Assembly (NCBI GenBank): GCA_963701825.1
Contig: CAVPBG010000003.1
Location: 451,762-515,761, forward strand
Direction of reading: 5' to 3'
Origin: an uncultured Actinomycetes bacterium
Lineage (GTDB): Bacteria > Actinomycetota > Acidimicrobiia > IMCC26256 > PALSA-610
Length of the DNA stretch: 64,000 bases
Shown: one piece after another, positions 1 through 64,000 of the stretch
Layout: every line of letters begins with the position of its first letter
How positions within the stretch are numbered: position 1 is the first letter of the stretch
Notes under the pieces: generated by a model
Seen by the model: only the letters and a program-made list of their open reading frames with translations
Database searches by the model: none
What the model was told of the DNA's origin: nothing
Translations under genes and position numbers: made by a program

Positions 1-252
1 GAAGCGCGTCGGGAGCTTCGAGCTCTCCGCGGGCCAGCTCGTCGAAGACGTGCGCATCGGAGTCGCCGGCCGCGCGCCGGTCACGTTCATCGGCGGCGTG
101 TCGACCGACCACTCCGGCTTCGGCGTCGGGCCGCATCCTCGACGTCGAAGCTCATCGCCGAGCGCATCCTCGCGTTGCACGAAGACCGAGAACTCCCGAT
201 CATCCCCGGCTACGAGCAGCACTCGTACCAGATTCAGGAGCACCAGAAATGA
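1..252 (+). pseudogene. 2-oxoacid:ferredoxin oxidoreductase alpha-subunit C-terminus (partial, runs off the window start; two frame changes near 130-160 as sequenced)
   Basis: One frame reads SAGQLVEDVRIGVAGRAPVTFIGGVSTDHSGFGVG. It then slips through GRILDV to KLIAERILALHEDRELPIIPGYEQHSYQIQEHQK-stop. The TGA at 250-252 overlaps the ATG of the beta-subunit gene (ATGA). Confidence 0.45.
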
Positions 253-1119
253 CGATCATCGACACCTCGTCCGCTCCCACCGTTCCCGCCCGCAAGGTCG
301 AGGCGTTGAAGCCCGACCTCCTGCTGACCCAGGAACACCACATGTGTCCCGGTTGCGGCGAGCCGCTCGCGGTGCGCCAGTTCCTCGAGATGCATCGAGG
401 AGCTCGACGTCGCCACCCGCTCGATCGCGGTCGCCGGCATCGGCTGCTACACGTCGTTCGCGGGGACCATGGACGTCGATCTCGTGCAGGCGTTGCACGG
501 CCGCGCGCCCTCGGTGGCCACGGGCGTGAAGCGCATGCTCCCCGACTCGCTCGTGTTCACGCTGCAGGGCGACGGCGACATGGTCAACGAAGGCCTGCAG
601 GAAGTGCTGCACACGGCAGCCCGGGGCGAGAAGGTCACGTGCATCCTCTTGAACAACGGGGTGTTCGGCGAGACCGGCGGCCACATGACGGCCACGAGCG
701 TCATCGGCCAGCGCACCAAGAACTCGCTCGACGGGCGCGACGCCGAGTACCACGGCTACCCGATCCTCATCGGCGACCTCGTCGCGCAGCTGCAGGGCGC
801 GTCGTACGTGGCCCGCGGTTCGGTGCACAACGCCGGTTCCGTCGCCCGCACCCGCAAGATGTTCAAGCGCGCGTTCGAGTCGCAGCTCCGCGGCGACGGC
901 TTCACGTTCGTCGAGGTGCTGACGATGTGCCCGACCGGTTGGTTCATCCCGACCGCCGACGGCCCCGACTACATGCAGGAGACGCTCGGCGAGGTGCACA
1001 TCATGGGCGAGCTCAAGGTCGACGGCCGCGTCCGCACGACCGAAGAGCTGCACGCGGAGAACGTTGCGAAGCAGCGCGAGCTCGACGAACAGCTCGCCCG
1101 CGGCGGAATCGAGAAATAA
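249..1119 (+). pseudogene. 2-oxoacid:ferredoxin oxidoreductase beta subunit (TPP-binding); one +1 frame change near 392
   Basis: N-terminus MCPGCGEPLAVRQFLEM (ORF 249) continues in ORF 469 as IEELDVATRSIAVAGIGCYTSF...TLQGDGDMVNEGLQE...ILLNNGVFGETGGH (TPP GDG-X-NN motif). An extra base lies at about 391-394 (gag atg c atc gag). Confidence 0.8.
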
Positions 1120-1122
1120 CCG

Positions 1123-1175
1123 CTCGAACGTCGTGACTGAGGCCCGAATAGCGGGCCCAACTCACGACAGTTCGG
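1123..1175. repeat. Palindromic REP-like element, copy 1 (imperfect), 4 nt after the oxidoreductase stop codon; probable terminator hairpin
   Basis: ctcgaacgtcgtgactgaggcccg-aata-gcgggcccaactcacgacagttcgg. The right arm AACTCACGACAGTTCG is identical to copies at 50334-50349 and 62390-62405. Confidence 0.6.
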
Positions 1176-1199
1176 AATCAGGGAACGGATAACTCACCC

Positions 1200-2371
1200 A
1201 TGGACTTTCGTTACCCGGCCGAAGCCGAGGCGTTCCGCAAGGAGTTCCGGGCCTGGCTCGACGCGAACCTCCCGCCCGAGCTCGCCGGCGACGGTCTCGG
1301 CGGCGGCTCGATGGAGCTCTCCGGCGAACGGCTCGAACGGCTGCGCGGCTGGAACCGCACGATGGCCGACGCGCGCTTCGCCGCCATCGCCTGGCCCGAC
1401 GAGTGGGGCGGCCGCGGCGCGGGAGTGATGGAACAGGTCGTGTACGCCGAAGAGATGCACCGCGCCCACGCGCCGGGAACGCTCAACCCGCTCGGGCTCT
1501 CGAACATCGCGCCCGCGATCATCGAGCACGGAACCGAGGAGCAGAAGACCACGCTGCTCCCCCGAATGCTCCGGGGCGACGACATCTGGTGTCAGGGATT
1601 CTCCGAGCCGAACGCGGGCTCTGACCTCGCGTCGTTGCGCATGCTCCGCGGTGCTCGACGGCGACTCCTGGATCGTGAACGGCCAGAAGACCTGGAACAC
1701 GCTCGGCAACATCGCGAACTGGTGCGAGCTCCTCGTGCGCACCGACCCGAGCGTCGCCAAGCACAAGGGCATCACGTGCCTGCTCGTCGACATGACGCTT
1801 GCCCGGCGTCGAGGTGCGGCCGCTCGAGACGATCACCGGCGAGAAGGAGTTCAACGAGATCTTCTTCACCGACGTGCGCGTCCCCGTCGACTTCACGCTC
1901 GGGCCGGTCAACGAGGGTTGGCGCGTGGCGATGACCACGCTCGCCTACGAACGCGGCACCGTCGCCAAGTTGCACCTCGGCACGCGCAGCAAGATCCGCC
2001 GCCTCATCGAAGAGGCCAAGCGCACCCCGATGGGCGACGGCCGCCGCGCGGCCGACGATCCGGTCATCCGCCAACACGTTGCCCGCGTCTACATGGAGGG
2101 CGAGCTGCTGAAGCTCATCTCCGAGCGCGCGCTGTCGGGCGAGCTGCACGGCCGCGCCATGGGTCCCGAAGGCAGCATCGCCAAGCTGTTGTGGAGCGAG
2201 GCCGAACAGCACATCACCGAAGTCGCGTCGGAGGTGCTCGGCCCCGACGGGCTCGAGGGTTCGTGGGCCCGCGACCGCGTCTACAGCCGGGCGCTCACGA
2301 TCGCGGGCGGCACCACCCAGGTGAACAAGAACATCGTCGCCCAGCGCATCCTCGGCCTTCCCCGGAGCTAA
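1200..2371 (+). pseudogene. Acyl-CoA dehydrogenase; two +1 frame changes (about 1648 and about 1800)
   Basis: Three consecutive ORFs (1200, 1651, 1799) tile one ACAD: ...[17 protein letters not shown] / [17 protein letters not shown]...GITCLLVDM / [28 protein letters not shown]...[24 protein letters not shown]. Confidence 0.85.
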
Positions 2372-2374
2372 GAG

Positions 2375-3425
2375 TCAGCCGGTGGCGAGGGAGGCGGAGC
2401 CGTTGCTCGTCGGGAGGGTTTCGCCCGGGGCCAACGGGAAGTGGCAGGCCACGAACTGACCGGGCGAGTACTCGTGCACCTGGGGCTCTTCGTCGGCGCA
2501 CTTGGCCTGCGCCTTCGGGCAACGGGTGCGGAACCGACAACCCGACGGCGGCGCGACCGGCGACGGGATCTCCCCGATCACCTTGGCGCGCGCTTCGGGG
2601 CGGATGCTCGGATCGGGCACCGGGATCGCGTCGAGCAGCACGCGCGTATACGGGTGCGCGGGCTGTTGGTAGATGGCGTCGGGTGAGCCGACCTCGCAGA
2701 TCTTGCCGAGGTACATCACCACGACCCGGTCGCTGACGTTCTTCACGACCGCGAGGTCGTGGGCGATGAAGATCAGCGTGAGGCCGTAGCGCTGCTTCAT
2801 CTCCTCGAGCAGGTTCAGGATCTGGGCCTGCACGGAAACGTCGAGCGCGGAGACGGGCTCGTCGCAGATGATCAGCTTCGGGATCGGTGATGACCGCCCG
2901 CGCGATCGAGATGCGCTGACACTGCCCGCCGGAGAACTGAAAGGGCCGCCGCCCCCGCTGCAGCACGGGATCGAGACCGACGGCGAGCATCATCTCGTCG
3001 ACCTTCTTCTGCTGCTCTTCTTCGATACCGGTCTTCCAGATGCGCAGGCCCTCGGAGATGATGTCCTCGATCTTGCGCCGCGGATTCAGCGACGAGATCG
3101 GGTCCTGGAAGATCATCTTCATCGACGGTGCGTGTGCGGCGGAGCTCGTCGCCCTTCAGCTGGGTCATGTCGCGACCCTCGAACTGCACGCTGCCCCGAG
3201 GTGGGCCGGCGGCAGCTGCATGATCGCCTTGCCGGTCGTCGACTTCCCGCAACCGGATTCGCCGACCAGGCCGAGGGTCTCGCCCTCTTTCACGTCGAGG
3301 CTGATGTTCGAAACCGCGTGCACCTTGAGTCCGCTGCGGCCGACCGGGAACTCGACGACGAGATCCTCGACCCGCAACAACGTTTCGTCCGCGGGCCGCA
3401 GGTGCGCGGTGCCGGTTCCGGCCAT
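2375..3425 (-). pseudogene. Oligopeptide/dipeptide ABC transporter ATP-binding protein (OppF/DppF-like); three frame changes
   Basis: Fragments in order: MAGTGT...[21 protein letters not shown] (Walker A), [36 protein letters not shown]...FSGGQCQRISIARA (signature), LNLLEEMKQRYGLTLIFIAHDLAVV...[13 protein letters not shown]...CRFRTRCP. The start ATG at 3425 overlaps the oppD-like stop. Confidence 0.85.
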
Positions 3426-4561
3426 CAGGCGGTCACTCCGGTGAGGACGGCCTCGCCCTCCTTGCGCACGGGCAGCCCCGTAGCGGTCTCGCCGGCCGCG
3501 AGGTTGCGGACGAGCGCGTCGCGGCCCGCGTCGCTGCCGACCGGGAAGAAGCACCGGTACGCGTGACCGGGGATGTCGGGGTCGACGAGCGGCGGCTCGT
3601 CGGTGAGGCACTTCGGCTGCGCGTACGGGCAGCGCGCCGCGAACTTGCAGCCCCGCGGCGGCTTCACGAGGTCGGGCGGACGGCCCGCGATCGCGTCGAG
3701 CTTGGAATGGCTCGGCATGCTCAGCTTCGGGATCGACTTGAGCAGCGCCTCCGTGTACGGGTGGCGGGTGTGCTCGAACAGCGAACGGGTCGGCGCGCGC
3801 TCGACGATGCGGCCCGCGTACATCACCGCGATGTCGTCGGTGCGGCCGGCCACGACGCCGAGGTCGTGGGTGACCAGCACCATCGCCATGAAGCGCTCGC
3901 GCTGTTGCTGTTGCAACAGGTCGAGGATCTGCGCCTGCACCGTGACGTCGAGCGCGGTGGTGGGTTCGTCGGCGAAGAGCAGCTTGGGGCCACACGCGAG
4001 CGCGATCGCGATCATCACGCGTTGGCGCATGCCGCCCGACAACTGGTGCGGGTACTCCCGCAGCCGCCGCTCGGCCTCGGGGATGCCCACCGACGTCAGC
4101 AACGCGAGCGCCGTCTCCTCTGCGTACTCCTTGGTGACGTCGAAGTGGAACCGCAGCGACTCCATGATCTGGTTGCCGATGCGCATCACGGGATTCAGCG
4201 ATGTCATCGGGTCCTGGAAGACCATCGCCATCTGGGTGCCCCAGTACTGGCGCATGTCGTTGCCCGTGGCGTGGCCGATCTCGTGGCCCTCGAAGTGGAT
4301 GCTGCCGTGCCGGACGACGTTGCTCGGCAACAGACCCATGATCGAACGCGACAGCACCGACTTGCCGCAGCCCGACTCGCCCACGATCCCGATCGTCTTG
4401 CCCCGTTCGAGCGTGAAGGAGACTCCGTCGACCGCATGCACGAGGCCGCGATCGGTCTTGAACTGCGTCTTGACCTCCTCGACCTCGAGCAGCGAACCGT
4501 CGAGCGGCGCGTCGGCGAAGCGCTCCGCGCCCGGCGCGGCAGCCCGCTTGCGGCGACTCAC
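3425..4561 (-). CDS. Oligopeptide/dipeptide ABC transporter ATP-binding protein (OppD/DppD-like), intact
   Basis: 378-aa ORF with [11 protein letters not shown] (Walker A), [15 protein letters not shown] (signature), [12 protein letters not shown] (Walker B), and the C-terminal oligopeptide-ABC motif HPYTEALL...CKFAARCP. Confidence 0.9.
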
Positions 4562-5496
4562 AGTGCGCTCTCCCGCACGTCGAACTTCTTACGGACCACG
4601 TCGCCGAGATAGTTCAGCGCCAGAACCGTCGTGAGAATGAGGAACGACGGCACCATCCACACCGTCGGCGCGGCGTTCGGATTGCTGATCTGCGACTCGA
4701 TCATGTTCCCCCACGACGGGCTCGGCGCGGGGATGCTCAACCCGAAGATCGCCGAGCGCGCCCTCCAAGACGATGACCACGGCCACGCTCAACAGCGCGA
4801 TCGAGAGCATCGAGGGGACGACGTTGGGCAGCACCTCCCGGAACATGACGCGCGATGTCGGAGGCGCCTTGGGACCGCGCGGCCATGACGAACTCGCGCT
4901 GCGACCACGCGAGCGTGTTCGCGCGCGTGATTCGCCCGAGAATTGGGATGGACACGATTCCGACCGCGAGGATCACGACGACGACGCGGTGCGACCAACC
5001 GGCACTGCTCGTCCCGCCGGGCGACAAGCACCGACACGAGCGTGAGCGCCAGGACCAACTGCGGGAACGCCAAGAAGATGTTGAAGAAGGCGCTGGTGAC
5101 CGTGTCGGTCGGGCCGCCCTTGAAGCCGGCGAGCAATCCGAAGAACCCGCCGATGAGCGTGCCGAACAGCACCGAGCCGATACCGATCAGCAACGATGCC
5201 TGCGCACCCCAGATCGCCCGGCTGAGCACGTCGTTGCCGGAGTCGTCGGTACCGAGGATGTGTCCGGGCGTGAACAGCCCGGACTTGATGTGAAAGTAGT
5301 CGTACCCGTTGATCGGGTCCTTGATCGGAAGTATCGGCGCGAGTACGGCGAGGGCGACCAGTAACCCGAGCCAGCCGATCGCGATCCAGGCGATCACGCC
5401 GATGCCCTTGTGGTACGTGACCAGGGGCTCTTCGTCGTCGCCGATCGCGGCGAGCTCGTCGATCCCGGCGACCTTCGACTCAGCCGATTCGAGCAC
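4558..5496 (-). pseudogene. Peptide ABC transporter permease (OppC/DppC-like); at least three frame changes
   Basis: Fragments 4789..5496 (HILGTDDSGNDVLSRAIWGAQASLLIG), 4737..5027 (REFVMAARSQGAS, EAA-loop region), 4589..4846 and 4558..4740 (PSWGNMI...[17 protein letters not shown]) tile one permease. Confidence 0.8.
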
Positions 5497-6441
5497 CGCG
5501 GATCCTCGGGTCGAGTACGCGATAGAGCCCGTCCACCGCGAAGTTTATGAGTACGTAGACGATCGCGATGACCGCTACGAAGTCCTGGAGGGCGATGTAT
5601 TGCCGGGTCGAGATCGCCTGCTGCAACTGATAGCCGATGCCGTTCAGGTGGAAGATCACCTCGATGATCAGTGCGCCGCTGATCAGGCTGCCGACGTTGA
5701 GGCCGGCCACGGTCAACAGCGTGAGGCTCGAGGGCCGCAACGCGTGCCGCCACAGGATTCGCCGGTCACTGATGCCCTTGCTCTTGGCCATCAGGATGAA
5801 GTCTTCCTGCAGCGTGGCCACCATGTCGGTGCGTAACAGCCGGGCGTAGATCGCGAACTGTCCGATCGTGATCGCGATGACGGGCATCGCGAGATGCTTG
5901 AAGTGCTCGACCGGGCTCGTCGAGAACGCCACCCAGCCTTCGGACGGTAAGAAATGATGTTGCACGGAGAGGAACAGGATCAACAACGTCGCGGCCACGT
6001 ACGCCGGGATCGCGAACAGTCCGAACGCGATGCCGTTCGCGACTCCGTCGAAGGTCGTTCCGGCGCGATACGCGCGTATAGACCCCGAGTGGTATCGCGA
6101 TCACGAGCGTCAGGATCTGCACGTACAGCATCAGGAGCAGTGAGCGCGGCAGCGAGGTCTTGACGATGCCGTACACCGACGGGCCCTGCACGCCGGCACC
6201 CGCGTACTCGCGGCCCATGTTGCCGGTCGCGAAGTGGCCGAGCCACACGCCGTACCGCTCGAGCGAGGTTCTGGTCGAGGCCGAGCGAATCGCGGATCTC
6301 GGTGCGCTGCTGCGCGGTCGCGAACGGGGCGATCGTCTCGACCGGGTCACCCGGAAGGAGAGCGGAGAGGATGGCCGCGAAGAACGTGACGAGAACGAGC
6401 ACGACGACCAGTTGAATCAGCCGCCGAACGATCGCTGCCAC
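5480..6441 (-). pseudogene. Peptide ABC transporter permease (OppB/DppB-like); two frame changes
   Basis: N-terminus MAAIVRRLIQLVVVLVLVTFFAAILSALLPGDPVE (5980..6441), a middle part in 5766..6350, and C-terminus ...QEDFILMAKSKGISDRRILWRHALRPS...DPRIR (5480..5998). Strong purine-rich RBS (GGAGAGGGGAGAGG on the minus strand) upstream of the GTG at 6441. Confidence 0.8.
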
Positions 6442-6503
6442 GCGGGCCTCTCCCCTCTCCTTCGGGTTCGGATTACGTCGTTGGAAACTCTGTCGTCAGA
6501 TCG

Positions 6504-8257
6504 TCAGCACTTGCCGCCGTCGCACCACAGGCCGAGCACGGGGTGCCCGGTCGGGAGCCCGGTGAACGGGGCGGTGCCGTCGGGCAGGTTCGGCCCGAGG
6601 ATGCCGTGGACGTCCGGCTTGTAGGAGATCGTCCAGAGCACGTACTGGCCCCAGAGATTCCAGAGCTCCTTGGCGAATTCCTTGTTGATCGCCTCGTAGA
6701 GCGACGTGCGCGTGGCGGGGTCGGCGGTGACCCGGGCGTCGTCGAGGTCCTTGTTGATGATCGGGTCGTTGAACCCGCCGAAGTTGACCGGGTTGTCGCA
6801 GGCGGCGGCGCCGTTGGGGTCGGTGCCGACCGCGGGCGAGTTGTCGCAGTGCCACCACACGTACTGCAGGTCGCTGTCGGAGCCGGGGTGGTTGCGCCAT
6901 AGCACCGCATCGAACTTACGGCCGATGGCGAGGTTGATCAACGTGCTCTGGTCGGGCACCGCGTTCAACGTGACGTCGATCCCGGCCGACCGCTGGAGCA
7001 TCTGCTTGATCAGGACCGCGTCCTGGGTGGTCGACGGGTCCGAGGTGTACGACAAGCGCGAAGGTCAGCTTCTTGCCCGTCTCCTGCTTGATACTGCGCG
7101 GCCGCCGCCTTCGCCTTGGCCGGGTCGTAGTTCGGCAGACCGGAGTCGGCGAGGTTGCCCTGCACGCCGATCGCGAACGGACCGGTCGCGTTGGTGAGAA
7201 TGCCGTCGTTGCGGATTCGGTTGTACGTGTCGCGGTCGACGCCGTACGCCACCGCCTGGCGAGCCGCCAGATTGTTGAACGGCGCGGCCGTGGCGTTGAC
7301 CATCGTGTAGCTGACTTCGGTGAACTTGTCGGACTCGGTCGTCTTCAGGCGACCGGCTGCGACTTCCTTGCGGATCGCCACGATCTGCAACGGATCGTCG
7401 TTCTCGATGATGTTGAAGTCGCCGGCTTCGAGCGCCGACACGCGCTTGGCGCTGTCTTCTTGCGGTACGAACGTGATGCCGTCGAGGTACGGCAGCTGCA
7501 CGCCCTTGGAGTCCTTCTGCCAGTAGTTCGGGTTGCGAGTGGCGACGAACTTCTCGCCCTCGACCCACGACACCTCCTTGAACGGGCCGGTGCCGATGAG
7601 ATCGGTGTTGCAGTTCTTCGGGCTCTTGACCTGCGCCTCGCCCATGATGCCGAGGCGACCGCTCGACCAGAGGAACCACGGGAAGGCCTGCCACGGCCGC
7701 TTGGTCGTGACCGAAACCGTGAGCGGGTTCACGACCGTTACCGCGCTGATGTCGCTGAACACGAACGAGAACAGCAGCGGATTGCGGATGGGCTTGAGCG
7801 CACCGCGGTACGCGTCGAGGTTGTCCTTGACGACCTGGGCGGTGAGTGCCGAGCCGTCGCTGAAGGTGATCCCGGAACGGAGCTTGATCGTCCAGACCGT
7901 CGCCGACGCGTTGCCGGTGACCGACTGCGCGAGGTACGGGTGGATCTTGCCGTCGGCGCCGGGCGCGGTCAGCGTGTCGTAGATCGCACGCGCGACCTGG
8001 ATGCCGCCGATCGCGAGTTGCGCCTCGGCCAGGCACCAGCCACCGCTGGTGTCGGCCTCGATGCCGTAGGTCAGGGTGCCACCGCGGACGCCGGGGCCGT
8101 TGTCGCCCGCCCCCGTGATGCCGACCGTGGTCGTCGGACCGTTGTTGGTCCCACCGGAGCCCTTACTGCTGCTGCTCCCACATCCGGACGCGATCACCGC
8201 AAGTGCTGCGACGAGCGCGAGCGCCGTCGTAGCACGCGACCTGCGACTCCGTACCAC
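6504..8257 (-). pseudogene. Family-5 peptide ABC substrate-binding lipoprotein (OppA/DppA-like); one frame change near 7040
   Basis: Signal peptide plus lipobox MVRSRRSRATTALALVAALAVIASGC. A long SBP_bac_5-like body spans ORF 7010..8257 and continues in ORF 6504..7055. Confidence 0.8.
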
Positions 8258-8372
8258 GGTTCCCCCCGATTCCAGCCGAGACCCGGGCCCCGACCAATCA
8301 GACCGATATTGCAGAGGTGATGAAATTTGTGAAATTAGCCAACGCGACCCACGCCATCTAGCCGACGTGGCC

Positions 8373-8411
8373 CACTTCCGTAACTGTGACCCAGGTCACA
8401 CACGGGAAGTG
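8373..8411. promoter_or_regulatory. Nested inverted repeat (candidate operator) in the comparatively AT-rich region upstream of the opp-like operon
   Basis: CACTTCCGtaacTGTGACCcaGGTCACAcacGGGAAGTG: inner 7-bp arms are perfect, outer arms are imperfect. It lies 116-154 nt upstream of the SBP start at 8257. Confidence 0.35.
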
Positions 8412-8516
8412 TAACGGTGGAAACTAGGGATGGCTTCGCGCCTTGTCAATCATGCCCACCGTTGTGCACCTGCCTCCCGGCTGGGGAACAGGCGCCCCCC
8501 GGCGGGGTCGACCTGG

Positions 8517-10020
8517 TCAGATCGCGGCCCGGTTGACCGCGCCGTCGGCCGTGAGGCGCACCTGCGCGCCGACGAATTCGTACTGCTCGGTAGCAAGACA
8601 GGCCTCGGGGTCGGTCAGCACCGCATAGGTACGTGTACCGGCCGGTAGGTCGCAGACCAGGACGCCCCGAGTCGGCGCTCCGTCGCGACCGTGCACGATC
8701 GAATACGCCGCGACCTCGCGCGGCGCCGGAGTGGCTCGCCACGACGGGAACCTCCGCCGGGAGGGCTGCGGTCGTCGGCGCCGTGGTCGCGGGTACGGCG
8801 GCGACCGGGCCGGGGTCGGTCGAGTAGACGCCGAAGACGTGCTTGGTCATGTGCATCCCCACACCGCTGACCAACCCGAGCGCGCCGGGGTCGTTCGCGG
8901 AGGCGTTCGGTCATCGCCGCGATCGAGTGGGTCAGGTAACCGCTCCCCGGACCACCGTGATAGGCGAGCCCGCCGGTGACGGTCAGGCCGCGCGCATCCG
9001 TCGGGTCGATGCCGAGCGCGTCGACCGCGAAGTGCAACGAGCTCGGGAAGCACGAGTAGAGGTCGAAGTGCGCGATGTCGTCGACACCCGCGCCGCGCCG
9101 GCCAGCGCCTGTGCACTCGCGACCCGCATCGCGGGCGAGGACGTGAGGTCGGGATGCGCGGCCACCGCAACGGGATCGTTCGCGCCACCCCAACCGCGGA
9201 GGTACACGCGCCGATCGGCGGGAACGCCGAGCGCGTCGGCGCGCTCGTGGGTCGCCACGACGAGCGCGGCCGCCATGTCGACATCCATGACCGCGACCAT
9301 GTACTTCGTGTACGGGTAGCCGACCATCCGATTGTCGGCGCGCACCGCGACGATCTCGGCCGCGGTGCGCGGCGTCGGGAACCAGGCGTGCGGATTGGCC
9401 GCCGCGACCGCGTTCATCGGCGCGAGCATGCGGCCCATGCCATCCCGGTATTCGTCGAGCGCTACGCCGAGGCGCGCCCGGCGGGCGTTGTCGAAGATCG
9501 CGAACGTGAGCCAGGCTTCGAACACCTCGTGCGCGACTTCCACGGGATCGGGCCGCGCCTCCCACGGAAACGGGCGCTTCTCGGCCGGCTGGAACGAATA
9601 CGGATACCGCTCGCCCCGCTTGCGGAACACGCGCTGGGTCGCCAACGCCTCCGCACTCGTGATCAACGCGAGGTCGAGCTCGCCGTCGAGCATGCGCTCG
9701 GCGGTCGAGGCGACGAGCTGTTGGGTCGTGGTGCCGCCGATGCCGGAGTAGTGGCGGTGGCGGGGTTCGGCGCCGAGCCGCGCCGCGAGGCGGGCGACCG
9801 CGTCGTCGTACTGCCAGGTCTGGCAGTAGACGATCTGCAGGCTGTCGAGCTGCTCGAGCAGGCCGGGCCGCGTCGCGTCGGCGGCCGCGGCTCGCGCGAC
9901 CTCTTCCCACATCTCGAGCGGTTCGGGCGCGCCGGCATCGCCGACGTCGGCGGGATGCCACGTGCGCGCCGCGACGCCGATGATGCACGGCGACCGCGGA
10001 TCGGTCGCCGGGTCGATCAC
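8517..10020 (-). pseudogene. Thiolase-like / SCP-x-type acetyl-CoA acyltransferase-like protein with an OB-fold-like C-terminus; about three frame changes
   Basis: A GTG at 10020 overlaps the hydratase TGA (GTGA). Body in ORF 8983..10317 (...NRMVGYPYTKYMVAVMDVDMAAALVVATHERADALG...), then DLYSCFPSSLHFAVDALG...GGLAYHGGPGSGY, then MHMTKHVFGVYST, and a tail ...EVAAYSIVHGRDG...QVRLTADGAVNRAAI-stop at 8517. Confidence 0.65.
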
Positions 10021-10939
10021 CGGCCCTGCCAGACCGGCGGACGCTTCTCCGCGAACGCGCTGCGGGCCTTCCTTGGCGTCGTCGGTGCGGAAGATCGCAC
10101 CCGACAGCTTCGACTCCTTCTCGAACGGCGACCGCAGCTCGCGGCCGAGTGTCTCGAGAATGGCCGCCACCGCGGCCGGGTCGGCGCCGTCGGCCGCGGC
10201 CTGGCGCAGCTCGCGGACCGCGGCGCGCAACTGCTTCGTGAGGTCCTCGTCGAAGTACAGGCCTTGCAACGCGCTCTGCTTCGTCGCCTGCACAGCCAAC
10301 GGCGCGTTCACGACCATGCGCTGCGCGTACCGCGCGCGCCGCGTCCATCAGCTCGGCGCGGGGAACGATGGCATTCAACAAACCCATCTCGTGCGCGCGC
10401 TCGGCCGGAACGAGGTCGGCGCACAGGAGGAATTCCATCGCCTGCGCCCACGGGATCTGGCGCGGCAGGCGCACGGTCGTTCCGCCGCCCGCGAACAACC
10501 CGCGCTTGGGTTCCATGACGGCGAACTTCGCTTCCGGGCACGCAACGCGGATGTCGCAGCCCCCGAGCATCTCCATGCCGCCTGCGGTGCAGAACCCGTT
10601 GACGGCCGCGACGACCGGCTTGTAGAGCGGCCAGTTGCGCAGCACGGCGCGGGTGCCGTCGTCGAGGCGGTACCCGTTGACCTCGGTGATGCCCTTCTCC
10701 GCGATCTCGGCCTGGAACTTGGTGATCTCGGGCACGTACTTCTTCAGGTCGGCGCCCGAGAAGAATGCTTCGCCGACACCGGTGACGATCGCGACCCACG
10801 CCTGGTCGTCGGCCGCGAAGCGTTCCCATGCTTCGCGGAGCAACTTGAAGTGCTCCATGTCGCACGCGTTGCGCGTCTCGGGCCGATCGATCGTGATGAC
10901 CACGACGTGCTCACTGTCGGTGTCGTAGTGGATCGGCAT
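10017..10939 (-). pseudogene. Enoyl-CoA hydratase/isomerase (crotonase) family; two frame changes (about 10325, about 10062)
   Basis: MPIHYDTDSEHVVVITIDRPETRNA...VTGVGEAFFSGADLK...AAVNGFCTAGGMEMLGGCDIRVA...KRGLFAGGGTTVRLPR. The expected C-terminus KEGP-AFAEKRPPVWQGR-stop is restored by removing one base near 10062. Confidence 0.8.
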
Positions 10940-11025
10940 GCTCGTCTCCCCCGGCGCGCGCCCGGTGTGGCACGGGCGCGGGCCACGTTAGCGAGGCCCG
11001 GAATCGCCTATAGGCTTGATCTCTC

Positions 11026-11952
11026 ATGAGAGTGCTGGTGACGGGCGGCGCGGGATTCATCGGCTCACACCTGGTCGACGCGCTCGTCGAGCGCGGCGAC
11101 GACGTCGTGGTACTCGACGATCTGAGCACCGGTTTCGCGGCCAACATCAATCCCGCCGCGACCCTCGTCGAGGGCTCGATCGCCGACGAAGCGGCGGCGG
11201 CCAAAGCGGTCGACGGGTGCGAGCTCGTGTTCCACCAGGCCGCCCACAAGGCGGTGTTGCGTTCGGTCGAGCTGCCGCTGACCACCGACACCGCGAACAC
11301 GCACGGCACGCTCACGATCCTGAAAGCGGCCGCCGACGCGGGCGTGCAGCGCGTGGTGCACGCGTCGTCGAGCAGCGTCTACGGCGGCGCCACGACGGTG
11401 CCCACGCCGGAGTCCGAGCCGCTGATACCTCGTTCGCCGTACGCGGTCACGAAGCTCGCGGCCGAGCACTACTGCCGGGTCTTCGCCGAGCTGTACGGGC
11501 TCGAGACCGTTGCCCTGCGGTACTTCAACGTGTACGGGCCCCGGCAGCGTCCCGACGCGACGTACGCCGCGGTCATCCCGCTGTTCGTCGACGCGCTGCT
11601 GCACGGCCGCGATCCCGAAGTGCACGGCGACGGCCTCCAGTCGCGCGACTTCACCTACATCGCCGACGTCGTCGGCGCGAACCTCGCGGCTGCGGCCGCG
11701 CCCGCGTCGGCGTGCTCGGGCCGCGCCTACAACATCGCCCCCGGCAAGGCCGCGTCGCTGCTCGACATCCTCGCCGCGCTCGGCGGCCTGCTCGGCGTCA
11801 CACCGAATCCGCACTTCGTCGCCACCCGCGCCGGCGACGTGAAGCACAGCCTGGCCGACGCCTCGGCCGCGGCCCGCGACCTCGGCTACCGCTGCACGAT
11901 CAGCCTCGACGACGGCCTGGCCCGCACCGTCGAGTGGTTACAGGCGCTCTAA
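11026..11952 (+). CDS. NAD-dependent sugar-nucleotide epimerase/dehydratase (UDP-glucose 4-epimerase-like), intact
   Basis: MRVLVTGGAGFIGSHLVDAL (Rossmann GxxGxxG), SPYAVTKLAAE (YxxxK), 308 aa. A TATAGG box sits 11 nt before the ATG, so the leader may be very short. Confidence 0.85.
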   Translation: MRVLVTGGAGFIGSHLVDALVERGDDVVVLDDLSTGFAANINPAATLVEGSIADEAAAAKAVDGCELVFHQAAHKAVLRSVELPLTTDTANTHGTLTILKAAADAGVQRVVHASSSSVYGGATTVPTPESEPLIPRSPYAVTKLAAEHYCRVFAELYGLETVALRYFNVYGPRQRPDATYAAVIPLFVDALLHGRDPEVHGDGLQSRDFTYIADVVGANLAAAAAPASACSGRAYNIAPGKAASLLDILAALGGLLGVTPNPHFVATRAGDVKHSLADASAAARDLGYRCTISLDDGLARTVEWLQAL

Positions 11953-11956
11953 CCGA

Positions 11957-12841
11957 TCACGCCTCGGAGTCGCCGCGTTCCTCGGCCGCGAGTCGGCGCA
12001 ACCCGTCGACGGTCGAGATCGCGTTGCGGGTGAGCGCAACCGCGTCGGCGCGGGCCTGATCGAGCACGGCACGCGCGTCGGCCGCGGCCGCGTCGCGTAC
12101 CGCTTGCGCATCGAGACGCGCCGCCTCGAGCACCACTTCGGCCTGGGCGCGGGCCGTGGTGCCGAGCGCGGCCACCGCGGCGCGTTCCTCGCGCAGCAAC
12201 TCGCACAGCGATCGCATCTCGGCCGCGACCTGCGCCAGCGCGAGGGCCGCGTCCTGCGTCGGCGGGTCCGGCGTCGAGGTGTCAGTCGCAGCGCCGTTCG
12301 CGCGCGCCCGCAGCTCGTCGCGCACCGAACGCAACTCGAAGCGGGTCTCGGCCATCTCCTCCTCGAACGCGGAGATGCGGGCGTGCAGATCGGCGACGAG
12401 TTCCGCAGGGCCATCCGCGGCGGCGCGCGGTCCGGCGCCGTTCGCCGCCCGCCGGGCGCCGTTGCCCAGCACGCGACGGAGCGCGGCTTCGGTCTGGCGC
12501 GCCTCGCGGGCAACGTCGTCGAGCGCGCCTTGTTCTTCTTGGCGCTCGATCTCGGTCAGGTCGACGACGTCCGGTTCCACGAGCGACAACTCGGGCGCCT
12601 CGGGCCGCACGGGCGGCGGATCGACGGCCGCGGCGAAGGCGGAGTAGCTGGCGAAGCCGAGCACGCGCAGGAGATCGTTCTCGGCGTCGCGCGCCTCTTT
12701 GCGCTCGCGCCGATTCCGCCGTCCCCGCAGACCGCTCGCACTCCGAGCGAGGCTCGCGCTGCGTTCATGCAGCTCGTGCACCTCGTTCACGATCTTGGGC
12801 GCCAGCGGGACCGCCCGCGGCACCGTTTCGCCCGCCGTCAC
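11957..12841 (-). CDS. Hypothetical Ala/Arg/Glu-rich protein, probable coiled coil, no TM segment seen
   Basis: 294-aa ORF filling the gap between the epimerase and the dehydratase. GC3-rich codon usage is consistent with coding. I recognise no motif. Confidence 0.5.
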   Translation of the reverse strand: MTAGETVPRAVPLAPKIVNEVHELHERSASLARSASGLRGRRNRRERKEARDAENDLLRVLGFASYSAFAAAVDPPPVRPEAPELSLVEPDVVDLTEIERQEEQGALDDVAREARQTEAALRRVLGNGARRAANGAGPRAAADGPAELVADLHARISAFEEEMAETRFELRSVRDELRARANGAATDTSTPDPPTQDAALALAQVAAEMRSLCELLREERAAVAALGTTARAQAEVVLEAARLDAQAVRDAAAADARAVLDQARADAVALTRNAISTVDGLRRLAAEERGDSEA

Positions 12842-12917
12842 CCGTTTCCCGCCCGTCGTCGTGGCGACTCCCCCAAGCGCCGAACATCGCCCGTGCCGTT
12901 ACGGCGGCGTGCGCCCT

Positions 12918-14754
12918 TTACGAACCGCCCGCGACCGCACCCCAATCATACGGGAGCTCTTCGAGATCGATCACGTCGAGCTCGAGCCGCATGCGTTCGC
13001 ACAGCTCGATCAGTGCGTCGGCGGCGCGCTCGTTGCTGATCGTGGCCGGGAAGTGGCGGACACAGTCGCCGTGCAGCGCCGGGACACCGACGGAACGGAT
13101 GAGCGGGTGTGCCGTCTCGACGTGGGCCTCGGCCTTGCCGAAGAGGTCTTCGTGCATCTTCTCGCCGTGCCGCAGGCCGACGAACTCGATCGGGCACGGC
13201 GGCTTGACCGTGCGGGCGAGCTGCTCGGCGACTTCGGCGATGTTGACGGGATCGCCCATGTCGAGCACGAGCACGCTGCCGCCGGCGCCGATCGCACCGG
13301 CTTGCAACACGAGCTGCACGGCTTCTTCGACCGTCATGAAGAAGCGGGTCACGTCGCGGTGCGTGACGGTCAACGGCCCACCGAGCTCGAGCTGCTTCTG
13401 GAACGCGGTGAGCACCGATCCGCGGCTGCCGAGCACGTTGCCGAACCGCACCGACAAGAACCGGCCCGTGGCCCGTTCGTCGACGCCGGCGGTCAGACCT
13501 TCGGCGACCCGCTTCGAGTAGCCGAGCATGCTGCAGGGGTCGGCGGCCTTGTCGGTCGAGACGTTGACGAAGCACTCGACGCCCGAGGCTTCGGCGGCTT
13601 CGAGCACGGCGAGCGAACCCCACACGTTGGTCTTGAAGCCCTCGACGGGGTGCGACTCGAGCAAGGGCAGGTGCTTGAGTGCAGCGGCGTGGAACACCAC
13701 GTGCGGGCGGCGTTCGCAGAAGAGCTGCTTGACGCGCTCGCGGTCGCGGATGTCGATCAGCGCGAGGTCGGGTGAGTCGAGGAGCGCACGACCGTGAGAT
13801 CGACAGCTGCACCGCGTGCAACGCGGACTCGTCACGGTCGAGCATGATCAGCTCGGCGGGCTCGAACTGGGCGATCTGGCGGCACAACTCGGAGCCGATC
13901 GAGCCGCCCGCACCGGTCACCACGACCCGCTTGCCTCGCAGGTACGACGGCGGCCTGTTCGAGGTTGGTCTCGATCGAGTGCCGGCCCATGAGGTCGCGC
14001 TCGGTGGGTTCGCGGATGTCGACGACGCGCACCCGGCCGTCGAGCAGCTCGCGCACCGAAGGGAGCACTCGCACCGACAAGCCGGCCTTCGTCGCGATCT
14101 CGGAAAGCTCGAGCACGACCGAGCTCGTGGCGCTGGGTACGGCGATGACAACGGCGGTCGCGTTGTACTCGGCGGCAACGCGCTCGCATGTCGTGGCGAT
14201 CGCCGACGACCTTCACGCCGCGCGTCTGCATGCCCCGGATGGTCGGATCGTCGTCGAGCAGCGCCACCGCGACGTACGCGCTCTCGGGGTCGCTCATCAT
14301 CGCGGCGATCGCCGAGCGGCCACCGCTACCGGCGCCGAACACCATCGACCCGCTCGCAGTCGCGGCTCTGCAACACCTTGCGGAGTTGGCGGTCGTGGTC
14401 CATGCGCCACCAGAAGCGCACGGCGACCATGACGAGCACGGCCATCGTCCCGCCCGCGAGCACGGCCGAGATCGGCAGTGGGCGGTCGTACATGATCGAG
14501 GCGTCGACCGCGAGCAGCCCGATCCCGGCGAACAGGAACGACTTGGCGACGGCGCCGACCTCTTCGACGGATCCGAAGACCCACCGACCGCGGTACAGGC
14601 CGAAGAACGAGCCCGCCGCGAGCTGCGCGACCACGACGAGCGGCACCAGCGGCACGAGGCGCCACCAGGCCAGGCCCGGCGCAACCAACCGCAACACCGA
14701 GCACAACACGAGCGCGCCCGCCCAAGCTGCCGAGTCGATGACCGCCTGCGACAC
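12918..14754 (-). pseudogene. Membrane-anchored polysaccharide biosynthesis protein CapD/PglF/WbpM-type (UDP-GlcNAc 4,6-dehydratase-like); about four frame changes
   Basis: N-terminal TM region (14326..14754), [11 protein letters not shown]...LLDDDP (first Rossmann), [56 protein letters not shown] (second Rossmann), and C-terminal catalytic part ...[12 protein letters not shown]...[21 protein letters not shown] (12918..13835). Confidence 0.8.
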
Positions 14755-14832
14755 ACGTCGTCCATGAGTCGGACGCCGCGCTACTCTCCCCAGAAACCCA
14801 GTTCACCACTCGGTCCCCCCGATCTCCGTGAT

Positions 14833-14847
14833 TTCCAGATTCTGGAA
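14833..14847. promoter_or_regulatory. Perfect 7-1-7 palindrome TTCCAGA-T-TCTGGAA in the AT-richer spacer upstream of the dehydratase gene
   Basis: Read directly at 14833-14847, 79-93 nt upstream of the GTG start at 14754, inside a 149-nt intergenic spacer of an otherwise tightly packed operon. Confidence 0.3.
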
Positions 14848-14903
14848 TATGGCGGGACAACCCGCAAGGGATACGGCCCAAAACCTTTGCATAAGGTTGG
14901 GAG

Positions 14904-16077
14904 TCACACCGGCAGACTGCGGGCGAATTCACCGGATTTGTCGTGCACGGTCGCGATGAGCCGGACGATGCCGTCGACGGTTCGGTCGTCGAGCGCCGGG
15001 TAAACGGGCAGGCTGAGGACTCGCGCCGCGGCCGCGTCGGTCACCGGCAGGGCTCGCGCCCCGCCGTCGGTGCCCCCCGCGGCTTCGATACTCCGATATG
15101 CGGTCTGGCGGTGAACCGGCGGGTCGAAATAGGTGCGGGTATCTACGCCGTCCGCACCCAGCGCCCGCTGGAGCGTGTCGCGGTCGACACCGTACGTGGT
15201 CGCGTCGACGGCGATCGTGAAGTCCTTCCACGTCGACTGGTCGGTCGCGGCGACGGCTTGCACGTGCACTCCGGGCACCTCGGCCAGTGCCCGGCGATAC
15301 CGGTCGACGATCTCGAAGCGCCGCGCCTGATTCGCGGCGTAGGCCTCCAGGGACGCGAGCGCAGTGGCCGCGTGCATCTCCGACATCCGACCGTTGAGGC
15401 CGACGAACTGGGTGTCGTAGTTCCCGGGGTTGGCGTAGTCACGACCGATGCGGACCTTGTACGCCACGTCGTCGCGGGTGGTCGCCACCAGTCCGCCTTC
15501 GCCCGCGACCAGCGGCTTGGTCGGCGTGAGGCTGAACACCTCGGCGTCGCCGAACCCGCCGACGGGCACACCGGCGTGCAGCGCGCCGAACGCGTGGGCC
15601 GCGTCGAACACCAACGGGATGCCGATGCCGCGCGCCGAGATCCTGCACTTCCTTGGGTGAACACGGCGCGCCGAACACGTGGGTCGCGAGCAGCGCGCCC
15701 GCGCCGTCGAGGTGGGCGCGGGCATCGTCGAGCGAGACCTGGAACGACGCGGGATCGCACTCGACGAAACGGGGCGTGGCGCCGTTCCACGCGACCGAAT
15801 GCGCCGACGCGGAGAACGTGAACGACGGCATCACGACCGGTCCCGCGATCTCGAGGGCGCGCAACGCGAGCATCAGGCCCGTCGTGCACGACGACACCGC
15901 GATCACGTGCGGTACCTGCAGGATCTCGGCCGCCCGTTGCTCGAGCTCGGCTACCAGCGCGCCGTTCGTCAACATGCCGCGCTTCCACGACGCCGACAGG
16001 ATCTCGGTGACGCGCTCGAGCGCGGGCGCGGGCGGGCGCACGAACGGGACGCCTTCCGGGAACGTCGGGTTCGCCAC
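14904..16077 (-). pseudogene. DegT/DnrJ/EryC1/StrS (PglE-like) sugar aminotransferase; one frame change near 15650
   Basis: N-terminus MANPTFPEG...VIAVSSCTTGLMLALRAL...MPSFTFSASAHSV...ATHVFGAP (15439..16077). C-terminus ...GIPLVFDAAHAFGA...EVFSLTPTKPLVAGEGG (PLP-lysine region)...LSLPVYPAL (14904..15725). Confidence 0.85.
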
Positions 16078-16095
16078 CCAGCAGTGCGAGTTGTG

Positions 16096-17032
16096 TCATA
16101 CCGGCGTGCCCTCCGAAACGAATCCGAGTTTCCAAACCGTGGCCGCGACCGCGATCACGCACAACGCAACCACCACCGCGGCGCCGGCCGCGTCGAGATG
16201 CCACGAAAGCAGCCCAGCCGCGCGACGCCGCGACCTGCAACGCCGCGCAGACGAACAACACCCGAACGATCGGCCAACCGCGATCGGCGAGCTGGTCGTA
16301 CACGTGGCTGCGATCACCGGCGAGCAACGGCTTGCCGTTCAGGCGGCGGCGGACGACTCGCGATCGCGGTGTCGGCGATCGGGAGCCCGACGAACAGCGG
16401 CAGCGCGATCCACGCAGCGCGACCCTGACCATCGAGCGCGGTCGCCGCGAGCAACGCGAGCGCAGTACCCAGGAGATAGGAACCGCCGTCGCCGAGGTAG
16501 ATGCGAGCCGGCGGCCGGTTGAAGACGAGAAAGCCCACGAGCGCGCCGCACACCGCGAGCGCGGGCAGGGTGACGGCGCCGCCGAGCAACGCGAAGCCGA
16601 GCGCGGAGATGGCCACGACGCGTGGCCGCCAGGCCGTCCATGCCGTCGATGAGGTTGATCGCGTTCACGAACACGACCACGAGCACCGCGGTGAGCAGCC
16701 AGCCGACCCGACCGGGCGCGGGTTCCACGAGCCCGGCCACGACCCCGATCGAGGCCTGGCCGGCCAGTCGGACCAGAGGCGGGATCGTGCGAATGTCGTC
16801 GGCCACCCCGAGCGCGGTCGCCAGGCCGAGGGGCACGAGCCAGAGCGGGTGCGCGATCGCCAGCGCGACCGCGATTGCACCGAACACCGCCGCGCCGCCG
16901 AGATACGGCGACCGGTTCGTGTTGCACCTTGAGCGGTCCGGGCCGGTCGAGCACACCCAACGCGAACGACGCCCGGCGCGCGAGCGGGGTCAGCACCGAG
17001 CGCGAGGATCGAGCGCGACTCCGAACGCTACG
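16096..17032 (-). pseudogene. WecA/MraY-family (GT4-fold-unrelated) polyprenyl-phosphate N-acetylhexosamine-1-phosphate transferase; about 3-4 frame changes, start uncertain
   Basis: VLTPLARRASFALGVLDRPGPLKVQHE / RSPYLGGAAVFGAI...LGVADDI...VNAINLIDGMDGLAA / ...FNRPPARIYLGDGGSYLLG / C-terminal TM part. These motifs are typical of the MraY/WecA superfamily. Confidence 0.7.
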
Positions 17033-17658
17033 ACGCTGCCCACACCAGCACTTCCGATTGCACGTCGTCGTGAATCGAGATCTGCTGCAACGGTGCGAAG
17101 CCGCACCGTTCGTAGAGGCGTAACGCCGACTGGTTCGACGCACCTGCCACGACCTTGGCCGACGCGCAGCCGCGCCGCTCCAGCTCGGCCAGCGTCTCGT
17201 GCAGCACGAGCGAGCCCCAACCCTTGCTCGCGACATCGGGATCGGTGACGACTGCGAGGATCTCCGCGTCGGGCAGCTCGCCGGTCGCGGCCGGGTAGCG
17301 CAGCGTCTCCACGACGTGCGGCAGCGAACGCACGAGGCGGGGCGCCGACCGCACACCCGCGGCCAAGCCGTCGCGCACCATGAACTCGCGATACAGCCGG
17401 CCGACGTTCTCGGCCGCCGCGCAGAACGCGACGATGCGGCCGTTCTCCTCCGCCACCATCGCGAAGGCTCGCGGCGAGCGCACGACCCGCCGGTACAAGC
17501 CGGCCGAGGAAGACCGGACCGAGCGACGCGAGGAAGCCTTCGTTGATGCGGCGCGCGTGCATGTCGGCGAGCCGCCAGGCGTCGTCGAGCTCCGCGAAGC
17601 GGACGGCGCCGACCGGCGCCCGCTCGTCGGGAGCAGAGTCGCGTGTCTCGTCGGTCAT
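17028..17658 (-). pseudogene. GNAT family N-acetyltransferase; one frame change near 17505
   Basis: N-terminus MTDETRDSAPDERAPVGAVRFAELDDAWRLADMHARRINEGFLASLGPVFLGRL, then ...AVVTDPDVASKGWGSLVLHETLAELERRGCASAKVVAGASNQSALRLYERCGF. ATG at 17658 overlaps the upstream stop (ATGA). Confidence 0.75.
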
Positions 17659-18845
17659 GCCGCGGCGCCGATCGGTGAACGGCCCAGGAGCGCTTCGTAC
17701 GTGGCCAGCGTCACGTCGATGCAGCGGTGCTGGTCGAAATCAGAGCGCGCCTTCTCGCGCGCGGCCGCGGCCATCGTGCGCCGGCGGTCGGTGTCGGTCG
17801 CGAGCTCGAGCACGGCCGCCGCCAGCGCAGGCGCGTCGTGGGCCGGAACCAGCAGGCCGGTGCGGCCGTGGTCGACGACCTGACGACAACCGCGGATGTC
17901 GGTGGCGACGACCGGCAGACCCATCGCGGCCGCTTCCATCGCAGAGCGCGGGAACCCTTCGCGGTACGAGGCGAGGGCGTAGAGATCGAACGCCGCGTAA
18001 CACGCCTCGACATCCGACCGCTCGCCGACGAAGTGGATGTTGCCGACGGCCTCGGCGCGGGCAATGTCGTCGGCGGAGAGGGCCTCGGCCTTGGCTTCGT
18101 CGCGCGGCCCCACGACGACGAACTGCAGCTGCGGCGCCTGCTCGCGCAGCGTGCGGGCCGCCTCGATGACCTCGCGGTACCCCTTCTCCCACACCAGGCG
18201 CCCCACGACGCCGCACACGATCGCGTCGTCGGCGAGCCCCCAGCTCCGGCGCAGTTCGGAACGCGACTCGGCCCGCCGCGCGTCGGGATCGAAGCGTTCG
18301 AGATCGATGCCGTTGCCCAGCAGGTGGAGCTTGCGGTCGGGAATGCCGAGGCCCCGCAGGACCGGCATGTCTTCGACGTTCTGCACGAGCTCGGCCTGCG
18401 AGCACTTCGCGGCCACGCGTTCGAGGCTGTAGACCGCGGTGCGCCGGGCCCAACCGTCGTCGGGCTGCGCGTAGAGGCCGTGCACGGTGTTGACCACGAC
18501 GGGCACACGGGCGCAGCGCGCCGCGATGCGTCCGTACACACCGGGCTTCGGGTTGTGCGTGTGCACGATGTCGGGGCGCAGCCGCGAGAACAACCGGGTC
18601 AGCTCGACGAGCGCGGCCGCGTCGCGGGTGGGCGCCATCGAACGGGTGGCGTTGCGGAGCGGGATGTGGCGGATACCGAGCTCGGCGAGTTGCGGGAGAT
18701 ACGGGCCGGGCGCCGACACCCCGATCACCTCGTAGCCCGCGTCGCCGAACGCCGCGAGCTGCGGGCCCAGCAACAACGCCAGGCTGATGTCGGTCGTGGT
18801 CACGTGTACGAGGCGCGGCCTCGCTTTCGGGCGGCGCGCGTTCAC
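17655..18845 (-). CDS. Glycosyltransferase family 4 (GT-B, RfaB/WcaL-like), intact
   Basis: A GTG at 18845 overlaps the upstream TGA (GTGA). ...RLVHVTTTDISL...DIVHTHNPKPG...VGRLVWEKG...ASYREGFPRSAMEAAAMGLPVVATDIRGCRQVV (E-x7-E region). Confidence 0.85.
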   Translation of the reverse strand: MNARRPKARPRLVHVTTTDISLALLLGPQLAAFGDAGYEVIGVSAPGPYLPQLAELGIRHIPLRNATRSMAPTRDAAALVELTRLFSRLRPDIVHTHNPKPGVYGRIAARCARVPVVVNTVHGLYAQPDDGWARRTAVYSLERVAAKCSQAELVQNVEDMPVLRGLGIPDRKLHLLGNGIDLERFDPDARRAESRSELRRSWGLADDAIVCGVVGRLVWEKGYREVIEAARTLREQAPQLQFVVVGPRDEAKAEALSADDIARAEAVGNIHFVGERSDVEACYAAFDLYALASYREGFPRSAMEAAAMGLPVVATDIRGCRQVVDHGRTGLLVPAHDAPALAAAVLELATDTDRRRTMAAAAREKARSDFDQHRCIDVTLATYEALLGRSPIGAAA

Positions 18846-19735
18846 GACGACGCCCCGATGTAGCGCACCCGGTTCAGGATGCGGCGCACGTCGTCTTCCA
18901 GCCGTAGGCCGCCGGTGAGCTTCTGCTCGAAGAAGCGCATGCCGTCGGCGCGCTGCACCGGCGAGCGCGCCAGGCGCCACGGATCGGTGTAGCCGTAGCG
19001 GTTGGCGTGCGTGCCCGCGACCGCGGCCGACTTGAACATCGTGCGCATCAACGCGTCGACCGACGCGTTGCCCGGGAGCGCCTTCGGGTACGCGAAGTGT
19101 TCCGGCTTCACACCGGTGCGTTCGTACATGACGTCGATGGAGCGCTGCAGCTCGTCGGTCGCGGTCGGGAGATCGACCCGGTCGAGGAGCGCGTGGGTGT
19201 GCGTGTGCGAACCGAGAGTGACGAGACCGGTCGACAGCGCGTCGCGGATCGCGGCCCACGACAACACCGTTCCACCGTCGGGGAAGTCCCGCCCGCGCTC
19301 CACGAAGTCGGTGGCGAGGTAGAGCGTGGCCGGCACCTGATGGCGCACCAGGATCGGCAACGCCTCGTCGACGAAGTCGGCAGTACCGTCGTCGAAGGTC
19401 ACGACGATGCGGTTGCGGCCCGGGGTTGCGGCGGTTGCGTCGGATTGGCCGCTCGGCAACTCGAGCGCGGTCAACGCGTCGTCGAGCGTCAGCGGGGCGC
19501 GCCACCGGGCGATGAGGTCGATCTGGGCGTCGAAGCGCTCGGCGGGCAGATCGATCTCGTGCGCCGTCGATCGACCCCCGACCCGGTGGTAGGCGAGCAC
19601 GACGATGCCCGGCGCCCGGGACTCCGCGCGGGACCACGAACCCAGCTGGTCGTACGCGCTCGCCGCGTTCTTCAACGCGCTCTGCGCGCGCGAACGAACT
19701 ACGCCTCGAACCCGTCGCGCGCCTCCGGACGCCAC
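18842..19735 (-). CDS. Polysaccharide deacetylase (CE4/NodB-like), intact
   Basis: VVLAYHRVG...VVTFDDGTADFVD...ATLYLATDFV...LGSHTHTHALL (Asp-Asp and His-His metal/catalytic motifs). Confidence 0.8.
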   Translation of the reverse strand: MASGGARRVRGVVRSRAQSALKNAASAYDQLGSWSRAESRAPGIVVLAYHRVGGRSTAHEIDLPAERFDAQIDLIARWRAPLTLDDALTALELPSGQSDATAATPGRNRIVVTFDDGTADFVDEALPILVRHQVPATLYLATDFVERGRDFPDGGTVLSWAAIRDALSTGLVTLGSHTHTHALLDRVDLPTATDELQRSIDVMYERTGVKPEHFAYPKALPGNASVDALMRTMFKSAAVAGTHANRYGYTDPWRLARSPVQRADGMRFFEQKLTGGLRLEDDVRRILNRVRYIGASS

Positions 19736-19861
19736 CAGCTGAATCCTCCCCCCGGCTGTGGGGCCCGCATCCCTGCGAGCCGCCCCCGAGGGGCGATGGT
19801 AGTGACGGTGGCAGTACTTGACAACGGACCGTTTGGGGCCTGTGTGCAGGTTCCGCCTAGT

Positions 19862-20868
19862 TCAGAACAGCTCGATATCACCGAGTGAGAGGTCGAACGC
19901 GCTCACCGCGGTCGGCGCGGTGACCGCGACGTCCCGGGTCGTCATCACCGGACCGAACGACGGGACCCGGACACAACCCGGAATCGAGCCGATCCCGAGC
20001 ACGTAGTCGGCCTGCCCGCGCACCGCCCGGACGACGGCGCGGCGCAAGGCCCGCCGGGCCGCGGGTGTCGGTTCGGGCGTGACGAGGGCGGCCAGCACCG
20101 CCTCGACCGCCGCGCCCCGCCGGCGGAGCCGCACGAACGCGACGCCGGCAGCGATGCCACCCGGCGCCACGACCGCCCGATAGCCGAGCAACGGAGTGGC
20201 ATACCGCCAGCGGAAGAACTCCGGATCGCGCCGGGTCCGGTAGGTGTCCGGCCCGGTTTCCGTCGCCGTGGTCCCGCCCGCCGTGGCACGCGCGCCCGCG
20301 GCGAGCAACGCGGCGAAGTCGGGGTCGGCGAGGACCGTCTCGACGTCGGCGCCGAAGCCGGCCGGCTCCGACCAGTGCGCGGCCGGCACCCGGCTCCGGG
20401 CCAACCGGATCGCGCCGCGCGGCGACAGCGGCCGCACGCACGCGGCGGCGCGGCCGATCTCGTTCCAACCCATCTTCAGATAGCCGGGCCGGCTCTGGTC
20501 GTTCGGGGTGTTGAACACGAACTGCACACCGTCGGCGGCCATCACGGGCAGCGCGTCGAGGGTCAGACGGCGGAAGATCCCCCGACCCTGGAAGTCGGGA
20601 TGGGTCGCGGTGTCGACGGCACGCACACACCGCACGGTGGCGCCGGAGCGTTCGAAGTCCCAGCGCATGAACGTGCGCAGGCCGACGACGCGCTCCCCGC
20701 GCACGCCACCCACATCGGCGACGGTCCGAACGCGTTCTCGAGGTGCTTCCAGCGGAACAGGGCGGCGAAGCGCTCGTCGTCGGCCCGGCCCATCGAGTCC
20801 TGCAACAACGCGATGATCGCGGGCAGGTCGGCAGCTACCGCGGGTCGCGATTCGAGCTCGTCGGTCAC
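19862..20868 (-). pseudogene. GNAT-domain protein with C-terminal extension; one frame change near 20715
   Basis: A GTG at 20868 overlaps the upstream TGA. N-terminus VTDELESRPAVAADLPAIIALLQDSMGRADDERFAALFRWKHLENAFGPSPMWVA, then ...AVDTATHPDFQGRGIFRRLTLDAL...VFNTPNDQSRPGYLKMGW. Confidence 0.65.
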
Positions 20869-21986
20869 CACGGCGCGACCGTCCGGTAGATGTCCTCGAT
20901 GCGCGCGACCGCGCGCGTCACGTCGAAGTCGGTGGCCCGGTGGCGCGCCGCCGCGCCCAACTCGGTGCGCAGGTTCTCGTCGGCCGCGAGCCGTTCGATC
21001 GCGTCGGCGAGCTCGGTCGGTGAGCTGGGCGCGACGAGTACCGCGTCGACACCGTCGTGGAACGCGTCGGGGATCCCGCCGACCCGGGTCGCGATGATCG
21101 GGAGCCCGAGCGCGCTCGCTTCCATCAGCGCCACCGGGAGTCCCTCCCATTTCGAACCGAGCACGAAGATGTCGCACCCCGCCATCAGGCGGACCGCGTC
21201 GGGACGGTAACCGGTCAGGATCACCGTTCCCTCGAGACCGAGCTCGCGGTGCAACGCCTCGACCTCGGCTTCGAGTGGCCCCTGCCCCACCGCACAGAAC
21301 CGCACGTTGGAGCCGCGGTCGGCCAGCTGCCGCGCGGCCGTCAGCAGGTTCGGCCAGTCCTTCTTCGGGTGATAGTTGGCGACGGTTCCCACGAGGATGG
21401 TCGCCGGATCGACGCCCAACTCCTCGCGCACCGCGTCGCGTTCGGAGCGGAGTTTCCCGATCGCACCCACGTCGATCCCGTGCACGAGCACTTCGGCGCG
21501 GTCGCGCTGGCGGGGGTTCATCGACGCCCGTGCCTCGTCGGACACCGCGAGCACGGCCGCGTCGAGGGGCGCGGTGATCGCGTTCGCATAGCGCGTGGGG
21601 GCTTTGAAGGTCGACCAGGGGTTGTGCTCGGTGGAGACCAGCGCGGGCCGCTGCGCCTTGGGCAGCGAACGCACGACCAACCGGCCGACCGCGGCCGCAT
21701 AGGGCGAGTGCGCGTGCACGATGTCGACGCGCGGCGCCCGGAGATGGCGGCGCAGGCGCCCGGCCCAGCGGATGTCGCGCTCGTTGCGCACGTCGAGACA
21801 CGTGCACTGCACGCCGAGCGCCTCGAGCTCGGGAACGAGATGTTGTTTCCACGGCAACAGGTACACGACCTCGATGTCGAACGCGTCGCGGTCGTGCGCG
21901 CCCGCGGCCGCGACCAACAGGCGCTCCGCACCGCCCGGGCCGAGTCCCTTCACCAGCCAGACGACCCGCCGCCGGCGCGGGGTCAC
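20865..21986 (-). CDS. Glycosyltransferase family 4 (GT-B), intact
   Basis: A GTG at 21986 overlaps the ABC-gene TGA. VVWLVKGLGPGGAERLL...DIVHAHSPYAA...GSKWEGLPVALMEASALGLPIIATRVGGIPDAF. Confidence 0.85.
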   Translation of the reverse strand: MTPRRRRVVWLVKGLGPGGAERLLVAAAGAHDRDAFDIEVVYLLPWKQHLVPELEALGVQCTCLDVRNERDIRWAGRLRRHLRAPRVDIVHAHSPYAAAVGRLVVRSLPKAQRPALVSTEHNPWSTFKAPTRYANAITAPLDAAVLAVSDEARASMNPRQRDRAEVLVHGIDVGAIGKLRSERDAVREELGVDPATILVGTVANYHPKKDWPNLLTAARQLADRGSNVRFCAVGQGPLEAEVEALHRELGLEGTVILTGYRPDAVRLMAGCDIFVLGSKWEGLPVALMEASALGLPIIATRVGGIPDAFHDGVDAVLVAPSSPTELADAIERLAADENLRTELGAAARHRATDFDVTRAVARIEDIYRTVAPW

Positions 21987-23836
21987 AGGTCTTCGGCGGC
22001 GGGGCTGTTCTCGGGGATGCCTTGAGGCCGGGGCTCCGCCACCTCGATCTCGAGCGTGCCCGCGTCGAGCGCGCGCCGGAAGAACGCGCTGCGCTCCGAC
22101 ACCTCGGAGAGCGTGCCGATCGTCTCGACCTCGCCGCCCTGCAACACGAGGATGCGATCGCAGATGCTCAACGTCGAGAGCCGGTGGGCGATGATCATGA
22201 CGAGCACCTTGCCCCGGAGCGTTTCCAGGGTGGCCTGGATGACACCTTCGGAGTGCACGTCGAGCGCGCTCGTCGGTTCGTCGAGCACGAGGATCTGCGC
22301 GCCGCGTGCCAACGCCCGGGCAATGCCGACCCGTTGGATCTGGCCACCGGAGAGATCCCGGAACGCGGGGCCGATCATCGTGTCGTAGCCCTGTTGCAAC
22401 GACTCGATCACTTCGTGCACGCCTGCGGCAGTTGCCGCGGCGATCACCTCGGCCCGCCCGATGCGCGGATCGAGGAACGCGATGTTCTCCGCCACCGTCG
22501 CGTGCAGCAACCGTGGGTCTTGGGGCACGAGCGAAACATGGTTGTACCAGGACGCCAACGTGTACTCGTTGGCGTCGATGCCGTTCACGACCACCCGGCC
22601 CGCGGTCGGCTCGCGCAGCCGCAGGATGAGTTGCGAGAGCGTCGACTTGCCGCTTCCCGACGGGCCGACGATCCCGACGATCTCGCCGATCGGGAAGGAC
22701 GCAGCCACGTCGTGCAACGCGTTGATCTCGCCGTCGTAGGAGAACCCGACATGGTCGAGGTCGAGACCGTGCACCGACTCGAGCGGGATGTGCCCGTCGC
22801 GGGTCTGGTGCTGGAGGTACTCGACGCGCACGGCTTCCAACTTCTCCACGTACGGCATGCAGTCGACGTAACCCTGGTACGAGCTCTGCAGCTGCTGACC
22901 GAACGACATGCTGCGCAGCATCAACAACGCGATGGCCCCGAACGCGGCCAGGTTCACCGAGCGCAGACCGGAGGCGATCCCGAGCCCGAGCACCACCACG
23001 AGCATGCCGACGTACTGGTAGATCGGCGAGCTGGCGCCGTTCACGAACGCGGCCCGGCGCCGGACCGCCGCGAGCTTGCGTGACAGCTTGCTGAGGTGCT
23101 CGCCCAGCGCGTCGGTGGCGTGGAACACCCGGGCATCGCGCGCCATGCGCGTGGCCTCGGTCACCTCGCGGCCGTAGTCGATCAGCATCTGCGACAGCGC
23201 CTGGCTGTAGCGCCGGGTGCGCTTCATGATCGGCCGCAGCATCAACGAGAGCAGGCCCAACGTCACGATGATGAGCAGCGCGAACTCGTAGTTGATGAGC
23301 AACGCGCCGATCACGAAGATCAGGATGGTGAGGAACGCCTCTTCGCCGTTGGCGATCGCGCCCAGCGCCGACGAGCCGCGGTTCACGTAGCTGGTGAGCA
23401 CGCCGAGCGTCCCCAGCCGTTCGCTCGCCTGCGTGGCGTAGTCGGCGTGCAGATACTCGGCGACCACGCCTTCGCGGTGGTCGAACTCCCAGTCGGTCAT
23501 GACCCGCGCCCGTACCCACGAGATCGCGAGATCGAGGATCGCGGAGAGGACGATGGAGCCCGCGGCCATCAGCGCGAGCGTGCTGGTGCTCACCGTGAAG
23601 TGCTGATGGAAGATCTTGCCGCTGTAGTGGTGAGACTTGTTCGCGATTGCGTTGGCGAGCGGAACGATGAGGATCAGTGCGGTGGCCTGGAAGACCGCCG
23701 ACGCCAACGACAGGATGCCGAGAAAGGTGAGGGCGCCGAGCTGGTCGCGGAAGTACCGCACCGCGCCGAGCGTCGACTTCGACGTGTTCTGCGAGCGATC
23801 TCTTTTGCCGGTGGCGTTCGCGGTCTTGTCGGCCAT
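21983..23836 (-). CDS. Fused TMD-NBD ABC exporter (MsbA/PglK-type half transporter), intact
   Basis: Starts MADKTANATGK. Six-helix TMD region, then GIVGPSGSGKSTL (Walker A), LSGGQIQRVGIARAL (signature), ILVLDEPTSALD (Walker B), IAHRLST (H-loop). About 617 aa. Confidence 0.85.
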   Translation of the reverse strand: MADKTANATGKRDRSQNTSKSTLGAVRYFRDQLGALTFLGILSLASAVFQATALILIVPLANAIANKSHHYSGKIFHQHFTVSTSTLALMAAGSIVLSAILDLAISWVRARVMTDWEFDHREGVVAEYLHADYATQASERLGTLGVLTSYVNRGSSALGAIANGEEAFLTILIFVIGALLINYEFALLIIVTLGLLSLMLRPIMKRTRRYSQALSQMLIDYGREVTEATRMARDARVFHATDALGEHLSKLSRKLAAVRRRAAFVNGASSPIYQYVGMLVVVLGLGIASGLRSVNLAAFGAIALLMLRSMSFGQQLQSSYQGYVDCMPYVEKLEAVRVEYLQHQTRDGHIPLESVHGLDLDHVGFSYDGEINALHDVAASFPIGEIVGIVGPSGSGKSTLSQLILRLREPTAGRVVVNGIDANEYTLASWYNHVSLVPQDPRLLHATVAENIAFLDPRIGRAEVIAAATAAGVHEVIESLQQGYDTMIGPAFRDLSGGQIQRVGIARALARGAQILVLDEPTSALDVHSEGVIQATLETLRGKVLVMIIAHRLSTLSICDRILVLQGGEVETIGTLSEVSERSAFFRRALDAGTLEIEVAEPRPQGIPENSPAAEDL

Positions 23837-24528
23837 CAGAAGTCCACGTAGAACTCGGAATCGGGCTCGAACTCGTCGAGCTTGCGAAAGTAGCGGTCGT
23901 TCGTGTTCACCCATCGCCCGATGAGGCGATGCCAACGCTTGCGCACGATACGGCGGGGCGTGAGGCCGACGTCGACCTCGACGTAGTGCCGGTGCCTGGT
24001 GACGAAGCTCGCGACCTTCTCGACGCCCGCGTGGTGGCAGTCGTTGAACGCGACCAACCCGCCGACGCGCGTGAGCTTGTCGATGAGGAAGAAGTCGATC
24101 AGCACGTAGTCGAAGTTGTGCCGACCGTCGATATACGCGAAGTCGAACTGCGCGCCGTCGCGGATGAGATCGCCGAGCGCGAGGTAGTCGAGCTCCTCGA
24201 TCAGCCGGTGACGATGCCCGAGGCCCGATGCCTCGACGTTCTCGACGCCCTGGCCGCCCCACGTGCGGTTCTGGAACGGGTCGAGCGAGATGAGTTGCCC
24301 GTCGACACCGTTCTCCTCGCGGGCGTTCTCCTCCAACGCGGTGAGGATCGCAACGGTCGACGCACCGAACGCCATGCCGACCTCGAGCACGAGTGCCGGT
24401 CGTTCGCGGCGCACGGTCTGGTACAGCGCTTCGGCCAACGCGGGCCCGATCACCGCGAAGACTTCGGGCGTCTGGTACATCCGCCGCAGCACGTCGCTCG
24501 GGATGTTCGGGAGCGTCTTGCTCTGCAT
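23836..24528 (-). CDS. Class I SAM-dependent methyltransferase (O-methyltransferase / Methyltransf_24-like), intact
   Basis: The ATG at 24528 and the stop at 23836 are both in ATGA overlaps. ...ALVLEVGMAFGASTVAILTAL...FDFAYIDGRHNFDYVLIDFFLIDKLTRVGGLVAFND. Confidence 0.7.
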   Translation of the reverse strand: MQSKTLPNIPSDVLRRMYQTPEVFAVIGPALAEALYQTVRRERPALVLEVGMAFGASTVAILTALEENAREENGVDGQLISLDPFQNRTWGGQGVENVEASGLGHRHRLIEELDYLALGDLIRDGAQFDFAYIDGRHNFDYVLIDFFLIDKLTRVGGLVAFNDCHHAGVEKVASFVTRHRHYVEVDVGLTPRRIVRKRWHRLIGRWVNTNDRYFRKLDEFEPDSEFYVDF

Positions 24529-25412
24529 CAGAGGAACACGACCCGGAAGCGGATGCTGCCTGCGGCGCGGCCGAGCGCTTCGCCCCCGCGACGGACCCAG
24601 ATCGGGCGCCGGTCGGCGGAGAGCAACCACGGCGAACGCACGACGAGCCACGCCCAGGTGTGCAGCGTCCGCCGGACCGGGCGGGGCCGTAGACCACGCG
24701 TGCGGAAGTCGCGGTAGAGACGGGCCGCGTCGACCCCGCTCAGGTAGGCCTGGCGGCCGACGCTGCGGGTCGAGGTGCGGTAGCGGTAGTGCACGACCGC
24801 GTCGGGCGCGAAGCCGAGCGTGAACGAGTCGAGCTGCGCCCGCCACGACCATTCCACGTCGTGCGACTGCGGGTACTCCTCGTTGAAGCCGCCCGTCTTG
24901 GCGAACACCGGGGCCCAGACCCCGAGATTGCACGACGGCGCATACGGCAGGAACGCGGCCCGCGGCAGCCCGACGGCGCGCGCCGAGCGCCAGGTCTGCA
25001 CGACCGGCGAGTTGAGCGCTTCGGCATCTTGGACACCGGTCACCGCGTCGAACGACACCGCGCCGTCGGCGAGCGAGGCGAGCCACTCGGGCGCCACGAC
25101 GTCGTCACAGTCGCAGAAGGCCAGGAAGTCGCCGTCCGCGGCGGCCGCTCCCGCGTTGCGGGCGTAGCTCGAACCGGGCCGGGCCGACGCGTCGACGAAC
25201 TGCAGGTCGGGCAGGCGCGGCGCCCACGCGTCGACCACCTGCCGGGTGCCGTCGGTCGAGCCGTTGTCGGCGACCACGATCTCCCAGCCGCCGGTGTACG
25301 TCTGGCGCGTCAGGGCGTCGAACTGCTCGGCGATGGTGTCGGCACCGTTGCGCACCGGGATGATGACGCTCACGAGCCGTGGCGATGGATTCGCGTCCGG
25401 TGACGTTGCCAT
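24528..25412 (-). CDS. Glycosyltransferase family 2, intact
   Basis: MATSPDANPSPRLVSVIIPVRNGADTIAEQFDALTRQTY...EIVVADNGSTDGT...ARNAGAAAADGDFLAFCDCDD (DxD). Confidence 0.85.
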   Translation of the reverse strand: MATSPDANPSPRLVSVIIPVRNGADTIAEQFDALTRQTYTGGWEIVVADNGSTDGTRQVVDAWAPRLPDLQFVDASARPGSSYARNAGAAAADGDFLAFCDCDDVVAPEWLASLADGAVSFDAVTGVQDAEALNSPVVQTWRSARAVGLPRAAFLPYAPSCNLGVWAPVFAKTGGFNEEYPQSHDVEWSWRAQLDSFTLGFAPDAVVHYRYRTSTRSVGRQAYLSGVDAARLYRDFRTRGLRPRPVRRTLHTWAWLVVRSPWLLSADRRPIWVRRGGEALGRAAGSIRFRVVFL

Positions 25413-25524
25413 ACTCTGCCGACACGATAACGAAGAAGTTTCCTTCCGGAAATGGTCCTCACCCCGCTTCGGGGGCGGACGATCCCTCCGATATGGGACG
25501 AGCCGAGATATATCGGGTACGACG
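25413..25524. promoter_or_regulatory. Divergent promoter region between two GT2 genes; comparatively AT-rich, with small palindromes
   Basis: 112-nt spacer between the minus-strand ATG at 25412 and the plus-strand ATG at 25525. Contains TTCCGGAA (about 25445-25452) and CCGATAT-N15-ATATCGG. I cannot assign -10/-35 boxes with confidence. Confidence 0.35.
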
Positions 25525-26472
25525 ATGGCCGCGACCGACGAACCCGGACCGACACCGACCCCTCTGACGGTGCCCGTCGTACCCGTCGACCTCACGGTGA
25601 TCGTCTGCGTGCACAACGGCGCGACGCGCATCCGGCGCCAGCTCGACGCTCTCGACGCGCAGGAGTGGGACGGCACCTGGGACGTCGTACTCGTCGACAA
25701 CCGCTCGACGGACGCCACACCGACCGTGCTGGCCGATTTCGCGGCCGCGCACCCGCGCTTTCGCATGGTGGCGGCGCCCACGCGCGCCGGGCTCAGCCAC
25801 GCCCGGAATGTCGGAGTCGCGCACACCGAGGCGCGGGCCGTCGCGTTCTGCGACGACGACGACGAGGTCGCACCCGGTTGGGTCGCGGCGATGGGTACCG
25901 CGCTGGCGACGTATCCCCTCGTCGCGTGCCGCCTCGATTGGAGCGGCACCGACCCGGGCCCGGATGGCGACGGCGACGGGCAAAACGGAAGTGCGGGCAC
26001 GGGCTTCGGGTTCCAGACCAATCACACCGAGGAGGTGTTCGGCTACCCGGTCGCGGCGGGCGTGGGCGGCTGGCAACGCTGGTTGTGGCAGGCGCTCGGC
26101 GGCAACGACGAGTCGATGACCGACACCGGCGAAGACTTCGACATGGCGATCCGTGCCTATCTCGAGCACGGCATCACGGCCCACTTCGAGCCCGACGCGG
26201 TCTGCCACATCACGCGCCGCACCGGGATGCGCGCCACGTTCCGCCAGGCGCGCCGCTACGGCAAGTCGTCGGTGACGCTCTACAGCCGTTACGGCGCGGG
26301 GCGAGTCGACCGGACCGACGAACTGCGGCGGTCGTTGCGCTCGTGGGCCTGGATCATGCGCCACACTGTCGACCTGCGGATCGCCGACCGGCGCGGCCCG
26401 TGGGCGCGCCATGCCGGTCAACGCATCGGCCGGCTCGAGCAGTCGATCCGCACTCGAACACTGTGGCTGTGA
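25525..26472 (+). CDS. Glycosyltransferase family 2, intact
   Basis: MAATDEPG...DLTVIVCVHNGATRIRRQLDALDAQ...VVLVDNRSTDAT...ARNVGVAHTEARAVAFCDDDD. Confidence 0.85.
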   Translation: MAATDEPGPTPTPLTVPVVPVDLTVIVCVHNGATRIRRQLDALDAQEWDGTWDVVLVDNRSTDATPTVLADFAAAHPRFRMVAAPTRAGLSHARNVGVAHTEARAVAFCDDDDEVAPGWVAAMGTALATYPLVACRLDWSGTDPGPDGDGDGQNGSAGTGFGFQTNHTEEVFGYPVAAGVGGWQRWLWQALGGNDESMTDTGEDFDMAIRAYLEHGITAHFEPDAVCHITRRTGMRATFRQARRYGKSSVTLYSRYGAGRVDRTDELRRSLRSWAWIMRHTVDLRIADRRGPWARHAGQRIGRLEQSIRTRTLWL

Positions 26473-26490
26473 CCGGAGTTACCTTCGAAC

Positions 26491-27195
26491 ATGACATCTC
26501 CCGCCGACGCCACTCCTGAAACCGTTGCCGCGGCCCGCGGCAAGCATCGGCTCTTGTCGCGCGCGGCGTTGTTCGGCGCCGAACGGCGAATCGCCCGCCG
26601 CGTGTACGGCCGCGCGACCGAGCGCGACCAATGGTTGCGCCAGACGCAGTACGCGTACCTCGACAGGTTCTTCTCCGGGTTGCCCGCCTCGGAACAGGAC
26701 GCGCTCGAGATCAGCGGCACGTTCTACAAGGACTATCCCTGGCGCTCGTACGAGTCGCGGCACTACCCCGACTTCGACATCTGCGCGCCGGGCCCGGTCA
26801 CGCCGCGGTTCTCGGTCGTGATCTGCGACCAGGTGCTCGAACACGTCGTCGACCCCTTCCTGGCCGCGCAGACGCTCGCCGATCTCTGCGTTCCCGGTGG
26901 GCACGTGGTGGTCGGCGTGCCCTTCTTGGTGCGCGTCCATCCCGCGCCGGCCGACTACTGGCGCTTCACCGCCGACGGCCTGCGCATCGTCCTCGAACGG
27001 GCCGGGCTCGATGTCGTCGACACGCAGAGTTGGGGCAACCGCCACTGCGTGAACGCCAACTTCCTCGTGTGGGCCAAGCGGCCGCGGTGGTCGACCGACG
27101 TGAACGAGGAGAACTTCCCTATCAACGTGTGGGCCGTCGGGCGCAAGCCGGTCGTCGACGCGACGGGAAGCAGTACGCCCGGGACCACACCGTGA
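26491..27195 (+). CDS. SAM-dependent methyltransferase (type 11-like), intact; paralog of 31179..31817
   Basis: ...ALEISG...VVICDQVLEHVVDPFLAAQTLADLCVPGGHVVVGVPFLVRVHPAPADYWRFTADGL. GGAG RBS before the ATG. Confidence 0.7.
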   Translation: MTSPADATPETVAAARGKHRLLSRAALFGAERRIARRVYGRATERDQWLRQTQYAYLDRFFSGLPASEQDALEISGTFYKDYPWRSYESRHYPDFDICAPGPVTPRFSVVICDQVLEHVVDPFLAAQTLADLCVPGGHVVVGVPFLVRVHPAPADYWRFTADGLRIVLERAGLDVVDTQSWGNRHCVNANFLVWAKRPRWSTDVNEENFPINVWAVGRKPVVDATGSSTPGTTP

Positions 27196-28211
27196 GCGCA
27201 CGCGGTCAGGTCGGGCGCGCGCTGCGCGCCGTCGGGTTACGGCCCAAACCCGCGCCGCCGTGGGTCGTCGCCGAGCCCGCGCCGAACCGCAGCAACCCAC
27301 TGGTCGACGTTCCGCTGTTCGCGATCATCGGCGCGTGGATGGAAGCCGACGTGATCGCGGCGACGGTCGCGAACGCGTTCGCCCAAGGTTGTTCTCGCGT
27401 GTATCTCGTCGACAACGACAGTGCCGACGAAACGGTGAGCCGCGCGGTCGAGGCGGGCGCGGTGTTCGCGGAATCGTTCGCGACCGAGCGCTACGACGAG
27501 CAGCTCCGGCTCGACATCATGAACCGGGTCGTGCGGGACGTTTCGCTCGATACCGGCGCGGAACACATCTGGTGGCTCTGGCTCGACGCGGACGAGTTCC
27601 CGCACGGGCCGGGTGGGAAGACGGTGGCCGAGTACCTGGCCACGCTGGATCGGCGTTTCCGGATCGTCGGGGCCCGGTTCATCAACCATTTCCCCGACCG
27701 CGCTCCGGCGTACGTCGAGGGCCTGCACCCGCTCGACTTCCAGCCGTTGTGCGAGGAGCATCGCTTGGCGATGTGCTCGCTCCGGCACCGCAAGCATCCG
27801 CTGCAACGCTTCGATCGTTCCGGTCCGCCGATCATCTGCGACCGCGGCTTCCACGCCGCGACCAGCACGGAACGGCCGCTGCGGGAACCGAACGAGGCGA
27901 TCTTCGTGCATCACTTTCCGTACCGCGAGCTCGAAGTGACGCGCCGCCGGCTCGCGATGCTCTGTGGCGCCGATCCGAACGGCGAGACCCGGGTGTTCGA
28001 CGACGACGACGCCGCCGACGCGATGCTCTCCCGCTTCGAGACCCTCGACGCGGTCTACCGCCAGGACTGGGAACGCGTGCGCAACTACCACATCGACAGC
28101 GACATCTCCTCCGCCCGGCCGGTCCCGTGGGACACGCTCGTGCCCCCGACCGACACGCCGGTGAAACGCTGGTACCCGGTGGAGTCGAGCGATCAGGGCG
28201 GCCGGGCATGA
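27192..28211 (+). CDS. Glycosyltransferase family 2-like (Glyco_tranf_2_4-type), intact
   Basis: A GTG at 27192 overlaps the upstream TGA. ...PLFAIIGAWMEADVIAATVANAFAQGCSRVYLVDNDSADETV...WWLWLDADEF. Confidence 0.65.
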   Translation: MSARGQVGRALRAVGLRPKPAPPWVVAEPAPNRSNPLVDVPLFAIIGAWMEADVIAATVANAFAQGCSRVYLVDNDSADETVSRAVEAGAVFAESFATERYDEQLRLDIMNRVVRDVSLDTGAEHIWWLWLDADEFPHGPGGKTVAEYLATLDRRFRIVGARFINHFPDRAPAYVEGLHPLDFQPLCEEHRLAMCSLRHRKHPLQRFDRSGPPIICDRGFHAATSTERPLREPNEAIFVHHFPYRELEVTRRRLAMLCGADPNGETRVFDDDDAADAMLSRFETLDAVYRQDWERVRNYHIDSDISSARPVPWDTLVPPTDTPVKRWYPVESSDQGGRA

Positions 28212-28996
28212 CCGCGTCGTCGCCGTCGGCATCGAACCCTGATAACCACCCGCTCGCGCACACCTACGACGCCGACTTCTACGGTCAGCTCGCCGACGAC
28301 GTGCGCGCCTCCGCGGAGGCGATCGTCCCCATCGTCACCAACCTGCTCACGCCCACGTCGGTGCTCGATGTCGGGTGCGGGCACGGCACGTGGCTCGCGG
28401 AGTTCGAACGCAACGGTGCGACCGACATCCTCGGCGTCGACGGCGGGCACGTCGACCCGGCCGCGCTCGACATCCGCGCCGATCAGTTCCAGCCCCGCGA
28501 CCTGAGCGTGCCGTTCGACCTGGGGCGCCGCTTCGACCTCGTCGTGTCGCTCGAGGTCGCCGAACATCTCCCGGCCCGCGCCGCCGCGGGATTCGTGGCA
28601 ACCCTCGTCGCGCACGGCCCCGCGGTGTTGTTCTCGGCCGCGGTTCCGTTCCAGGGCGGGGCCGGCCACGTGAACGAGCAGTGGCCGAGCTACTGGGCCG
28701 GTCTGTTCGCCGAGCACGGCTACGAACCGCACGACGTTGTGCGGCCGGTGGTCTGGGACAACGACCGCGTCGCCTTCTGGTACGCGCAGAACACGATGCT
28801 CTATCTCGACGGACGCGGCATGGGCGTCGCGACTTCTTCCTCGGCCCTCCCGCTCGACGTGGTGCACCCACGCATGCACGTGCGCGACCACACGCGCGTC
28901 AAGCCCGCCCCCGCGCCGCCCTCACTCACGCGCACGCTGCGCGACGTGCCTCCCGCGGCCTGGCGCGCGTTCCGCCACCGCATGGACCGCGACTAG
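28208..28996 (+). CDS. Class I SAM-dependent methyltransferase, intact
   Basis: The ATG at 28208 overlaps the upstream TGA (ATGA). ...SVLDVGCGHGTWLAEF (motif I)...FDLVVSLEVAEHLP. Confidence 0.8.
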   Translation: MTASSPSASNPDNHPLAHTYDADFYGQLADDVRASAEAIVPIVTNLLTPTSVLDVGCGHGTWLAEFERNGATDILGVDGGHVDPAALDIRADQFQPRDLSVPFDLGRRFDLVVSLEVAEHLPARAAAGFVATLVAHGPAVLFSAAVPFQGGAGHVNEQWPSYWAGLFAEHGYEPHDVVRPVVWDNDRVAFWYAQNTMLYLDGRGMGVATSSSALPLDVVHPRMHVRDHTRVKPAPAPPSLTRTLRDVPPAAWRAFRHRMDRD

Positions 28997-29015
28997 AAAA
29001 CCTGCGGTTACGGCC

Positions 29016-31118
29016 TCACTCCGCTTTCGTGCGGTCGTTGATGAGGGTTGCGAACTGGGGCGTGAACGCGAGCGAGCCGTTGACGGAGAGGTGCGAGCCG
29101 TCGCGGTACACGAAGAACTTGCCCCGGTTGGTCTGACAGAACGACGGGCCGCAGAGGTAGTTGTCGAAACTGATCTGCGTCATGCCGGGTACGGCCGCGA
29201 CCGCCCGGGTCTCGGCGCGGTACGACGCGGCCTGCTGGCGGGCGATCGCGGCCGCGTTCGAGCCCACACCGCAACTCGGAAGATGACTGAACGCGGTGAC
29301 GGCCGGGCACTGGTTGAGCTGCCACGTCGGGAACAACGGGATCGTGTCGACGACCGTCGCCCACACGCCCGCCTCCGCGAACTGGTGCAGCACCGACGTG
29401 TACGCGGTCTGCCATTCCACGGCCTTGGCCGCCGGGGTCGTCGAGAGCTTGCCCGTCACCGAGTCGCGGAACGAATAGCGCGAGTTCTCGATATATCCGC
29501 TCCCCCACGACGCGAGAATCACCAGCTTCGGGTGCATCTTCGCGATCGACGCGATCGTCGTTGTGACGAAACGGTGGCACGCGGTGTACGGCACGTTGTT
29601 GCGGAGCAGCACGAGATCGACGAACGGGCATTCGGAGCTCGTGGCCACGGTGAGGTCGAAGCCATCCTGTTGGCTCGCGGCGGCGATGGGCTCGACGAAC
29701 TGACCCGCGTTCGAATCGCCCAGCAAGATCACGCTGCCGTGCGGATCGGTCGCATGCCACGTGCACTTCGGCGGTCGCTTGGTGATCAGGCCGGTGCTGT
29801 CGCAGTGGCGCACCACGTCGGCATGGAACCGTGACTGGTGCGCGAGGTCCTTCATCGTCGACGTCTTCGCCGCCGCGCTCGCAGTGACACTCAACCCGAG
29901 GGCGGCGACCAGCGGGACGACGATGCACACCGCCCCGATCACCAGCGCACGCTTGCGCGGTGGGTTCGGCCGGAACCGGATCGGGCGCTCCACGTAGCGG
30001 TACGAGAGCAACGTCGGCACGAGTGACGCGATCGCGGCGAGCGTGAGCACCGCGGTGTTGCTCGAGATCATGAGCCGGGCGAACACGATGATCGGCCAGT
30101 GCCACAGGTACCAGCCGTAGGAGATGTCGCCCGTCTTGACGAGCCACTTCAGTGACAACGCCTTCGTGACACCCCGCATCGTGTGCATACCGGCGAAGAG
30201 CATCAACGCGGTACCGAGCACCGGCAGCAGAGCCGCGGTACCGGGGAACGGTGTCGTGGGCGTGAAGATCCGCATGCTGACGAGCAACATCACGGCGCCG
30301 ACGATCCCCGCAGCCACGGCCAAGCCCTGGGGCATGCGTTTCACCAACGTGCCGGCCAATGCCACGACCGCGCCCGCCGCGAATTCCCACGCCCGGGTCG
30401 GCGCGGAGAAGAACGCGACCTGGGCCGGATTGTGGATATGAACGATGCTGTAGGTGGCGTTCGTCAGGACCAGCGACAACACGAACGAGACCAGGAGACC
30501 GGCGGAGACGATCATTGCCGCGCCGGCCCGCGGCGACGAATGCGGCAACACGAGCCGCGATCCCCGCAACGCCCACAACAAGAAGAGCGGGAACACCAGG
30601 TAGAACTGCTCCTCGACTGCGAGCGACCACGTGTGCAGCAGCGGGTTCGTGGTGAGCGACGCGTCGAAGTACCCGGTGCCCACCCCGGCGAAGTGCATGT
30701 TGGCCAAGAACGTGGCGGCCGACGCGGTGGCGTGGGCGGTGTCGTGCTGCGCGCCGAGCGGGCTCTGGAACAACACCGACATCGCCGCGACGGCAACGAG
30801 CATCACCGCGAGCGCGGGCAGGAGCCGGCGCACACGACGCGCGTAGAAGTTCGGGAAGTCGAGCTTCCCGGTCGAGCGCAGTTCGCGCCAGAGCATCGTC
30901 GTGATGACGAAGCCCGAGATCACGAAGAAGGCGTCGACACCGACGTATCCGCCCGGCAACGGCAGCTCGGCGTGGAACGCCACGACCGCGAGCACGGCAA
31001 TGCCGCGGAGTCCCTGAATGTCGGCGCGCCGCGGATGCCCGGGTTCCGCCGGGCGAGCCTGACGCTCGTCCGTGCGATCGATGGTGGCCAAGTCTCCCCC
31101 CGAATCCCTGCGCCGCAC
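29016..31118 (-). CDS. Acyltransferase family 3 membrane domain fused to a C-terminal SGNH-like domain (OafA/YrhL-type O-acetyltransferase), intact
   Basis: 700 aa. DIQGLRGIAVLAVVAFHA...GGYVGVDAFFVISGFVIT, then about 10 TM helices, then an extracytoplasmic domain ...VILLGDSNAGQF... Confidence 0.85.
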   Translation of the reverse strand: MRRRDSGGDLATIDRTDERQARPAEPGHPRRADIQGLRGIAVLAVVAFHAELPLPGGYVGVDAFFVISGFVITTMLWRELRSTGKLDFPNFYARRVRRLLPALAVMLVAVAAMSVLFQSPLGAQHDTAHATASAATFLANMHFAGVGTGYFDASLTTNPLLHTWSLAVEEQFYLVFPLFLLWALRGSRLVLPHSSPRAGAAMIVSAGLLVSFVLSLVLTNATYSIVHIHNPAQVAFFSAPTRAWEFAAGAVVALAGTLVKRMPQGLAVAAGIVGAVMLLVSMRIFTPTTPFPGTAALLPVLGTALMLFAGMHTMRGVTKALSLKWLVKTGDISYGWYLWHWPIIVFARLMISSNTAVLTLAAIASLVPTLLSYRYVERPIRFRPNPPRKRALVIGAVCIVVPLVAALGLSVTASAAAKTSTMKDLAHQSRFHADVVRHCDSTGLITKRPPKCTWHATDPHGSVILLGDSNAGQFVEPIAAASQQDGFDLTVATSSECPFVDLVLLRNNVPYTACHRFVTTTIASIAKMHPKLVILASWGSGYIENSRYSFRDSVTGKLSTTPAAKAVEWQTAYTSVLHQFAEAGVWATVVDTIPLFPTWQLNQCPAVTAFSHLPSCGVGSNAAAIARQQAASYRAETRAVAAVPGMTQISFDNYLCGPSFCQTNRGKFFVYRDGSHLSVNGSLAFTPQFATLINDRTKAE

Positions 31119-31178
31119 CGCGCTCCAGTATGACTCTGGAACAGGGCCGCGCGTCCAGCGCGAGAGCCGACCGCGCGG

Positions 31179-31817
31179 CTACGACGCGAGCTCGGGCCGG
31201 TGCGCGAACGCCCAGACCACGAGGGGGAATTCGTCCTGGTTGCGTAGTGATCGCCATGACCGCATCGGTGGAAACCGGCGCAAATTTCCCCGGACCGCGG
31301 TCTTGTTGCCCCAGCTGCCGATCTCGTCCACGACGAACCCGGATCCTTCGAGCAAACGGCGCATTCCGTCCTCGGTGAAGCGCCAGAAGTCGTACGGGGT
31401 CGGGTGCACCTTGATGAGGAAGGGCGTGCTGACGATGACGCGGCCGCCGGGCCGGCACAGGTCGTGCAACGTGCGCGTCGCCCGCCACGGATCGGGCACG
31501 TGCTCGAGCACCTGTTCACAGATCACGAGGTCGTGCACGTCGAGCGCGGCCGGCGGATCGCACAGGTCGAGCTGCGGGTACGCCGACGACGAGAACTCGC
31601 GCCACGGATGCCCGCGGTGCGACGTGCCGCTGATCTCGATCACCTTGGTCTGTTCGGGCCCGAGCGCACGAATGTGCTCGGTGATCTGCCCGTTCATGAC
31701 GATGCGGCACCACTGGTCGGTCGGGCCGCCGTCGCGATAGATGCGGGCCCGGAATCGACGCTGGGCGGCGCGGGCGACGCGACCCACGCGCAGGCGTTGC
31801 GTGAGCGCCTCGGGCAT
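31179..31817 (-). CDS. SAM-dependent methyltransferase (type 11-like), intact; paralog of 26491..27195
   Basis: The ATG at 31817 overlaps the sulfotransferase TGA. ...VIEISG...LVICEQVLEHVPDPWRATRTLHDLCRPGGRVIVSTPFLIKVHPTPYDFWRFTEDGM. Confidence 0.7.
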   Translation of the reverse strand: MPEALTQRLRVGRVARAAQRRFRARIYRDGGPTDQWCRIVMNGQITEHIRALGPEQTKVIEISGTSHRGHPWREFSSSAYPQLDLCDPPAALDVHDLVICEQVLEHVPDPWRATRTLHDLCRPGGRVIVSTPFLIKVHPTPYDFWRFTEDGMRRLLEGSGFVVDEIGSWGNKTAVRGNLRRFPPMRSWRSLRNQDEFPLVVWAFAHRPELAS

Positions 31818-32848
31818 CAGCGCTTCCGGAGCTCGCCGCGGGCCGCGCGGGCCGCGCGGCTCGCCCGGGCCGCGCCGTTCGCGACCGCGGCGCGGGTCGC
31901 GTCCCAGCCCGCGCGGACGCGGTCGGGACCGGCGTTGTCGGCCCACGACTCGTCGGGCTCGTACCCGAGCTCGACCAGGAGCGCGCCGGCGTGGCGGTTG
32001 AACACCGACCGTTCGAAGGGCCCCCACGAGTCCTGCCACGTGCCGCGGCGGCCTTCCCGGAAGAAGCCGTCGGGGAACTTCAACGACTCGCCCAGGCGCG
32101 CGACCAGTTCACCGCCGACGACGACCGACGTGTACGGCCGCGACGGATCGCGCTTCAGCTGGTCGAACGAGAACGCCTCGTACAGTGCGAGCGCCTCGTC
32201 GGAGTCAGTGGTGGCGCCGCAGAAGGTGAGCGTCTTCTCGAGCACGGCCGGGCCGTCGTCGAGGAGGTCTTCGTACCGGACCTCGAGATACTGGCCCGAC
32301 GCCGCGGCCGAGGCCGCGTTGCGCACTCCCCGCACCCACATCGACGACGCCTCGCCGATATCCGCCGGCGCCCACGTGCGGCCCCAGCCCTGAGCCGCGG
32401 CCACCAGCGAGCTCACGACATCGCGACCGTCGCGCACGAGGTGGATGAACCGGGCCTCGGGAAGATACGTGCGGATGACGTCGATCGGGTGGTGGTAGCC
32501 CGGGCACTTCTCCAACACGATGTTGGCGCCCGGCTTCAAGGCCACGACGGCCTCGTGGAACGAGGCGATCATCGCCCGGACCATCTCCGAGAACTCGGCC
32601 TCGGTCATCACCGACGACACGCCCTTCAACCGACCCACCGTCTTGGGGTCGGTCATGGCGTTGACCTCGTACGACCACGCGGCGTGGAGCTGGCGGATGT
32701 AGCCGGTGAAGAACTCCGGCTCCTGCGGACTCGCGATGGACGGATGCGCGGCGAGCATGCACTGCAGCCACGTCGTCCCACTGCGCGGCGATCCGACGAG
32801 AAATACCGGAACGTGGTTCAACGCGCGCCCCGAGAGAGCGGTTCCCAT
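31817..32848 (-). CDS. Sulfotransferase family protein (PAPS-dependent), intact
   Basis: MGTALSGRALNHVPVFLVGSPRSGTTWLQCML (5'-PSB loop)...FIHLVRDGRDVVSS (3'-PB region). 343 aa. Confidence 0.8.
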   Translation of the reverse strand: MGTALSGRALNHVPVFLVGSPRSGTTWLQCMLAAHPSIASPQEPEFFTGYIRQLHAAWSYEVNAMTDPKTVGRLKGVSSVMTEAEFSEMVRAMIASFHEAVVALKPGANIVLEKCPGYHHPIDVIRTYLPEARFIHLVRDGRDVVSSLVAAAQGWGRTWAPADIGEASSMWVRGVRNAASAAASGQYLEVRYEDLLDDGPAVLEKTLTFCGATTDSDEALALYEAFSFDQLKRDPSRPYTSVVVGGELVARLGESLKFPDGFFREGRRGTWQDSWGPFERSVFNRHAGALLVELGYEPDESWADNAGPDRVRAGWDATRAAVANGAARASRAARAARGELRKR

Positions 32849-33086
32849 CGTCACGATTGTAACTGGGTGCCTGTGATCGGTCGCCGGGCGGTTCGCCGGA
32901 AACGCCGCGACAGTGCTGCGCATCGTTGTCCGATTCGCGGGAAATCGCCGGGCCGCGCGCCCGCCGGCGACGCTTCTCGGCTCTCGACGCCGCCCGCGAC
33001 CCTGGCATATCCTTCCAGCTGGGCGGATAGACCGCAGCACAGGGTTGGTGCTGCGAGCATTCGACGGGGTCGAAGGGCCGGGGGGC
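32849..33086. promoter_or_regulatory. Divergent intergenic region between the sulfotransferase operon and the giant repeat-protein gene
   Basis: 238-nt spacer. Hairpin GCAGCAC-aggg ttg-GTGCTGC at about 33035-33056, just upstream of the ATG at 33087. No confident -10/-35 assignment. Confidence 0.3.
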
Positions 33087-36000
33087 ATGGGGGATCTGAA
33101 TCCGCAACGCGTTCGACTCGGACGCGTTCCTCGCACGCTCAGGACAGCCGCGCCGCGTGCGCTGGCCGCGCTCACGCTCGGGCTCGGCATCGCGGTCGTC
33201 ACCGCCGCGCCCGCGGTCGCGGCCGCGCCGTCGGCGCCGCAATCGGTCAACGTCACTCCGGGCCCGACGGTCGGGAACATGACCATCCGTTGGTCGTCGC
33301 CCGCGTCGACCGGTGGTGTCGCGATCACCGGGTTCCAGTACCAGGTTCATGTCGACGCGGGCGCGTTCGGCGCGCCGCTCACGCTCGGCCCGTCGACCGC
33401 GCGCTCCGCGGTCGTTCCTTGCGCCGCGCCCGCCACGACCGGGCACGGCTGCACGTACGAGGTCCGCGCGATCAACGGCACATCGGGCGCGTGGAGCGCG
33501 CCGGTCGCCGCGGTGTGGTCCGTGCCGAGCCCGGCCGTCCTCGGCCGCGCGCTCGCGGGCCCGGGCGCCGGAGTCGCGACGTTGCAGTGGCGCCCGTCGG
33601 CCAGCACCGGTGGCCTCGCCGTCAGTTACGAATACGAAGTCAGCACCGGCACCGGCTTTGGCGCACCCGTCGCGATCGCGCCGGGCTCGATCTCGCTGGT
33701 CCCGGGTGAGCCGTGGCCCGTCGACTCCGCCGCGGTCACCTGCCCGTTGGGCTCGGGACCTGTCGTCAGTTGTTCCTATGTCCTGTTGGCCGTGAACGGC
33801 GTGGGCGCGAGCCCGGTATCCGTCGTACGCACCGCGGTCGAGAAGCGGCCCGGCGCCGCGACCGGCATCACCGCGTCGAACACGTCCGTCGCGCTCGGCA
33901 CCGGGCTCGCGAGCCAGACCGTCGTGTGGACGCCGCCGACCGTCAGCGGCGGGACGCCCGTCACCGACAACCGGGTCTGGGTGTGCGCGACTGCGAACGG
34001 CACACCGTGCACGAACGTCTCGACGGGCTGGACGCAGGTCACCGACCTCGTCGGCACCCCGCCCGCGTCGACCACCCCCGCGGTGTGTCCGGCCAACGGG
34101 CGCTGCGGTTACGAGGTCTGGCCGACCAACGCCGTCGGTCACTCGTGGGCCGTCGGTTACTCGCACCCGAGCCCGCCCACGACGTTGATGGCAACCGCGA
34201 GCCTCGCCGCGCCGGGTCAGGTCACGTTGTCGTGGCAGGCAACTCCCGATTCCGGCACTGCGTTCGGCCACTACGTGTTGTTCGAATGTGACTCGAACCA
34301 GACGTGCACCAACGGCAGCTGGACCGCGAACCCCGCCGACGCCGCGCCGTGGAATGTCACTCAACTGACTGCAACGCCGACGGCCACCACCACTCAGTAC
34401 CCTTGCGGTGTCGTCCACGCCTGCACCTTCGAGATCGGCTACATCGACGCCTCGGGTCACATCGGCGGCGTCACCAACTCCGTCATCACGACGGGCCTCG
34501 ACGCACCCACCCTCACCGCGGTACCCGGCGCGACGCCCGGCGCGGTCAACCTGAGCTGGACCACACCCGCCACCGGGCAGATCAACCAGTACGAGATCGA
34601 CCGCGACACCGGCAGCGGCCTCGGCTTCCTGGCCGACGTCCCCGCCGCGCCGACGTCGTACATCGACACCACCTGCGGCGCGGGCGTGACGTGTCACTAC
34701 ACGGTGCGCGCCCTGCTGTTCCCGAGCGGCACGTCGCCCGCAAGCAACGAAGCATCCGCAACGGCCCCGCTCGACTCCGCGATCGCGATCACCACTCCGG
34801 TGGCGGGCGCGCGCCTCGGTGACTCCACTCCGACCTTCTCCGGCACCGCCGCGACCCGCGAACAGCGCCACCGTGACCGTGAAGGTCTGGGTCGGCGCTC
34901 TTCCGAGCGGAACATTGCAGGAGACCCTCACCACGACCCGCGCCGCCACGGCATGGACCGTCGACGCAACGACGCTGCCCGACGGCACCTACACCGTGCA
35001 GGCGCAACAGACCACACCGTCGTCGGGCGTCGTGTTGAGCCCGCCGATCACCTTCACCACCGACACCACGGGTCCGACCGTTTCGATCACGAGTGTGAAC
35101 GGCGCCGCGCACGCGTTGCCGTTCTCGACCAGTGCGAACGTCACATCGATCGGCGGCGCGTGCGGCACGGCCACCGGTGACAACGCGACCGTGTCGGTCG
35201 CGATCGGCGGCGCCGGTTCCGAGACCGGCACCGCGCCCTGCACCGCGGGCGCATGGGCGTACACGCTCGTCACCCCGCTCACAACCGGCGGCGCGTACAC
35301 CGCGACCGTCACCCAGGGCGACAGCACGCTCAACACCGGCACGACCGGAACGCAGAGCATCTCGATCGACAAGACCGCGCCGGTCGTCACCGTCACGACC
35401 GTCAACGGAACCGTGCGTGCCCTCCCGCTCTCGACGGCCACGACCGTCACTTCCATCGGCGGCGCGTGCGGCACGCTCGCGGGCGACGCGGCCACCGTCT
35501 CGATCGCGATCACCGGCGCGAGCACCCAGAACGGCACTGCGGCATGCACCGCCGGCGCCTGGAGCTTCGCGCCGGCCAGCGCGCTTTCGGCCGACGGCGT
35601 CTACTCCCTCACCGCCACCCAGACCGACGCGGCCGGCAACACCGGCACGAGCGGCGCGCAGACGGTCACCGTCGACAAGACCGCACCGGTCGTCACCCTC
35701 ACGACGGTCAACGGAACCGCGCGCACCTTCCCGTTCCTCAGCAACGCGACGATCACCACCGTCGGCGGCGCGTGTGGCGTGGCCACCGGTGACGCACCGT
35801 CGGTGTCGCTCACGCTCACCGGCGCCGGTAGCGAGAACGGTGTCGCGGCCTGCACCGCGGGCGCGTGGACGTACACATTCGTCAGCGCGCTGACCGTGAA
35901 CGGCGCGTACTCGGTCACGGCCACCCAGACCGATGCCGTGTCGAACACCGGTACGAGCGGAGCCAAGACGGTCAACCTCGACACCACCGCACCCACACTC

Positions 36001-39000
36001 ACGCTCACCACCATCAACGGAACCGTGCGGACGTTCCCGTTCACCACGAACACCACGGTGAGCACGTTCGGTGGCGTGTGTGGCTCGGCCTCGGGCGACA
36101 GCGCGAGCGTCAACGTCTCGATCACGGGCGCGGCCACCCAGAGCTCGACCGCAGCCTGCACCGCCGGCGCATGGTCGTTCTCGCCCGCGCCCGCCCTGTC
36201 GACGAGCGGCGTCTACTCGTTGAGCGCAACCCAGAGCGACACCGCAGGGAACACCGCGGCGACGGGCGCGCAGAGCCTGACGATCAACACCCTCGCCCCC
36301 ACCGTCACGCTGACGACGGTGAACGGCACGGCCCGCACCTTCCCGCTCACCACGAATGCCACCGCCACGTCGGTCGGCGGCACCTGCACCACCGCCGCGG
36401 GCGTGAACCCCACCGTCACGGTCGCGATCTCGGGCGCCAGCACGCAGAGCGGTTCCGCCACCTGCACGACCGGTGCGTGGACATTCACGCTCACCACCGC
36501 GCTCTCGGCCGACGGCGTGTACGCCGCCACCGCGACGCAGAGCGACACGTCGGGCAACACCGGTAGCAGCGGCGCGCAGGGCATCACCGTCGACAAGACG
36601 GCCCCGACCGTCGCGCTCTCCGCGGTCAACGGCACGACGCACACGTTCCCGTACACCGCGAACGTGTCGGTCACCTCGCTCGGCGGAACGTGTGGCGCGG
36701 CGATCGGCGACAGCACGAGCGTGGCCATCGCGATCACCGGGGCCAGCACGCAGAACGGCACCGCAACCTGTTCGGCGGGCGTGTGGACCTTCACGCCGGC
36801 CACCGCGTTGTCGAGTGACGGCGTCTACACCGTCACGGGCACGCAGACCGACGCCGCGACCAACAGCGGAACCACCGGCGCACAGACGATCACCGTCGAC
36901 AAGACCGCGCCGACCGTCACGTTGGCGAGCGTCAACGGAACGGCCCGCACATTCCCGTTCACCACGAACACCACCGCCACGACCGTCGGCGGCATCTGCG
37001 GCACGGCCTCCGGCGACGCCGCGACGGTCGCGGTCGTCGTCGGCGGCGCCGGGAGTGAGAGCGGCGCGGCCACGTGCACCTCGGGCAGCTGGACCTACAC
37101 CTTCGCCACCGCGTTGGCCGCCAACGGCACCTACACCGTCACGGCCACCCAGACCGACACCGCCGGCAACATCGGCTCCAGCGGGACGAAGAGCATCACC
37201 GTCGACACCACGGCGCCGGTCGTCACCCTCACCACCGCGAACGGCGCGGGCCGGACCTTCCCCTTCACCACCAACGCGACCGTCACGTCGTTCGGCGGTG
37301 CGTGTGGGTCGGCCGTGGGCGACGGCGCGGGCGTGACCGTGTCGATCACCGGCGCGAGCACGCAGAGCGGGACTGCCACCTGCACGGCCGGCGTGTGGAC
37401 CTTCACGCCCACGACGGCACTGTCGGCCGAAGGCACGTACTCCGTAAACGCTTCGCAGAGCGACACCGCGAGCAACACCGGCTCGACCGGCGCGCAGACG
37501 ATCACCGTCGACAAGACCGCACCGGTCGTCACGCTGACCACTGCGAACGGCACCGTGCGCACGTTCCCCTACCTGTCGAACGCGGTCGTCACGACTGTGG
37601 CCGGCGCGTGTGGTACCGCGGCGGGCGACAGCGCGACGGTTTCGGTCAGCGTGACCGGCGCCGGTAGCGAGAACGGCGCGGCCACATGCACCACCGGTGC
37701 GTGGAGCTACACGTTCGTGAGCTCCCTCGCCGTGAACGGTGCGTACAGCGTCACCGCAACCCAGACCGACGGCGCGGCCAACAACGGCACGAGTGGCGCC
37801 AAGACGATCACGGTCGACACGACCGCACCGGTCATCACGCTCACGTCGGTGAACGGGACCGTGCGTTCGTTCCCGTACACAACGAACACCAACGTCACCA
37901 CGGTGGGCGGCGCGTGCGGCAGCGCGTCGGGCGACATCGCCACGATCTCCGTCGCCATCACCGGCGCCAGCACGCAGAGCGGAACCGCCACGTGTGGCTC
38001 GGGAACGTGGACCTTCTCTCCCACGACCGCGCTCTCGGCCGACGGCACCTACTCGATCACGGCCACCCAGACCGACACCGCCGCGAACACGGGCACGACC
38101 GGCGCGCAGAGCGTCACGATCAACACCCTCGCCCCGATCGTCACGCTGGCCACGGTGAACGGCACCGCGCAGACCTTCCCGTTCTCGACCAACGCCACCG
38201 TCACGTCGGTGGGTGGTGCGTGCACGACCGCAGCCGGCGTCAACCCCACCGTCTCGGTCTCGATCACGGGCGTCAGCACGCAGTCCGGCTCGGCGACGTG
38301 TACGGCGAGCGCATGGTCGTTCACACCTGGAACCGCGTTGTCCGCCGAGGGCGTGTACAGCGTCACCGCAACCCAGACCGACAACTCGGCCAACACCGGT
38401 TCGAGCGGCGCCCGCAGCATCACCGTCGACAAGACGGCGCCCACCGTTGCGCTCACCGGCGTGAACGGAACGATCCGCACCTTCCCCTTCACCACCGCGT
38501 CGACCGTCACGACGTTCAGCGGCACGTGCGGCGGTTCGCTCGGCGACGCGGGCACGGTGGCGATCGCGATCACCGGCGCGAGCACGCAGAACGGCACCGC
38601 CACCTGCAGCGCGGGAACGTGGTCGTTCTCCCCCGTCACCGCCTTCTCGACCGACGGTGGCTACGTCGAGACCATCACCCAGACCGACGCTTCCGGGAAC
38701 ACGGGCACCACCGGCGCGCAGACCATCACGGTCGACAAGACCGCACCGGTGGTCACGATCGCCGCGGTCAACGGAACCGCCCGCACGTTCCCGTTCTCGA
38801 CCAACGCCAACGTCACGACGGTCGGCGGGGCGTGCGGCACGCTCACCGGTGACGGACCCACCGTGTCCGTCTCGGTCACCGGCGGCAGCACGCAGAGCGG
38901 AACCGCGGCCTGCACGACCGGCGCGTGGACGTTCACCCTCACCACCCCGTTGTCGGCCGTCGGTTCGTACGCGGTGACCGCCTCGCAGTCCGACAGCGTC

Positions 39001-40269
39001 GCCAACATCGGCACGAGCGGCGCGCAGACGATCACCATCGACACCACGCCGCCCGTCGTCACGCTGACGACCCTCAACGGAGCGGCGCAGACGTTCCCGA
39101 TGTCGACCAACGCGACGGTCACGTCGGTCGGCGGCACCTGCGGCACGCTCGCGGGCGACGCGGCCACGGTCTCGATCGCGATCACCGGCGCGAGCACCCA
39201 GAACGGCACCGCCGCCTGCACCGCCGGCGCCTGGACCTTCACGCCCGCCACCGCCCTCTCGGCGGAAGGCACCTACGCGATCACCGCCCTGCAGAGTGAC
39301 GCGGCCACGAACACCGGCACCACCGGCGCGCAGTCGGTACTCATCGACAAGACCGCACCGGTCGTGACGGTCACCTCGGTGAACGGCACCACGCGCACGT
39401 TCCCGTTCACGACGAACCTCACGGTCACGAGCTTCGGCGGCACCTGCGGGACCGCCGGCGGCGACACCGCCTCGGTGTCGCTCGCGATCACCGGCGCGGG
39501 AACGCAGAACGGCACGACGGCCTGCACCGCCGGTGCATGGTCGCTGACGCTCACGACCGCGCTCTCGACCGACGGCGCCTACGTTGCGACCGCGAGCCAG
39601 ACCGACGCGGCCGGGAACACGGGCGCCAGTGCCGGGCAGACCACGAACATCGACAAGACGTCGCCCGCGGTCACGCTCACGACCGTCAACGGCACCGCGC
39701 AGACGTTCCCGCTCACCACCAACACGACCGTCACCTCGGTCGGTGGCGCGTGCGGCACCGCCACCGGCGACAGCACGACCGTCTCGATCGCGATCTCCGG
39801 GGCGAGCACGCAGAACGGCACCACGACCTGCACCGCCGGGGCGTGGACCTTCACGCTCGCCACTGCGCTCTCCGCGGAAGGCACGTACGCCGCCACCGCG
39901 CTGCAGGGTGACTCCGCGGGCAACACCGGTTCGAGCGGTGCGCAGTCGACGACCATCGACAAGACCGCGCCGATCGTCACGCTCACGCAGGTGAACGGCG
40001 CCGCGCAGACGTTCCCGCTCACGACCGCCACCACGATCACGTCGGTCGGCGGCGCGTGCGGCGCACTCACCGGCGACAGCACGACCGTGGCGGTTGCCAT
40101 CGCCGGGACCGGCACCGAGAACGGCACCACGACCTGCGCTGCCGGCGCGTGGACCTACACGCTCGTCACGCCGATCACCGCAGTCGGCCCGTACACCGTT
40201 ACCGCGACCCAAGCCGACACCGCCACCAACGTCGGCACGTCGGGCGCGCAGAGCATCACCAAGCAGTAG
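33087..40269 (+). pseudogene. Giant secreted Thr/Ala/Gly-rich surface protein: signal peptide, about 6-7 Fn3-like domains, then 17 tandem Ig-like repeats; one frame change near 34858 as sequenced (about 2,390 aa if read through)
   Basis: MGDLNPQRVRLGRVPRTLRTAAPRALAALTLGLGIAVVTAAPAVAAAPS (signal). Fn3-like SAPQSVNVTPGP..MTIRWSSPASTGGVAITGFQY. ORF 32913..35180 continues in ORF 34819..40269 at gcgacccgcgaac (TAAT-R/ANSATVTVKVW). No LPXTG motif or C-terminal TM segment. Confidence 0.85.
35062..40266 (+). repeat. 17 tandem coding repeats of about 306 bp (102 aa) with a 6-unit (about 1.83 kb) higher-order period
   Basis: Unit boundaries (I/V)D(K/T)T(A/S/P)P or INTLAP, counted 17 times. Consensus: ..VNGTARTFPF.TNATVTS.GGACG...GD.ATV.V.ITGASTQ.GTA.CTAGAW.F....ALSA.G.Y..TATQ.D.AGNTG.SGAQ.ITVDKTAP. 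Units 4/5/6 (DTTAPTL, INTLAPT, DKTAPTVAL) recur as units 10/11/12. Confidence 0.9.
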
Positions 40270-40287
40270 GTACAGAGGCAGAGAACG

Positions 40288-41451
40288 GTGGAAGGCGACA
40301 CGACGGTCGAGGTGGAGCAGTTCACCCTCGACCCGAAGACCCGTCTCGGTTACCGGCCTGCGCTCGACGGCCTACGGGCCATCGCCGTGCTCGCGGTGAT
40401 GATGGGCCACGCGATCAGCTCGGTCGCGCCGGGCGGTTTCTCCGGCGTGCGTCTCTTCTTCGTGCTGAGCGGATTCCTCATCACCACGCTCCTCGTCGAG
40501 GAGTGGTCGGACCGCTCGAACGTACGGCTCGGCGCGTTCTACATGCGCCGCGCGCTGCGCCTGCTCCCGGCCCTGTTCTTCCTGCTGATCGTCTACGTCA
40601 TCGCGGTCGCGGTCCTCGAGGGCGGCACCGCGGTCGGACATCTGCAGTCGAACGTCATCACGATCGCGCTGTACGTCGCGAACTGGAAGTTCGTGTTCCA
40701 GGGTCACGGCGGCGATCTCGGCCACCTCTGGTCGCTTTCGGTCGAGGAGCAGTTCTATTTCGTGTGGCCCATCGGGCTCGTGTTGATGCTGCGCTACCTG
40801 CGCCCCCGCACGATGCTCATCGTCACCGCCGCGTGTGCGGCCGCGTCGTGGATCCTGTCGGAGAGCCTGGCGCTCGCGGCGCGGGGCGGCGGCTCGATCG
40901 GCAACGTCGACAGTGTGCGGTCGGCGACCCAACGACACGCCTTCTACGGCACCGACGCGGTGGCCTACGCATTGCTCGCAGGCTGTCTCGTCGCGCTGCT
41001 GCGATCGTCGGGCAAGCTGCGCCAGTACACGGGGTACAAGCAGTTCGTCGCCCGGGCGGGGATCGTGGGCTTCGTGCTCTACAGCTGCCAGGTGCTGTTC
41101 GCGCCCGCGCCCGACATCCGCGAGATCGATCTGCTCGTGCTGACGGTCGGCTTCCTCGCGATGATCCTGTGCGCGGTCGACGTGCCCGAATCGCCACTCA
41201 CCCAGATCCTGTCGCTGCCGCCGATACGCGCCATCGGACGCGTCTCCTACGGTCTGTACCTGTGGCACTTCCCGATCCTGTCGCTCCTGCATCGCCATCA
41301 ACCGCACATGGGTGTGCCGGAGCGGACGCTCGTGGCCGCGTTGCTGACGACCGCGATCACGATCGTGTCGTACAAGCTCGTCGAACAACCGTGCCTGCGC
41401 CTGAAGCGGCACTTCATTCGCGACCCGCTCGCCGCGGGTCATCCGGTGTGA
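40288..41451 (+). CDS. Acyltransferase family 3 (membrane O-acyltransferase), intact
   Basis: GTG start 18 nt after the giant-gene stop. LDGLRAIAVLAVMMGHA...GVRLFFVLSGFLITTLL, multiple TM helices, 387 aa. Confidence 0.85.
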   Translation: MEGDTTVEVEQFTLDPKTRLGYRPALDGLRAIAVLAVMMGHAISSVAPGGFSGVRLFFVLSGFLITTLLVEEWSDRSNVRLGAFYMRRALRLLPALFFLLIVYVIAVAVLEGGTAVGHLQSNVITIALYVANWKFVFQGHGGDLGHLWSLSVEEQFYFVWPIGLVLMLRYLRPRTMLIVTAACAAASWILSESLALAARGGGSIGNVDSVRSATQRHAFYGTDAVAYALLAGCLVALLRSSGKLRQYTGYKQFVARAGIVGFVLYSCQVLFAPAPDIREIDLLVLTVGFLAMILCAVDVPESPLTQILSLPPIRAIGRVSYGLYLWHFPILSLLHRHQPHMGVPERTLVAALLTTAITIVSYKLVEQPCLRLKRHFIRDPLAAGHPV

Positions 41452-41461
41452 CCGGAGCCGG

Positions 41462-42373
41462 GTGACCGCGAAGACCAGCGTCGACACGACCACTGTCGTC
41501 TACATCGCCGGGTACGGACGCAGCGGCAGCACCCTGCTCGACCTGTTGTTGGGGCGGCTCGACGGTTGGTTCTCCATGGGCGAGTTCCGGCTGTTCTGGC
41601 ACGCGACGCGCGACCACTGGCGGTGCGGTTGCGGCGCCGACGTGGAGAACTGCGACGTGTGGTCGCAAGTGCTGCGCGATGTCGCGCCCGCCGACCGCGA
41701 ACGCGTCCTCGCGCTGATCCGTACCACGCTGCGCACCCGGCGGGTGCCGGGCCTCGTCGTCCCGCCGCTGCTGGGCTCGCACCGCGCGGCCCGCGACGAT
41801 CTCGCCGCGATCCTCGGTGCCGTCTACCCCGCCGCCGCGAAAACCGCCGGCGCGCGTGTTCTCGTCGACTCGTCGAAAGACCCCGTCTACGGACTCGTGC
41901 TCGCCGGCGTCGCCGACCTGCGCGTGCACGTGGTGCATCTCGTGCGCGACAGCCGCGCGGTTGCGTGGTCGTGGCAACGCAAACGTCTGCGCCCGGAGAT
42001 CGGATCGACCGCCGCGTACATGCCCGTGCGTTCCGCGGTGCGCACCAGCCTCGACTGGGACCTCCGCAACGGGCTCGCGCACGTCCTCGGGCGGCGCGCG
42101 GAGTCGTACACCCGCCTCACCTACGAGTCCCTCGTGCGCGATCCCGACGCCGCGGTGGCGATGGTCGCGCGCCGCGTCGATCCCGGAATTTCCCTCGTTC
42201 CGGATCCGGCGAATCTCGGCAACCACACGGTCGCGGGGAATCCGATGCGGTTCGGGACGGGCGAGATCTCGGTCACGCCCGACATGGAATGGCGCGACTC
42301 GCTCGACCCGCGCGACCGGCGCGTCGTCTCCGCGCTGACGTGGCCGTTGCGCCGTCGGTACGGCTACGAGTGA
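41462..42373 (+). CDS. Sulfotransferase family protein, intact
   Basis: VVYIAGYGRSGSTLLDLLLG (PSB loop)...VVHLVRDSRAVAWS. 303 aa, 10 nt after the acyltransferase stop. Confidence 0.75.
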   Translation: MTAKTSVDTTTVVYIAGYGRSGSTLLDLLLGRLDGWFSMGEFRLFWHATRDHWRCGCGADVENCDVWSQVLRDVAPADRERVLALIRTTLRTRRVPGLVVPPLLGSHRAARDDLAAILGAVYPAAAKTAGARVLVDSSKDPVYGLVLAGVADLRVHVVHLVRDSRAVAWSWQRKRLRPEIGSTAAYMPVRSAVRTSLDWDLRNGLAHVLGRRAESYTRLTYESLVRDPDAAVAMVARRVDPGISLVPDPANLGNHTVAGNPMRFGTGEISVTPDMEWRDSLDPRDRRVVSALTWPLRRRYGYE

Positions 42374-43326
42374 TCGTGCTCGGCCTTGGCGACCCGGGTC
42401 GTCACCGCGTCCCGGGCCGCGTGGTACGCCGAGCGCACCGACCACGCGCAGCCCTGCACGGCCCAACTCGCGTTCATCGGGAAGAGCCCGTGGTACGGAT
42501 GGAACACGCGCGCACCGTCGGGCCGGACCGCCTCGACCAGAACGTTCGGGAGCAACACCGATCGCCGCGACCCGTTGAGGAAACGCTGGCGCCGGGTGGC
42601 CCGGCCCGCCGATCCGTCGGCCGGTCGCCACGCGGCGAAGCGTTCGTCTTCGACGATGCGGATGCCGTTGGCGACCGCCAGCGTCGGCAGGCGGTACTCC
42701 ACGTAGCCCACCTCGGGTTCGGGCAGCTCCGAGTACGCCGCGAGCAGGCGCCGGGGCAAGCACGCCACGACGAATACGCACGACATCGGCTCGACCGGGC
42801 CGAACTTCGCCTCGATGTTCGCGACGAAGGCCCGGTACTCCGCTTCGTGACCGCCGCGCACCCACACCCAGTTCTGTTCGACCGCGGCCACCGGCAACGC
42901 GGCCGACAACAGCACCTCGTCGGGTGCCAGCGGCCGCACGAGTCGGTCGACCGGGCCCAACACGAGCATGTCCCACTGCACGACGAAGACGTGTTCGAAG
43001 GAAAGGTGGGCACCGCGCGCCGCGAACCACGCCGCAATCATGAGATCGCCGTTGAGCCACTTCCACTTCGACGACACCGGTTGGTCGAACGCCCAGAAGT
43101 CGTCGAGCTGCGGGGCCAACGCGGCGCGGAACCGTTCCGCGTCGGCCGGGTCACCGCCGTAGAGGCCGTAGATCGGCGTATCCGGATTGTCGCGCCGGAG
43201 CAGGTCGAGGCGATTCCGGCACACCGGAAGGTCCTTGTAGAACCAAAACAGCACGCCGATCCGGTCGCCCACGCGGGCAACGGTACCGACTCGCGGCCGA
43301 CCCGCCGCGTCCTCGCCTAATGTCAC
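42364..43326 (-). CDS. Hypothetical soluble protein, function unknown (start uncertain; alternative GTG about 50 nt downstream)
   Basis: 320-aa ORF with GC3-rich codon usage. I recognise no motif. The 3' end overlaps the convergent sulfotransferase gene by 10 nt, and the 5' end overlaps the divergent gene by 7 nt. Confidence 0.55.
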   Translation of the reverse strand: MTLGEDAAGRPRVGTVARVGDRIGVLFWFYKDLPVCRNRLDLLRRDNPDTPIYGLYGGDPADAERFRAALAPQLDDFWAFDQPVSSKWKWLNGDLMIAAWFAARGAHLSFEHVFVVQWDMLVLGPVDRLVRPLAPDEVLLSAALPVAAVEQNWVWVRGGHEAEYRAFVANIEAKFGPVEPMSCVFVVACLPRRLLAAYSELPEPEVGYVEYRLPTLAVANGIRIVEDERFAAWRPADGSAGRATRRQRFLNGSRRSVLLPNVLVEAVRPDGARVFHPYHGLFPMNASWAVQGCAWSVRSAYHAARDAVTTRVAKAEHDHS

Positions 43327-44402
43327 CCGCCGGCATGCGAGTTCTCGTCACGTTCTGCAATCCGCGTTCGACCCCGCGCCTGGCCGCGTGCGCCATCGAC
43401 ACGGACACCGACGAGCGCGCCTGGCTCCCGGTCCCGCCCGCGTTCGACCGCGGCGCGGCCGGCATCGCCCGGATCGACGACGACCTGCTCGTCGCGTGCC
43501 AGTCCGGGGGTGTCGTCCGTTACGGACCCGACCTCGTTCCGAAGGCGACCATCCCCACCGCAAACGCGCGCAACCTGCATTCGATCCTCTACCGGCCGGA
43601 GGAGAACGCGCTGTACGTCGTGTCGGCGCACAACGACACGTTGTTCCGCTACCGCCTCGACGACACGGGCACGCGCGCCGTGGGAGCCGACGAGATCTAC
43701 TGCGCCGACCCGGAACGCCGGGGCCAGGACCGCTACCACCTCAACTCCGTCACGGAATGGCAGGGCAACCTCTACGTGACGATGTTCGGCCCCACGAACG
43801 GGCCGACGCACCTGCACCGGCGGCACGGCCGCGTCGTACGAGTCGATACGGGCGAAGAGATCGTCGGCGACCTCTACCACCCGCACTCGCTGTTCGTGCA
43901 CAACGACGGGCTGTTCGTCGTCGAGTCGCAGGCGCGCATCGTGCGTCGCATCGCGGGCGGCGAACCCATGTCGTGGGAGATCCCGGGCGGCTACCCGCGC
44001 GGACTCGTCGCCGCCGACGCCCGCCATCTGTGGGTCGGTGTGAGCGCGCTCCGGCGGGAGAGCAGCAGCCTCGGCACGCCGAACGTCATCACGTCCGTCG
44101 ACCCCGTCGACTTCAAGACGCGTCTCGTCGAGCTCGACCTCGACACCGGCACCGTCGGTCGGCAACTCGATCTCACCGCGCTCGCGGCCGAAGTGTTCGA
44201 CGTGCGCGCCCTCCCCGCGTCGGCCACGTTCACGCCCGATCCCGACCGGGGGCTGACCGAACGCGTCGACGCGCTCGAGGAGACCTTCCGGCGCATGCGA
44301 GCCGAACGCCAGGAGCTCGAGAACCGGCTCCGCGACACGCCCGTGCACCGGGCGCAGCGCTACGCGCGCCAGGTCGCCAAGCGCGTCCTCAAACGCTCCT
44401 AG
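43320..44402 (+). CDS. Hypothetical beta-propeller-like protein with C-terminal coiled coil (tentatively DUF4915/TIGR03032-like)
   Basis: 360 aa. Repeated blade-like strings LHSILYRPEENALYVVSAHNDTLFRY, YHLNSVTEWQGNLYVTMFG, YHPHSLFVHNDGLFVVESQ, PRGLVAADARHLWVGVS. The family assignment is from memory only. An alternative start is MRVLVTF at 43335. Confidence 0.5.
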   Translation: MSPAGMRVLVTFCNPRSTPRLAACAIDTDTDERAWLPVPPAFDRGAAGIARIDDDLLVACQSGGVVRYGPDLVPKATIPTANARNLHSILYRPEENALYVVSAHNDTLFRYRLDDTGTRAVGADEIYCADPERRGQDRYHLNSVTEWQGNLYVTMFGPTNGPTHLHRRHGRVVRVDTGEEIVGDLYHPHSLFVHNDGLFVVESQARIVRRIAGGEPMSWEIPGGYPRGLVAADARHLWVGVSALRRESSSLGTPNVITSVDPVDFKTRLVELDLDTGTVGRQLDLTALAAEVFDVRALPASATFTPDPDRGLTERVDALEETFRRMRAERQELENRLRDTPVHRAQRYARQVAKRVLKRS

Positions 44403-44409
44403 GCGGGCG

Positions 44410-45474
44410 TCAGACGCCCTGCGGCGGAGGCCCGGCCGGCGCTTCGGTCGTCGAGGGCGGCTCCATCGTGCGACCGAGCTTGCCCGTCCACGCGTCGGCA
44501 CACGCCCGCACTCCCGCAGTGAAGAGCTTCGGGCTCGCGTTGCGCCGGACGAGGTCGAGCACGGGGCGCCCCAAGAGGTGGCCGGCGGTGATTTTCGCGG
44601 CGCGCGGCGCCGACGTGTAGCGCCGCATGATCACGATGTGGTTCCGCACGCTGTAGTAGCGGCGCCACGGATTCTCCCGGCGGGGCGCGCGACCCACATC
44701 GGTACCGAGCCGCCCGAAACGGCGACGCGCTTCGAGCGCCTTCGGTCCGAGCACGTACACGCCGTAGCCGTGCAAGCGCAGCCGTTCGCAGAAGTCGAGG
44801 TCGTCGAAACCGAAGAACAGCGCCGGATCGAACACGCCGATCTCGCGCACCGCGCCGACGCGCAACATGAGCATCTGGCCGCCGGCCACGTAGTCGACGC
44901 GGACCGGGCCCGCGAGTTCGTCGTCGGTGAGGCGGACCAGCCGACCGCGCTTGCGGTCGAACCACGCGCCGACCTGTCCGACGCCGCCGACCGGCGCGCC
45001 CCGTTCGACCAGGAACTCGCCGAAGTCCCGCAGGTCGCGCGCGGTGTCGCCCGGGCCGGTGAGGCGATCGTCGTCGAGGATCAGTATCCAGTCGCCGTCG
45101 GCCGCGGTCTCGATGACCCGGGCCATGCCCGCCGCGTTCCCGCCCGCGGGGCCGGAGTTCTCCGGCATCGGTATGTACGTGGTCGAAAGCTCCGCCGCTT
45201 TGCTCCGCGCCACCCGTTCGGACGCTTCCGAAGGCGCGTTGTCGACGACGGTCAACGACGCGAGCCCGATGCCCGTCAGCTCGTCGATCATCCGCGCCAA
45301 CGAGTCCGGGCGATTGAAGGTGACGAGCACTCCATGAATTCCACTGGGAATCCCATTGGTCGTCGTCGCGGCGACCGGAGCCGGGGCCGGCGGAACCGGC
45401 GGAACCGGCGGAACCGGCGGTGAATTCTCGGTGCCGGCCGGACGCGCCGTACGACAGGGAGCTCCGCGCGACAC
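44410..45474 (-). CDS. Glycosyltransferase family 2 (rhamnosyltransferase-like); start uncertain (GTG 45474 with a Pro-rich leader, or GTG 45330)
   Basis: GVLVTFNRPDSLARMIDEL...LTVVDNAPSEAS...PENSGPAGGNAAGM...WILILDDD (DxD). Confidence 0.75.
   Translation of the reverse strand: MSRGAPCRTARPAGTENSPPVPPVPPVPPAPAPVAATTTNGIPSGIHGVLVTFNRPDSLARMIDELTGIGLASLTVVDNAPSEASERVARSKAAELSTTYIPMPENSGPAGGNAAGMARVIETAADGDWILILDDDRLTGPGDTARDLRDFGEFLVERGAPVGGVGQVGAWFDRKRGRLVRLTDDELAGPVRVDYVAGGQMLMLRVGAVREIGVFDPALFFGFDDLDFCERLRLHGYGVYVLGPKALEARRRFGRLGTDVGRAPRRENPWRRYYSVRNHIVIMRRYTSAPRAAKITAGHLLGRPVLDLVRRNASPKLFTAGVRACADAWTGKLGRTMEPPSTTEAPAGPPPQGV
45392..45418. repeat. 9-bp tandem repeat (ggaaccggc x3, plus partial flanks) encoding PPV/GSA low-complexity sequence
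   Basis: Read directly: cggaaccggcggaaccggcggaaccggcgg. Confidence 0.9.
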
Positions 45475-45653
45475 TCGCCAGGTTGCGGTAGCGCGCCAAC
45501 GACAACGGATCGTTCTTCACCGCCGCGAGCGTCGCGGTCATCGCCTCCCGCCGGCGCCCGAGGCGCGCCGCGTTCACTCCGACGATCGCCTGATACGTCG
45601 CCCGGCGTTTGCGCGGCGACGCCACCCCGGCCATCTCGCTCTCGAGCGGTTGG

Positions 45654-46352
45654 TCAGGGTGGTCGAGGATCCAACGGGCCGCCTCGTACTTCGCGGTGTC
45701 GTACTCGCGGCGTCGCCTGCGTGTAACGAACCACCACCGGTTCGGGTACGAGCCCCATGGTCGCGTCGGCCGCCGCGAGCGCCTGCTTCACGCGCCAACC
45801 GAGCTCGGTGTTCTCGCTGTAACGCAGCTGGGTGTCGTAGCCGCCGATGCCGAGGAAGATGTCGGTCGCCACCGCGAACGCGCCCGGCAGGAATCCCATC
45901 CCGCGCGGGATCGACGTGCGCCAGTCGCGCCGATCGGGCGACACCTGGATCCGACCGCCGACCACCGCCCGCCAACCGTGGGCCGCGAGCGCGTCCGAGT
46001 AGCGCTCGAGCGCGATCGGCAGCAGCTCGTCGTCGCTGTCGAGGAACACCAGGAACTCGCCCGCCGCGATCGCCGCGCCCGCGTTGCGCGCCGCCGACAC
46101 TCCCGACTGTGCCTGCGCGTGGTAGCGGATGCGCGGGTCGGCCATCGCGGCGACGACCGCGTCGGTCCCGTCGGTGGAGCCGTCGTCGACGATGACGAGC
46201 TCGAGATCGCCGCAGGTCTGGCCCAACACGCTCTTCATCGCGAGCGGCAGCAGATGCGCGCGATTGAGGGTCGGGATCACGACGCTGAACCGCGGTGCCC
46301 CGAGCCCGGATTTCTCAGCGGCGGAGCTCTCGGTCGGTTGCGGTGTCGACAT
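45654..46352 (-). CDS. Glycosyltransferase family 2; probably frame-shifted near 45700, with a helical C-terminal extension continuing to about 45440
   Basis: RFSVVIPTLNRAHLLPLAMKSVLGQT...ELVIVDDGSTDGT...ARNAGAAIAAGEFLVFLDSDD. After VVRYTQ the adjacent frame reads YDTAKYEAARWILDH...RATYQAIVGVNAARLGRR.., resembling the C-terminal helices of the other GT2s in this window. Confidence 0.75.
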   Translation of the reverse strand: MSTPQPTESSAAEKSGLGAPRFSVVIPTLNRAHLLPLAMKSVLGQTCGDLELVIVDDGSTDGTDAVVAAMADPRIRYHAQAQSGVSAARNAGAAIAAGEFLVFLDSDDELLPIALERYSDALAAHGWRAVVGGRIQVSPDRRDWRTSIPRGMGFLPGAFAVATDIFLGIGGYDTQLRYSENTELGWRVKQALAAADATMGLVPEPVVVRYTQATPRVRHREVRGGPLDPRPP

Positions 46353-46525
46353 GGGACTTGTCCAAAACTCCCTGCGCGGTCACGTCCCGTGGAGTGCGAC
46401 GAGCCATCAGTGTTGCACAGCGGCGCAGACCGGGACGCGGTCCGGGAAGTGTGCGGGTGTCCACTTTCGGACACTTCCGGCGCGCATCTGGAACCCGCCG
46501 CGCACCGCTGTCTAGGGTTTTGCCA

Positions 46526-46801
46526 ATGGTGCCGCGCCGGCTCGTCTCACCACTGGCGATCCTGCTCGTGGCCGTCGGTCTCGGCGTCACCGCCGTGGGC
46601 GTGATCTACCTGGTGGTCACCGCGGCCCACCTGCCCGGCTTCCTGCCCGGCCGGCTGGTCGTACCGACTCACGCGCTCAAAAACGGCCGATTCATCCACA
46701 CTCATACCGAAAGCAAACGTGGTGTCGTCGCGCTGTGCGCGGCCGGGCTCGTGTTCAGCGCGGCGTGGTTCCTGAAGTTCCGTTACGAACCGATGGATTG
46801 A
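46526..46801 (+). CDS. Small two-TM membrane protein, function unknown
   Basis: MVPRRLVSPLAILLVAVGLGVTAVGVIYLVV...GVVALCAAGLVFSAAWFLKF. 91 aa. The start is chosen at the first Met before TM1; the longer ORF from 46295 looks non-coding. Confidence 0.45.
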   Translation: MVPRRLVSPLAILLVAVGLGVTAVGVIYLVVTAAHLPGFLPGRLVVPTHALKNGRFIHTHTESKRGVVALCAAGLVFSAAWFLKFRYEPMD

Positions 46802-46896
46802 GCGCCCCGAACCGCCCGACGGGCTGATGCGGTTCATCAGATCACCGTTAGACTTTTCCGATCGCTACCGCCGACCACACACCCGAAGCACCGGCC

Positions 46897-47637
46897 GTGA
46901 CCGACCCGCCGTTCCACCGCTATTCCGTGGGCATGCGGAACGGCTACGACCTCATGGGCGGGCTGCAGTTCACGCTGCTCTTCGCGCTGGGCCTGCGGGA
47001 ACAACACCGCGTCTGCGACGTCGGGTGCGGATCGCTTCGCGTCGGCCGCTTCCTGATCCCGTACCTCGAGGCCGGCAACTACTACGGCATCGAGCCTCGC
47101 CAAGAAGTGGTGGAGGCGGGCATCGATCAAGAGGTCGGCCGCGACCTCCTCGCGGCCCGCCATCCACACTTCGACTACGGAACCGATTTCGGCCTGGCCC
47201 GCTTCGACACCAGCTTCGACTTCGTGATCGCGCAGTCGGTGTTCTCGCACACGTATCGCGATCTCGCGACGGTCGGCCTCGACGCGATCCGTGCCACCCT
47301 CGCACCCGAGGGGCTTTTCGTCGGCACGGTGTACGAGGAGTACCCGGTGTTGTTGCCGCGCGGCCACAACGCTCGTCCCGATGAAGGCTCCGGCTTCGTG
47401 CACCAGGGCGCGGTCGCGTACACGTGGCGCGACTGGAAGGCGATGCTCGAGCGCGCCGGCCTCGTCGGATACCGCATGCGCTGGTACCACAACCGCCAAA
47501 CCTGGTTCGTCGCCGCCGCCGCGGGCCGCGACGCCGCACTGAAACACACCATCAACCGCGCGATCCCCCGCCTCCGCGGTCCGGGTTTCGCCGGTCACGT
47601 CAAGCGCCGGGTGTTGGCCAAAATCAAACCGGGCTGA
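46897..47637 (+). CDS. Class I SAM-dependent methyltransferase, intact
   Basis: ...HRVCDVGCGSLRVGRFL (motif I)...FDFVIAQSVFSH...LAPEGLFVGT. Confidence 0.7.
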   Translation: MTDPPFHRYSVGMRNGYDLMGGLQFTLLFALGLREQHRVCDVGCGSLRVGRFLIPYLEAGNYYGIEPRQEVVEAGIDQEVGRDLLAARHPHFDYGTDFGLARFDTSFDFVIAQSVFSHTYRDLATVGLDAIRATLAPEGLFVGTVYEEYPVLLPRGHNARPDEGSGFVHQGAVAYTWRDWKAMLERAGLVGYRMRWYHNRQTWFVAAAAGRDAALKHTINRAIPRLRGPGFAGHVKRRVLAKIKPG

Positions 47638-47642
47638 GTCTC

Positions 47643-48479
47643 GTGGCGCCCCGGTTCAGCGTCATCATCCCGACCTACGGTCGGCCGCAGTTCCTCGCCG
47701 ACGCACTGGCATCGGTGGCACAGCAGTCGTTCGCCGATTTCGAATGTCTGGTCGTCGACGACGCGAGCGCGGCGCCGCCCGAGCTGGCCGCGGCCGACGC
47801 GCGCTTTCGGCTGGTGCGCCGCACCACGAACGGCGGGCCGGCCGCGGCGCGCAACACCGGTATCGCGGCCGCGACCGGCAACTACGTCGCCTTCCTCGAC
47901 GACGACGACACCTGGACGCCGGACCGCCTCGATCACGCCGCCCGCGCCCACGAAGACGCGCCGGTTGCGGTCTGCGGCCAGGGCACGCTCGGCGAAACGC
48001 TCCCCGCCGCGCCGGGCCGCGTTCTCGTGGGCGACGTGCGCGACACCATCCTCGACGGCATCACGCCGCACCTCGGCGCCACCAGTGTCGAACGCGCGGT
48101 CACGCTGACGTTCGACGAGCGTTACCGCGGCTCCGAAGACGTCGATTGGTGGCTGCGGACCGCGCAGCAGTCGCGCGTCGCCGCCGCGTCCGGGGTGGGG
48201 TTGCTCTACCGCCGCCACGACGCACCCCGCCCGGGAACCGATCGCGCGGCCCGCATCCGCGGTGCGCAATTGCTCCTCACCGAGCACGCGGCGTGGTTCG
48301 CGACGCATCCGCACGCCCACGCCTTCCGGCTGAAGCGCATGGGCCTGCTCGCGCTGCAGGCCGGTGACCGGCCGCTCGCCCGGCGCTGCTTCGCCCGGGC
48401 CCTGCGCCTCCACCCCGAAGCGCGCACCGCGTGGCACGCGTTGCGCTCGTTCGCACCCCAACCGGCCGGCGCGCGATGA
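47643..48479 (+). CDS. Glycosyltransferase family 2, intact
   Basis: GTG start. RFSVIIPTYGRPQFLADALASVAQQSF...CLVVDDAS...ARNTGIAAATGNYVAFLDDDD. Confidence 0.85.
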   Translation: MAPRFSVIIPTYGRPQFLADALASVAQQSFADFECLVVDDASAAPPELAAADARFRLVRRTTNGGPAAARNTGIAAATGNYVAFLDDDDTWTPDRLDHAARAHEDAPVAVCGQGTLGETLPAAPGRVLVGDVRDTILDGITPHLGATSVERAVTLTFDERYRGSEDVDWWLRTAQQSRVAAASGVGLLYRRHDAPRPGTDRAARIRGAQLLLTEHAAWFATHPHAHAFRLKRMGLLALQAGDRPLARRCFARALRLHPEARTAWHALRSFAPQPAGAR

Positions 48480-49447
48480 ACACCGTCGACCGGAAGCCCT
48501 TTCCATTCGTCGTCGGATGCGGCCGTTCGGGCACCACGCTCGTGCGCGCCATGCTCGACGCGCACCGCGAGATGGCCGTGCCGTTCGAGTCGTACTTCCC
48601 CGTGTGGTTCGCCCGACAGCGCGCGTCGTACGAACGCCCCGAAGGATTCGCAACCGCCAAGTTCACCGCCGATCTGTTGGCACACGAGTCGTTCCGGCGT
48701 TGGCACCTCGATCCCGCCTTCGTCGAAGAAGGGTTCGTGGCGGCCGCGCCCACGAACTACCCGGACGCGGTCCGCACCGCGTTCGCGCTCTACGCCCGCG
48801 CCCACGACAAGGTGCGCTACGGCGACAAGACCCCCATCTTCGTCACCCACATCCCCACCGTCGCCGAGCTGTTCCCCGAATCGGTGTTCGTGCATCTCGT
48901 GCGCGACGGCCGCGCGGTTGTGCTCTCCCGCGCGCAGGCGTCGTGGGGCACCGATCGCCTCGAATTCGAGACGCTGCTCTGGAAGTCGCAGGTCGAACAG
49001 GGTCGGGCCGACGGAACCGCGCTCGGACCCTGCCGCTACCGCGAGATCCACTACGAAGCGATCCTCGACGATCCCGAGCACGCCGCGCACGAGCTGTGCG
49101 AGATCGCGGGCCTGGAGTTCGATCCGGGCATCCTCACGTATCACGAGCGCGCCACGACCATCCTCGACGATCAGCCGTTTCCCGAGGAGCACCAGAACCT
49201 GCTGCGCCCGCCGACCAAGGGCCTGCGCGACTGGCAGACCGAGCTGAGCCCGATGCAGATCGAGCTGTTCGAATGCCTGGCCGGCGACACCCTCGAGGCG
49301 TTCGGCTACGAGCGCACGACCAAGACCGCGTCGGCGGCGGTTCGGGCCCGGGCCTTGCGCGCCCGCGCCCGCTACGAATCGACGCGCCAATTCCGCCGGG
49401 CGCGCAGCCGGATGTGGCACCTGGTCCACCGCGAAGCGGTCAAATGA
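48476..49447 (+). CDS. Sulfotransferase family protein, intact
   Basis: The ATG at 48476 overlaps the upstream TGA (ATGA). PFPFVVGCGRSGTTLVRAML (PSB loop)...FVHLVRDGRAVVLS. Confidence 0.8.
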   Translation: MNTVDRKPFPFVVGCGRSGTTLVRAMLDAHREMAVPFESYFPVWFARQRASYERPEGFATAKFTADLLAHESFRRWHLDPAFVEEGFVAAAPTNYPDAVRTAFALYARAHDKVRYGDKTPIFVTHIPTVAELFPESVFVHLVRDGRAVVLSRAQASWGTDRLEFETLLWKSQVEQGRADGTALGPCRYREIHYEAILDDPEHAAHELCEIAGLEFDPGILTYHERATTILDDQPFPEEHQNLLRPPTKGLRDWQTELSPMQIELFECLAGDTLEAFGYERTTKTASAAVRARALRARARYESTRQFRRARSRMWHLVHREAVK

Positions 49448-49552
49448 CCTGGGTTGTGGCCCGGATGCACATATCCGCCCTGGACGGCCCCGTCGTCCAT
49501 CGGCCACCATTCCAAGCTCAATAAGCAGCCGGCGAACGGGGAGCACGACGCA

Positions 49553-50290
49553 ATGGAGCAGGACGCCGCGATCGAGCCTTCTCGCCTGCGCCACCGCGTG
49601 ACGCACCGGCTGCCGATGTCGGTGCGCCAGTTCCCGTTCCGCGCCGCCGACCGGGCGGTCGCCGAGCTCGACAAGCGTCGGTTGAACACTGCGCACCCGA
49701 ACATCGCGGCCGCGCTCGCCCGGCCCAAGGATTTCACCGAGCTGCGCCAGACCTACGACAAGTACGTCGCCGACGTCTCCAGCTGGGAGTGGGCGGTCTC
49801 CTGGCCCACGGTGCGCGCCCTCGACACGTTGTGCGAGGAGCTGCAGCCCCGCCACATCCTCGACCTCGGCTCGGGCCTCAGCACGTTCGTGGTGGCCAAC
49901 TGGGCGCGCCGCAGCGGCCTCGATGTGGAGATCGTCTCCGTCGACGACTCCCCCGACTGGCTCGCCAAGACCCGCGCCTTCCTCGACCAGAACGGGCTCT
50001 CGGCGCGCCTCATCGACATCGGCGAGCTGAGCACGCTTCCCGCGTCAACCTTCGAGCTCGCGTTCGACGACATCGGCCGCACCGAAGATCGCTCGAAGGT
50101 GATCGAGACCCTCACGCGCGTGATGGCGCCGGGCGGCGTCGTCGTGCTCGACGACATGAACGTGCGCGGCTACCGCGAAGAGGTGCGCACCAAGCTCGAC
50201 GCGGCGGGTTGGAAGCTCTTCAGCCTGCGGACGCAGACGATCGACCCCAAGGGCCGCTTCGCCATGCTCACCGCCGCCCCCAAGCCCTAG
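49553..50290 (+). CDS. Class I SAM-dependent methyltransferase-like protein (start taken at MEQDAAIE; ORF opens at 49454)
   Basis: ...RHILDLGSGLSTFVVANW (motif I-like)...GGVVVLDDMN. Confidence 0.6.
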   Translation: MEQDAAIEPSRLRHRVTHRLPMSVRQFPFRAADRAVAELDKRRLNTAHPNIAAALARPKDFTELRQTYDKYVADVSSWEWAVSWPTVRALDTLCEELQPRHILDLGSGLSTFVVANWARRSGLDVEIVSVDDSPDWLAKTRAFLDQNGLSARLIDIGELSTLPASTFELAFDDIGRTEDRSKVIETLTRVMAPGGVVVLDDMNVRGYREEVRTKLDAAGWKLFSLRTQTIDPKGRFAMLTAAPKP

Positions 50291-50298
50291 CAAAGAAA

Positions 50299-50349
50299 CG
50301 AACCGTCGTGAGTTAGGTGCGTATATGGCACCTAACTCACGACAGTTCG
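50299..50349. repeat. Palindromic REP-like element, copy 2 (22-bp stem, one mismatch), at a convergent gene junction; probable bidirectional terminator
   Basis: cgaaccgtcgtgagttaggtgc-gtatatg-gcacctaactcacgacagttcg. It lies 9 nt after the stop at 50290 and 7 nt before the minus-strand stop at 50356. Confidence 0.75.
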
Positions 50350-50355
50350 AGGGTG

Positions 50356-51909
50356 TTACTCGTCGCTGAGGATCGTGCCGACGGCGTGACCCTGGCCGAC
50401 GATGACGCCCGCCGGGTGCGCGGTGCACTGCAGGACCGTCGTGCCGGTGGTGCACAGGGCGATCACGTCGACGGTGAGGGTCTTGTCGAGCTCGTCGTTG
50501 AGGTCGGGGATCGTCGCTACGGCGACGGTGCGATTGACCTGCCCGGGCAGGAACTTCACCGACTTCAGCACGCCACCGGTCCAGTCGCCGGGGTTCGTCT
50601 TCGACTTATGCGTGGCCGTGTCGGCCGCCACGATGAACAGCACCCGGAACGTCGTCGCCGCGGGGCGGGAGAGCGTCACCGAGAACTTCAGCGCCTTCGG
50701 GCCACCCAGGTCGCCTTCGGGCACCGACGCGCTCCCGATGTTCACCACGTTGGAGCTACCCGAAGCCAGCGGGTCCGCGATGATCGTTCCCGTGCCGACC
50801 GGGCGCCGGAACACGTATCCACCGGTGAGCCCACCGGCCGGTGCGCTCAGGTTGAACGTGAACGTGCCGCCCGAGCTCGCGCTCGGGAGGATGCGGACCG
50901 CGACGTAATGCGCGGTGGCTGCACCGGCGTTGAACTTCGTCTTGCCGATCAACGCGGTGTAGTCGGTACCGGCTGTCGCGGTGCCGTCCGCGGTCGAGAA
51001 GTCGATCGTGACCGCCGCGGTCGGCGGCCTCGACAAGATGATCGGGAACAAGAGGGTGCGGTACGGGCTCACGTTCGGGCTGTTGACGACCGTTCCGTCA
51101 CCGACGGAGATGTTCAGGTCACCGACGACCGAGAACCCGACGGGCCCCGACGACGACGATGCAAACGAGCCGTCGCCGATGTAGTCGGCTTCGATCGAGT
51201 GTCCGCCACCCAAGGCCAGCGACGAACCCGGCGCGACCGGCACGATCGCAGTTCCGTCGCTACCGACTGCGGCGGTGACCGGTGCGCCGCCGTCGAGCGA
51301 TACCGAGAACGAGCCCTCGGGCACGATCCCGTCGCCCACACGGTGCACCTCGACGTGCGCGTAGGCGGCCTTCGACACCGCGATGGGGGCGCCGATCAGA
51401 TACGTGCTGACCTCGGTCGGAGAAGGCACCGCGCCCAATGCGTCGGCCGCGAACGAGATGTCGCTCTGCGGCTGCGCGCCGCCTTCATTGTTCGACTCCG
51501 AGACGTACACGACACACGGTGCGGTGCCCAACGACGAGCACGAACGGTTGCCGTTGCCGATCCCGGTTTCTTTGATCGCGATATTCGGGAAAACCGCATC
51601 CGACGTGAACGAAAGGCTCCCGGGCGACGTGAAACCCAAAACTTCACAGTCGCGCGAGCTGGGCGTCATGTTCACGACCGGCAGCGCCGTGTTGTCGGCG
51701 TACGCGTTGCCGCACTCGGAGATCTCGACCGTGGCCTGCGAGCTCATCGCCAGGCCCGAGACCGTGACCGTGACGAGCTGGCCGTCGGTGAGTCCCGTCG
51801 ACTGGTCGAGGCTCAGTACCGGGCTCGCACTCGCCACACCCGCCCCAACCGCACCTAATCCCATCACCGCGACGAATGTCGCGACCGCGAACGTGGCGAA
51901 CTTCTTCAC
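50356..51909 (-). CDS. Secreted protein: signal peptide, neocarzinostatin-like/Ig-like N-terminal domains, two Calx-beta-like domains
   Basis: GTG start VKKFATFAVATFVAVMGLGAVGAGVASA (signal), ..VTVTVSGLA...VEISECGN.., then ADGTATAGTDYTA and ..ADTATHKSKTNPGDW.. blocks typical of Calx-beta. The upstream part of ORF 50356..52569 looks non-coding. Confidence 0.7.
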   Translation of the reverse strand: MKKFATFAVATFVAVMGLGAVGAGVASASPVLSLDQSTGLTDGQLVTVTVSGLAMSSQATVEISECGNAYADNTALPVVNMTPSSRDCEVLGFTSPGSLSFTSDAVFPNIAIKETGIGNGNRSCSSLGTAPCVVYVSESNNEGGAQPQSDISFAADALGAVPSPTEVSTYLIGAPIAVSKAAYAHVEVHRVGDGIVPEGSFSVSLDGGAPVTAAVGSDGTAIVPVAPGSSLALGGGHSIEADYIGDGSFASSSSGPVGFSVVGDLNISVGDGTVVNSPNVSPYRTLLFPIILSRPPTAAVTIDFSTADGTATAGTDYTALIGKTKFNAGAATAHYVAVRILPSASSGGTFTFNLSAPAGGLTGGYVFRRPVGTGTIIADPLASGSSNVVNIGSASVPEGDLGGPKALKFSVTLSRPAATTFRVLFIVAADTATHKSKTNPGDWTGGVLKSVKFLPGQVNRTVAVATIPDLNDELDKTLTVDVIALCTTGTTVLQCTAHPAGVIVGQGHAVGTILSDE

Positions 51910-52723
51910 CGAAATCCCGCTCACCGCTACCCCGCTCTCCGCCCCCCAGGGCCGCAATCCTGCCGGATTCGACCAAAGGAACAGCGCTCCCCTAACCGGC
52001 TCCGGGGAACATACTTCCAATCCGGATTGCCAGTGGCAAATACTGCCAGTTATTCTCCGGGCGGGCGGGACGAAGTGATCGACCTTTGCGGGGCCGACCT
52101 CACCACGCCTCAATGAGACGGGGGAAGGCATGCGCAAGGTCGCTCGCGTTCTGGTCGCACCTTTGGTAGCGATCGCCACACTGGTTCCGGCCGCCGCTGC
52201 GCACGCGGCGATCTCGGGCACGAGTGGCGCAGTAACCAAGATCTCACCGCCGGCGTCGGTCGACCGCTTCACCGGTCTCGACTCCGACACCACGACCTGG
52301 GCGTGGGACGAGCAACAGGGCGTCACGCTCGCGTCGCCGATCCGCGTCGACATCACGTCGCCCGGCACGTACGACTCGAACGCGAGCCTGCCCGGCGGGA
52401 CGATCGCCGCGGGCACGGTGGTCGACAGCCACTTCTTCGACAGCGTTCCGGTCGCGACGCACGCCGGCATCACGCTGACCGCAACGCTCACCTTCCCGAC
52501 CGACGTGCTCGGTGTCATCGCGCTGCGCGGCAAGTTGTTGTCGAGCAACGTGCTCGGCGCACCCGGCACCGACTACACGACGGCCGCCGCGAGTAACGAC
52601 ATGGACCTCGATCCCGCGCAGGACGCGGTGATCATGCCCGACCAGCGCACGGTCACGATCCGCGCCAACCGCCACACCGGCGCCGACGTCGACCAGGTCC
52701 GCATCATCACCAAGCACGACAGC

Positions 52724-54425
52724 GCGCCCACCGCCAGCGCGGGCGGGCCCTACGCAGCCGTCGAAGGCAGCCCCGTCACGCTGCACGGCGTCGCGTTCGA
52801 TCCCGAAGGTGACCCGACGCAGACCTCGTGGTCGTTCGCGACCACCGGCGCGCCCGGCACCGTCTGCACCCCGACCGGAACCACCACTCTCACGCCCACC
52901 ATCACGTGCAACGACAACGCGTTGGTGACGGCGACCCTGAGCGTGAACGACCCGTTCAACCCGCCCGTCACGTCGAGCGCCCAGGTCACGGTGGCCAACG
53001 TCGCGCCCGTGCTCGGCACACCCGTCGTCTCCTCGCCCATCAGCACCACCGCGCCCGCGACCGTGAACGACACGTTCACCGACGTCGGCACGAACGACAC
53101 GCACACCGCCTCGATCGACTGGGGCGACACCACGTCGAGCCCGGCCACGATCACCGAATCCGGCGGCTCCGGCAGCCTCAGCGGTTCGCACACGTACGCG
53201 CTCTCGGGGAGCTACACGCAGACCGTCACCCTCACCGACGACGACGGCGGCACTTCGGTCCAGACCGCGGACGTGATCGTGAACGGCGCACCGACGGCCA
53301 ACGTGGGCGGCCCCTACACCGGGGCGGAAGGTTCGACGAACAACCTCACGGGAACCGCGTCCGACCCCGAGAACGATCCGCTCACCACGACATGGTCGTT
53401 CACTCCCACCGGAACCGATCCCGGAACGATCTGCACGAGCACCGGCACCACCACGCTGACACCGACCGTCACGTGTAACGACGACGCCGTCGTCAACACG
53501 CAGCTCTCGGTCAGCGACGGCATCAACACGCCGACGCTCTCGAACACCACCGTGACCGTCAACAACGTCGCGCCGGTTCTGTCGCCGCTCACCGCGTCGG
53601 CCGGACCGATCGCCGTCGCCGCCAACGCGAACGTGAGCGCCACGTTCACCGACGCCGGCACCAACGACACGCACACCGCTTCGGTCAACTGGGGCGACCT
53701 CACCACGTCCAACGGGACGATCACCGAGGCGGCCGGCTCCGGCAGTCTGAGCGCGACGCACGCATACGCGAGCGCGGGCCTCTACACGGTGACCGTCACC
53801 TTGGCCGACGACAACGGCGGAACTGCGGTGCGCAGCACGCAGATCCTCGTCAACTCGCCGCCCGTCGTCGACGCCGGTGGCCCGTACGTCGGGCTCGAAG
53901 GCTCGACGATGTCGCTGGCCGGAACGGCAACCGATGTCGACGGTGACAGTCTCACGTACACGTGGGCCTTCACCTACACCGGCGACCCCGGCGTTGCGTG
54001 CACCCCGACCGGTGCCGGCATCCACGCGCTGACGCTCAACCTCGTGTGCACCGACGACGCCGTCGTCACCGCCACCCTGACCGCGAGCGACGGCGTGAAC
54101 CCGCCGGTCACGAGTGCACCGACCACGCTGACCGTCGGGAACGTCGCGCCGACCGTCGGCACGATCGTCGAGTCGCCGACCGCGCCGCCCGGCAGCACCG
54201 CCGGGATCTCGGCGACCTTCACCGACCCCGGAACGAACGACACGCACACCGCCACGATCGACTGGGGCGACGGCCACGTCACCACCGGTGCCGTCGCGGA
54301 GTCGGCCGGTTCGGGCACCGTCACCGGTTCGCACACCTACGCCGTCGACGGCAGTTACAACGTGACCGTCACGGTCACCGACGACAACGGCGGCTCCGGC
54401 ACGTCGACCTCGGCGATCCTCTCCG
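52724..54425 (+). repeat. Three tandem coding repeats of about 565 bp (Ig-like + PKD-like domain pairs)
   Basis: Unit starts: APTASAGGPYAAVEGS (52724), APTANVGGPYTGAEGS (53287), PPVVDAGGPYVGLEGS (53858). Confidence 0.8.
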
Positions 54426-54673
54426 ACACGTCGCCGCCGGTGATCACGCCGACGGTTTCGCCGACGCCCAACGGCGCGGGTTGGAACAACTCGCTCGTGA
54501 CCGTCACGTGGACGGTGACCGATTCGGTCTCCCCCATCACGTCGATGACGGGCTGCGACCCGACGACGCTGTCGAGTGACTCGGCATCCACGACGTACAC
54601 CTGCTCGGCCACGAGCCGCGGCGGGACCGCGTCGCAGTCGGTCACCATCAAGCTCGACCAGGTGGCACCGCTC

Positions 54674-57600
54674 CTCAGCGGCGCGGCGACCACACCGCCC
54701 AACGCCAACGGTTGGTACAACGCACCGGTGAGCATTCACTGGACGTGCTCCGACGCGCTCTCGGGCGTGGCCGGAACCTGTCCCGCGAACACGACGCTCA
54801 GCTCCGAGGGCTCGGCCGTCACCGCGAGCGCGTCGGTCTCCGATGTGGCGGGCAACGTCACCAACGCTACGAGCGCGCCGGTCCAGATCGACACGCACGC
54901 CCCGGTGACGACCGCTTCGGCCGTCCCCACGTGGAACAACAACGACGTCGTCCTCACGCTCTCGGCCACCGACAACCTGTCGGGCGTCGACACGACGAAC
55001 TACATCGTCGACGGCGGCGCCACCCAGTCGGGTAGCTCCATCGTGCTGACTGCCGAAGGCATCCACACGGTGCAGTTCTGGAGCACCGACCTCGCGGGCA
55101 ACGTCGAGGCCGCGAACACGGCAACGGTTCGCATCGACAAGACCGCACCGACCATCACCGCCGCGCAGTCGCCGGCGGCCAACGGCGCGGGCTGGAACAA
55201 CACCAGCGTCACCGTGACCTTCACATGCGGCGACTCGCTCTCGGGCGTGTCGGCGTGCGCGGCGCCGCAGACGGTGACCGCCGAAGGTGCGAACCAGTCG
55301 GTGACCGGCAACGTCTCCGACGAGGCCGGCAACACCGCTTCGGTGACGCACACCATGAACATCGACGAGACGCCGCCGACCATCACCGGCTCGGTGCCCC
55401 CGGCGAACGCGAACGGCTGGTACAACGCGCCGGTCACCGCGTCGTTCACGTGCGCCGACGCGCTGTCGGGTGTCGCAACGTGCCCGGCTTCCACCACGCT
55501 CAGCACCGACGGTGCCGGGCAGTCGGTGTCGGGTACCGCGATCGACACCGCCGACAACCCCGCGACCACAACGGTCAGCGGCATCAACATCGACCAGACC
55601 GCACCGACGATCACCGCATCGGTGAACCCGGCGCCGAACAGCTCGGGTTGGAACACCGGCTCGGTGACGGTGCACTTCACGTGCTCCGACGCCACGTCGG
55701 GCGTTGCCCCGGCCGATTGCCCGCCCGACCAGAACGTGACGGCCGAGGGCATCTCGACGGTCGCCGGTACGGCAACCGACCAGGCCGGTAACACGACCTC
55801 CACGTCGGTCGTGGTGCGCATCGACACGATCGCACCGGCCATCACGGGTTCGCAGACGCCGGCGCCGAACGGCGCGGGTTGGAACGACACCGACGTCACG
55901 GTGTCGTTCGTCTGCACCGACTCCGGCTCGGGTATCGCGATCGCCGGTTGCTCGACGCCGACACTCGTCGGTGAAGGCGCCTCGCAGGCCGTGACGGGCA
56001 CCGCGCTCGACACCGCCGGCAACTCCGCCTCCACGACGGTGAGCGGCATCAACGTCGACAAGACGGCGCCGACGCTGTCCGGTGCGCCCACCACGGCGCC
56101 GAACGCGAACGGTTGGTACAGCGGACCGGTGACCATTCACTGGACGTGCTGCCGACGCGCTCTCCGGGATCGCGGGCGGCTGCCCGGCCGACTCGGTCAT
56201 CAACAGTGAAGGCGTGTCGGAGACCGCAACCGCGGCTGTGAGCGACGTCGCCGGTAACAGCACGACTGCAGTGTCGGCTTCGGTCAACATCGACCGCACC
56301 GCGCCGACCACCGCCGTGTCGTCGGTTCCCGACTGGTCGAACACGTCGGTGAACCTCACGCTGACGGCGAACGACAACCTCTCGGGCGTCGCGTCGACCA
56401 ACTACACGGTCGACGGTGGCGCAACCCAGAGCGGTACCTCGGTTGCCCTCACGACCGAGGGCGTGCACACGGTGCAGTTCTGGAGCACCGACGTCGCGGG
56501 CAACGTCGAGGCCACGCACACCACCGTGGTGAAGATCGACACCACTGCGCCGATCATCACCGCGGCGCAGGCGCCGCCCGCGAACGGCGCCGGATGGAAC
56601 AACACCAACGTCACCGTCACCTTCGTGTGCAGCGATGCCCTTTCCGGCATCGCGTCGTGCACGCCGGCCCAGACGGTCACAACGGAAGGTGCGGGCCAGT
56701 CGGCGACCGGCCACGCAGTCGACAACGCCGGTAACACGGCCGCCGCGACCGCGACGCTGAACATCGACAAGACCCCGCCGACGATCCACGGCACGGTGCC
56801 GCCCGCCAACGTGTTCGGTTGGTACAACGTGCCGGTCACGACGAACTGGACGTGCGGCGACGCACTCTCCGGGGTCGCGACCTGCCCCAACCCGAGCACG
56901 CTCTCGAGCGACGGCCTCGGCCAGTCGGTCACGGGCACCACGAGTGACACCGCCGGTAACCCGGCGAGCGCGACGGTCAGCGGTATCAACATCGACCAGA
57001 CCGCGCCCGTGCTCACTCCGTCGGCCCCGGCGACCCCCATCGCCGGCTGGTACGCCGGACCGGTGACCGTGCACTGGACCTGCACCGACAACCTGTCGGG
57101 TGTGGTCACGTGCCCGGCCGACCAGACCGTCACCGCAGAGGGTGTCACGAGCCTGGCGCAGACGATCACCGACAAGGCCGGCAACAGCACGACCAACGTG
57201 ATCACCATCCGCATCGACAAGACCCCGCCGGTCATCGTCGGTGCCGCCGCCCCCGCGCCGAACGGCAACGGGTGGAACAACTCCAACGTGACGGTGAGCT
57301 TCACGTGCTCCGACACCCTGTCGGGCACCGCGTCGTGCTCCGGCCCGTCGACCCTCGGCGAGGGTGCACACCAGTCGGTCACCGGTACGGCGACCGACCA
57401 GGCCGGCAACGTCGGCTCGGCGACGGTGAGCGGGATCAACGTCGACGAGACGGCCCCGACGCTGTCGGGTACGCCGACCACCGCGGCGAACGCGAACGGT
57501 TGGTACAAGAACGCGGTCACGATCCACTGGACGTGCGCCGACGCGCTGTCGGGCGTCGACGGATCGACCTGCCCGGCCAACTCGATCATCAGCGGTGAAG

Positions 57601-58612
57601 GCACGGCGCAACAGCAGGCGCGCACAGTGTTCGACCTCGCCGGTAACGCGGCGAGTGCGAACAGCACGCCGGTCAACGTCGACCTCACCGCGCCCGTCAC
57701 CTCGGCGTCGGCCATCCCGCCGACGGCGAGCTCGGTCACGGTGACGTTCACGGCCACCGACAACCTGTCGGGAGTCGCGTCGACCAACTTCTCGGTCGAC
57801 GGTGGCGCCAACCAGGTCGGCACGAGCGTGACGTTCAACACCGTCGGCACGCACACGCTGACCTACTACAGCGTCGACAAGGCCGGGAACGTCGAGGGCA
57901 CGCACGTGGCCACGGTGAACATCTCGGTCAACGCGCCGACGATCACCGCCAGCCTCTCGCCGCCCCCGAACGCGGCCGGTTGGAACAAGTCGAACGTCAC
58001 GGTGACGTTCACGTGTGTCGACGCGGTGTCGGGGATCGCCTCGTGCACCCCGCCGCACACCGTCACGACCGAAGGTGCGGGCCAGCACGTGGCCGGTACC
58101 GCGATCAACCACGCCGGTCAGAGCGCCAGCACCACGGCAACGGTGAACCTCGACAAGACACCGCCCTCGATCAGCGGAACGCTCAGCGGTTCGCCGAACA
58201 GCTACGGCTGGTACAAGGTTCCGGTGACGGCGTCGTTCACGTGTGGTGACAGCCTCTCCGGCATTGCCTCGTGCACGAGTCCGGTGTCGATCCTGCAAGG
58301 CGCCAACCAGTCGGTGACAGGCACCGCGGTCGACGTTGCGGGGAACACCTCGACCAAGACGGTCGGACCGGTGAACGTCGACCTCACGAAGCCGACGATC
58401 ACCGCCACCGCCACGGGTTCGATGTACAACGGTCAGTACTCCGGCAACGTGACGATCCACTTCACGTGCGCCGACGCACTGTCGGGGATCGTGCCCACCA
58501 CCGGTTGCCCGGCCGACCAGGTCGTGACCGCCAGTGGCACGACCACGGTCAACGGCACGGCAACCGACCGGGCCGGTAACACCGCCACGACGAGCATCAC
58601 GGTCACCGTGAA
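54674..58612 (+). repeat. Three super-repeats of about 1.39 kb, each holding several Ig-like domains and one chitobiase-C-like domain (the third is shorter)
   Basis: Unit starts: LSGAATTPPNANGWYNAPVSIHWTC (54674), LSGAPTTAPNANGWYSGPVTIHWTC (56075), LSGTPTTAANANGWYKNAVTIHWTC (57462). Confidence 0.8.
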
Positions 58613-59097
58613 GAGCGTCTGCGAGCGGGAGCAGGACCGTTGGATCGAGGTCGACTGGTACCGCGGTCGGGCGTCGTTCTTCGACGCACTGCGCCTCTTG
58701 CACATCGAGGCCGACCTCGGCGACTTCCTGGACCCGTCGAACTGTCACGGTGGTGACCACATCGACCACGGTCACGGTGGGCACTGCTACGGCGACCAGT
58801 ACGACGCGGTCTCGAGTATCCGGGCGTTGTACGGCATTCAAAGCGTGCCGAGCGCAACCCTCGGCGCCTGGATCGACGACCTGACCGATTCGAGCCGGGT
58901 GATCGCCGCGACTGCGATCAACGACGCCAACAGCTCGAACGGCAGCTCCTACTGGATCTCGCGGGCCCAGTCCGAGCTGAACGCAGGCGACCAGTCGAAC
59001 AACAACAACGACAATGCCGGCGCCGTCGGCCACTACCAGAACGCCTGGCAGTACGCGATCCAGGCGTAACTGCCCAGGACTGTCGCAGTTGTGACTC

Positions 59098-59131
59098 CCA
59101 GCCCACCGGAACGTGATTTCCGGTGGGCTGG
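59098..59131 (+). terminator. Stem-loop terminator candidate after the giant protein gene (14-bp perfect stem, no T-tract)
   Basis: ccagcccaccggaa-cgtgat-ttccggtgggctgg, 29 nt after the TAA at 59067-59069. Confidence 0.6.
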
Positions 59132-59218
59132 CGAGCTGTGCGGTGTGAGACGATTGCTCTGCACACGTCGACGGGGCGGCGCGTGCGGACGTAGTTTCGT
59201 GGCGGCGAACAGGGCGAC

Positions 59219-61249
<2,031 letters not shown>

Positions 61250-61299
61250 CTCCACGCGGGACGTCGACTACGATCCGTGGCCAGGACTTGGGGGGCGGG

Positions 61300-62352
61300 A
61301 TGGCACAGCACCGACTTCGTAACCGGGCGACGGTGCTGGGACTCCTCGCGATCGCCGCGGTCGGCGTCTTCGGCATCACGACCGCCGGCGCGAAGACCGC
61401 CACCGACGACAACGCAGGCAGCGCGGCCGGTCCCGCAGCCTTGGTGATCACCGACGCGCGCATCGGTACGCGGCCGTTGTCGAGCGGCACCCGCGCGAAC
61501 CCGATCCCGATCGACCCGCACGTACGCGAGACCCTCGCGATGACGGTGAAGAACATCGGCGCGTCGACGGGCCAGGTGCGTTACCTGCGCCTCACCGGCG
61601 CCCTCATGGGCATCAACTTCGTGCACTACGAGGCGAGCGTCAACACCGATGTCGCGCCCGGCGAAACGAGCACGATCAGCGTTCCCGGTGACTTCTTCGA
61701 CATCGACGGCGTCGCGCGCGGCTACGTGAACGCGCAGATGCAACTCGTCGACCAGCAACGTTCCCCGTTGGCGACGCAACACTTCGTCGCCGACGTGCGG
61801 GGCAAGGTCGTCTCGTCGGTCGGCTTCATGTTCCTGAGCGCGCTCGCGTTCGCGGTCATCTCGATCGTCGACATCATCATCGGGCTCTCCCGGCGGCGCC
61901 TGCCCCGCAACCGGTTCGTCCGGGGCATCCTGTTCGCCCTCGCGACCGCGAGCACCGTTGTGACCATCGTGATCGGCGCGGCGATGTTCCGCGTCGCCCT
62001 GTTCGACGCCAACACGTGGGTACCGGCGGTGCTGATCGCGGCAGCCATCGGTTTCGTGCTCGGCTACCTGTCGCCCGGAAGGGCAGTCCGCACCTCGCGC
62101 GACATTGCCGACGACAAGGTCATCGACCTCGTCGCCGCCGATGCCGTGGCCCGGGCCAGCGGCCAGTTCGACGCCAACGCGACCACCGGCACCGTTCCCG
62201 CCACCCACGAGTCGGGCTCCATGCCGGCCACGCACGAGTCGGGCTCGATGCCGGCCACCCACGAGTCGGGCGACTACAGCGAGGTTGCCGCCAACCTCAA
62301 GGAGAACTCGCCGCCCCAACACCACTCCGGCAGCCACGAACCCCTCGAATAA
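61300..62352 (+). CDS. Membrane protein: N-terminal signal/anchor, ectodomain of about 150 aa, three TM helices, cytoplasmic tail with 3x PATHESGSM repeats
   Basis: MAQHRLRNRATVLGLLAIAAVGVFGITTAGA..., then TMs VGFMFLSALAFAVISIVDIIIGL / ILFALATASTVVTIVIGAAMF / VPAVLIAAAIGFVLGYL. RBS GGGGGGCGGG. The ORF opens earlier (60502), but that part overlaps the kinase out of frame. Confidence 0.7.
   Translation: MAQHRLRNRATVLGLLAIAAVGVFGITTAGAKTATDDNAGSAAGPAALVITDARIGTRPLSSGTRANPIPIDPHVRETLAMTVKNIGASTGQVRYLRLTGALMGINFVHYEASVNTDVAPGETSTISVPGDFFDIDGVARGYVNAQMQLVDQQRSPLATQHFVADVRGKVVSSVGFMFLSALAFAVISIVDIIIGLSRRRLPRNRFVRGILFALATASTVVTIVIGAAMFRVALFDANTWVPAVLIAAAIGFVLGYLSPGRAVRTSRDIADDKVIDLVAADAVARASGQFDANATTGTVPATHESGSMPATHESGSMPATHESGDYSEVAANLKENSPPQHHSGSHEPLE
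62197..62274 (+). repeat. 27-bp tandem coding repeat (about 2.9 units) encoding PATHESGSM
   Basis: cccgccacccacgagtcgggctccatg / ccggccacgcacgagtcgggctcgatg / ccggccacccacgagtcgggcgac. Confidence 0.9.
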
Positions 62353-62354
62353 TG

Positions 62355-62405
62355 CGAACTGTCGTGAGTTGTGGGCGCATCGCGCCCACAACTCACGACA
62401 GTTCG
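62355..62405. repeat. Palindromic REP-like element, copy 3 (24-bp perfect stem, 3-nt loop), at a convergent gene junction; probable bidirectional terminator
   Basis: cgaactgtcgtgagttgtgggcgc-atc-gcgcccacaactcacgacagttcg. It lies 3 nt after the TAA at 62350-62352 and 11 nt before the minus-strand stop at 62416. Confidence 0.8.
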
Positions 62406-62415
62406 GGGGTTGGGG

Positions 62416-63430
62416 TTATTCGCCGGAGAAGTTTTCCCACTCCAGGGGGTAGACCCAGTGCTCGCCGTCGATGCCCTTGAGGAGCACGAGGCGACCCTCG
62501 CCGAAGTCGAGGTCGCCACGCGCGGAGGCGATCTCGTGCACGAGGGATGACACGAGGATCTCGCGGCCCTGGGCGTGGCCGGCGACGCGGGCGGCCATGA
62601 TCACGTGGCGGCCGAAGATGTCGTCGCCGGCCGAGATGACCTCGCCGGTGTGCACACCCACACGGATGCGCACCGAACCGTCTTCGTCCTGCCGTTCGCT
62701 CTCGGCCAGTTCCTTCTGCACCGCGATCATGCAGAGCAGCGCGCGGCGCGCGCCCGGGAACGTCAGCATGAAACCGTCGCCCTGGTTCTTGACCTCGTGG
62801 CCCGACCAGCGCTTCAGGTTGCTGCGCACGATGTTGTTGTGCCGGTTCAGCACCTTCATCCACGCGGTGTCGCCCATCGACGTGGCCTTCTCCGTCGACG
62901 ACTCGATGTCGCTGAACACGATGGTGATCGTGCCTTCGTAGTCGTGTGCGCCGAGCAGGCCCTTCGTGTCGCGCAACGATCGGGCGACGGCGTCGAGCGA
63001 GGTTTCCCGCGCCCTTCGGCCCCGCGCTCGCGGCGCGCATGGGCGCACCGGCGATCATCGTCTCGCGCGACCCGCCGGGCGCGAGCGTGGAACGCGCGGT
63101 GCCCTGGTTCTCGACGAGCTCGAACGTCGTGTCACCGATCCGCACGACGGAACCCGGCTGCAAGAGCATGGGAACGTCGATCTTCTTGCCGTCGATGAAC
63201 GTGCCGTTGGTACTGCGCAGATCTTCGACCATGATGTCGACGCCGCGGACCGTGAGCAGCACATGGCGCCGCGACGTCTGCGAGTCGGCGATCAGCAGAC
63301 CGTCACACTCCCGCCCGATCTCGAGCGGCTCCGTCACCTGGACGCGCAGCGGCTTTCGGTTCAGTTGTTTCACCACGATGACCGGATAATCCACGCCGTC
63401 TTCCCTGGTTGCCCATGCGCCCGGACCCAA
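62416..63430 (-). pseudogene. FHA domain fused to a class III adenylate/guanylate cyclase; one frame change near 63005; start uncertain (TTG 63430 or GTG 63394)
   Basis: FHA: LEIGRECDGLLIADSQTSRRHVLLTVRGVDIMVEDLRSTNGTFIDGKKI (ORF 62393..63430). Cyclase: ITIVFSDIESSTEKA...EVKNQGDGFMLTF...IRVGVHTGEVI...GRHVIMAARVAG (ORF 62416..63048). Confidence 0.8.
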
Positions 63431-63504
63431 TCCCCCGAAGCCCAGATGCCCCGGGGCCCCTCGGGGCGCGATGAAAGAGTAGGCCCCGCCGCGCCCCGCG
63501 ACGG

Positions 63505-64000
63505 TCAGTTCGCGGCCGAGTTCACGATCCCGTCATAGAACGCCACCATCGCGGCCGCGACGCGGTCGATCGTGAAGCGTTCCAGGAAGCGGTCGCGCGC
63601 TCGCGATACGTGGTCGGGGGTGGGCCCTTCCCGCAACACCGACACGAGCTCCGCGGCCAGGCCGGCCTCGTCACCGACGGCCACCAGCCGGGCGCACGCC
63701 TCCCCGCCGAAGACCTCCGTGTTGGCGGCGATATCGGTGCACACGATGGGGGCCTCGAGGGCCATCGCCTCGATCACCGCGCCGGGCGAGCCCTCCCAGC
63801 GGGAACTGCTCACGAAGACGTCGGCCGCGCACAACAACTCGGGCGCGTCGGCGCGGAAGCCGAGCAACTCGACGGAGTCGGTGAGGCCGAGCCGCTCGAC
63901 CTGCGCGGTGAGCTCCGCGGTGGCACTCCCCGTGCGCCCGGCCACCAACAGGTGGGCGCTCGGCAGCTGCGCACGCACCTGCTCGAACGCGGCGATCAGC
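63505..64000 (-). CDS. Glycosyltransferase family 1 (GT-B), C-terminal part only (gene continues past the window end)
   Basis: ...LLVAGRTGS...VELLGFRAD...ADVFVSSSRWEGSPGAVIEAMALEAPIVCTDI... Confidence 0.7.
   Translation of the reverse strand, partial: LIAAFEQVRAQLPSAHLLVAGRTGSATAELTAQVERLGLTDSVELLGFRADAPELLCAADVFVSSSRWEGSPGAVIEAMALEAPIVCTDIAANTEVFGGEACARLVAVGDEAGLAAELVSVLREGPTPDHVSRARDRFLERFTIDRVAAAMVAFYDGIVNSAAN

What the first reader, a model, noticed from the sequence alone, without database searches (positions are those of the whole stretch)
31817..49447. Three different sulfotransferases in one bacterial glycan locus
ORFs 31817..32848 (-), 41462..42373 (+) and 48476..49447 (+) each carry the PAPS-binding P-loop-like string (SPRSGTTW / GRSGSTLL / GRSGTTLV) and the downstream (V/I)HLVRD(G/S)R motif. 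Otherwise they are clearly different in sequence and length. Each is translationally coupled to, or within about 10 nt of, another modifying enzyme (methyltransferase, acyltransferase-3, GT2).

Sulfated cell-surface glycans are uncommon in bacteria (Nod factors, mycobacterial sulfolipids, some cyanobacterial EPS). Multiple distinct sulfation steps on one product would be unusual. No PAPS-synthesis genes (cysD/N/C-type) are in the window.
Basis: partly seen in the sequence, partly recalled or inferred. Interest (0 to 1): 0.6.

Follow-up and report, generated by a model that had tools for sequence, protein, structure and literature searches.

The report
Three sulfotransferases in actinobacterial glycan locus
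An uncultured soil actinobacterium carries three different, intact sulfate-transferring enzymes inside one large sugar-polymer gene cluster, and related bacteria carry three to five in the same kind of cluster, so these poorly known microbes probably make heavily sulfated, methylated surface sugars, but no chemistry has confirmed this.

Summary
ORFs 31817-32848(-), 41462-42373(+) and 48476-49447(+) are PAPS-type sulfotransferases of the TPST/CurM-like Sulfotransfer_3 family. Pfam scores are 125, 26.8 (cut-off 27) and 114 bits. The weak one (ST2) is confirmed by a family of over 1,699 members, a profile hit to solved sulfotransferases (E 2.5e-14) and a confident model whose best fold matches are all sulfotransferases. 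The three are only 26-28% identical to each other. All keep the PAPS-binding loops and the catalytic Glu and Lys, and all are under purifying selection.

They lie in a ~39-kb lipid-linked glycan cluster (about 11.0-50.3 kb) with an amino-sugar pathway, a WecA-like primer, GT4/GT2 enzymes, an ABC exporter, six methyltransferases and two AT3 acyltransferases. The genome has cysDN, an APS-reductase-type cysH and a separate cysC, so PAPS appears to be made for sulfation.

Three sulfotransferases per locus is not unique. A congener has three, with ST1's cassette swapped for non-orthologous genes. Homologous loci elsewhere have four and five. The giant Ig-repeat protein genes are not core to the locus type.

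Verdict: a real and probable multiply sulfated glycan locus, and a new member of a known but rarely documented kind. The substrate and product are inferred only.

The parts
31817..32848 (-). ST1, a 343-aa cytoplasmic Sulfotransfer_3 sulfotransferase (alternative GTG start at 32854)
   Evidence: PF13469 125 bits and PF00685 65.7 bits. Best solved relatives are the OLS sulfotransferase domain 4gox (E 6e-12), the CurM sulfotransferase and TPST1/2. dN/dS is 0.05 against the 93%-identical relative. It is 98% identical at protein level in G001.
41462..42373 (+). ST2, a 303-aa divergent sulfotransferase of a widespread uncharacterised subfamily with an invariant CxC-x6-C motif and an NHTVAGNP motif
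   Evidence: PF13469 26.8 bits against a cut-off of 27. It has over 1,699 homologues, mostly tagged PF13469 or named sulfotransferase. Alignment A1 shows the invariant residues. The family profile hits 4gox at E 2.5e-14 and CurM sulfotransferase at 5.9e-11. The AF2 model has pLDDT 92.9. The top Foldseek hits are all sulfotransferases. dN/dS is 0.16.
48476..49447 (+). ST3, a 323-aa Sulfotransfer_3 sulfotransferase
   Evidence: PF13469 113.8 bits. The best solved relatives are TPST2 and TPST1 (E 3e-9), with the PSB loop, Glu and Lys aligned. Orthologues are 95% identical in G001, 75% in G042 and 61% in L139. dN/dS is 0.11.
31179..31817 (-). SAM methyltransferase translationally coupled to ST1 (TGATG overlap)
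   Evidence: Methyltransf_23/11. Junction checked. Orthologue 67% identical in L140.
29016..30995 (-). AT3-SGNH membrane O-acyltransferase
   Evidence: PF01757 106 bits plus PF19040 96 bits. Sub-threshold match to mycobacterial SucT.
33087..40269 (+). Giant secreted fn3 + 17x Big_13 repeat protein (22% Thr), split in this assembly by a 1-base frameshift near 34852
   Evidence: fn3 and Big_13 at 388 bits. Tandem repeat of 306 bp x 16.9 copies. It is one continuous frame in G001 and G042. It is absent from the homologous loci L139 and L140.
40288..41451 (+). AT3 acyltransferase (no SGNH domain), between the giant protein gene and ST2
   Evidence: PF01757 107.6 bits with 8 predicted TM segments. 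99% identical in G001 and 78% in G042.
42364..43272 (-). Unannotated family, predicted divergent GT-A-fold glycosyltransferase, conserved next to ST2 homologues
   Evidence: No Pfam or NCBIfam hit. AF2 pLDDT 92.5. Foldseek hits at probability 1.0 to GfsA, GT6, GT8 glycogenin and CpsY, with TM-scores of 0.35-0.45. The orthologue is adjacent in L140 and in the JGI contig.
43335..44402 (+). DUF4915 / TIGR03032-like protein of unknown function, conserved in the locus type
   Evidence: PF16261 53 bits. TIGR03032 49.7 bits, below its cut-off. Orthologues in G042, L140 and the JGI contig.
44410..46280 (-). Two GT2 domains, possibly one gene split by assembly frameshifts
   Evidence: PF00535/PF13641. 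Frame pieces seen. The homologous JGI contig has a single 609-aa GT2 gene at this position.
46897..47637 (+). SAM methyltransferase
   Evidence: Methyltransf_12 41 bits.
47643..48479 (+). GT2 glycosyltransferase with a TPR tail, translationally coupled to ST3 (ATGA overlap)
   Evidence: PF00535 106 bits. Junction checked.
49454..50290 (+). SAM methyltransferase 6 nt downstream of ST3
   Evidence: Methyltransf_31/24. Junction checked.
21983..28996 (.). Conserved core of the locus: ABC exporter (21983-23836 -), MT (23836-24528 -), GT2 (24528-25373 -), GT2 (25525-26472 +), MT (26491-27195 +), GT2 (27192-28211 +), MT (28208-28996 +)
   Evidence: Pfam. The ABC exporter resembles MsbA, HepA, ChvA and PglK-type exporters, all below equivalog cut-offs. 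Orthologues are 53-66% identical in L139 and L140.
11032..21953 (.). Sugar-precursor and initiation genes: epimerase, PglF/PseB-like 4,6-dehydratase, DegT aminotransferase, WecA-family (Glycos_transf_4) primer, two GNATs, polysaccharide deacetylase, two GT4s. Several are split by frameshifts.
   Evidence: Pfam. NCBIfam PseB/FnlA-like. Gene pieces seen.

Best explanation
The three ORFs are cytoplasmic, PAPS-dependent O-sulfotransferases of three old, distinct subfamilies of the TPST/CurM-like Sulfotransfer_3 group.

They most likely act on different hydroxyls, or different sugars, of a polyprenyl-phosphate-linked heteroglycan built by the surrounding ~39-kb cluster. The proposed sequence is:
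1. A WecA-family enzyme primes the lipid carrier, probably with an N-acetylated amino-deoxy sugar made by the dehydratase, aminotransferase and GNAT genes.
2. GT4, GT2 and a novel GT-A-like enzyme extend the chain.
3. SAM methyltransferases and the three sulfotransferases decorate it on the cytoplasmic face, where PAPS is available.
4. An MsbA/PglK-type ABC exporter moves it across the membrane.
5. AT3 and AT3-SGNH enzymes O-acylate it.

PAPS comes from CysDN plus a stand-alone CysC. Assimilation itself uses an APS-reductase-type CysH, so PAPS production appears dedicated to sulfation.

What is shown: family membership, conserved catalytic residues, purifying selection, the PAPS pathway, and cluster content and conservation. 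What is inferred: the acceptor is the glycan, the order of steps, and a single final product.
For: Sulfotransferase identity:
- Pfam scores, PDB sequence hits with the PSB loop, Glu at +21 and Lys aligned, and the ST2 model and fold search.
- None of the three has a signal peptide or TM segment at its N-terminus (sequences).

Real genes:
- dN/dS is 0.05-0.16 against a 93%-identical genome.
- Orthologues of ST2 and ST3 were found in G001, G042 and L139, with ST2 also in L140; ST1's orthologue was found only in G001.

Glycan context:
- Every neighbouring gene is a GT, MT, AT3 or sugar-pathway gene.
- The genes are tightly coupled.
- The gene next to ST2 is a GT-A-fold protein.
- ST2-family genes elsewhere often sit beside GT2/GT4 genes.

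Recurrence of the locus type:
- Homologous loci carry 3, 4 and 5 sulfotransferases with the same ABC, GT2 and MT core.
- The ST/AT3/MT cassette is swapped between congeners, as expected for surface-glycan diversification.

PAPS supply:
- CysC, CysD and CysH, CysN.
- CysH carries the CC and CxxC motifs of APS reductases (motif meaning from established knowledge).

Lineage:
- 36 of 41 relatives have PF13469 hits, with 4-13 per genome in all 20 same-genus genomes searched.
Against: There is no biochemical or compositional evidence, because the organism is uncultured.

Sulfotransfer_3 membership does not predict the acceptor. The nearest characterised relatives sulfate protein tyrosine or a polyketide intermediate, not sugars.

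No polymerase, ligase, LCP or oligosaccharyltransferase was recognised in the window, so the fate of the exported product is unknown.

ST2 scores just under the Pfam cut-off.

Only 5 of the genome's 11 PF13469 hits lie within 10 kb of a GT1 or GT2 hit, so not all sulfotransferases here need be glycan enzymes.

The assembly has many frameshifts, so some cluster genes could be broken in reality.
Confidence: 0.7

Rival explanations
1. The product is not a polymer. It is a short, secreted or membrane-bound decorated oligosaccharide or glycolipid, a sulfated, methylated, acylated lipo-oligosaccharide similar in logic to Nod factors or mycobacterial sulfoglycolipids, exported by the ABC transporter.
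For: The enzyme classes mirror Nod-factor tailoring: GT2, a NodB-like polysaccharide deacetylase, acyl/GNAT transferases, methyltransferases, sulfotransferases, an AT3 (NolL-type) and an ABC exporter. The only NCBIfam hit of ST1 and ST3 is NoeE, far below its cut-off. No Wzy, Wzz or chain-length genes were recognised. A Ser/Thr kinase and FHA-cyclase signalling module is conserved next to the locus in a distant contig.
Against: There are 9-10 glycosyltransferase genes, which suggests a larger repeat or chain. A WecA-type primer and a diamino-sugar pathway are typical of lipid-linked envelope glycans. The NoeE scores are 27-41 bits against a cut-off of 500. No NodA or NodC equivalog was found.
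Confidence: 0.15
2. The glycan is attached to the giant Thr-rich Ig-repeat surface proteins encoded inside and beside the cluster, making a sulfated, mucin-like glycoprotein. AT3 and ST2 would be co-expressed with their protein substrate.
For: The order giant gene, then AT3 (18-nt gap), then ST2 (10-nt gap) on one strand is conserved in G001 and G042. The protein is 22% Thr and 9% Ser and has a signal peptide. The ST cassette is divergently transcribed from the giant gene in both G000 and G042.
Against: Homologous loci L139, L140 and the JGI contig keep ST2, ST3, the GTs and the MTs but have no giant protein or AT3 next to ST2. The proteins therefore look like insertions into an older glycan locus. 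No O- or N-oligosaccharyltransferase or PMT gene is in the window. Sulfotransferases are cytoplasmic while the protein is exported.
Confidence: 0.1
3. One or more of the enzymes sulfates protein tyrosine (TPST/RaxST-like) or a non-sugar small molecule, and the glycan context is incidental.
For: The best solved relatives of ST3 are TPST1 and TPST2. Those of ST1 and ST2 are TPSTs and the CurM/OLS activating sulfotransferases.
Against: The enzymes have no signal peptide or TM segment, while the candidate protein substrates are secreted. Only 1 of 39 Tyr in the giant protein has an acidic context. There is no RaxX-like precursor and no PKS or NRPS gene in the window. The genes are translationally coupled to a GT2 and to methyltransferases. 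Identity to TPSTs is only about 12-16% in fold alignments.
Confidence: 0.05

Closest known systems
Synechan (xss) sulfated exopolysaccharide cluster of Synechocystis sp. PCC 6803 (PMC8205485)
   Same: It is a bacterial glycan cluster that carries more than one sulfotransferase of distinct subfamilies alongside many glycosyltransferases. Sulfation is proposed to occur on the lipid-linked repeat unit in the cytoplasm. [quoted passage not shown]
   Different: xss has two sulfotransferases and uses Wzx, Wzy and PCP, and its product has been chemically verified. Here there are three sulfotransferases (3-5 in homologous loci), an MsbA/PglK-type ABC exporter, six methyltransferases and two AT3 acyltransferases. 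The host is an actinobacterium and there is no chemical evidence.
wps-1 cluster of Actinoplanes missouriensis (PMC13390465)
   Same: It is an actinomycete EPS cluster with two predicted sulfotransferases from different families plus a methyltransferase. Sulfated polysaccharide is proposed but not yet verified chemically.
   Different: wps-1 is Wzx/Wzy-dependent, and its sulfotransferases are annotated as Gal/GlcNAc- and heparan-sulfate-type domains. The present enzymes are TPST/CurM-like Sulfotransfer_3 proteins in an ABC-exporter locus of an uncultured lineage. Genetics exists for wps-1 but not here.
Rhizobial Nod-factor, LPS and K-antigen sulfation (NodH, NoeE, LpsS with NodPQ) and mycobacterial Stf0-type glycolipid sulfation (own knowledge; Mougous 2002 is cited in PMC8205485)
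   Same: These are PAPS-dependent cytoplasmic sulfation of saccharide acceptors in bacteria. They are combined with methyl and acetyl tailoring and a dedicated PAPS supply.
   Different: The NoeE model scores 27-41 bits against a cut-off of 500. Stf0 and Stf9 appear only as weak fold hits. There are no nodABC equivalogs. PAPS genes are unlinked to the locus.
Tyrosylprotein sulfotransferases TPST1/2 and the CurM/OLS PKS sulfotransferase domains (solved structures 3ap1, 5wrj, 4gbm, 4gox)
   Same: They share the fold and the same catalytic layout: a 5'-PSB loop (xRSGxT), a Glu base 21 residues after the loop Arg, a Lys, and a 3'-PB motif (RDxR...S).
   Different: The enzymes here are stand-alone cytoplasmic proteins in a glycan cluster. 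They are not Golgi or luminal enzymes and not PKS modules. Identity is about 12-20%. ST2 has an extra invariant Cys cluster and an NHTVAGNP motif.

Membership tests
PAPS-dependent sulfotransferase superfamily (Pfam Sulfotransfer_3, PF13469) | 5'-phosphosulfate-binding loop (P-loop-like, xRSG(T/S)T) near the N-terminus | tested here: met
   SPRSGTTW, GRSGSTLL and GRSGTTLV are present. The loop is invariant in the ST2 family alignment and aligns to the PSB loop of TPST2, OLS and CurM sulfotransferases.
PAPS-dependent sulfotransferase superfamily (Pfam Sulfotransfer_3, PF13469) | 3'-phosphate-binding motif (strand, then RDxR...S) in mid-protein | tested here: met
   IHLVRDGRDVVSS, VHLVRDSRAVAWS and VHLVRDGRAVVLS are present. 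They align to the HLVR/VRDGRA motifs of 4gox and TPST2. H159, R162, D163, S164, R165 and S170 are invariant in A1.
PAPS-dependent sulfotransferase superfamily (Pfam Sulfotransfer_3, PF13469) | Catalytic Glu base about 21 residues after the PSB Arg, plus catalytic Lys (TPST/CurM-type active site; residue roles from published structures, own knowledge) | tested here: met
   Glu is at +21 in all three (counted) and aligns with the GEE of TPST2 and the PPEL of OLS/CurM. The Lys in LEKCP, DSSKDP and GDKTP aligns with the DKSP/NKDP Lys.
PAPS-dependent sulfotransferase superfamily (Pfam Sulfotransfer_3, PF13469) | Profile score above the curated gathering threshold (27 bits) | tested here: met
   ST1 scores 125 bits and ST3 113.8 bits, so the test is met for these two. 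ST2 scores 26.8 bits, which is borderline; it reaches 27.7 bits when joined with its neighbouring matches in the same frame in the whole-genome six-frame search. ST2's homologues are mostly tagged PF13469, and its family profile hits solved sulfotransferases at E 2.5e-14.
PAPS-dependent sulfotransferase superfamily (Pfam Sulfotransfer_3, PF13469) | Sulfotransferase alpha/beta fold | tested here: met
   Tested for ST2 only. The AF2 model has pLDDT 92.9 and pTM 0.91. The top Foldseek PDB hits are all sulfotransferases at probability 1.0, with TM-scores of 0.46-0.62. ST1 and ST3 were not modelled.
PAPS-dependent sulfotransferase superfamily (Pfam Sulfotransfer_3, PF13469) | A PAPS supply in the same genome (ATP sulfurylase plus APS kinase) | tested here: met
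   CysC scores 205 bits at C4:340045. CysD is present. CysN scores 573 bits against a cut-off of 336. CysH is of the APS-reductase type.
PAPS-dependent sulfotransferase superfamily (Pfam Sulfotransfer_3, PF13469) | Measured sulfuryl transfer from PAPS to an acceptor | not testable with these tools
   This needs enzyme assays.
Tyrosylprotein sulfotransferase (TPST/RaxST) | Access to a secreted peptide or protein substrate with Tyr in an acidic context, or an adjacent RaxX-type precursor gene | tested here: not met
   The enzymes have no signal or TM segment. Only 1 of 39 Tyr in the adjacent giant protein has three or more Asp/Glu within 5 residues either side. No small precursor gene was seen.
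Activating sulfotransferase domain of PKS off-loading modules (CurM/OLS type) | Embedded between ACP and TE domains of a polyketide synthase | tested here: not met
   All three are stand-alone 303-343-aa proteins. No PKS domain was found in any called gene of the window.
Nod-factor sulfotransferase NoeE (NCBIfam NF052394) | Equivalog score of at least 500 bits | tested here: not met
   ST1 scores 40.6 bits, ST3 scores 27.3 bits and ST2 has no hit.
Wzx/Wzy-dependent sulfated EPS cluster (synechan xss type) | Wzx flippase, Wzy polymerase and PCP genes in the cluster | tested here: not met
   No such Pfam family was hit by any called gene between 11 and 50 kb. A fused TMD-NBD ABC exporter is present instead. 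Caveat: genes split by frameshifts could escape detection.

The most novel reading that the evidence does not exclude
The cluster makes a multiply sulfated, methylated and acylated glycan that is O-linked to the 22%-Thr giant Ig-repeat protein encoded in its middle. That would be a bacterial counterpart of a sulfomucin coat. More broadly, this uncultured soil actinobacterial lineage would carry a previously unrecognised class of heavily sulfated envelope glycoconjugates built by loci with 3-5 sulfotransferases.
Probability: 0.1. Interest if true: 0.75.

Novelty: new member of a known kind. Interest (0 to 1): 0.42.

Why it matters
Two recent papers (PMC8205485, PMC13390465) state that sulfated polysaccharides in bacteria are reported essentially only from cyanobacteria. 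One of them raises actinomycetes as a new possibility, without chemical proof.

This locus and its homologues carry 3-5 sulfotransferases and up to 8 methyltransferases. All 20 same-genus genomes searched have 4-13 sulfotransferase hits, and a dedicated APS kinase is present.

Together these suggest that polyanionic, sulfated surface glycans may be a regular feature of abundant uncultured soil Actinomycetota. If confirmed, this would affect:
- how these cells bind water, metals and minerals in soil;
- phage and predator recognition, given the swapped decoration cassette;
- the search for microbial sources of sulfated polysaccharides and regio-specific carbohydrate sulfotransferases.

It also flags two unannotated families linked to sulfation loci: the ST2 subfamily with its Cys cluster, and a divergent GT-A-like protein.

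Tried and rejected
- NCBIfam scans of the three enzymes gave only a far sub-threshold NoeE match, so no equivalog could be assigned.
- A PDB sequence search with ST2 alone was nearly empty, so a family profile and a model were needed.
- Tyrosine sulfation of the neighbouring giant protein was considered and set aside. The enzymes have no export signal, and only 1 of 39 Tyr lies in an acidic context.
- A polyketide or NRPS tailoring role was rejected, because no such genes are in the window.
- A search for an ST1 orthologue in the congener G042 found none. The position is taken by a different sulfotransferase, 35% identical.
- I looked for an oligosaccharyltransferase, ligase, Wzx or Wzy among all called genes and found none.
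- I first read the giant-protein-AT3-ST2 operon as a hint that the protein is the target. Homologous loci without the protein weakened this reading.
- A PDB sequence search with the profile of the unknown 302-aa protein found nothing. Only the fold search was informative.
- A literature search for sulfotransferases in Acidimicrobiia found nothing relevant.
- The ORF list is swamped by spurious open frames at 70% GC. Genes were therefore called with a codon-usage model, which also exposed many frameshifts.

Full report
**Observation**

The window is 70% GC. Raw ORF lists are dominated by spurious frames, so I called genes with GC3 and a codon-usage model.

The three ORFs are real coding frames:
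- ST1: 31817-32848/32854 (-)
- ST2: 41462-42373 (+)
- ST3: 48476-49447 (+)

Their translations carry the quoted strings. Pfam assigns PF13469 (Sulfotransfer_3) as follows:
- ST1: 125 bits
- ST3: 113.8 bits
- ST2: 26.8 bits, against a cut-off of 27

ST1 and ST3 also hit PF00685. NCBIfam offers only a far sub-threshold NoeE match. The three proteins are 26-28% identical to each other.

- TGATG overlap between ST1 and the methyltransferase.
- A 10-nt gap between the AT3 and ST2.
- ATGA overlap between the GT2-TPR and ST3.
- A 6-nt gap between ST3 and the next methyltransferase.

**Are they sulfotransferases?**

Against solved structures:
- ST1 is closest to the sulfotransferase domains of the Synechococcus olefin synthase and CurM, and to TPST1/2.
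- ST3 is closest to TPST2 and TPST1.
- ST2 alone gives only a weak hit.

ST2 nevertheless belongs to a family of at least 1,699 proteins of about 300 aa. These are mostly tagged PF13469, and some are named sulfotransferase.

An alignment of 27 members (A1) shows these invariant features:
- the GRSGST loop;
- a Glu at position 41;
- DSSK;
- HLVRDSRAV..S;
- a CxC-x6-C cluster;
- an NHTVAGNP motif.

The A1 profile hits the OLS sulfotransferase at E 2.5e-14, CurM sulfotransferase at 5.9e-11 and TPSTs at about 1e-5. An AlphaFold model built on A1 has pLDDT 92.9. Its best PDB fold matches are all sulfotransferases at probability 1.0.

In all three proteins a Glu lies 21 residues after the loop Arg and aligns with the catalytic Glu region of TPST2, OLS and CurM. 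A Lys aligns with the DKSP/NKDP Lys. The residue roles come from the published structures (my knowledge).

None of the three has a signal peptide or membrane segment, so they should work in the cytoplasm.

**Are they live genes?**

A public MAG (OY970186.1, uncultured Actinomycetes bacterium) is 93% identical over 21 kb. It conserves ST1 at 98%, ST2 at 93-94% and ST3 at 95% protein identity.

dN/dS is 0.05, 0.16 and 0.11 respectively, similar to neighbouring genes.

Both assemblies contain many single-base frameshifts. This fits error-prone long-read assembly and explains the low completeness estimate.

**Context**

Pfam and NCBIfam scans of all called genes show a glycan cluster from about 11.0 to 50.3 kb. 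It contains:
- an epimerase;
- a PglF/PseB-like 4,6-dehydratase;
- a DegT aminotransferase;
- a WecA-family primer;
- two GNATs;
- a polysaccharide deacetylase;
- two GT4s;
- a fused ABC exporter resembling MsbA, HepA, ChvA and PglK;
- six SAM methyltransferases;
- about seven GT2 domains;
- an AT3-SGNH and an AT3;
- a DUF4915 protein;
- a 302-aa protein with no family.

The 302-aa protein has about 150 homologues. Its model (pLDDT 92.5) matches GT-A glycosyltransferases such as GfsA, GT6, glycogenin and CpsY. It is therefore probably an unannotated glycosyltransferase paired with ST2.

No Wzx, Wzy, ligase, LCP or oligosaccharyltransferase was recognised.

**PAPS supply**

The genome has the following:
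- a stand-alone APS kinase next to purF;
- cysH-cysD;
- cysN at 573 bits.

All lie outside the window. CysH carries the CC and CxxC motifs typical of Fe-S APS reductases. Assimilation therefore should not need PAPS, and the APS kinase is best explained as serving sulfotransferases (inference from established pathway knowledge).

**Comparative picture**

The genome has 11 PF13469 matches. All 20 same-genus genomes searched have 4-13 matches, and these are often clustered.

A congener, G042, has the same locus at 65-85% protein identity, with ST2 at 68% and ST3 at 75%. However, the block MT / AT3-SGNH / MT / ST1 is replaced there by a non-orthologous sulfotransferase (126 bits), another AT3-SGNH, two unknown proteins and an FkbM methyltransferase. 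The enzyme classes are the same but the genes differ, which is the behaviour of a decoration cassette in a surface-glycan locus.

Orthologues of the three enzymes are patchy across the family. None was found at E<=1e-30 in two nearly complete same-genus genomes.

More distant homologous loci tell the same story:
- An Acidimicrobiia MAG contig (L139) shares the ABC-GT2-GT2-MT core, ST2 and ST3 at 53-66% identity, and carries four sulfotransferases.
- An ENA contig (L140) shares the ABC-GT2-GT2-MT core, ST2, the GT-A-like gene and DUF4915 at 53-66% identity; its best match to ST3 is only 44% identical. It carries five sulfotransferases, with up to eight methyltransferases.
- Neither L139 nor L140 has a giant protein or AT3 next to ST2.
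- A JGI contig has the window's gene order from ST2 to the kinase/FHA-cyclase genes, but without the Calx and PKD giant protein genes.

The giant Ig-repeat protein genes therefore look like later insertions into an older multi-sulfotransferase locus type.

**Limits**

- The acceptor is not known.
- Only 5 of the 11 sulfotransferase hits in this genome lie within 10 kb of a GT1 or GT2 hit.
- ST2-family genes elsewhere sit beside GT2/GT4 genes in only a minority of 80 loci.
- The closest characterised relatives act on tyrosine or a polyketide.

**Comparison with the literature**

The synechan cluster has two sulfotransferases. Its authors wrote that such clusters had not been seen in other bacteria (PMC8205485). 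A 2026 study proposes, without chemical proof, a sulfated EPS from a two-sulfotransferase cluster in Actinoplanes (PMC13390465).

The present locus is a further and richer example in an uncultured actinobacterial lineage that uses an ABC exporter.

**Verdict**

It is a new member of a known but sparsely documented kind. Its main added value is the evidence that such loci recur, and vary, across a whole lineage.

Noticed in passing
window 34840-34870: The giant surface protein is split by a single extra base near 34852. It consists of an fn3 N-terminal part (33087-34854) and 17 Big_13 repeats (34873-40269). In two related genomes the two parts form one continuous frame of about 2,390 aa. The split is probably an assembly indel, and less likely a strain-specific mutation.
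   Followed up: yes
window 42364-43272 (-): This 302-aa protein has no Pfam or NCBIfam family. It has about 150 homologues, several apparently on the same contigs as ST2 homologues (matching contig lengths), and is adjacent to the ST2 homologue in two related loci, with invariant QWD and HP motifs. A confident model matches GT-A glycosyltransferases (GfsA, GT6, GT8, CpsY) at low TM-scores of 0.35-0.45. It is a candidate new glycosyltransferase family tied to sulfation loci.
   Followed up: partly
window 41462-42373 (ST2) and alignment A1: The ST2 subfamily has an invariant C55-x-C57-x6-C64 cluster and an invariant NHTVAGNP motif. Neither is present in ST1, ST3 or the solved relatives. They may form a metal or disulfide site, or an acceptor-binding element. 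Members occur in many phyla, including Thermus, Micromonospora, Rubrobacter and Chloroflexota.
   Followed up: partly
window 28208-32854 versus L136:2126-7604 (G042): In a congener, the block MT / AT3-SGNH / MT / ST1 is replaced by a non-orthologous block of ST / AT3-SGNH / two unknowns / FkbM-type MT, while the flanks stay syntenic. This is a swapped decoration cassette next to the divergent promoter of the giant protein gene.
   Followed up: yes
window 50356-59069 and 59219-63532: The Calx-beta protein and the PKD/Big_13 giant protein are missing from a homologous metagenome contig. The giant protein is itself split near 56134-56151. In that contig the methyltransferase after the ST3-like gene is followed directly by the Ser/Thr kinase, a membrane protein and the FHA-adenylate cyclase. 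The kinase/cyclase module is therefore the conserved neighbour of the glycan locus, and the giant protein genes look like insertions.
   Followed up: partly
whole window, e.g. 13800-16100, 16314-16956, 44410-46280, 62393-63532: Many genes are broken into adjacent frame pieces, including the dehydratase, DegT, the WecA-like gene, the GT2 pair and the FHA-cyclase. The 93%-identical relative has frameshifts at other positions (in ST2 and ST3). This pattern fits long-read assembly indels and not pseudogenes, and it probably explains the 73% completeness estimate.
   Followed up: partly
G000:C4:340045-346835 (L001, L138): The stand-alone APS kinase gene lies next to purF and about 6 kb from another strong Sulfotransfer_3 gene (140 bits). 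No GT1 or GT2 hit is nearby, so that sulfotransferase may have a non-glycan substrate.
   Followed up: no
window 26491-27195 (+) and 31179-31817 (-): These two methyltransferases are paralogues, about 41% identical by tblastn through the relative's copies. They sit in inverted orientation within the cluster.
   Followed up: partly
window 63505-64000 (-): A GT4/GT1-family glycosyltransferase gene starts at the window's end, and a second lies just beyond it (genome C3:515362-516947). Another glycan gene set may begin there.
   Followed up: no

Follow-up and report, generated by a model that had tools for sequence, protein, structure and literature searches.

A 17-unit array of Big_13 Ig-like domains with a six-unit higher-order repeat in a predicted exported protein of an uncultured soil actinobacterium

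Giant Ig-repeat stalk proteins are a means by which many bacteria reach surfaces. The examples that have been studied well come from Gram-negatives, lack cysteines, and are secreted by the type 1 route. The locus described here lies in a 64,000-nt stretch of assembly GCA_963701825.1 (the window), from an uncultured soil actinobacterium of the Acidimicrobiia type, and it encodes a long tandem array of Ig-like units with paired cysteines. The reading that we favor, at a probability of roughly 70%, is that the array forms the Ca2+-stiffened, disulfide-stapled stalk of a Sec-exported, fibrillar adhesin-like protein of about 2390 aa. The protein neatly exemplifies a kind that is already known and does not amount to a new type of system.

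Positions 33087 to 40269 do not form a single open frame in the window: the N-terminal part of the gene is read in another frame, and the junction between the two is an extra C.

33087..40269, + strand: whole gene; with the extra C at 34855 ignored, it would encode 2393 aa
32913-35180 and 34819-40269, + strand: the two ORFs, in two frames, into which the gene is split on translation of GCA_963701825.1
34855..34855, + strand: single extra C (GACCCGCG here vs GACCGCG elsewhere), shifting the frame within a Cys-free Ig-like domain
40267..40269, + strand: stop codon, with KQ as the two residues between unit 17 and the stop

The frameshift at 34855 had been overlooked when the sequence was first read. 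The extra C is missing both from an assembly that is 99.83% identical to the window (L011) and from the complete chromosome of a relative (G301, OY970186.1, 93% identical), which encodes an intact 2393-aa ortholog with the same 17 units. Since both sequences lack the base and the chromosomal ORF is intact, the extra C is most likely a Nanopore consensus error. The database protein P0004 also continues uninterrupted across the frame junction. A programmed frameshift was considered and rejected, as the base is simply absent from the two near-identical relatives.

If the extra C were genuine, the gene would be a true pseudogene whose product is a 590-aa FN3 fragment with an out-of-frame tail. We regard this as very unlikely, even though the frameshift is present in the assembly and a completeness of 73% despite only five contigs could reflect many broken genes. 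The independent 99.83%-identical assembly not only lacks the insertion but has a different one of its own at 39023, and 12 of the 20 differences between that assembly and the window fall within 1 nt of GCGC/CGCG, against a background of 18% (p=4e-5), as is expected when Nanopore sequencing errs systematically at modified motifs. The names of the relatives' records (MFD...) likewise suggest the Microflora Danica MAG set, which is Nanopore-only. The downstream 1816-aa frame contains no additional stop or indel relative to G301, the window gene and its G301 ortholog align without a gap over 7182 nt, and the dN/dS of 0.10 between them indicates purifying selection. For users of such Nanopore MAGs, the practical point is that the apparent break in this gene is probably a consensus error tied to GCGC/CGCG motifs.

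The longer, downstream frame encodes the array.

35059..40260, + strand: tandem array of 17 Ig-like units (Big_13 / Ca_tandemer), 102 aa per unit, Cys35 and Cys61 being present in every unit

Units were defined by translating 34819-40269 and finding the boundary motif, the regular expression for which is broken by units 1 and 4. They start at 35059 and then every 306 nt, each being exactly 102 aa long with no indels. TRF reports a single array at 35098-40260 (period 306, 16.9 copies, 69% matches), which, together with the translated unit listing, confirms the 17 tandem units of 102 aa proposed earlier. The two cysteines said to be conserved in each unit are indeed invariant at columns 35 and 61 (34 of 34), as are W66, Y80, Q86, D88, and N92. 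The literal motifs that the initial annotation had placed in every unit turned out to be too strict, with GG[AT]CG fitting 11 of the 17 and C[TS][ATS]G[AVT]W fitting 13. Units are 45-76% identical to one another at the amino acid level and about 70% identical at the DNA level, and corresponding units differ by a dS of 0.56-0.78 with a dN/dS of 0.24-0.38. These values, along with the gapless and constrained G301 ortholog, agree with the suggestion that the array is old and maintained.

The units match Pfam PF19077 (Big_13) with 388.5 bits (E=1.8e-118, 16 stretches; gathering threshold 27 bits) and NCBIfam NF033510 (Ca_tandemer) with 172.6 bits (9 stretches; curated cut-off 50 bits), and a genome search with Big_13 gave 15 single-unit matches above the cut-off. 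An AlphaFold model of two units (units 5-6) has a pLDDT of 96.4. Its top Foldseek matches are domains BIg50-52 of the Salmonella enterica protein SiiE (2YN5/2YN3; TMq 0.66 over two domains, 27-28% identity; E=3.5e-9 for 2YN5_A), followed by MpIBP 5IRB and 4P99, and SiiE is also the only PDB sequence match (E=5e-10). In this model, the units are predicted to superpose on solved extender domains as SiiE-like beta-sandwiches. An HMM name for the Ig-like family and a predicted unit structure, both suggested as checks on the original description, are thereby supplied, and the extracytoplasmic rod proposed in it is supported by the SiiE-like fold and by the Sec-type signal peptide described below.

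In the alignment to SiiE, Asp41 and Asp88 of a unit and Asp2 of the next unit fall on three conserved SiiE Asp residues, which we equate with D43, D97, and D117 of the type I site, and W66 aligns to a Trp taken as W74 (PMC5466336). Judged from this correspondence, the units would bind Ca2+ at an inter-domain type I site. Asp2, Asp41, and Asp88 are all present in 15 of the 17 units, the exceptions being two units of the same type.

36283..36588, + strand: unit 5, type D (INTLAP ... AAGVNP), without Asp2 and Asp41 of the triad matching SiiE type I
38119..38424, + strand: unit 11, type D, in which Asp2 and Asp41 have likewise been lost

Across the genus, 117 units have both Asp2 and Asp41, 35 have neither, and 3 have only one of the two. 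Junctions lacking these residues make up 1 in 6 in the window genome and about 1 in 3 in its congeners, where two types per six-unit repeat are affected.

One Cys35-Cys61 disulfide per domain is plausible. Among 621 homologous domains, 135 contain both Cys and about 4 contain a single one, the pair is all-or-none in about 100 homologous proteins, and each congener has one Cys-free unit from which both have been lost. The mature protein as a whole has 48 Cys, every one of them in a recognizable pair. The genome carries a DsbB homologue and a DsbA-like gene (partial DSBA match); VKOR (PF07884) and a DsbA of the Thioredoxin_4 (PF13462) type were not found in this 73%-complete genome.

Beyond the single unit, the initial annotation had proposed that a block of six units, rather than single units, was duplicated. 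Comparison with the arrays of two congeners and a joint tree of their units support this and extend it across species.

35671..37506, + strand: units 3-8, the first copy of the higher-order repeat (types B, C, D, E, probably F, and a divergent sixth)
37507..38730, + strand: units 9-12, of types B, C, D, and E, the part of the second copy that clearly corresponds to the first
38731..40260, + strand: C-terminal edge units 13-17, assigned by best-match labeling only

In the window array, mean amino acid identity is 64.2% at offset 6 vs 56-61% at other offsets (unit-order permutation p=0.0017, or p=0.039 corrected over offsets 1-11). Units 3-9 (75%), 5-11 (76%), and 6-12 (70%) are reciprocal best pairs, pair 4-10 (66%) is a second best, and the members of pair 2-14 (74%) are 12 units apart. 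At the DNA level, the 1.8-kb off-diagonal that had been predicted is present at +1836 and is the best-matching diagonal (74.2% identity over 3.1 kb), yet it stands only weakly above the others; the six-unit signal is weak in the window genome alone because every other unit offset aligns at 70-73%. The two congeners, in contrast, have six unit types in a fixed order, with identities of 76-82% at offset 6 and 78-89% at offset 12 against about 60-65% at other offsets. In the joint tree, window units 3/9, 4/10, 5/11, and 6/12 fall in type clades common to the congeners (types B-E), and unit 7, whose placement is ambiguous, is probably type F. By best-match labeling only, units 13-17 pair with the last units of the congeners' arrays. 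The fixed order in the congeners and the shared type clades therefore argue that the six-unit block was inherited as a higher-order repeat and did not arise from a single duplication in the window genome.

The length of the array varies widely within the genus. Seventeen units, corresponding one-to-one, are found in the window, in ENA ERZ25039538 contig_16406, and in the complete chromosome OY970186.1, whereas the arrays of two other species have 68 units (G260) and about 118 units (an ENA relative, ERZ25039488 contig_2010), lengths that are not exact because the genes contain 3 and 44 frame switches, respectively. Tandem units of 306 nt are difficult to assemble, and the lengths of the two long arrays are uncertain, so one may ask whether the 17 units or the six-unit period arose by assembly collapse or expansion. 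We consider this extremely improbable: three assemblies agree on exactly 17 units, which refutes such an artefact for the window lineage, and units only about 70% identical at the DNA level are too diverged to collapse. The comparison of copy numbers is confined to the genus because distant homologs of the N-terminal FN3 module, which share the same order at 30-37% identity, had no two-Cys Big_13 units after that module in the sequences fetched. Within the genus, the array would change by unequal recombination in steps of the six-unit repeat, such that the window lineage retains two partial super-repeat copies and diverged edge units and in the congeners the array center has grown, giving totals of 68 and about 118. 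Because orthologous types recur across arrays of 17, 68, and about 118 units, the genus offers an unusually clean natural series for studying the growth of such arrays by steps of several units.

Upstream of the array, the protein has three further parts.

33087..33221, + strand: predicted Sec signal peptide, with an Arg-rich n-region, the hydrophobic ALAALTLGLGIAVVTAAPAVA, and then A-x-A before AAPSAP
33222..34787, + strand: a string of about 5 or 6 FN3-like domains (weak Pfam fn3 match, AlphaFold, Foldseek)
34788..35058, + strand: Cys-free Ig-like domain (ITTPVAGARLGDSTPTFSGTA...), joining the FN3 module to the array and holding the frameshift

The signal peptide was called by reading the sequence and from the A-x-A/AAPSAP pattern common to orthologs P0008, P0050, and P0053. 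The FN3-like region contains 14 Cys in 7 close pairs, 6-10 residues apart, and its AlphaFold model (pLDDT 83) is all-beta, with Foldseek matches to multi-FN3 proteins such as titin, gp130, contactin, and fibronectin. The Cys-free Ig-like domain is similar to one at the C-terminus of P0053 and P0050. At its other end, the protein stops straight after a unit, as had been noted, since ...TSGAQSITKQ* extends only two residues beyond unit 17, and the ends of the orthologs are the same or similar. The accompanying claim that no anchor is present also stands: the C-terminus has neither LPXTG nor a hydrophobic tail, here or in relatives, despite four sortase genes in the genome. Pfam and NCBIfam scans found no HemolysinCabind or any other C-terminal family, and no adhesive or ligand-binding domain was found by Pfam scan or Foldseek, all modules resembling generic beta-sandwiches.

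The lack of both an anchor and a recognizable binding head would also suit a structural part of the envelope or matrix (S-layer-like, sheath, or biofilm scaffold) rather than an adhesin stalk, a protein that might be glycosylated and either released or held non-covalently through its FN3 module. The composition (25% Thr; T+A+G+S = 62%) points the same way, as does the setting of the gene within a large glycan locus, with sulfotransferases to either side and an acyltransferase close downstream.

start 40288: downstream acyltransferase-3 gene, 18 nt past the stop

The acyltransferase and sulfotransferase neighbors are retained in G301, as seen by synteny comparison. However, the regions fetched around the G260 and ENA relative orthologs, which have 68 and about 118 units, showed none of these neighbors, and the linkage to glycan genes is therefore not conserved genus-wide. 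The nearest solved structures are moreover adhesin extenders and not S-layer lattices, the first S-layer protein appearing at Foldseek rank 43. We thus judge the envelope or matrix role to be rather unlikely.

On the adhesin-like reading, the protein would be exported through Sec by its N-terminal signal peptide, which is probably cleaved, and would fold outside the membrane into a chain of beta-sandwiches, in which some six FN3-like domains are followed by a single plain Ig-like domain and then by 17 Big_13 (BIg) domains. The putative Cys35-Cys61 disulfide would stabilize each BIg unit internally, and Ca2+ bound by Asp2 of the linker, Asp41, and Asp88, which correspond to the triad of the SiiE type I site, would stiffen most junctions. 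The outcome may be a semi-rigid rod several tens of nanometers long, as estimated from SiiE and MpIBP dimensions, that carries a binding tip at a distance from the cell or forms a matrix; its adhesive function, ligand, and mode of retention are inferences.

SiiE, with 53 BIg domains, remains the best sequence and structure match of the units, sharing tandem units of about 100 aa, by alignment the Asp triad of the type I Ca2+ site and the conserved Trp (PMC5466336), and probably a rod-like extender role. It differs in that it is secreted by a type 1 system from a Gram-negative host and carries its secretion signal at the C-terminus, in having residues other than Cys at the positions aligned to the unit cysteines, and in owning a second (type II) Ca2+ site, the Asp pair of which the window protein lacks. 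The window protein, for its part, is actinobacterial, with a predicted Sec signal at its N-terminus, an FN3 module, and two paired Cys in each domain of the array. Region II of MpIBP from Marinomonas primoryensis consists of about 120 Ca2+-dependent Ig-like repeats of 104 aa (PMC4083281, PMC7493085), similar in unit size and, with one congener's approximately 118 units, in copy number; 4P99 and 5IRB are structural matches, and linker stiffening by Ca2+ is a theme of the family. The MpIBP repeats are, however, identical copies (PMC4083281), as opposed to the 45-76% identity and six-type super-repeat found here, and the window protein has no RTX repeats, T1SS signal, or retention module of RTX adhesins (the class of LapA, SiiE, and MpIBP), its N-terminus resembling a Sec signal peptide followed by FN3-like domains. 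Unlike sortase-anchored Gram-positive fibrillar adhesins, it has no LPXTG-type sorting signal. Closer in taxonomy is the 51-domain Ig-repeat adhesin of Mobiluncus mulieris (Actinomycetota), also a giant surface protein of tandem Ig-like domains, in which intradomain covalent cross-links include a conserved disulfide (PMC10619420). Its ester and isopeptide domains of the Cpe0147/Spy0128 type belong to another family, however, and its LPxTG anchor and thioester adhesive head were not seen in the window protein. A literature search on Acidimicrobiia adhesins found nothing. The locus places an extender domain of the SiiE/MpIBP type in a putatively Sec-exported actinobacterial protein with a strict Cys pair per domain.

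The super-repeat may itself be functional and more than a vestige of array growth, although we hold this to be doubtful. The putatively Ca2+-free joints may recur at regular intervals along the rod as hinges or as links with a different packing, length would be tuned between species by whole super-repeats, and the partner could perhaps be periodic as well, e.g., an envelope glycan or a self-assembled lattice. Titin A-band super-repeats follow 7- and 11-domain Ig/FN3 patterns, and the resemblance, an analogy and not homology, lies in a chain of beta-sandwiches with domain types recurring at a fixed multi-domain period across species. Titin differs in being eukaryotic and intracellular, with a period matched to a known partner lattice. 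If the functional reading were true, periodic Ca2+-free joints would be a bacterial counterpart to titin-like super-repeats.

The initial annotation had described 17 tandem Ig-like units of about 306 bp in a giant gene at 33087-40269, and this observation was confirmed as a whole. TRF returned a single array at 35098-40260 (period 306, 16.9 copies, 69% matches), and translation gave a long frame without a stop codon, 34819-40269, in which the boundary motifs are spaced exactly 102 residues apart, i.e., 17 units from 35059 with zero length variation. Pairwise identity among these units is 45-76% in protein and 63-80% in DNA, and the invariant columns include P6, N14, P21, G33, C35, G40, C61, W66, G78, Y80, Q86, D88, and N92. 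The array is rich in Thr (24.6%), Ala (15.7%), Gly (12.3%), and Ser (9.8%), with very few charged residues. The two conserved cysteines are unchanged in all window units, but the motifs said to be kept in every unit, GG[AT]CG and C[TS][ATS]G[AVT]W, were found in 11/17 and 13/17 units. An assembly artefact in array length had been named as something that would refute the observation; the unit count is 17 in 3/3 assemblies, i.e., the window, ENA ERZ25039538 contig_16406 (locus L011), and the complete chromosome OY970186.1 (G301). The stretch 35059-40260 also holds 38 N-x-S/T sequons in 1734 residues, e.g., VNGT and QNGT at fixed positions; these may be a mere by-product of the 25% Thr content, and would be of interest if some glycosyltransferase of the surrounding locus proves to act on protein.

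The gene is one gene, as annotated, but not a single open frame in this assembly, a shift having been overlooked. The N-terminal part (signal peptide and domains, from the ATG at 33087) is in the frame of ORF 32913-35180, and the repeats are in that of 34819-40269. Since an Ig-like domain spans the frame junction (...STPTFSGTAAT / NSATVTVKVW...), we read the two frames as a single gene carrying a +1 shift around 34855. The database protein from the L011 contig (P0004) is uninterrupted at the junction (GTAATANSATV). Over 12.2 kb, L011 and the window share 99.83% identity; the C at 34855 is missing from L011, which has an additional base of its own at window position 39023. Across window positions 30086-42299 the two, assemblies of essentially one strain, are separated by 16 substitutions plus 4 indel events that cover 5 gap positions, and 12 of the 20 differing sites scored lie no more than 1 nt from GCGC or CGCG, against a background of 18% (binomial p=4e-5); such clustering bears the mark of systematic errors in long reads rather than of strain variation. 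In G301 ('MFD04967.bin.c.5') the ORF is unbroken and exactly 2393 aa long (MGDLNP... to ...SITKQ). With the window's extra base omitted, for this comparison only, the two genes give a gapless alignment of 7182 nt, with 93.1% nucleotide and 95.7% amino acid identity, dN/dS of 0.12 in the N-terminal part and 0.10 in the array, and 34/34 array cysteines kept. The MFD names of the records indicate the Microflora Danica MAG collection, which is Nanopore-only (PMC12313526), and the marker completeness of only 73% of the window's genome, in 5 contigs, fits scattered indel errors. We put the probability that the frameshift at 34855 is an assembly artefact at about 90%. The pattern suggests that Nanopore consensus errors linked to motifs, and probably to methylation, occur across the window's genome, and further seeming interruptions of frames in the window need to be judged with this in mind.

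A six-unit block had also been proposed. Inside the window alone the signal is modest: mean amino acid identity is 64.2% at offset 6 versus 56-61% at other offsets (permutation p=0.0017; 0.039 corrected over offsets), with reciprocal best pairs 3-9, 5-11, and 6-12, pair 4-10 second best, and pair 2-14 at offset 12. In DNA, the expected 1.8-kb diagonal has the highest identity (+1836, 74.2% over 3.1 kb) but is not exclusive, all unit offsets aligning at 70-73%. The relatives settle the matter. G260, a GTDB representative of the same genus, has an array of 68 units, and in ENA ERZ25039488 contig_2010 the same N-terminal module, at 51.5% identity, precedes ~118 units; in both, identity is 76-82% at offset 6 and 78-89% at offset 12 versus ~60-65% elsewhere, and a faint 3-unit sub-period appears in G260 and in both of the pieces in which the ENA array is called. 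Their units follow a fixed order of types:

VDKTxP (B)
VDTTAP (C)
INTAAP (D1)
VDKTxP (E)
VDRTLP (F)
IQTxAP (D2)

In a maximum likelihood tree of 73 units from the window and its relatives, window units 3/9 fall with relatives' units in clade B (96/98), 4/10 in C (83/83), 5/11 in D (100/96), and 6/12 in E (96/92). At their far ends the long arrays match window units 13-17 best, the regular repeat being central. The picture is of a higher-order repeat passed down within the genus, its centre expanded or contracted and its edges diverged, with about two copies in the window lineage. Corresponding window units show dS of 0.56-0.78 and dN/dS of 0.24-0.38, i.e., old and constrained divergence, in agreement with the description of the array as old and maintained. 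The series is neat, not surprising.

The repeats matched Pfam Big_13 (388.5 bits, 16 stretches) and NCBIfam Ca_tandemer (172.6 bits, cut-off 50), and SiiE BIg50-52 was the only solved-structure match of a two-unit-segment profile (E=5e-10). An AlphaFold2 model of units 5-6 is all-beta (pLDDT 96.4), and Foldseek placed SiiE 2YN5/2YN3 first (TMq 0.66, 27-28% identity), followed by MpIBP (5IRB, 4P99) and by various FN3 tandems. The array is an additional member of the Big_13/BIg extender class. The type I inter-domain Ca2+ site of SiiE draws on D117 of the preceding domain, D43, and D97 (PMC5466336). The HMMER alignment pairs unit residues Asp2 (part of the VDKTAP linker), Asp41, and Asp88 with three Asp conserved in SiiE that we equate with this triad, and pairs W66 with a conserved SiiE Trp which by the same reading would be W74. 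Over 621 homologous domains, four of these positions are family-wide: D88 is kept in 611, N92 in 593, D2 in 537, and W66 in 514.

Type D units 5 and 11 (INTLAP...AAGVNP) lack Asp2 and Asp41 together. Among the genus units, 117 have both Asp, 35 have neither, and 3 are discordant, counts that do not form an independent statistical test as these units share a history of duplication. Should the analogy with SiiE be valid, the Ca2+ site would be missing at 1/6 of the junctions in the window protein and at about 1/3 in the congeners, because D1 and D2, two of their six unit types, lack the Asp pair; 13/62 and 20/76 scored congener units lack both. One may speculate that an Asp-less junction acts as a hinge.

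Across ~100 homologous proteins, the units within a protein nearly always have both cysteines or neither; among the 621 domains, 135 have both and ~4 have one, at least one of these in noisy sequence. Where a domain has no cysteines, Ala, Ser, or Thr usually occupies the first of the two positions. Named pair-bearing members are Acidimicrobiia, Acidimicrobiales, and Thermoleophilaceae MAGs, and Cys-free members include Pseudoalteromonas, E. coli, Enterobacter, and Methylobacterium, but also Frankiaceae and Asanoa, so the pair marks a subfamily (again neat, not surprising) and is not a phylum-wide rule. G260 and the ENA relative each have one Cys-free unit, both cysteines gone together. It is unit 5 in both (loci L034 and L013), with linker NLVVPV and Gly and Thr replacing the cysteines, a natural Cys-free variant amid all-Cys units. 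The N-terminal module has 14 Cys in seven close pairs, for 48 in the mature protein. A DsbB homologue (53 bits) and a partial match to DSBA were found in the window's genome; VKOR and Thioredoxin_4 gave no match in it at 73% marker completeness. The initial interpretation, apart from the overlooked frameshift, was supported, and one disulfide per domain is the economical reading, which we infer.

Residues 1-45 (an Arg-rich n-region, a hydrophobic core, AVA, then AAPSAP) look like a Sec signal peptide, a pattern recurring in orthologs P0008, P0050, and P0053. Residues ~46-567 are modeled as a chain of FN3-like domains (pLDDT 83) for which Foldseek returned titin, gp130, contactins, and fibronectin. 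Nothing resembling a head domain, such as an enzyme or a lectin, turned up. A paralog of this module (27% identity, 520-aa open frame) lies ~30 kb past the window end at G000:C3:546120-547427, and G301 has one at matching distance. The anchor-less C-terminus was borne out: the stop is two residues past unit 17, with no LPXTG at the C-terminus of the giant protein in a genome with four sortase genes, and the two long congeners also end straight after a unit (...NIVHA* and ...TITHA*). The giant protein showed the defining features of neither RTX adhesins nor sortase-anchored adhesins.

The giant gene is within a large glycan locus:

31817-32922 (-), sulfotransferase
start 18 nt past the giant gene's stop, acyltransferase-3
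41462-42373 (+), sulfotransferase
farther along, GT2 genes

This neighbourhood is kept in G301 and was not found in the regions fetched beside the long orthologs (G260 and the ENA relative), so a functional link to protein modification stays weak. The mechanical ORF of the upstream sulfotransferase, 31817-33328 (-), reaches 240 nt into the start of the giant gene; the sister assembly's gene call of 368 aa (window 31817-32922) leaves a 164-nt divergent intergenic region, 32923-33086. A second giant secreted-protein gene, at 52130-59069, is called as two adjacent ORFs (52130-56209 and 56214-59069) with PKD, DUF7743, and weak Big_13 matches flanking the break on both sides, and may be one gene broken by a stop or an error. 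In the G301 locus (L050, reverse-complement ~9106-10015), the sulfotransferase-like gene after the acyltransferase is split over two frames; its homolog at window 41462-42373 is unbroken and the G301 chromosome is otherwise complete. The split is likely another consensus indel, this time in the relative.

What the first reader, a model, noticed from the sequence alone, without database searches (positions are those of the whole stretch)
62355..62405. Family of palindromic elements with conserved 16-nt outer arms and covarying inner stems, each placed just after a stop codon
Three copies were found: 1123-1175, 50299-50349 and 62355-62405. All share CGAAC(T/C)GTCGTGA(G)TT ... AACTCACGACAGTTCG. 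The apical 6-8 bp differ completely (gaggcccg/cgggccc, aggtgc/gcacct, gtgggcgc/gcgcccac) but remain complementary, giving stems of about 22-24 bp.

They sit 3-9 nt after stop codons. Two are at convergent gene junctions, including the right-hand border of the glycan island. A plain terminator does not need a conserved 16-mer. That conservation suggests a REP/MITE-like repeat family, or a protein- or RNA-recognised site superimposed on a terminator.
Basis: seen in the sequence. Interest (0 to 1): 0.6.

Follow-up and report, generated by a model that had tools for sequence, protein, structure and literature searches.

The report
Dispersed palindromes partnered with a nuclease gene
The three hairpins belong to a family of at least 62 near-identical 51-base palindromes that sit just after stop codons across this soil actinobacterial genome. 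The family tracks a single DNA-binding nuclease gene that is itself bracketed by two copies, an arrangement like the REP/RAYT repeat systems of proteobacteria but built on an unrelated enzyme.

Summary
The genome has at least 62 copies of a 51-nt palindrome: 16-nt arms (CGAACYGKCGTGAGTT) plus a 19-nt palindromic centre of about six subtypes. Of 97 adjoining gene ends, 87% lie within 16 nt of a copy or use the TGA inside an arm. 62% of copies sit at convergent junctions, against 17% expected.

No RAYT gene and no Rfam family match. One 311-aa gene, with an AbiEi-like DNA-binding part and a Vsr/EDxHD-like (DUF559) nuclease part, is bracketed by two copies. Its orthologues in 14 other genomes are bracketed by their own palindrome variants. 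In this genus only the two genomes with the full family (45 and 42 exact-pattern copies) have the orthologue.

Against a sister genome (92% identical flanks), 8 of 61 compared sites are empty there, and these are junctions of abutting stop codons. At shared sites the centres are only 56% identical. The copies therefore move and homogenise.

Best reading: cognate sites of a dimeric nuclease that also act as bidirectional hairpin terminators.

This scan has already noted the same nuclease-palindrome partnership in at least 29 other genomes. No paper describing it was found.

The parts
62355..62405 (.). 51-nt perfect palindrome, family-1 copy with a GTGGGCGC/GCGCCCAC centre. This is the dominant subtype of this genome and the subtype that brackets the nuclease gene.
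   Evidence: The orthologous site in sister genome G014 is filled but carries a different centre (AGGCCCGCATAGCGGGCCT).
62350..62418 (.). Whole convergent junction: TAA stop of the + gene (62350-62352), 2-nt linker, core, G/T-rich linker GGGGTTGGGG, then TTA (62416-62418), which is the TAA stop of the - gene.
   Evidence: In more distant same-genus genomes without the family this junction is an unrelated spacer of 13 to about 55 nt.
50299..50349 (.). 51-nt family-1 copy with an AGGTGC..GCACCT centre and one C.A mismatch at arm position 6.
50288..50358 (.). Convergent junction: TAG stop of the methyltransferase gene (50288-50290), 8-nt linker, core, 6-nt linker, then TTA (50356-50358), the stop of the - gene.
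1125..1174 (.). Degenerate 50-nt family-1 copy with a GGCCCG..CGGGCC centre. One base is missing from the left arm. It lies in a tandem junction, 5 nt after the TAA at 1117-1119.
   Evidence: fold -32/-36 kcal/mol.
61333..62352 (+). Upstream gene that ends 2 nt before the element. Its start is uncertain (own gene call); it has no clear Pfam family.
62416..63048 (-). Convergent gene with a class III adenylate/guanylate cyclase domain. It ends 10 nt from the element.

Best explanation
The hairpins are dispersed copies of a palindromic DNA element about 51 bp long (about 75 bp with its C/A-rich and G/T-rich linkers). This element is the cognate site of one chromosomally encoded protein.

The protein is a 311-aa fusion of an AbiEi-type winged-helix DNA-binding module and a Vsr/EDxHD-like (DUF559) nuclease domain. 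Its gene lies outside the window, at G000:C3:1117871-1118803, and is bracketed by two copies of the element.

Inferred mechanism:
- A homodimer reads the two conserved outer arms, which would explain the invariant 13-16-nt ends and the fixed 51-nt length.
- It nicks or cuts near the dyad.
- Repair from other copies overwrites the centre. This homogenises copies within a genome towards the subtype that brackets the nuclease gene, and occasionally installs a copy at a new site.

Copies survive almost only between abutting stop codons, especially at convergent gene ends. These are the only permissive spots in this compact genome. There the 22-24-bp hairpin probably serves both genes as a bidirectional transcript-end structure.

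Shown: the family, its placement, the presence/absence polymorphism, the replacement of centres, the gene-palindrome bracketing and the co-occurrence. Inferred: binding, cleavage, repair-driven copying and termination.
For: Family and placement:
- At least 62 copies, 58 of them exactly 51 nt.
- 37 of the 60 classified copies lie at convergent junctions, against 17% of all junctions (binomial p about 1e-14).
- 84 of 97 adjoining gene ends lie within 16 nt or end in the arm's TGA.

Partner gene:
- The gene is bracketed by two copies in G000.
- The same holds in every orthologue locus examined in 14 other genomes from several genera. Each has its own palindrome variant on both sides, except one locus where the contig ends.
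- Homologues at 33-47% identity are bracketed by unrelated palindromes in 7 of 15 further loci.
- Two further paralogues in G000 are each bracketed by their own dispersed palindrome family.
- The lineage-specific bracketing palindromes also occur elsewhere in those genomes.

Co-occurrence:
- In the genus, only G000 and G014 have the orthologue and a large family (45 and 42 copies by the exact pattern). Eighteen other genomes have paralogues at about 30-36% identity only.
- Across 62 family genomes, element count against best protein E-value gives Spearman 0.69.
- 14 of 14 genomes with a close orthologue have at least 5 covariance-model hits, against 14 of 48 without (not phylogenetically corrected).

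Protein:
- The model has pLDDT 90.9. The N-terminal part resembles AbiEi (6y8q). The C-terminal part resembles the I-Bth0305I catalytic domain (3r3p, probability 1.0, TM 0.66-0.70 on the target).
- E251/D253/H258/D260 are conserved, and E251 and D253 align with the E and the N of that chain's EVNG.
- I-Bth0305I is a homodimer that footprints about 60 bp centred on a pseudopalindrome (PMC3239194).

Dynamics:
- 53 of 61 compared G000 sites are also filled in G014 and 8 are empty there.
- The clearly aligned empty sites are gene junctions whose stops overlap or lie 1-8 nt apart.
- In 22 orthologous pairs the flanks are 92% identical, the arms 90% and the centres 56%.
- The dominant centre subtype in each genome is the one bracketing the nuclease gene.
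- 4-5 copies are chimeras of two subtypes joined at the dyad.
- The whole palindrome-gene-palindrome cassette is missing from the orthologous convergent junction of G009, which has a 15-nt spacer there.
Against:
- Some genomes have elements but no close orthologue. G008 is 99% complete and has about 12 weaker-scoring copies. G050, G055 and G044 are similar cases. These could be orphan copies, diverged partners or assembly gaps.
- The co-occurrence statistics ignore phylogeny.
- Four units in G000 are bracketed by two copies, so bracketing alone is not unique to the nuclease gene.
- Insertion in G000 cannot be distinguished from loss in G014 at the 8 polymorphic sites, because there is no outgroup that carries the family.
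- No target-site duplication or other insertion signature identifies a mechanism.
- A dsDNA site for a dimer does not by itself require the variable centre to stay self-complementary.
- Gene ends were called with a home-made codon-bias score.
Confidence: 0.55

Rival explanations
1. The elements are ordinary bidirectional transcription terminators or 3'-end stabilisers kept by selection on RNA structure. The nuclease gene is flanked by them only because it is an isolated transcription unit.
For: - Very stable hairpins lie 0-16 nt after stops, mostly between convergent genes.
- Empty sites have no terminator at all, so a hairpin could be useful there.
Against: - There is no U-tract; the tail is G/T-rich.
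- Selection for a hairpin cannot explain invariant 13-16-nt arms, a fixed 51-nt length, or arm positions 6 and 14 that ignore pairing.
- It also fails to explain replacement of centres at orthologous sites, or why the same gene family is bracketed by matching palindromes in at least 22 loci with lineage-specific sequences.
Confidence: 0.1
2. The protein is only a DNA-binding regulator or chromosome-organising factor, like an AbiEi repressor. The palindromes are its operators or binding sites, the nuclease domain is irrelevant to them, and copies spread by ordinary recombination or slippage.
For: - The AbiEi fold makes up about 200 aa of the protein. AbiEi proteins bind inverted repeats at their own promoter (established knowledge).
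- One palindrome lies about 57 nt upstream of the start codon, next to a conserved promoter-like motif.
Against: - About 60 sites at gene 3' ends is not an operator layout.
- The nuclease motif residues are invariant across 49 homologues.
- Centre turnover and presence/absence polymorphism point to an active DNA process.
Confidence: 0.15
3. The palindrome-gene-palindrome cassette is a selfish free-standing homing-endonuclease gene. Solo palindromes are its vacant homing sites or the scars of cassette loss, not elements that the enzyme copies.
For: - The closest solved catalytic domain is a homing endonuclease.
- The cassette is an indel at a convergent junction: absent in G009, while other inserts of 2.8-5 kb occupy the same junction in G016, G020, G002 and G006.
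- Most metagenomic homologues lie on contigs of 1-3 kb.
Against: - The gene is single-copy per genome, although about 60 potential sites exist.
- It is bracketed by complete palindromes, not half-sites.
- Solo copies appear at new junctions without the gene.
Confidence: 0.15
4. The elements are classical MITEs or REPs mobilised by a conventional transposase (an IS-encoded DDE enzyme or a RAYT).
For: They are short palindromic dispersed repeats with presence/absence polymorphism.
Against: - There is no PF01797 match in G000 or in the single-contig G014, even at E up to 1, while control genomes do match.
- There is no consistent target-site duplication.
- No GTAG-type REP head is present.
- The only gene consistently bracketed by the elements is the nuclease.
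Confidence: 0.05

Closest known systems
REP/REPIN elements with their RAYT gene (REPtrons) of Proteobacteria
   Same: - Tens of short palindromic extragenic repeats biased to gene 3' ends.
- A single-copy enzyme gene bracketed by its own repeat type.
- Several enzyme/repeat pairs can coexist in one genome.
- Largely positional (vertical) conservation together with within-genome homogenisation.
   Different: - The enzyme is an AbiEi-type wHTH fused to a Vsr/EDxHD-like PD-(D/E)XK nuclease, not an HUH Y1 transposase (no PF01797).
- The repeat is one long near-perfect 51-nt palindrome with CGAAC ends, not a 20-40-nt imperfect palindrome with a GTAG head or a REP doublet.
- The host is an Acidimicrobiia actinobacterium.
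I-Bth0305I and the EDxHD family of homing endonucleases (PMC3239194)
   Same: - A Vsr-like catalytic domain at the C-terminus of a multidomain protein.
- That enzyme is a homodimer footprinting about 60 bp centred on a pseudopalindrome, which matches the size and symmetry of the 51-75-bp element.
   Different: - I-Bth0305I sits in a phage group I intron and has one target in recA.
- Here the gene is free-standing in a chromosome, has an AbiEi-like N-terminal part, and faces about 60 dispersed sites.
- Cleavage is not demonstrated.
AbiEi antitoxin / AbiE type IV toxin-antitoxin system
   Same: The N-terminal ~200 aa have the AbiEi fold (6y8q) and match Pfam AbiEi_4/AbiEi_1. AbiEi binds inverted repeats near its own gene.
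   Different: - There is no AbiEii toxin gene; the cassette holds a single ORF.
- The C-terminus is a nuclease domain.
- The inverted repeats are dispersed genome-wide at gene 3' ends.
Factor-independent bidirectional terminators at convergent genes
   Same: A strong GC-rich hairpin immediately after the stops of both convergent genes.
   Different: - No U-tract.
- The sequence is conserved across about 60 loci.
- The length is fixed.
- The copies are mobile and homogenising.

Membership tests
REP/RAYT (REPtron) | A RAYT gene (Y1 HUH transposase, PF01797) is present and flanked by the repeats. | tested here: not met
   No PF01797 match in G000 or in G014 (a single 4.7-Mb contig), even at E up to 1. 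Control genomes do match.
REP/RAYT (REPtron) | A 20-40-nt imperfect palindrome with a conserved 5' GT[AG]G head. | tested here: not met
   The element is a 51-nt near-perfect palindrome starting with CGAAC, and has no GTAG head.
REP/RAYT (REPtron) | Many extragenic copies biased to gene 3' ends. | tested here: met
   At least 62 copies. 58 of the 60 classified copies lie at convergent or tandem junctions, and 84 of 97 gene ends lie within 16 nt.
REP/RAYT (REPtron) | A single-copy enzyme gene bracketed by its own repeat type, with enzyme and repeat co-varying across lineages. | tested here: met
   This layout is met, but with an AbiEi-DUF559 nuclease in place of a RAYT.
MITE | Target-site duplication flanking each copy. 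| tested here: not met
   Five clean filled-versus-empty comparisons show no consistent duplication.
MITE | An autonomous parent element with the same ends that encodes a transposase. | tested here: inconclusive
   The only gene consistently bracketed by the elements encodes a nuclease of no known transposase family. IS families other than Y1 were not searched.
Intrinsic (factor-independent) terminator | A GC-rich hairpin directly downstream of the stop codon. | tested here: met
   Folds of -41 to -57 kcal/mol for the two intact window copies, 2-10 nt from the stops.
Intrinsic (factor-independent) terminator | A U-rich tract 3' of the hairpin. | tested here: not met
   The 3' flank is G/T-rich (AGGGGTTGGGG-like). 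Only one strand of one window copy passes the T-run scan.
Intrinsic (factor-independent) terminator | RNA 3' ends map to the hairpin. | not testable with these tools
EDxHD / Vsr-like homing endonuclease (partner protein) | A Vsr-like catalytic fold. | tested here: met
   Foldseek hits to 3r3p chains (E 5e-3, probability 1.0, TM 0.66-0.70 on the target) and to 3hrl. Pfam DUF559 scores 23.8 bits against a cut-off of 20.6 for P0001.
EDxHD / Vsr-like homing endonuclease (partner protein) | Conserved E, D, H, D catalytic residues. | tested here: inconclusive
   D253 and H258 are invariant, and E251 and D260 are at least 90% conserved, in 49 homologues. E251 and D253 align with the E and the N of the 3r3p chain's EVNG. 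The profile match itself is weak (E 0.34).
EDxHD / Vsr-like homing endonuclease (partner protein) | Cleaves a cognate site, and the gene spreads by repair of the break. | not testable with these tools
   This needs biochemistry or population data.
AbiE type IV toxin-antitoxin | The AbiEi gene is paired with an adjacent AbiEii nucleotidyltransferase toxin gene. | tested here: not met
   The 1.07-kb cassette between the two neighbouring genes holds only the one ORF.
Integron attC sites | Sites lie in tandem cassette arrays next to an integrase. | tested here: not met
   Copies are scattered singly over four contigs at junctions of conserved genes, and 53 of 61 positions are shared with a sister species. 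IntI itself was not searched.

The most novel reading that the evidence does not exclude
AbiEi-DUF559 proteins, a very large unstudied actinobacterial family, are a second and mechanistically unrelated solution to the REP/RAYT lifestyle. Each is a sequence-specific dimeric Vsr-like nuclease that cuts its own roughly 51-bp palindrome. By break-induced copying it keeps a genome-wide population of these palindromes homogeneous and seeds new ones between abutting stop codons, where the host uses them as bidirectional terminators.
Probability: 0.35. Interest if true: 0.85.

Novelty: new variant of a known kind. Interest (0 to 1): 0.77.

Why it matters
So far, dispersed palindromic repeats in bacteria have a mechanistic explanation only where a RAYT or an IS transposase is present. 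This case gives a concrete candidate enzyme for such repeats in Actinomycetota, a phylum where they are unexplained. It also gives DUF559/AbiEi-fusion proteins, currently annotated as 'very short patch repair endonuclease' or 'antitoxin', a testable substrate.

The fixed 51-bp site with conserved arms and a swappable centre would be an unusually long, modular recognition site. The sister-genome comparison shows the population of sites turning over while staying in place, which makes within-genome concerted evolution directly measurable.

Practically, these repeats break short-read assemblies: most metagenomic homologues sit on 1-3-kb contigs. They also rewrite the C-terminal codons and stop codons of neighbouring genes.

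Tried and rejected
- **Rfam.** No family matched at gathering threshold over the window, and only noise appeared around the element.
- **RAYT.** Absent.
- **Canonical terminator.** No T-run in general.
- **All-GTDB exact-pattern scan.** Outside this family the hits were isolated long hairpins (Prevotellaceae, Haladaptatus, Brachybacterium, Solirubrobacteraceae). They share only the 10-nt core I demanded. I treat them as chance among the many long hairpins. L003 is a true member.
- **Gene calling.** My first two gene-calling attempts were poor. Context was re-done by scoring frames in the flanks.
- **DnaA box.** Earlier scan notes reported a DnaA box in front of such genes. None was found within one mismatch in 15 orthologue loci. 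A conserved TGTC[T/G]CA motif followed by a -10-like box lies there instead.
- **Neighbour synteny.** Only partial: G042, G052, G059 and G060 share an upstream neighbour.
- **Inserts at the cassette junction.** The fetched parts of the inserts in G016, G020, G002 and G006 hold no nuclease homologue.
- **G008.** About 12 weaker copies and no bracketed paralogue found.
- **Literature.** Searches for DUF559 with palindromes, AbiEi with DUF559, and Vsr with repeats found nothing relevant.

Full report
**Observation.** The three sites exist as described.
- 62355-62405 is a perfect palindrome with a 24-bp stem and a 3-nt loop.
- 50299-50349 has one C.A mismatch.
- The first copy is really 1125-1174. 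It is 50 nt long and has lost one base from its left arm.
- As RNA or DNA the intact copies fold at -41 to -57 kcal/mol, with z-scores of about -6.6 to -11 against shuffles.
- The 16-mer arm occurs 6 times in the window against 0.69 expected.
- No Rfam family matches.

**The family.** The window lies in a 4.44-Mb, 68.5% GC assembly of five contigs.
- A two-arm search finds 62 loci, and 58 of them are exactly 51 nt: a 16-nt arm, a 19-nt centre and a 16-nt arm.
- The arm consensus is CGAACYGKCGTGAGTT.
- The centres fall into about six recurring subtypes, not free variation.
- About 12 nt on each side are C/A-rich on the 5' side and G/T-rich on the 3' side, so the unit is a looser palindrome of about 75 nt.

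**Pairing.** The signal is mixed.
- Positions 8 and 18-23 are concordant between the two arms.
- Positions 6 (C/T in a CpG) and 14 assort independently, exactly as expected without any pairing constraint.
- Across genera, 14 of 23 pairs show double-sided changes and 91% of cells pair.
- This is equally what two identical half-sites would give.

**Placement.** I used frame scoring of the flanks. This is my own crude method.
- 37 copies lie between convergent genes, 21 in tandem junctions and 2 in divergent junctions.
- Convergent junctions make up only 17% of all junctions (binomial p about 1e-14).
- Of 97 gene ends facing an element, 68 stop 0-16 nt away, 14 use the TGA inside the arm (CGTGAGTT) as their stop, and 2 more stop codons overlap the element's edge.
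- There is no U-tract.

**Distribution.**
- The core pattern occurs in G000 (34 copies) and in one same-genus genome, G014 (30 copies). G014 is a single 4.7-Mb contig about 90% identical to G000. The pattern is essentially absent from 18 other genomes of the genus.
- Across the taxonomic family, the conserved unit is the outer 13-mer CGAACYGGCGTGA at a fixed total length of 51 nt. The inner 25 nt are genus-specific but palindromic.
- No Y1/RAYT gene exists in G000 or G014.

**The partner gene.** Looking for genes lying between two copies turned up a 311-aa ORF at G000:C3:1117871-1118803.
- It has weak Pfam matches to AbiEi_1, DUF559 and REase_MTES_1575.
- In G074, a different genus, a 57%-identical gene is likewise flanked, by two copies upstream and two downstream.
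- A protein search over 63 family genomes finds close, full-length orthologues (41-86% identity) in 13 other genomes, plus a split one in G068.
- In the genus only G000 and G014 have it.
- In all 15 orthologue loci the gene is bracketed on both sides by a long palindrome, except one locus cut by a contig end. The palindrome sequence changes with lineage but keeps a GCGTGA..TCACGC-like core.
- The ORF often ends at the TGA inside the downstream arm.
- Homologues at 33-47% identity in seven further genomes are bracketed by unrelated palindromes.
- Two other paralogues in G000 are bracketed by two further dispersed palindrome families. One has about 35 copies and the other about 30 loci.
- The bracketing palindromes of G059, G060 and G046 also occur elsewhere in those genomes and not in others.

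**Co-occurrence.** A covariance model was built from 43 copies of several genera and run over the family.
- Hit counts correlate with the best protein E-value (Spearman 0.69).
- 14 of 14 genomes with a close orthologue have at least 5 hits, against 14 of 48 without.
- Exceptions exist. G008 has about 12 weaker copies and no orthologue. G050, G055 and G044 are similar cases.

**The protein.** An AlphaFold model of the G014 orthologue has pLDDT 90.9.
- The first ~200 residues resemble the AbiEi antitoxin (6y8q).
- The last ~100 residues resemble the catalytic domain of the EDxHD homing endonuclease I-Bth0305I (3r3p) and a DUF559-type protein (3hrl).
- The motif IEYDSKQEHSDEFQ is essentially invariant in 49 homologues.
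- Its E and D align with the E and the N of that chain's EVNG.
- I-Bth0305I is a homodimer that footprints about 60 bp around a central pseudopalindrome (PMC3239194).
- That geometry would explain the conserved arms, the fixed spacing and the symmetry here. This is inference.
- More than 300 close homologues exist in soil metagenomes, mostly on contigs of 1-3 kb, as expected for a gene flanked by repeats.

**Dynamics.** I compared G000 with G014.
- All 22 G014 copies that could be compared are filled at the same place in G000.
- Of the other 39 G000 copies, 31 are filled in G014 and 8 are not.
- The clearly aligned empty sites are gene junctions, mostly convergent, whose stops overlap or lie 1-8 nt apart, for example GGTGA-C-TTAGTA.
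- The insert there is a short C/A-rich linker, the core and a G/T-rich linker, with no consistent target duplication.
- At 22 shared sites the flanks are 92% identical, the arms 90% and the centres only 56%, yet the centres remain palindromic.
- G014 is half homogenised to AGGTGCG, and G000 is dominated by GTGGGCG. In each genome that is the subtype bracketing the nuclease gene.
- Four or five copies are chimeras of two common subtypes joined at the dyad.
- The whole cassette is absent from the orthologous convergent junction in G009, which has a 15-nt spacer. Other genomes carry different inserts there.

**Interpretation.** Together these results support a REP/RAYT-like partnership built on a different enzyme. 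The repeats are mobile and evolve in concert, and their location suggests a secondary role as bidirectional hairpin terminators. Binding, cleavage, repair-driven copying and termination are all inferred. RNA data could not be consulted.

**Prior knowledge.** Literature searches found no description. This scan's own notes report the same nuclease-plus-palindrome layout in at least 29 other actinobacterial genomes. I reached it independently, starting from the dispersed copies, before reading those notes. Their DnaA-box observation was not reproduced here. A conserved TGTC[T/G]CA motif with a -10-like box 6-8 nt before the ATG lies there instead, suggesting a leaderless promoter.

Noticed in passing
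G000:C2:1593504-1594546 (outside the window); about 35 copies genome-wide: A second palindrome family, CCAACA-GTGGGCACGCTCACGTACCG-nnn-CGGTACGTGAGCGTGCCCAC-TGTTGG. Two copies 1 kb apart bracket a distant AbiEi-DUF559 paralogue that is frameshifted in this assembly. The first-reader note e1-2338752 describes one copy of this family.
   Followed up: partly
G000:C2:1475931-1477000 (outside the window); about 30 loci genome-wide: A third family of 44-nt units (CATGAAGCAATTTCCCTGCCATCTGATGGCAGGG...), often 2-3 in tandem. They bracket an intact 308-aa AbiEi_4/DUF559-like paralogue whose stop overlaps a unit.
   Followed up: partly
L065:1444-1500 and the equivalent stretch in L066-L079: A conserved TGTC[T/G]CA motif lies about 17 nt before a CAnnnT box and 6-8 nt before the start codon of every nuclease orthologue. 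The same motif precedes the family-3 paralogue. It looks like a promoter or operator for a leaderless mRNA. No DnaA box was found.
   Followed up: partly
G000:C3:1117763-1118844 and its orthologous junctions (L105-L110): The convergent junction holding the nuclease cassette is a hotspot for variable inserts. It has a 15-nt spacer in G009, the 1.07-kb cassette in G000 and G014, about 2.8 kb in G016, G020 and G002, and about 5 kb in G006. The contents of the larger inserts are unknown.
   Followed up: partly
whole assemblies G000 and G014: Marker-gene completeness is only 73% and 51%, although the assemblies have 5 contigs and 1 contig of 4.4-4.7 Mb. This suggests frameshift-rich long-read assemblies, so apparent pseudogenes such as the family-2 partner may be sequencing errors.
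   Followed up: no
element position 6 in all copies, e.g. window 50304 against 50344: The C/T polymorphism at arm position 6 (a CpG) and its partner A/G are statistically independent between the two arms (16/14/16/11). This looks like recurrent CpG transitions in each half and not a constraint on pairing.
   Followed up: yes
G000:C3:1112589 against G014:C1:3435440-3435780 (L097): At one polymorphic site G014 keeps 'CCCCT-CGAAC' and then jumps to the right flank. This may be a remnant of element excision and not a never-occupied site.
   Followed up: no
window 33756-33771: A lone half-site with 3 mismatches and no partner arm. Treated as chance.
   Followed up: yes
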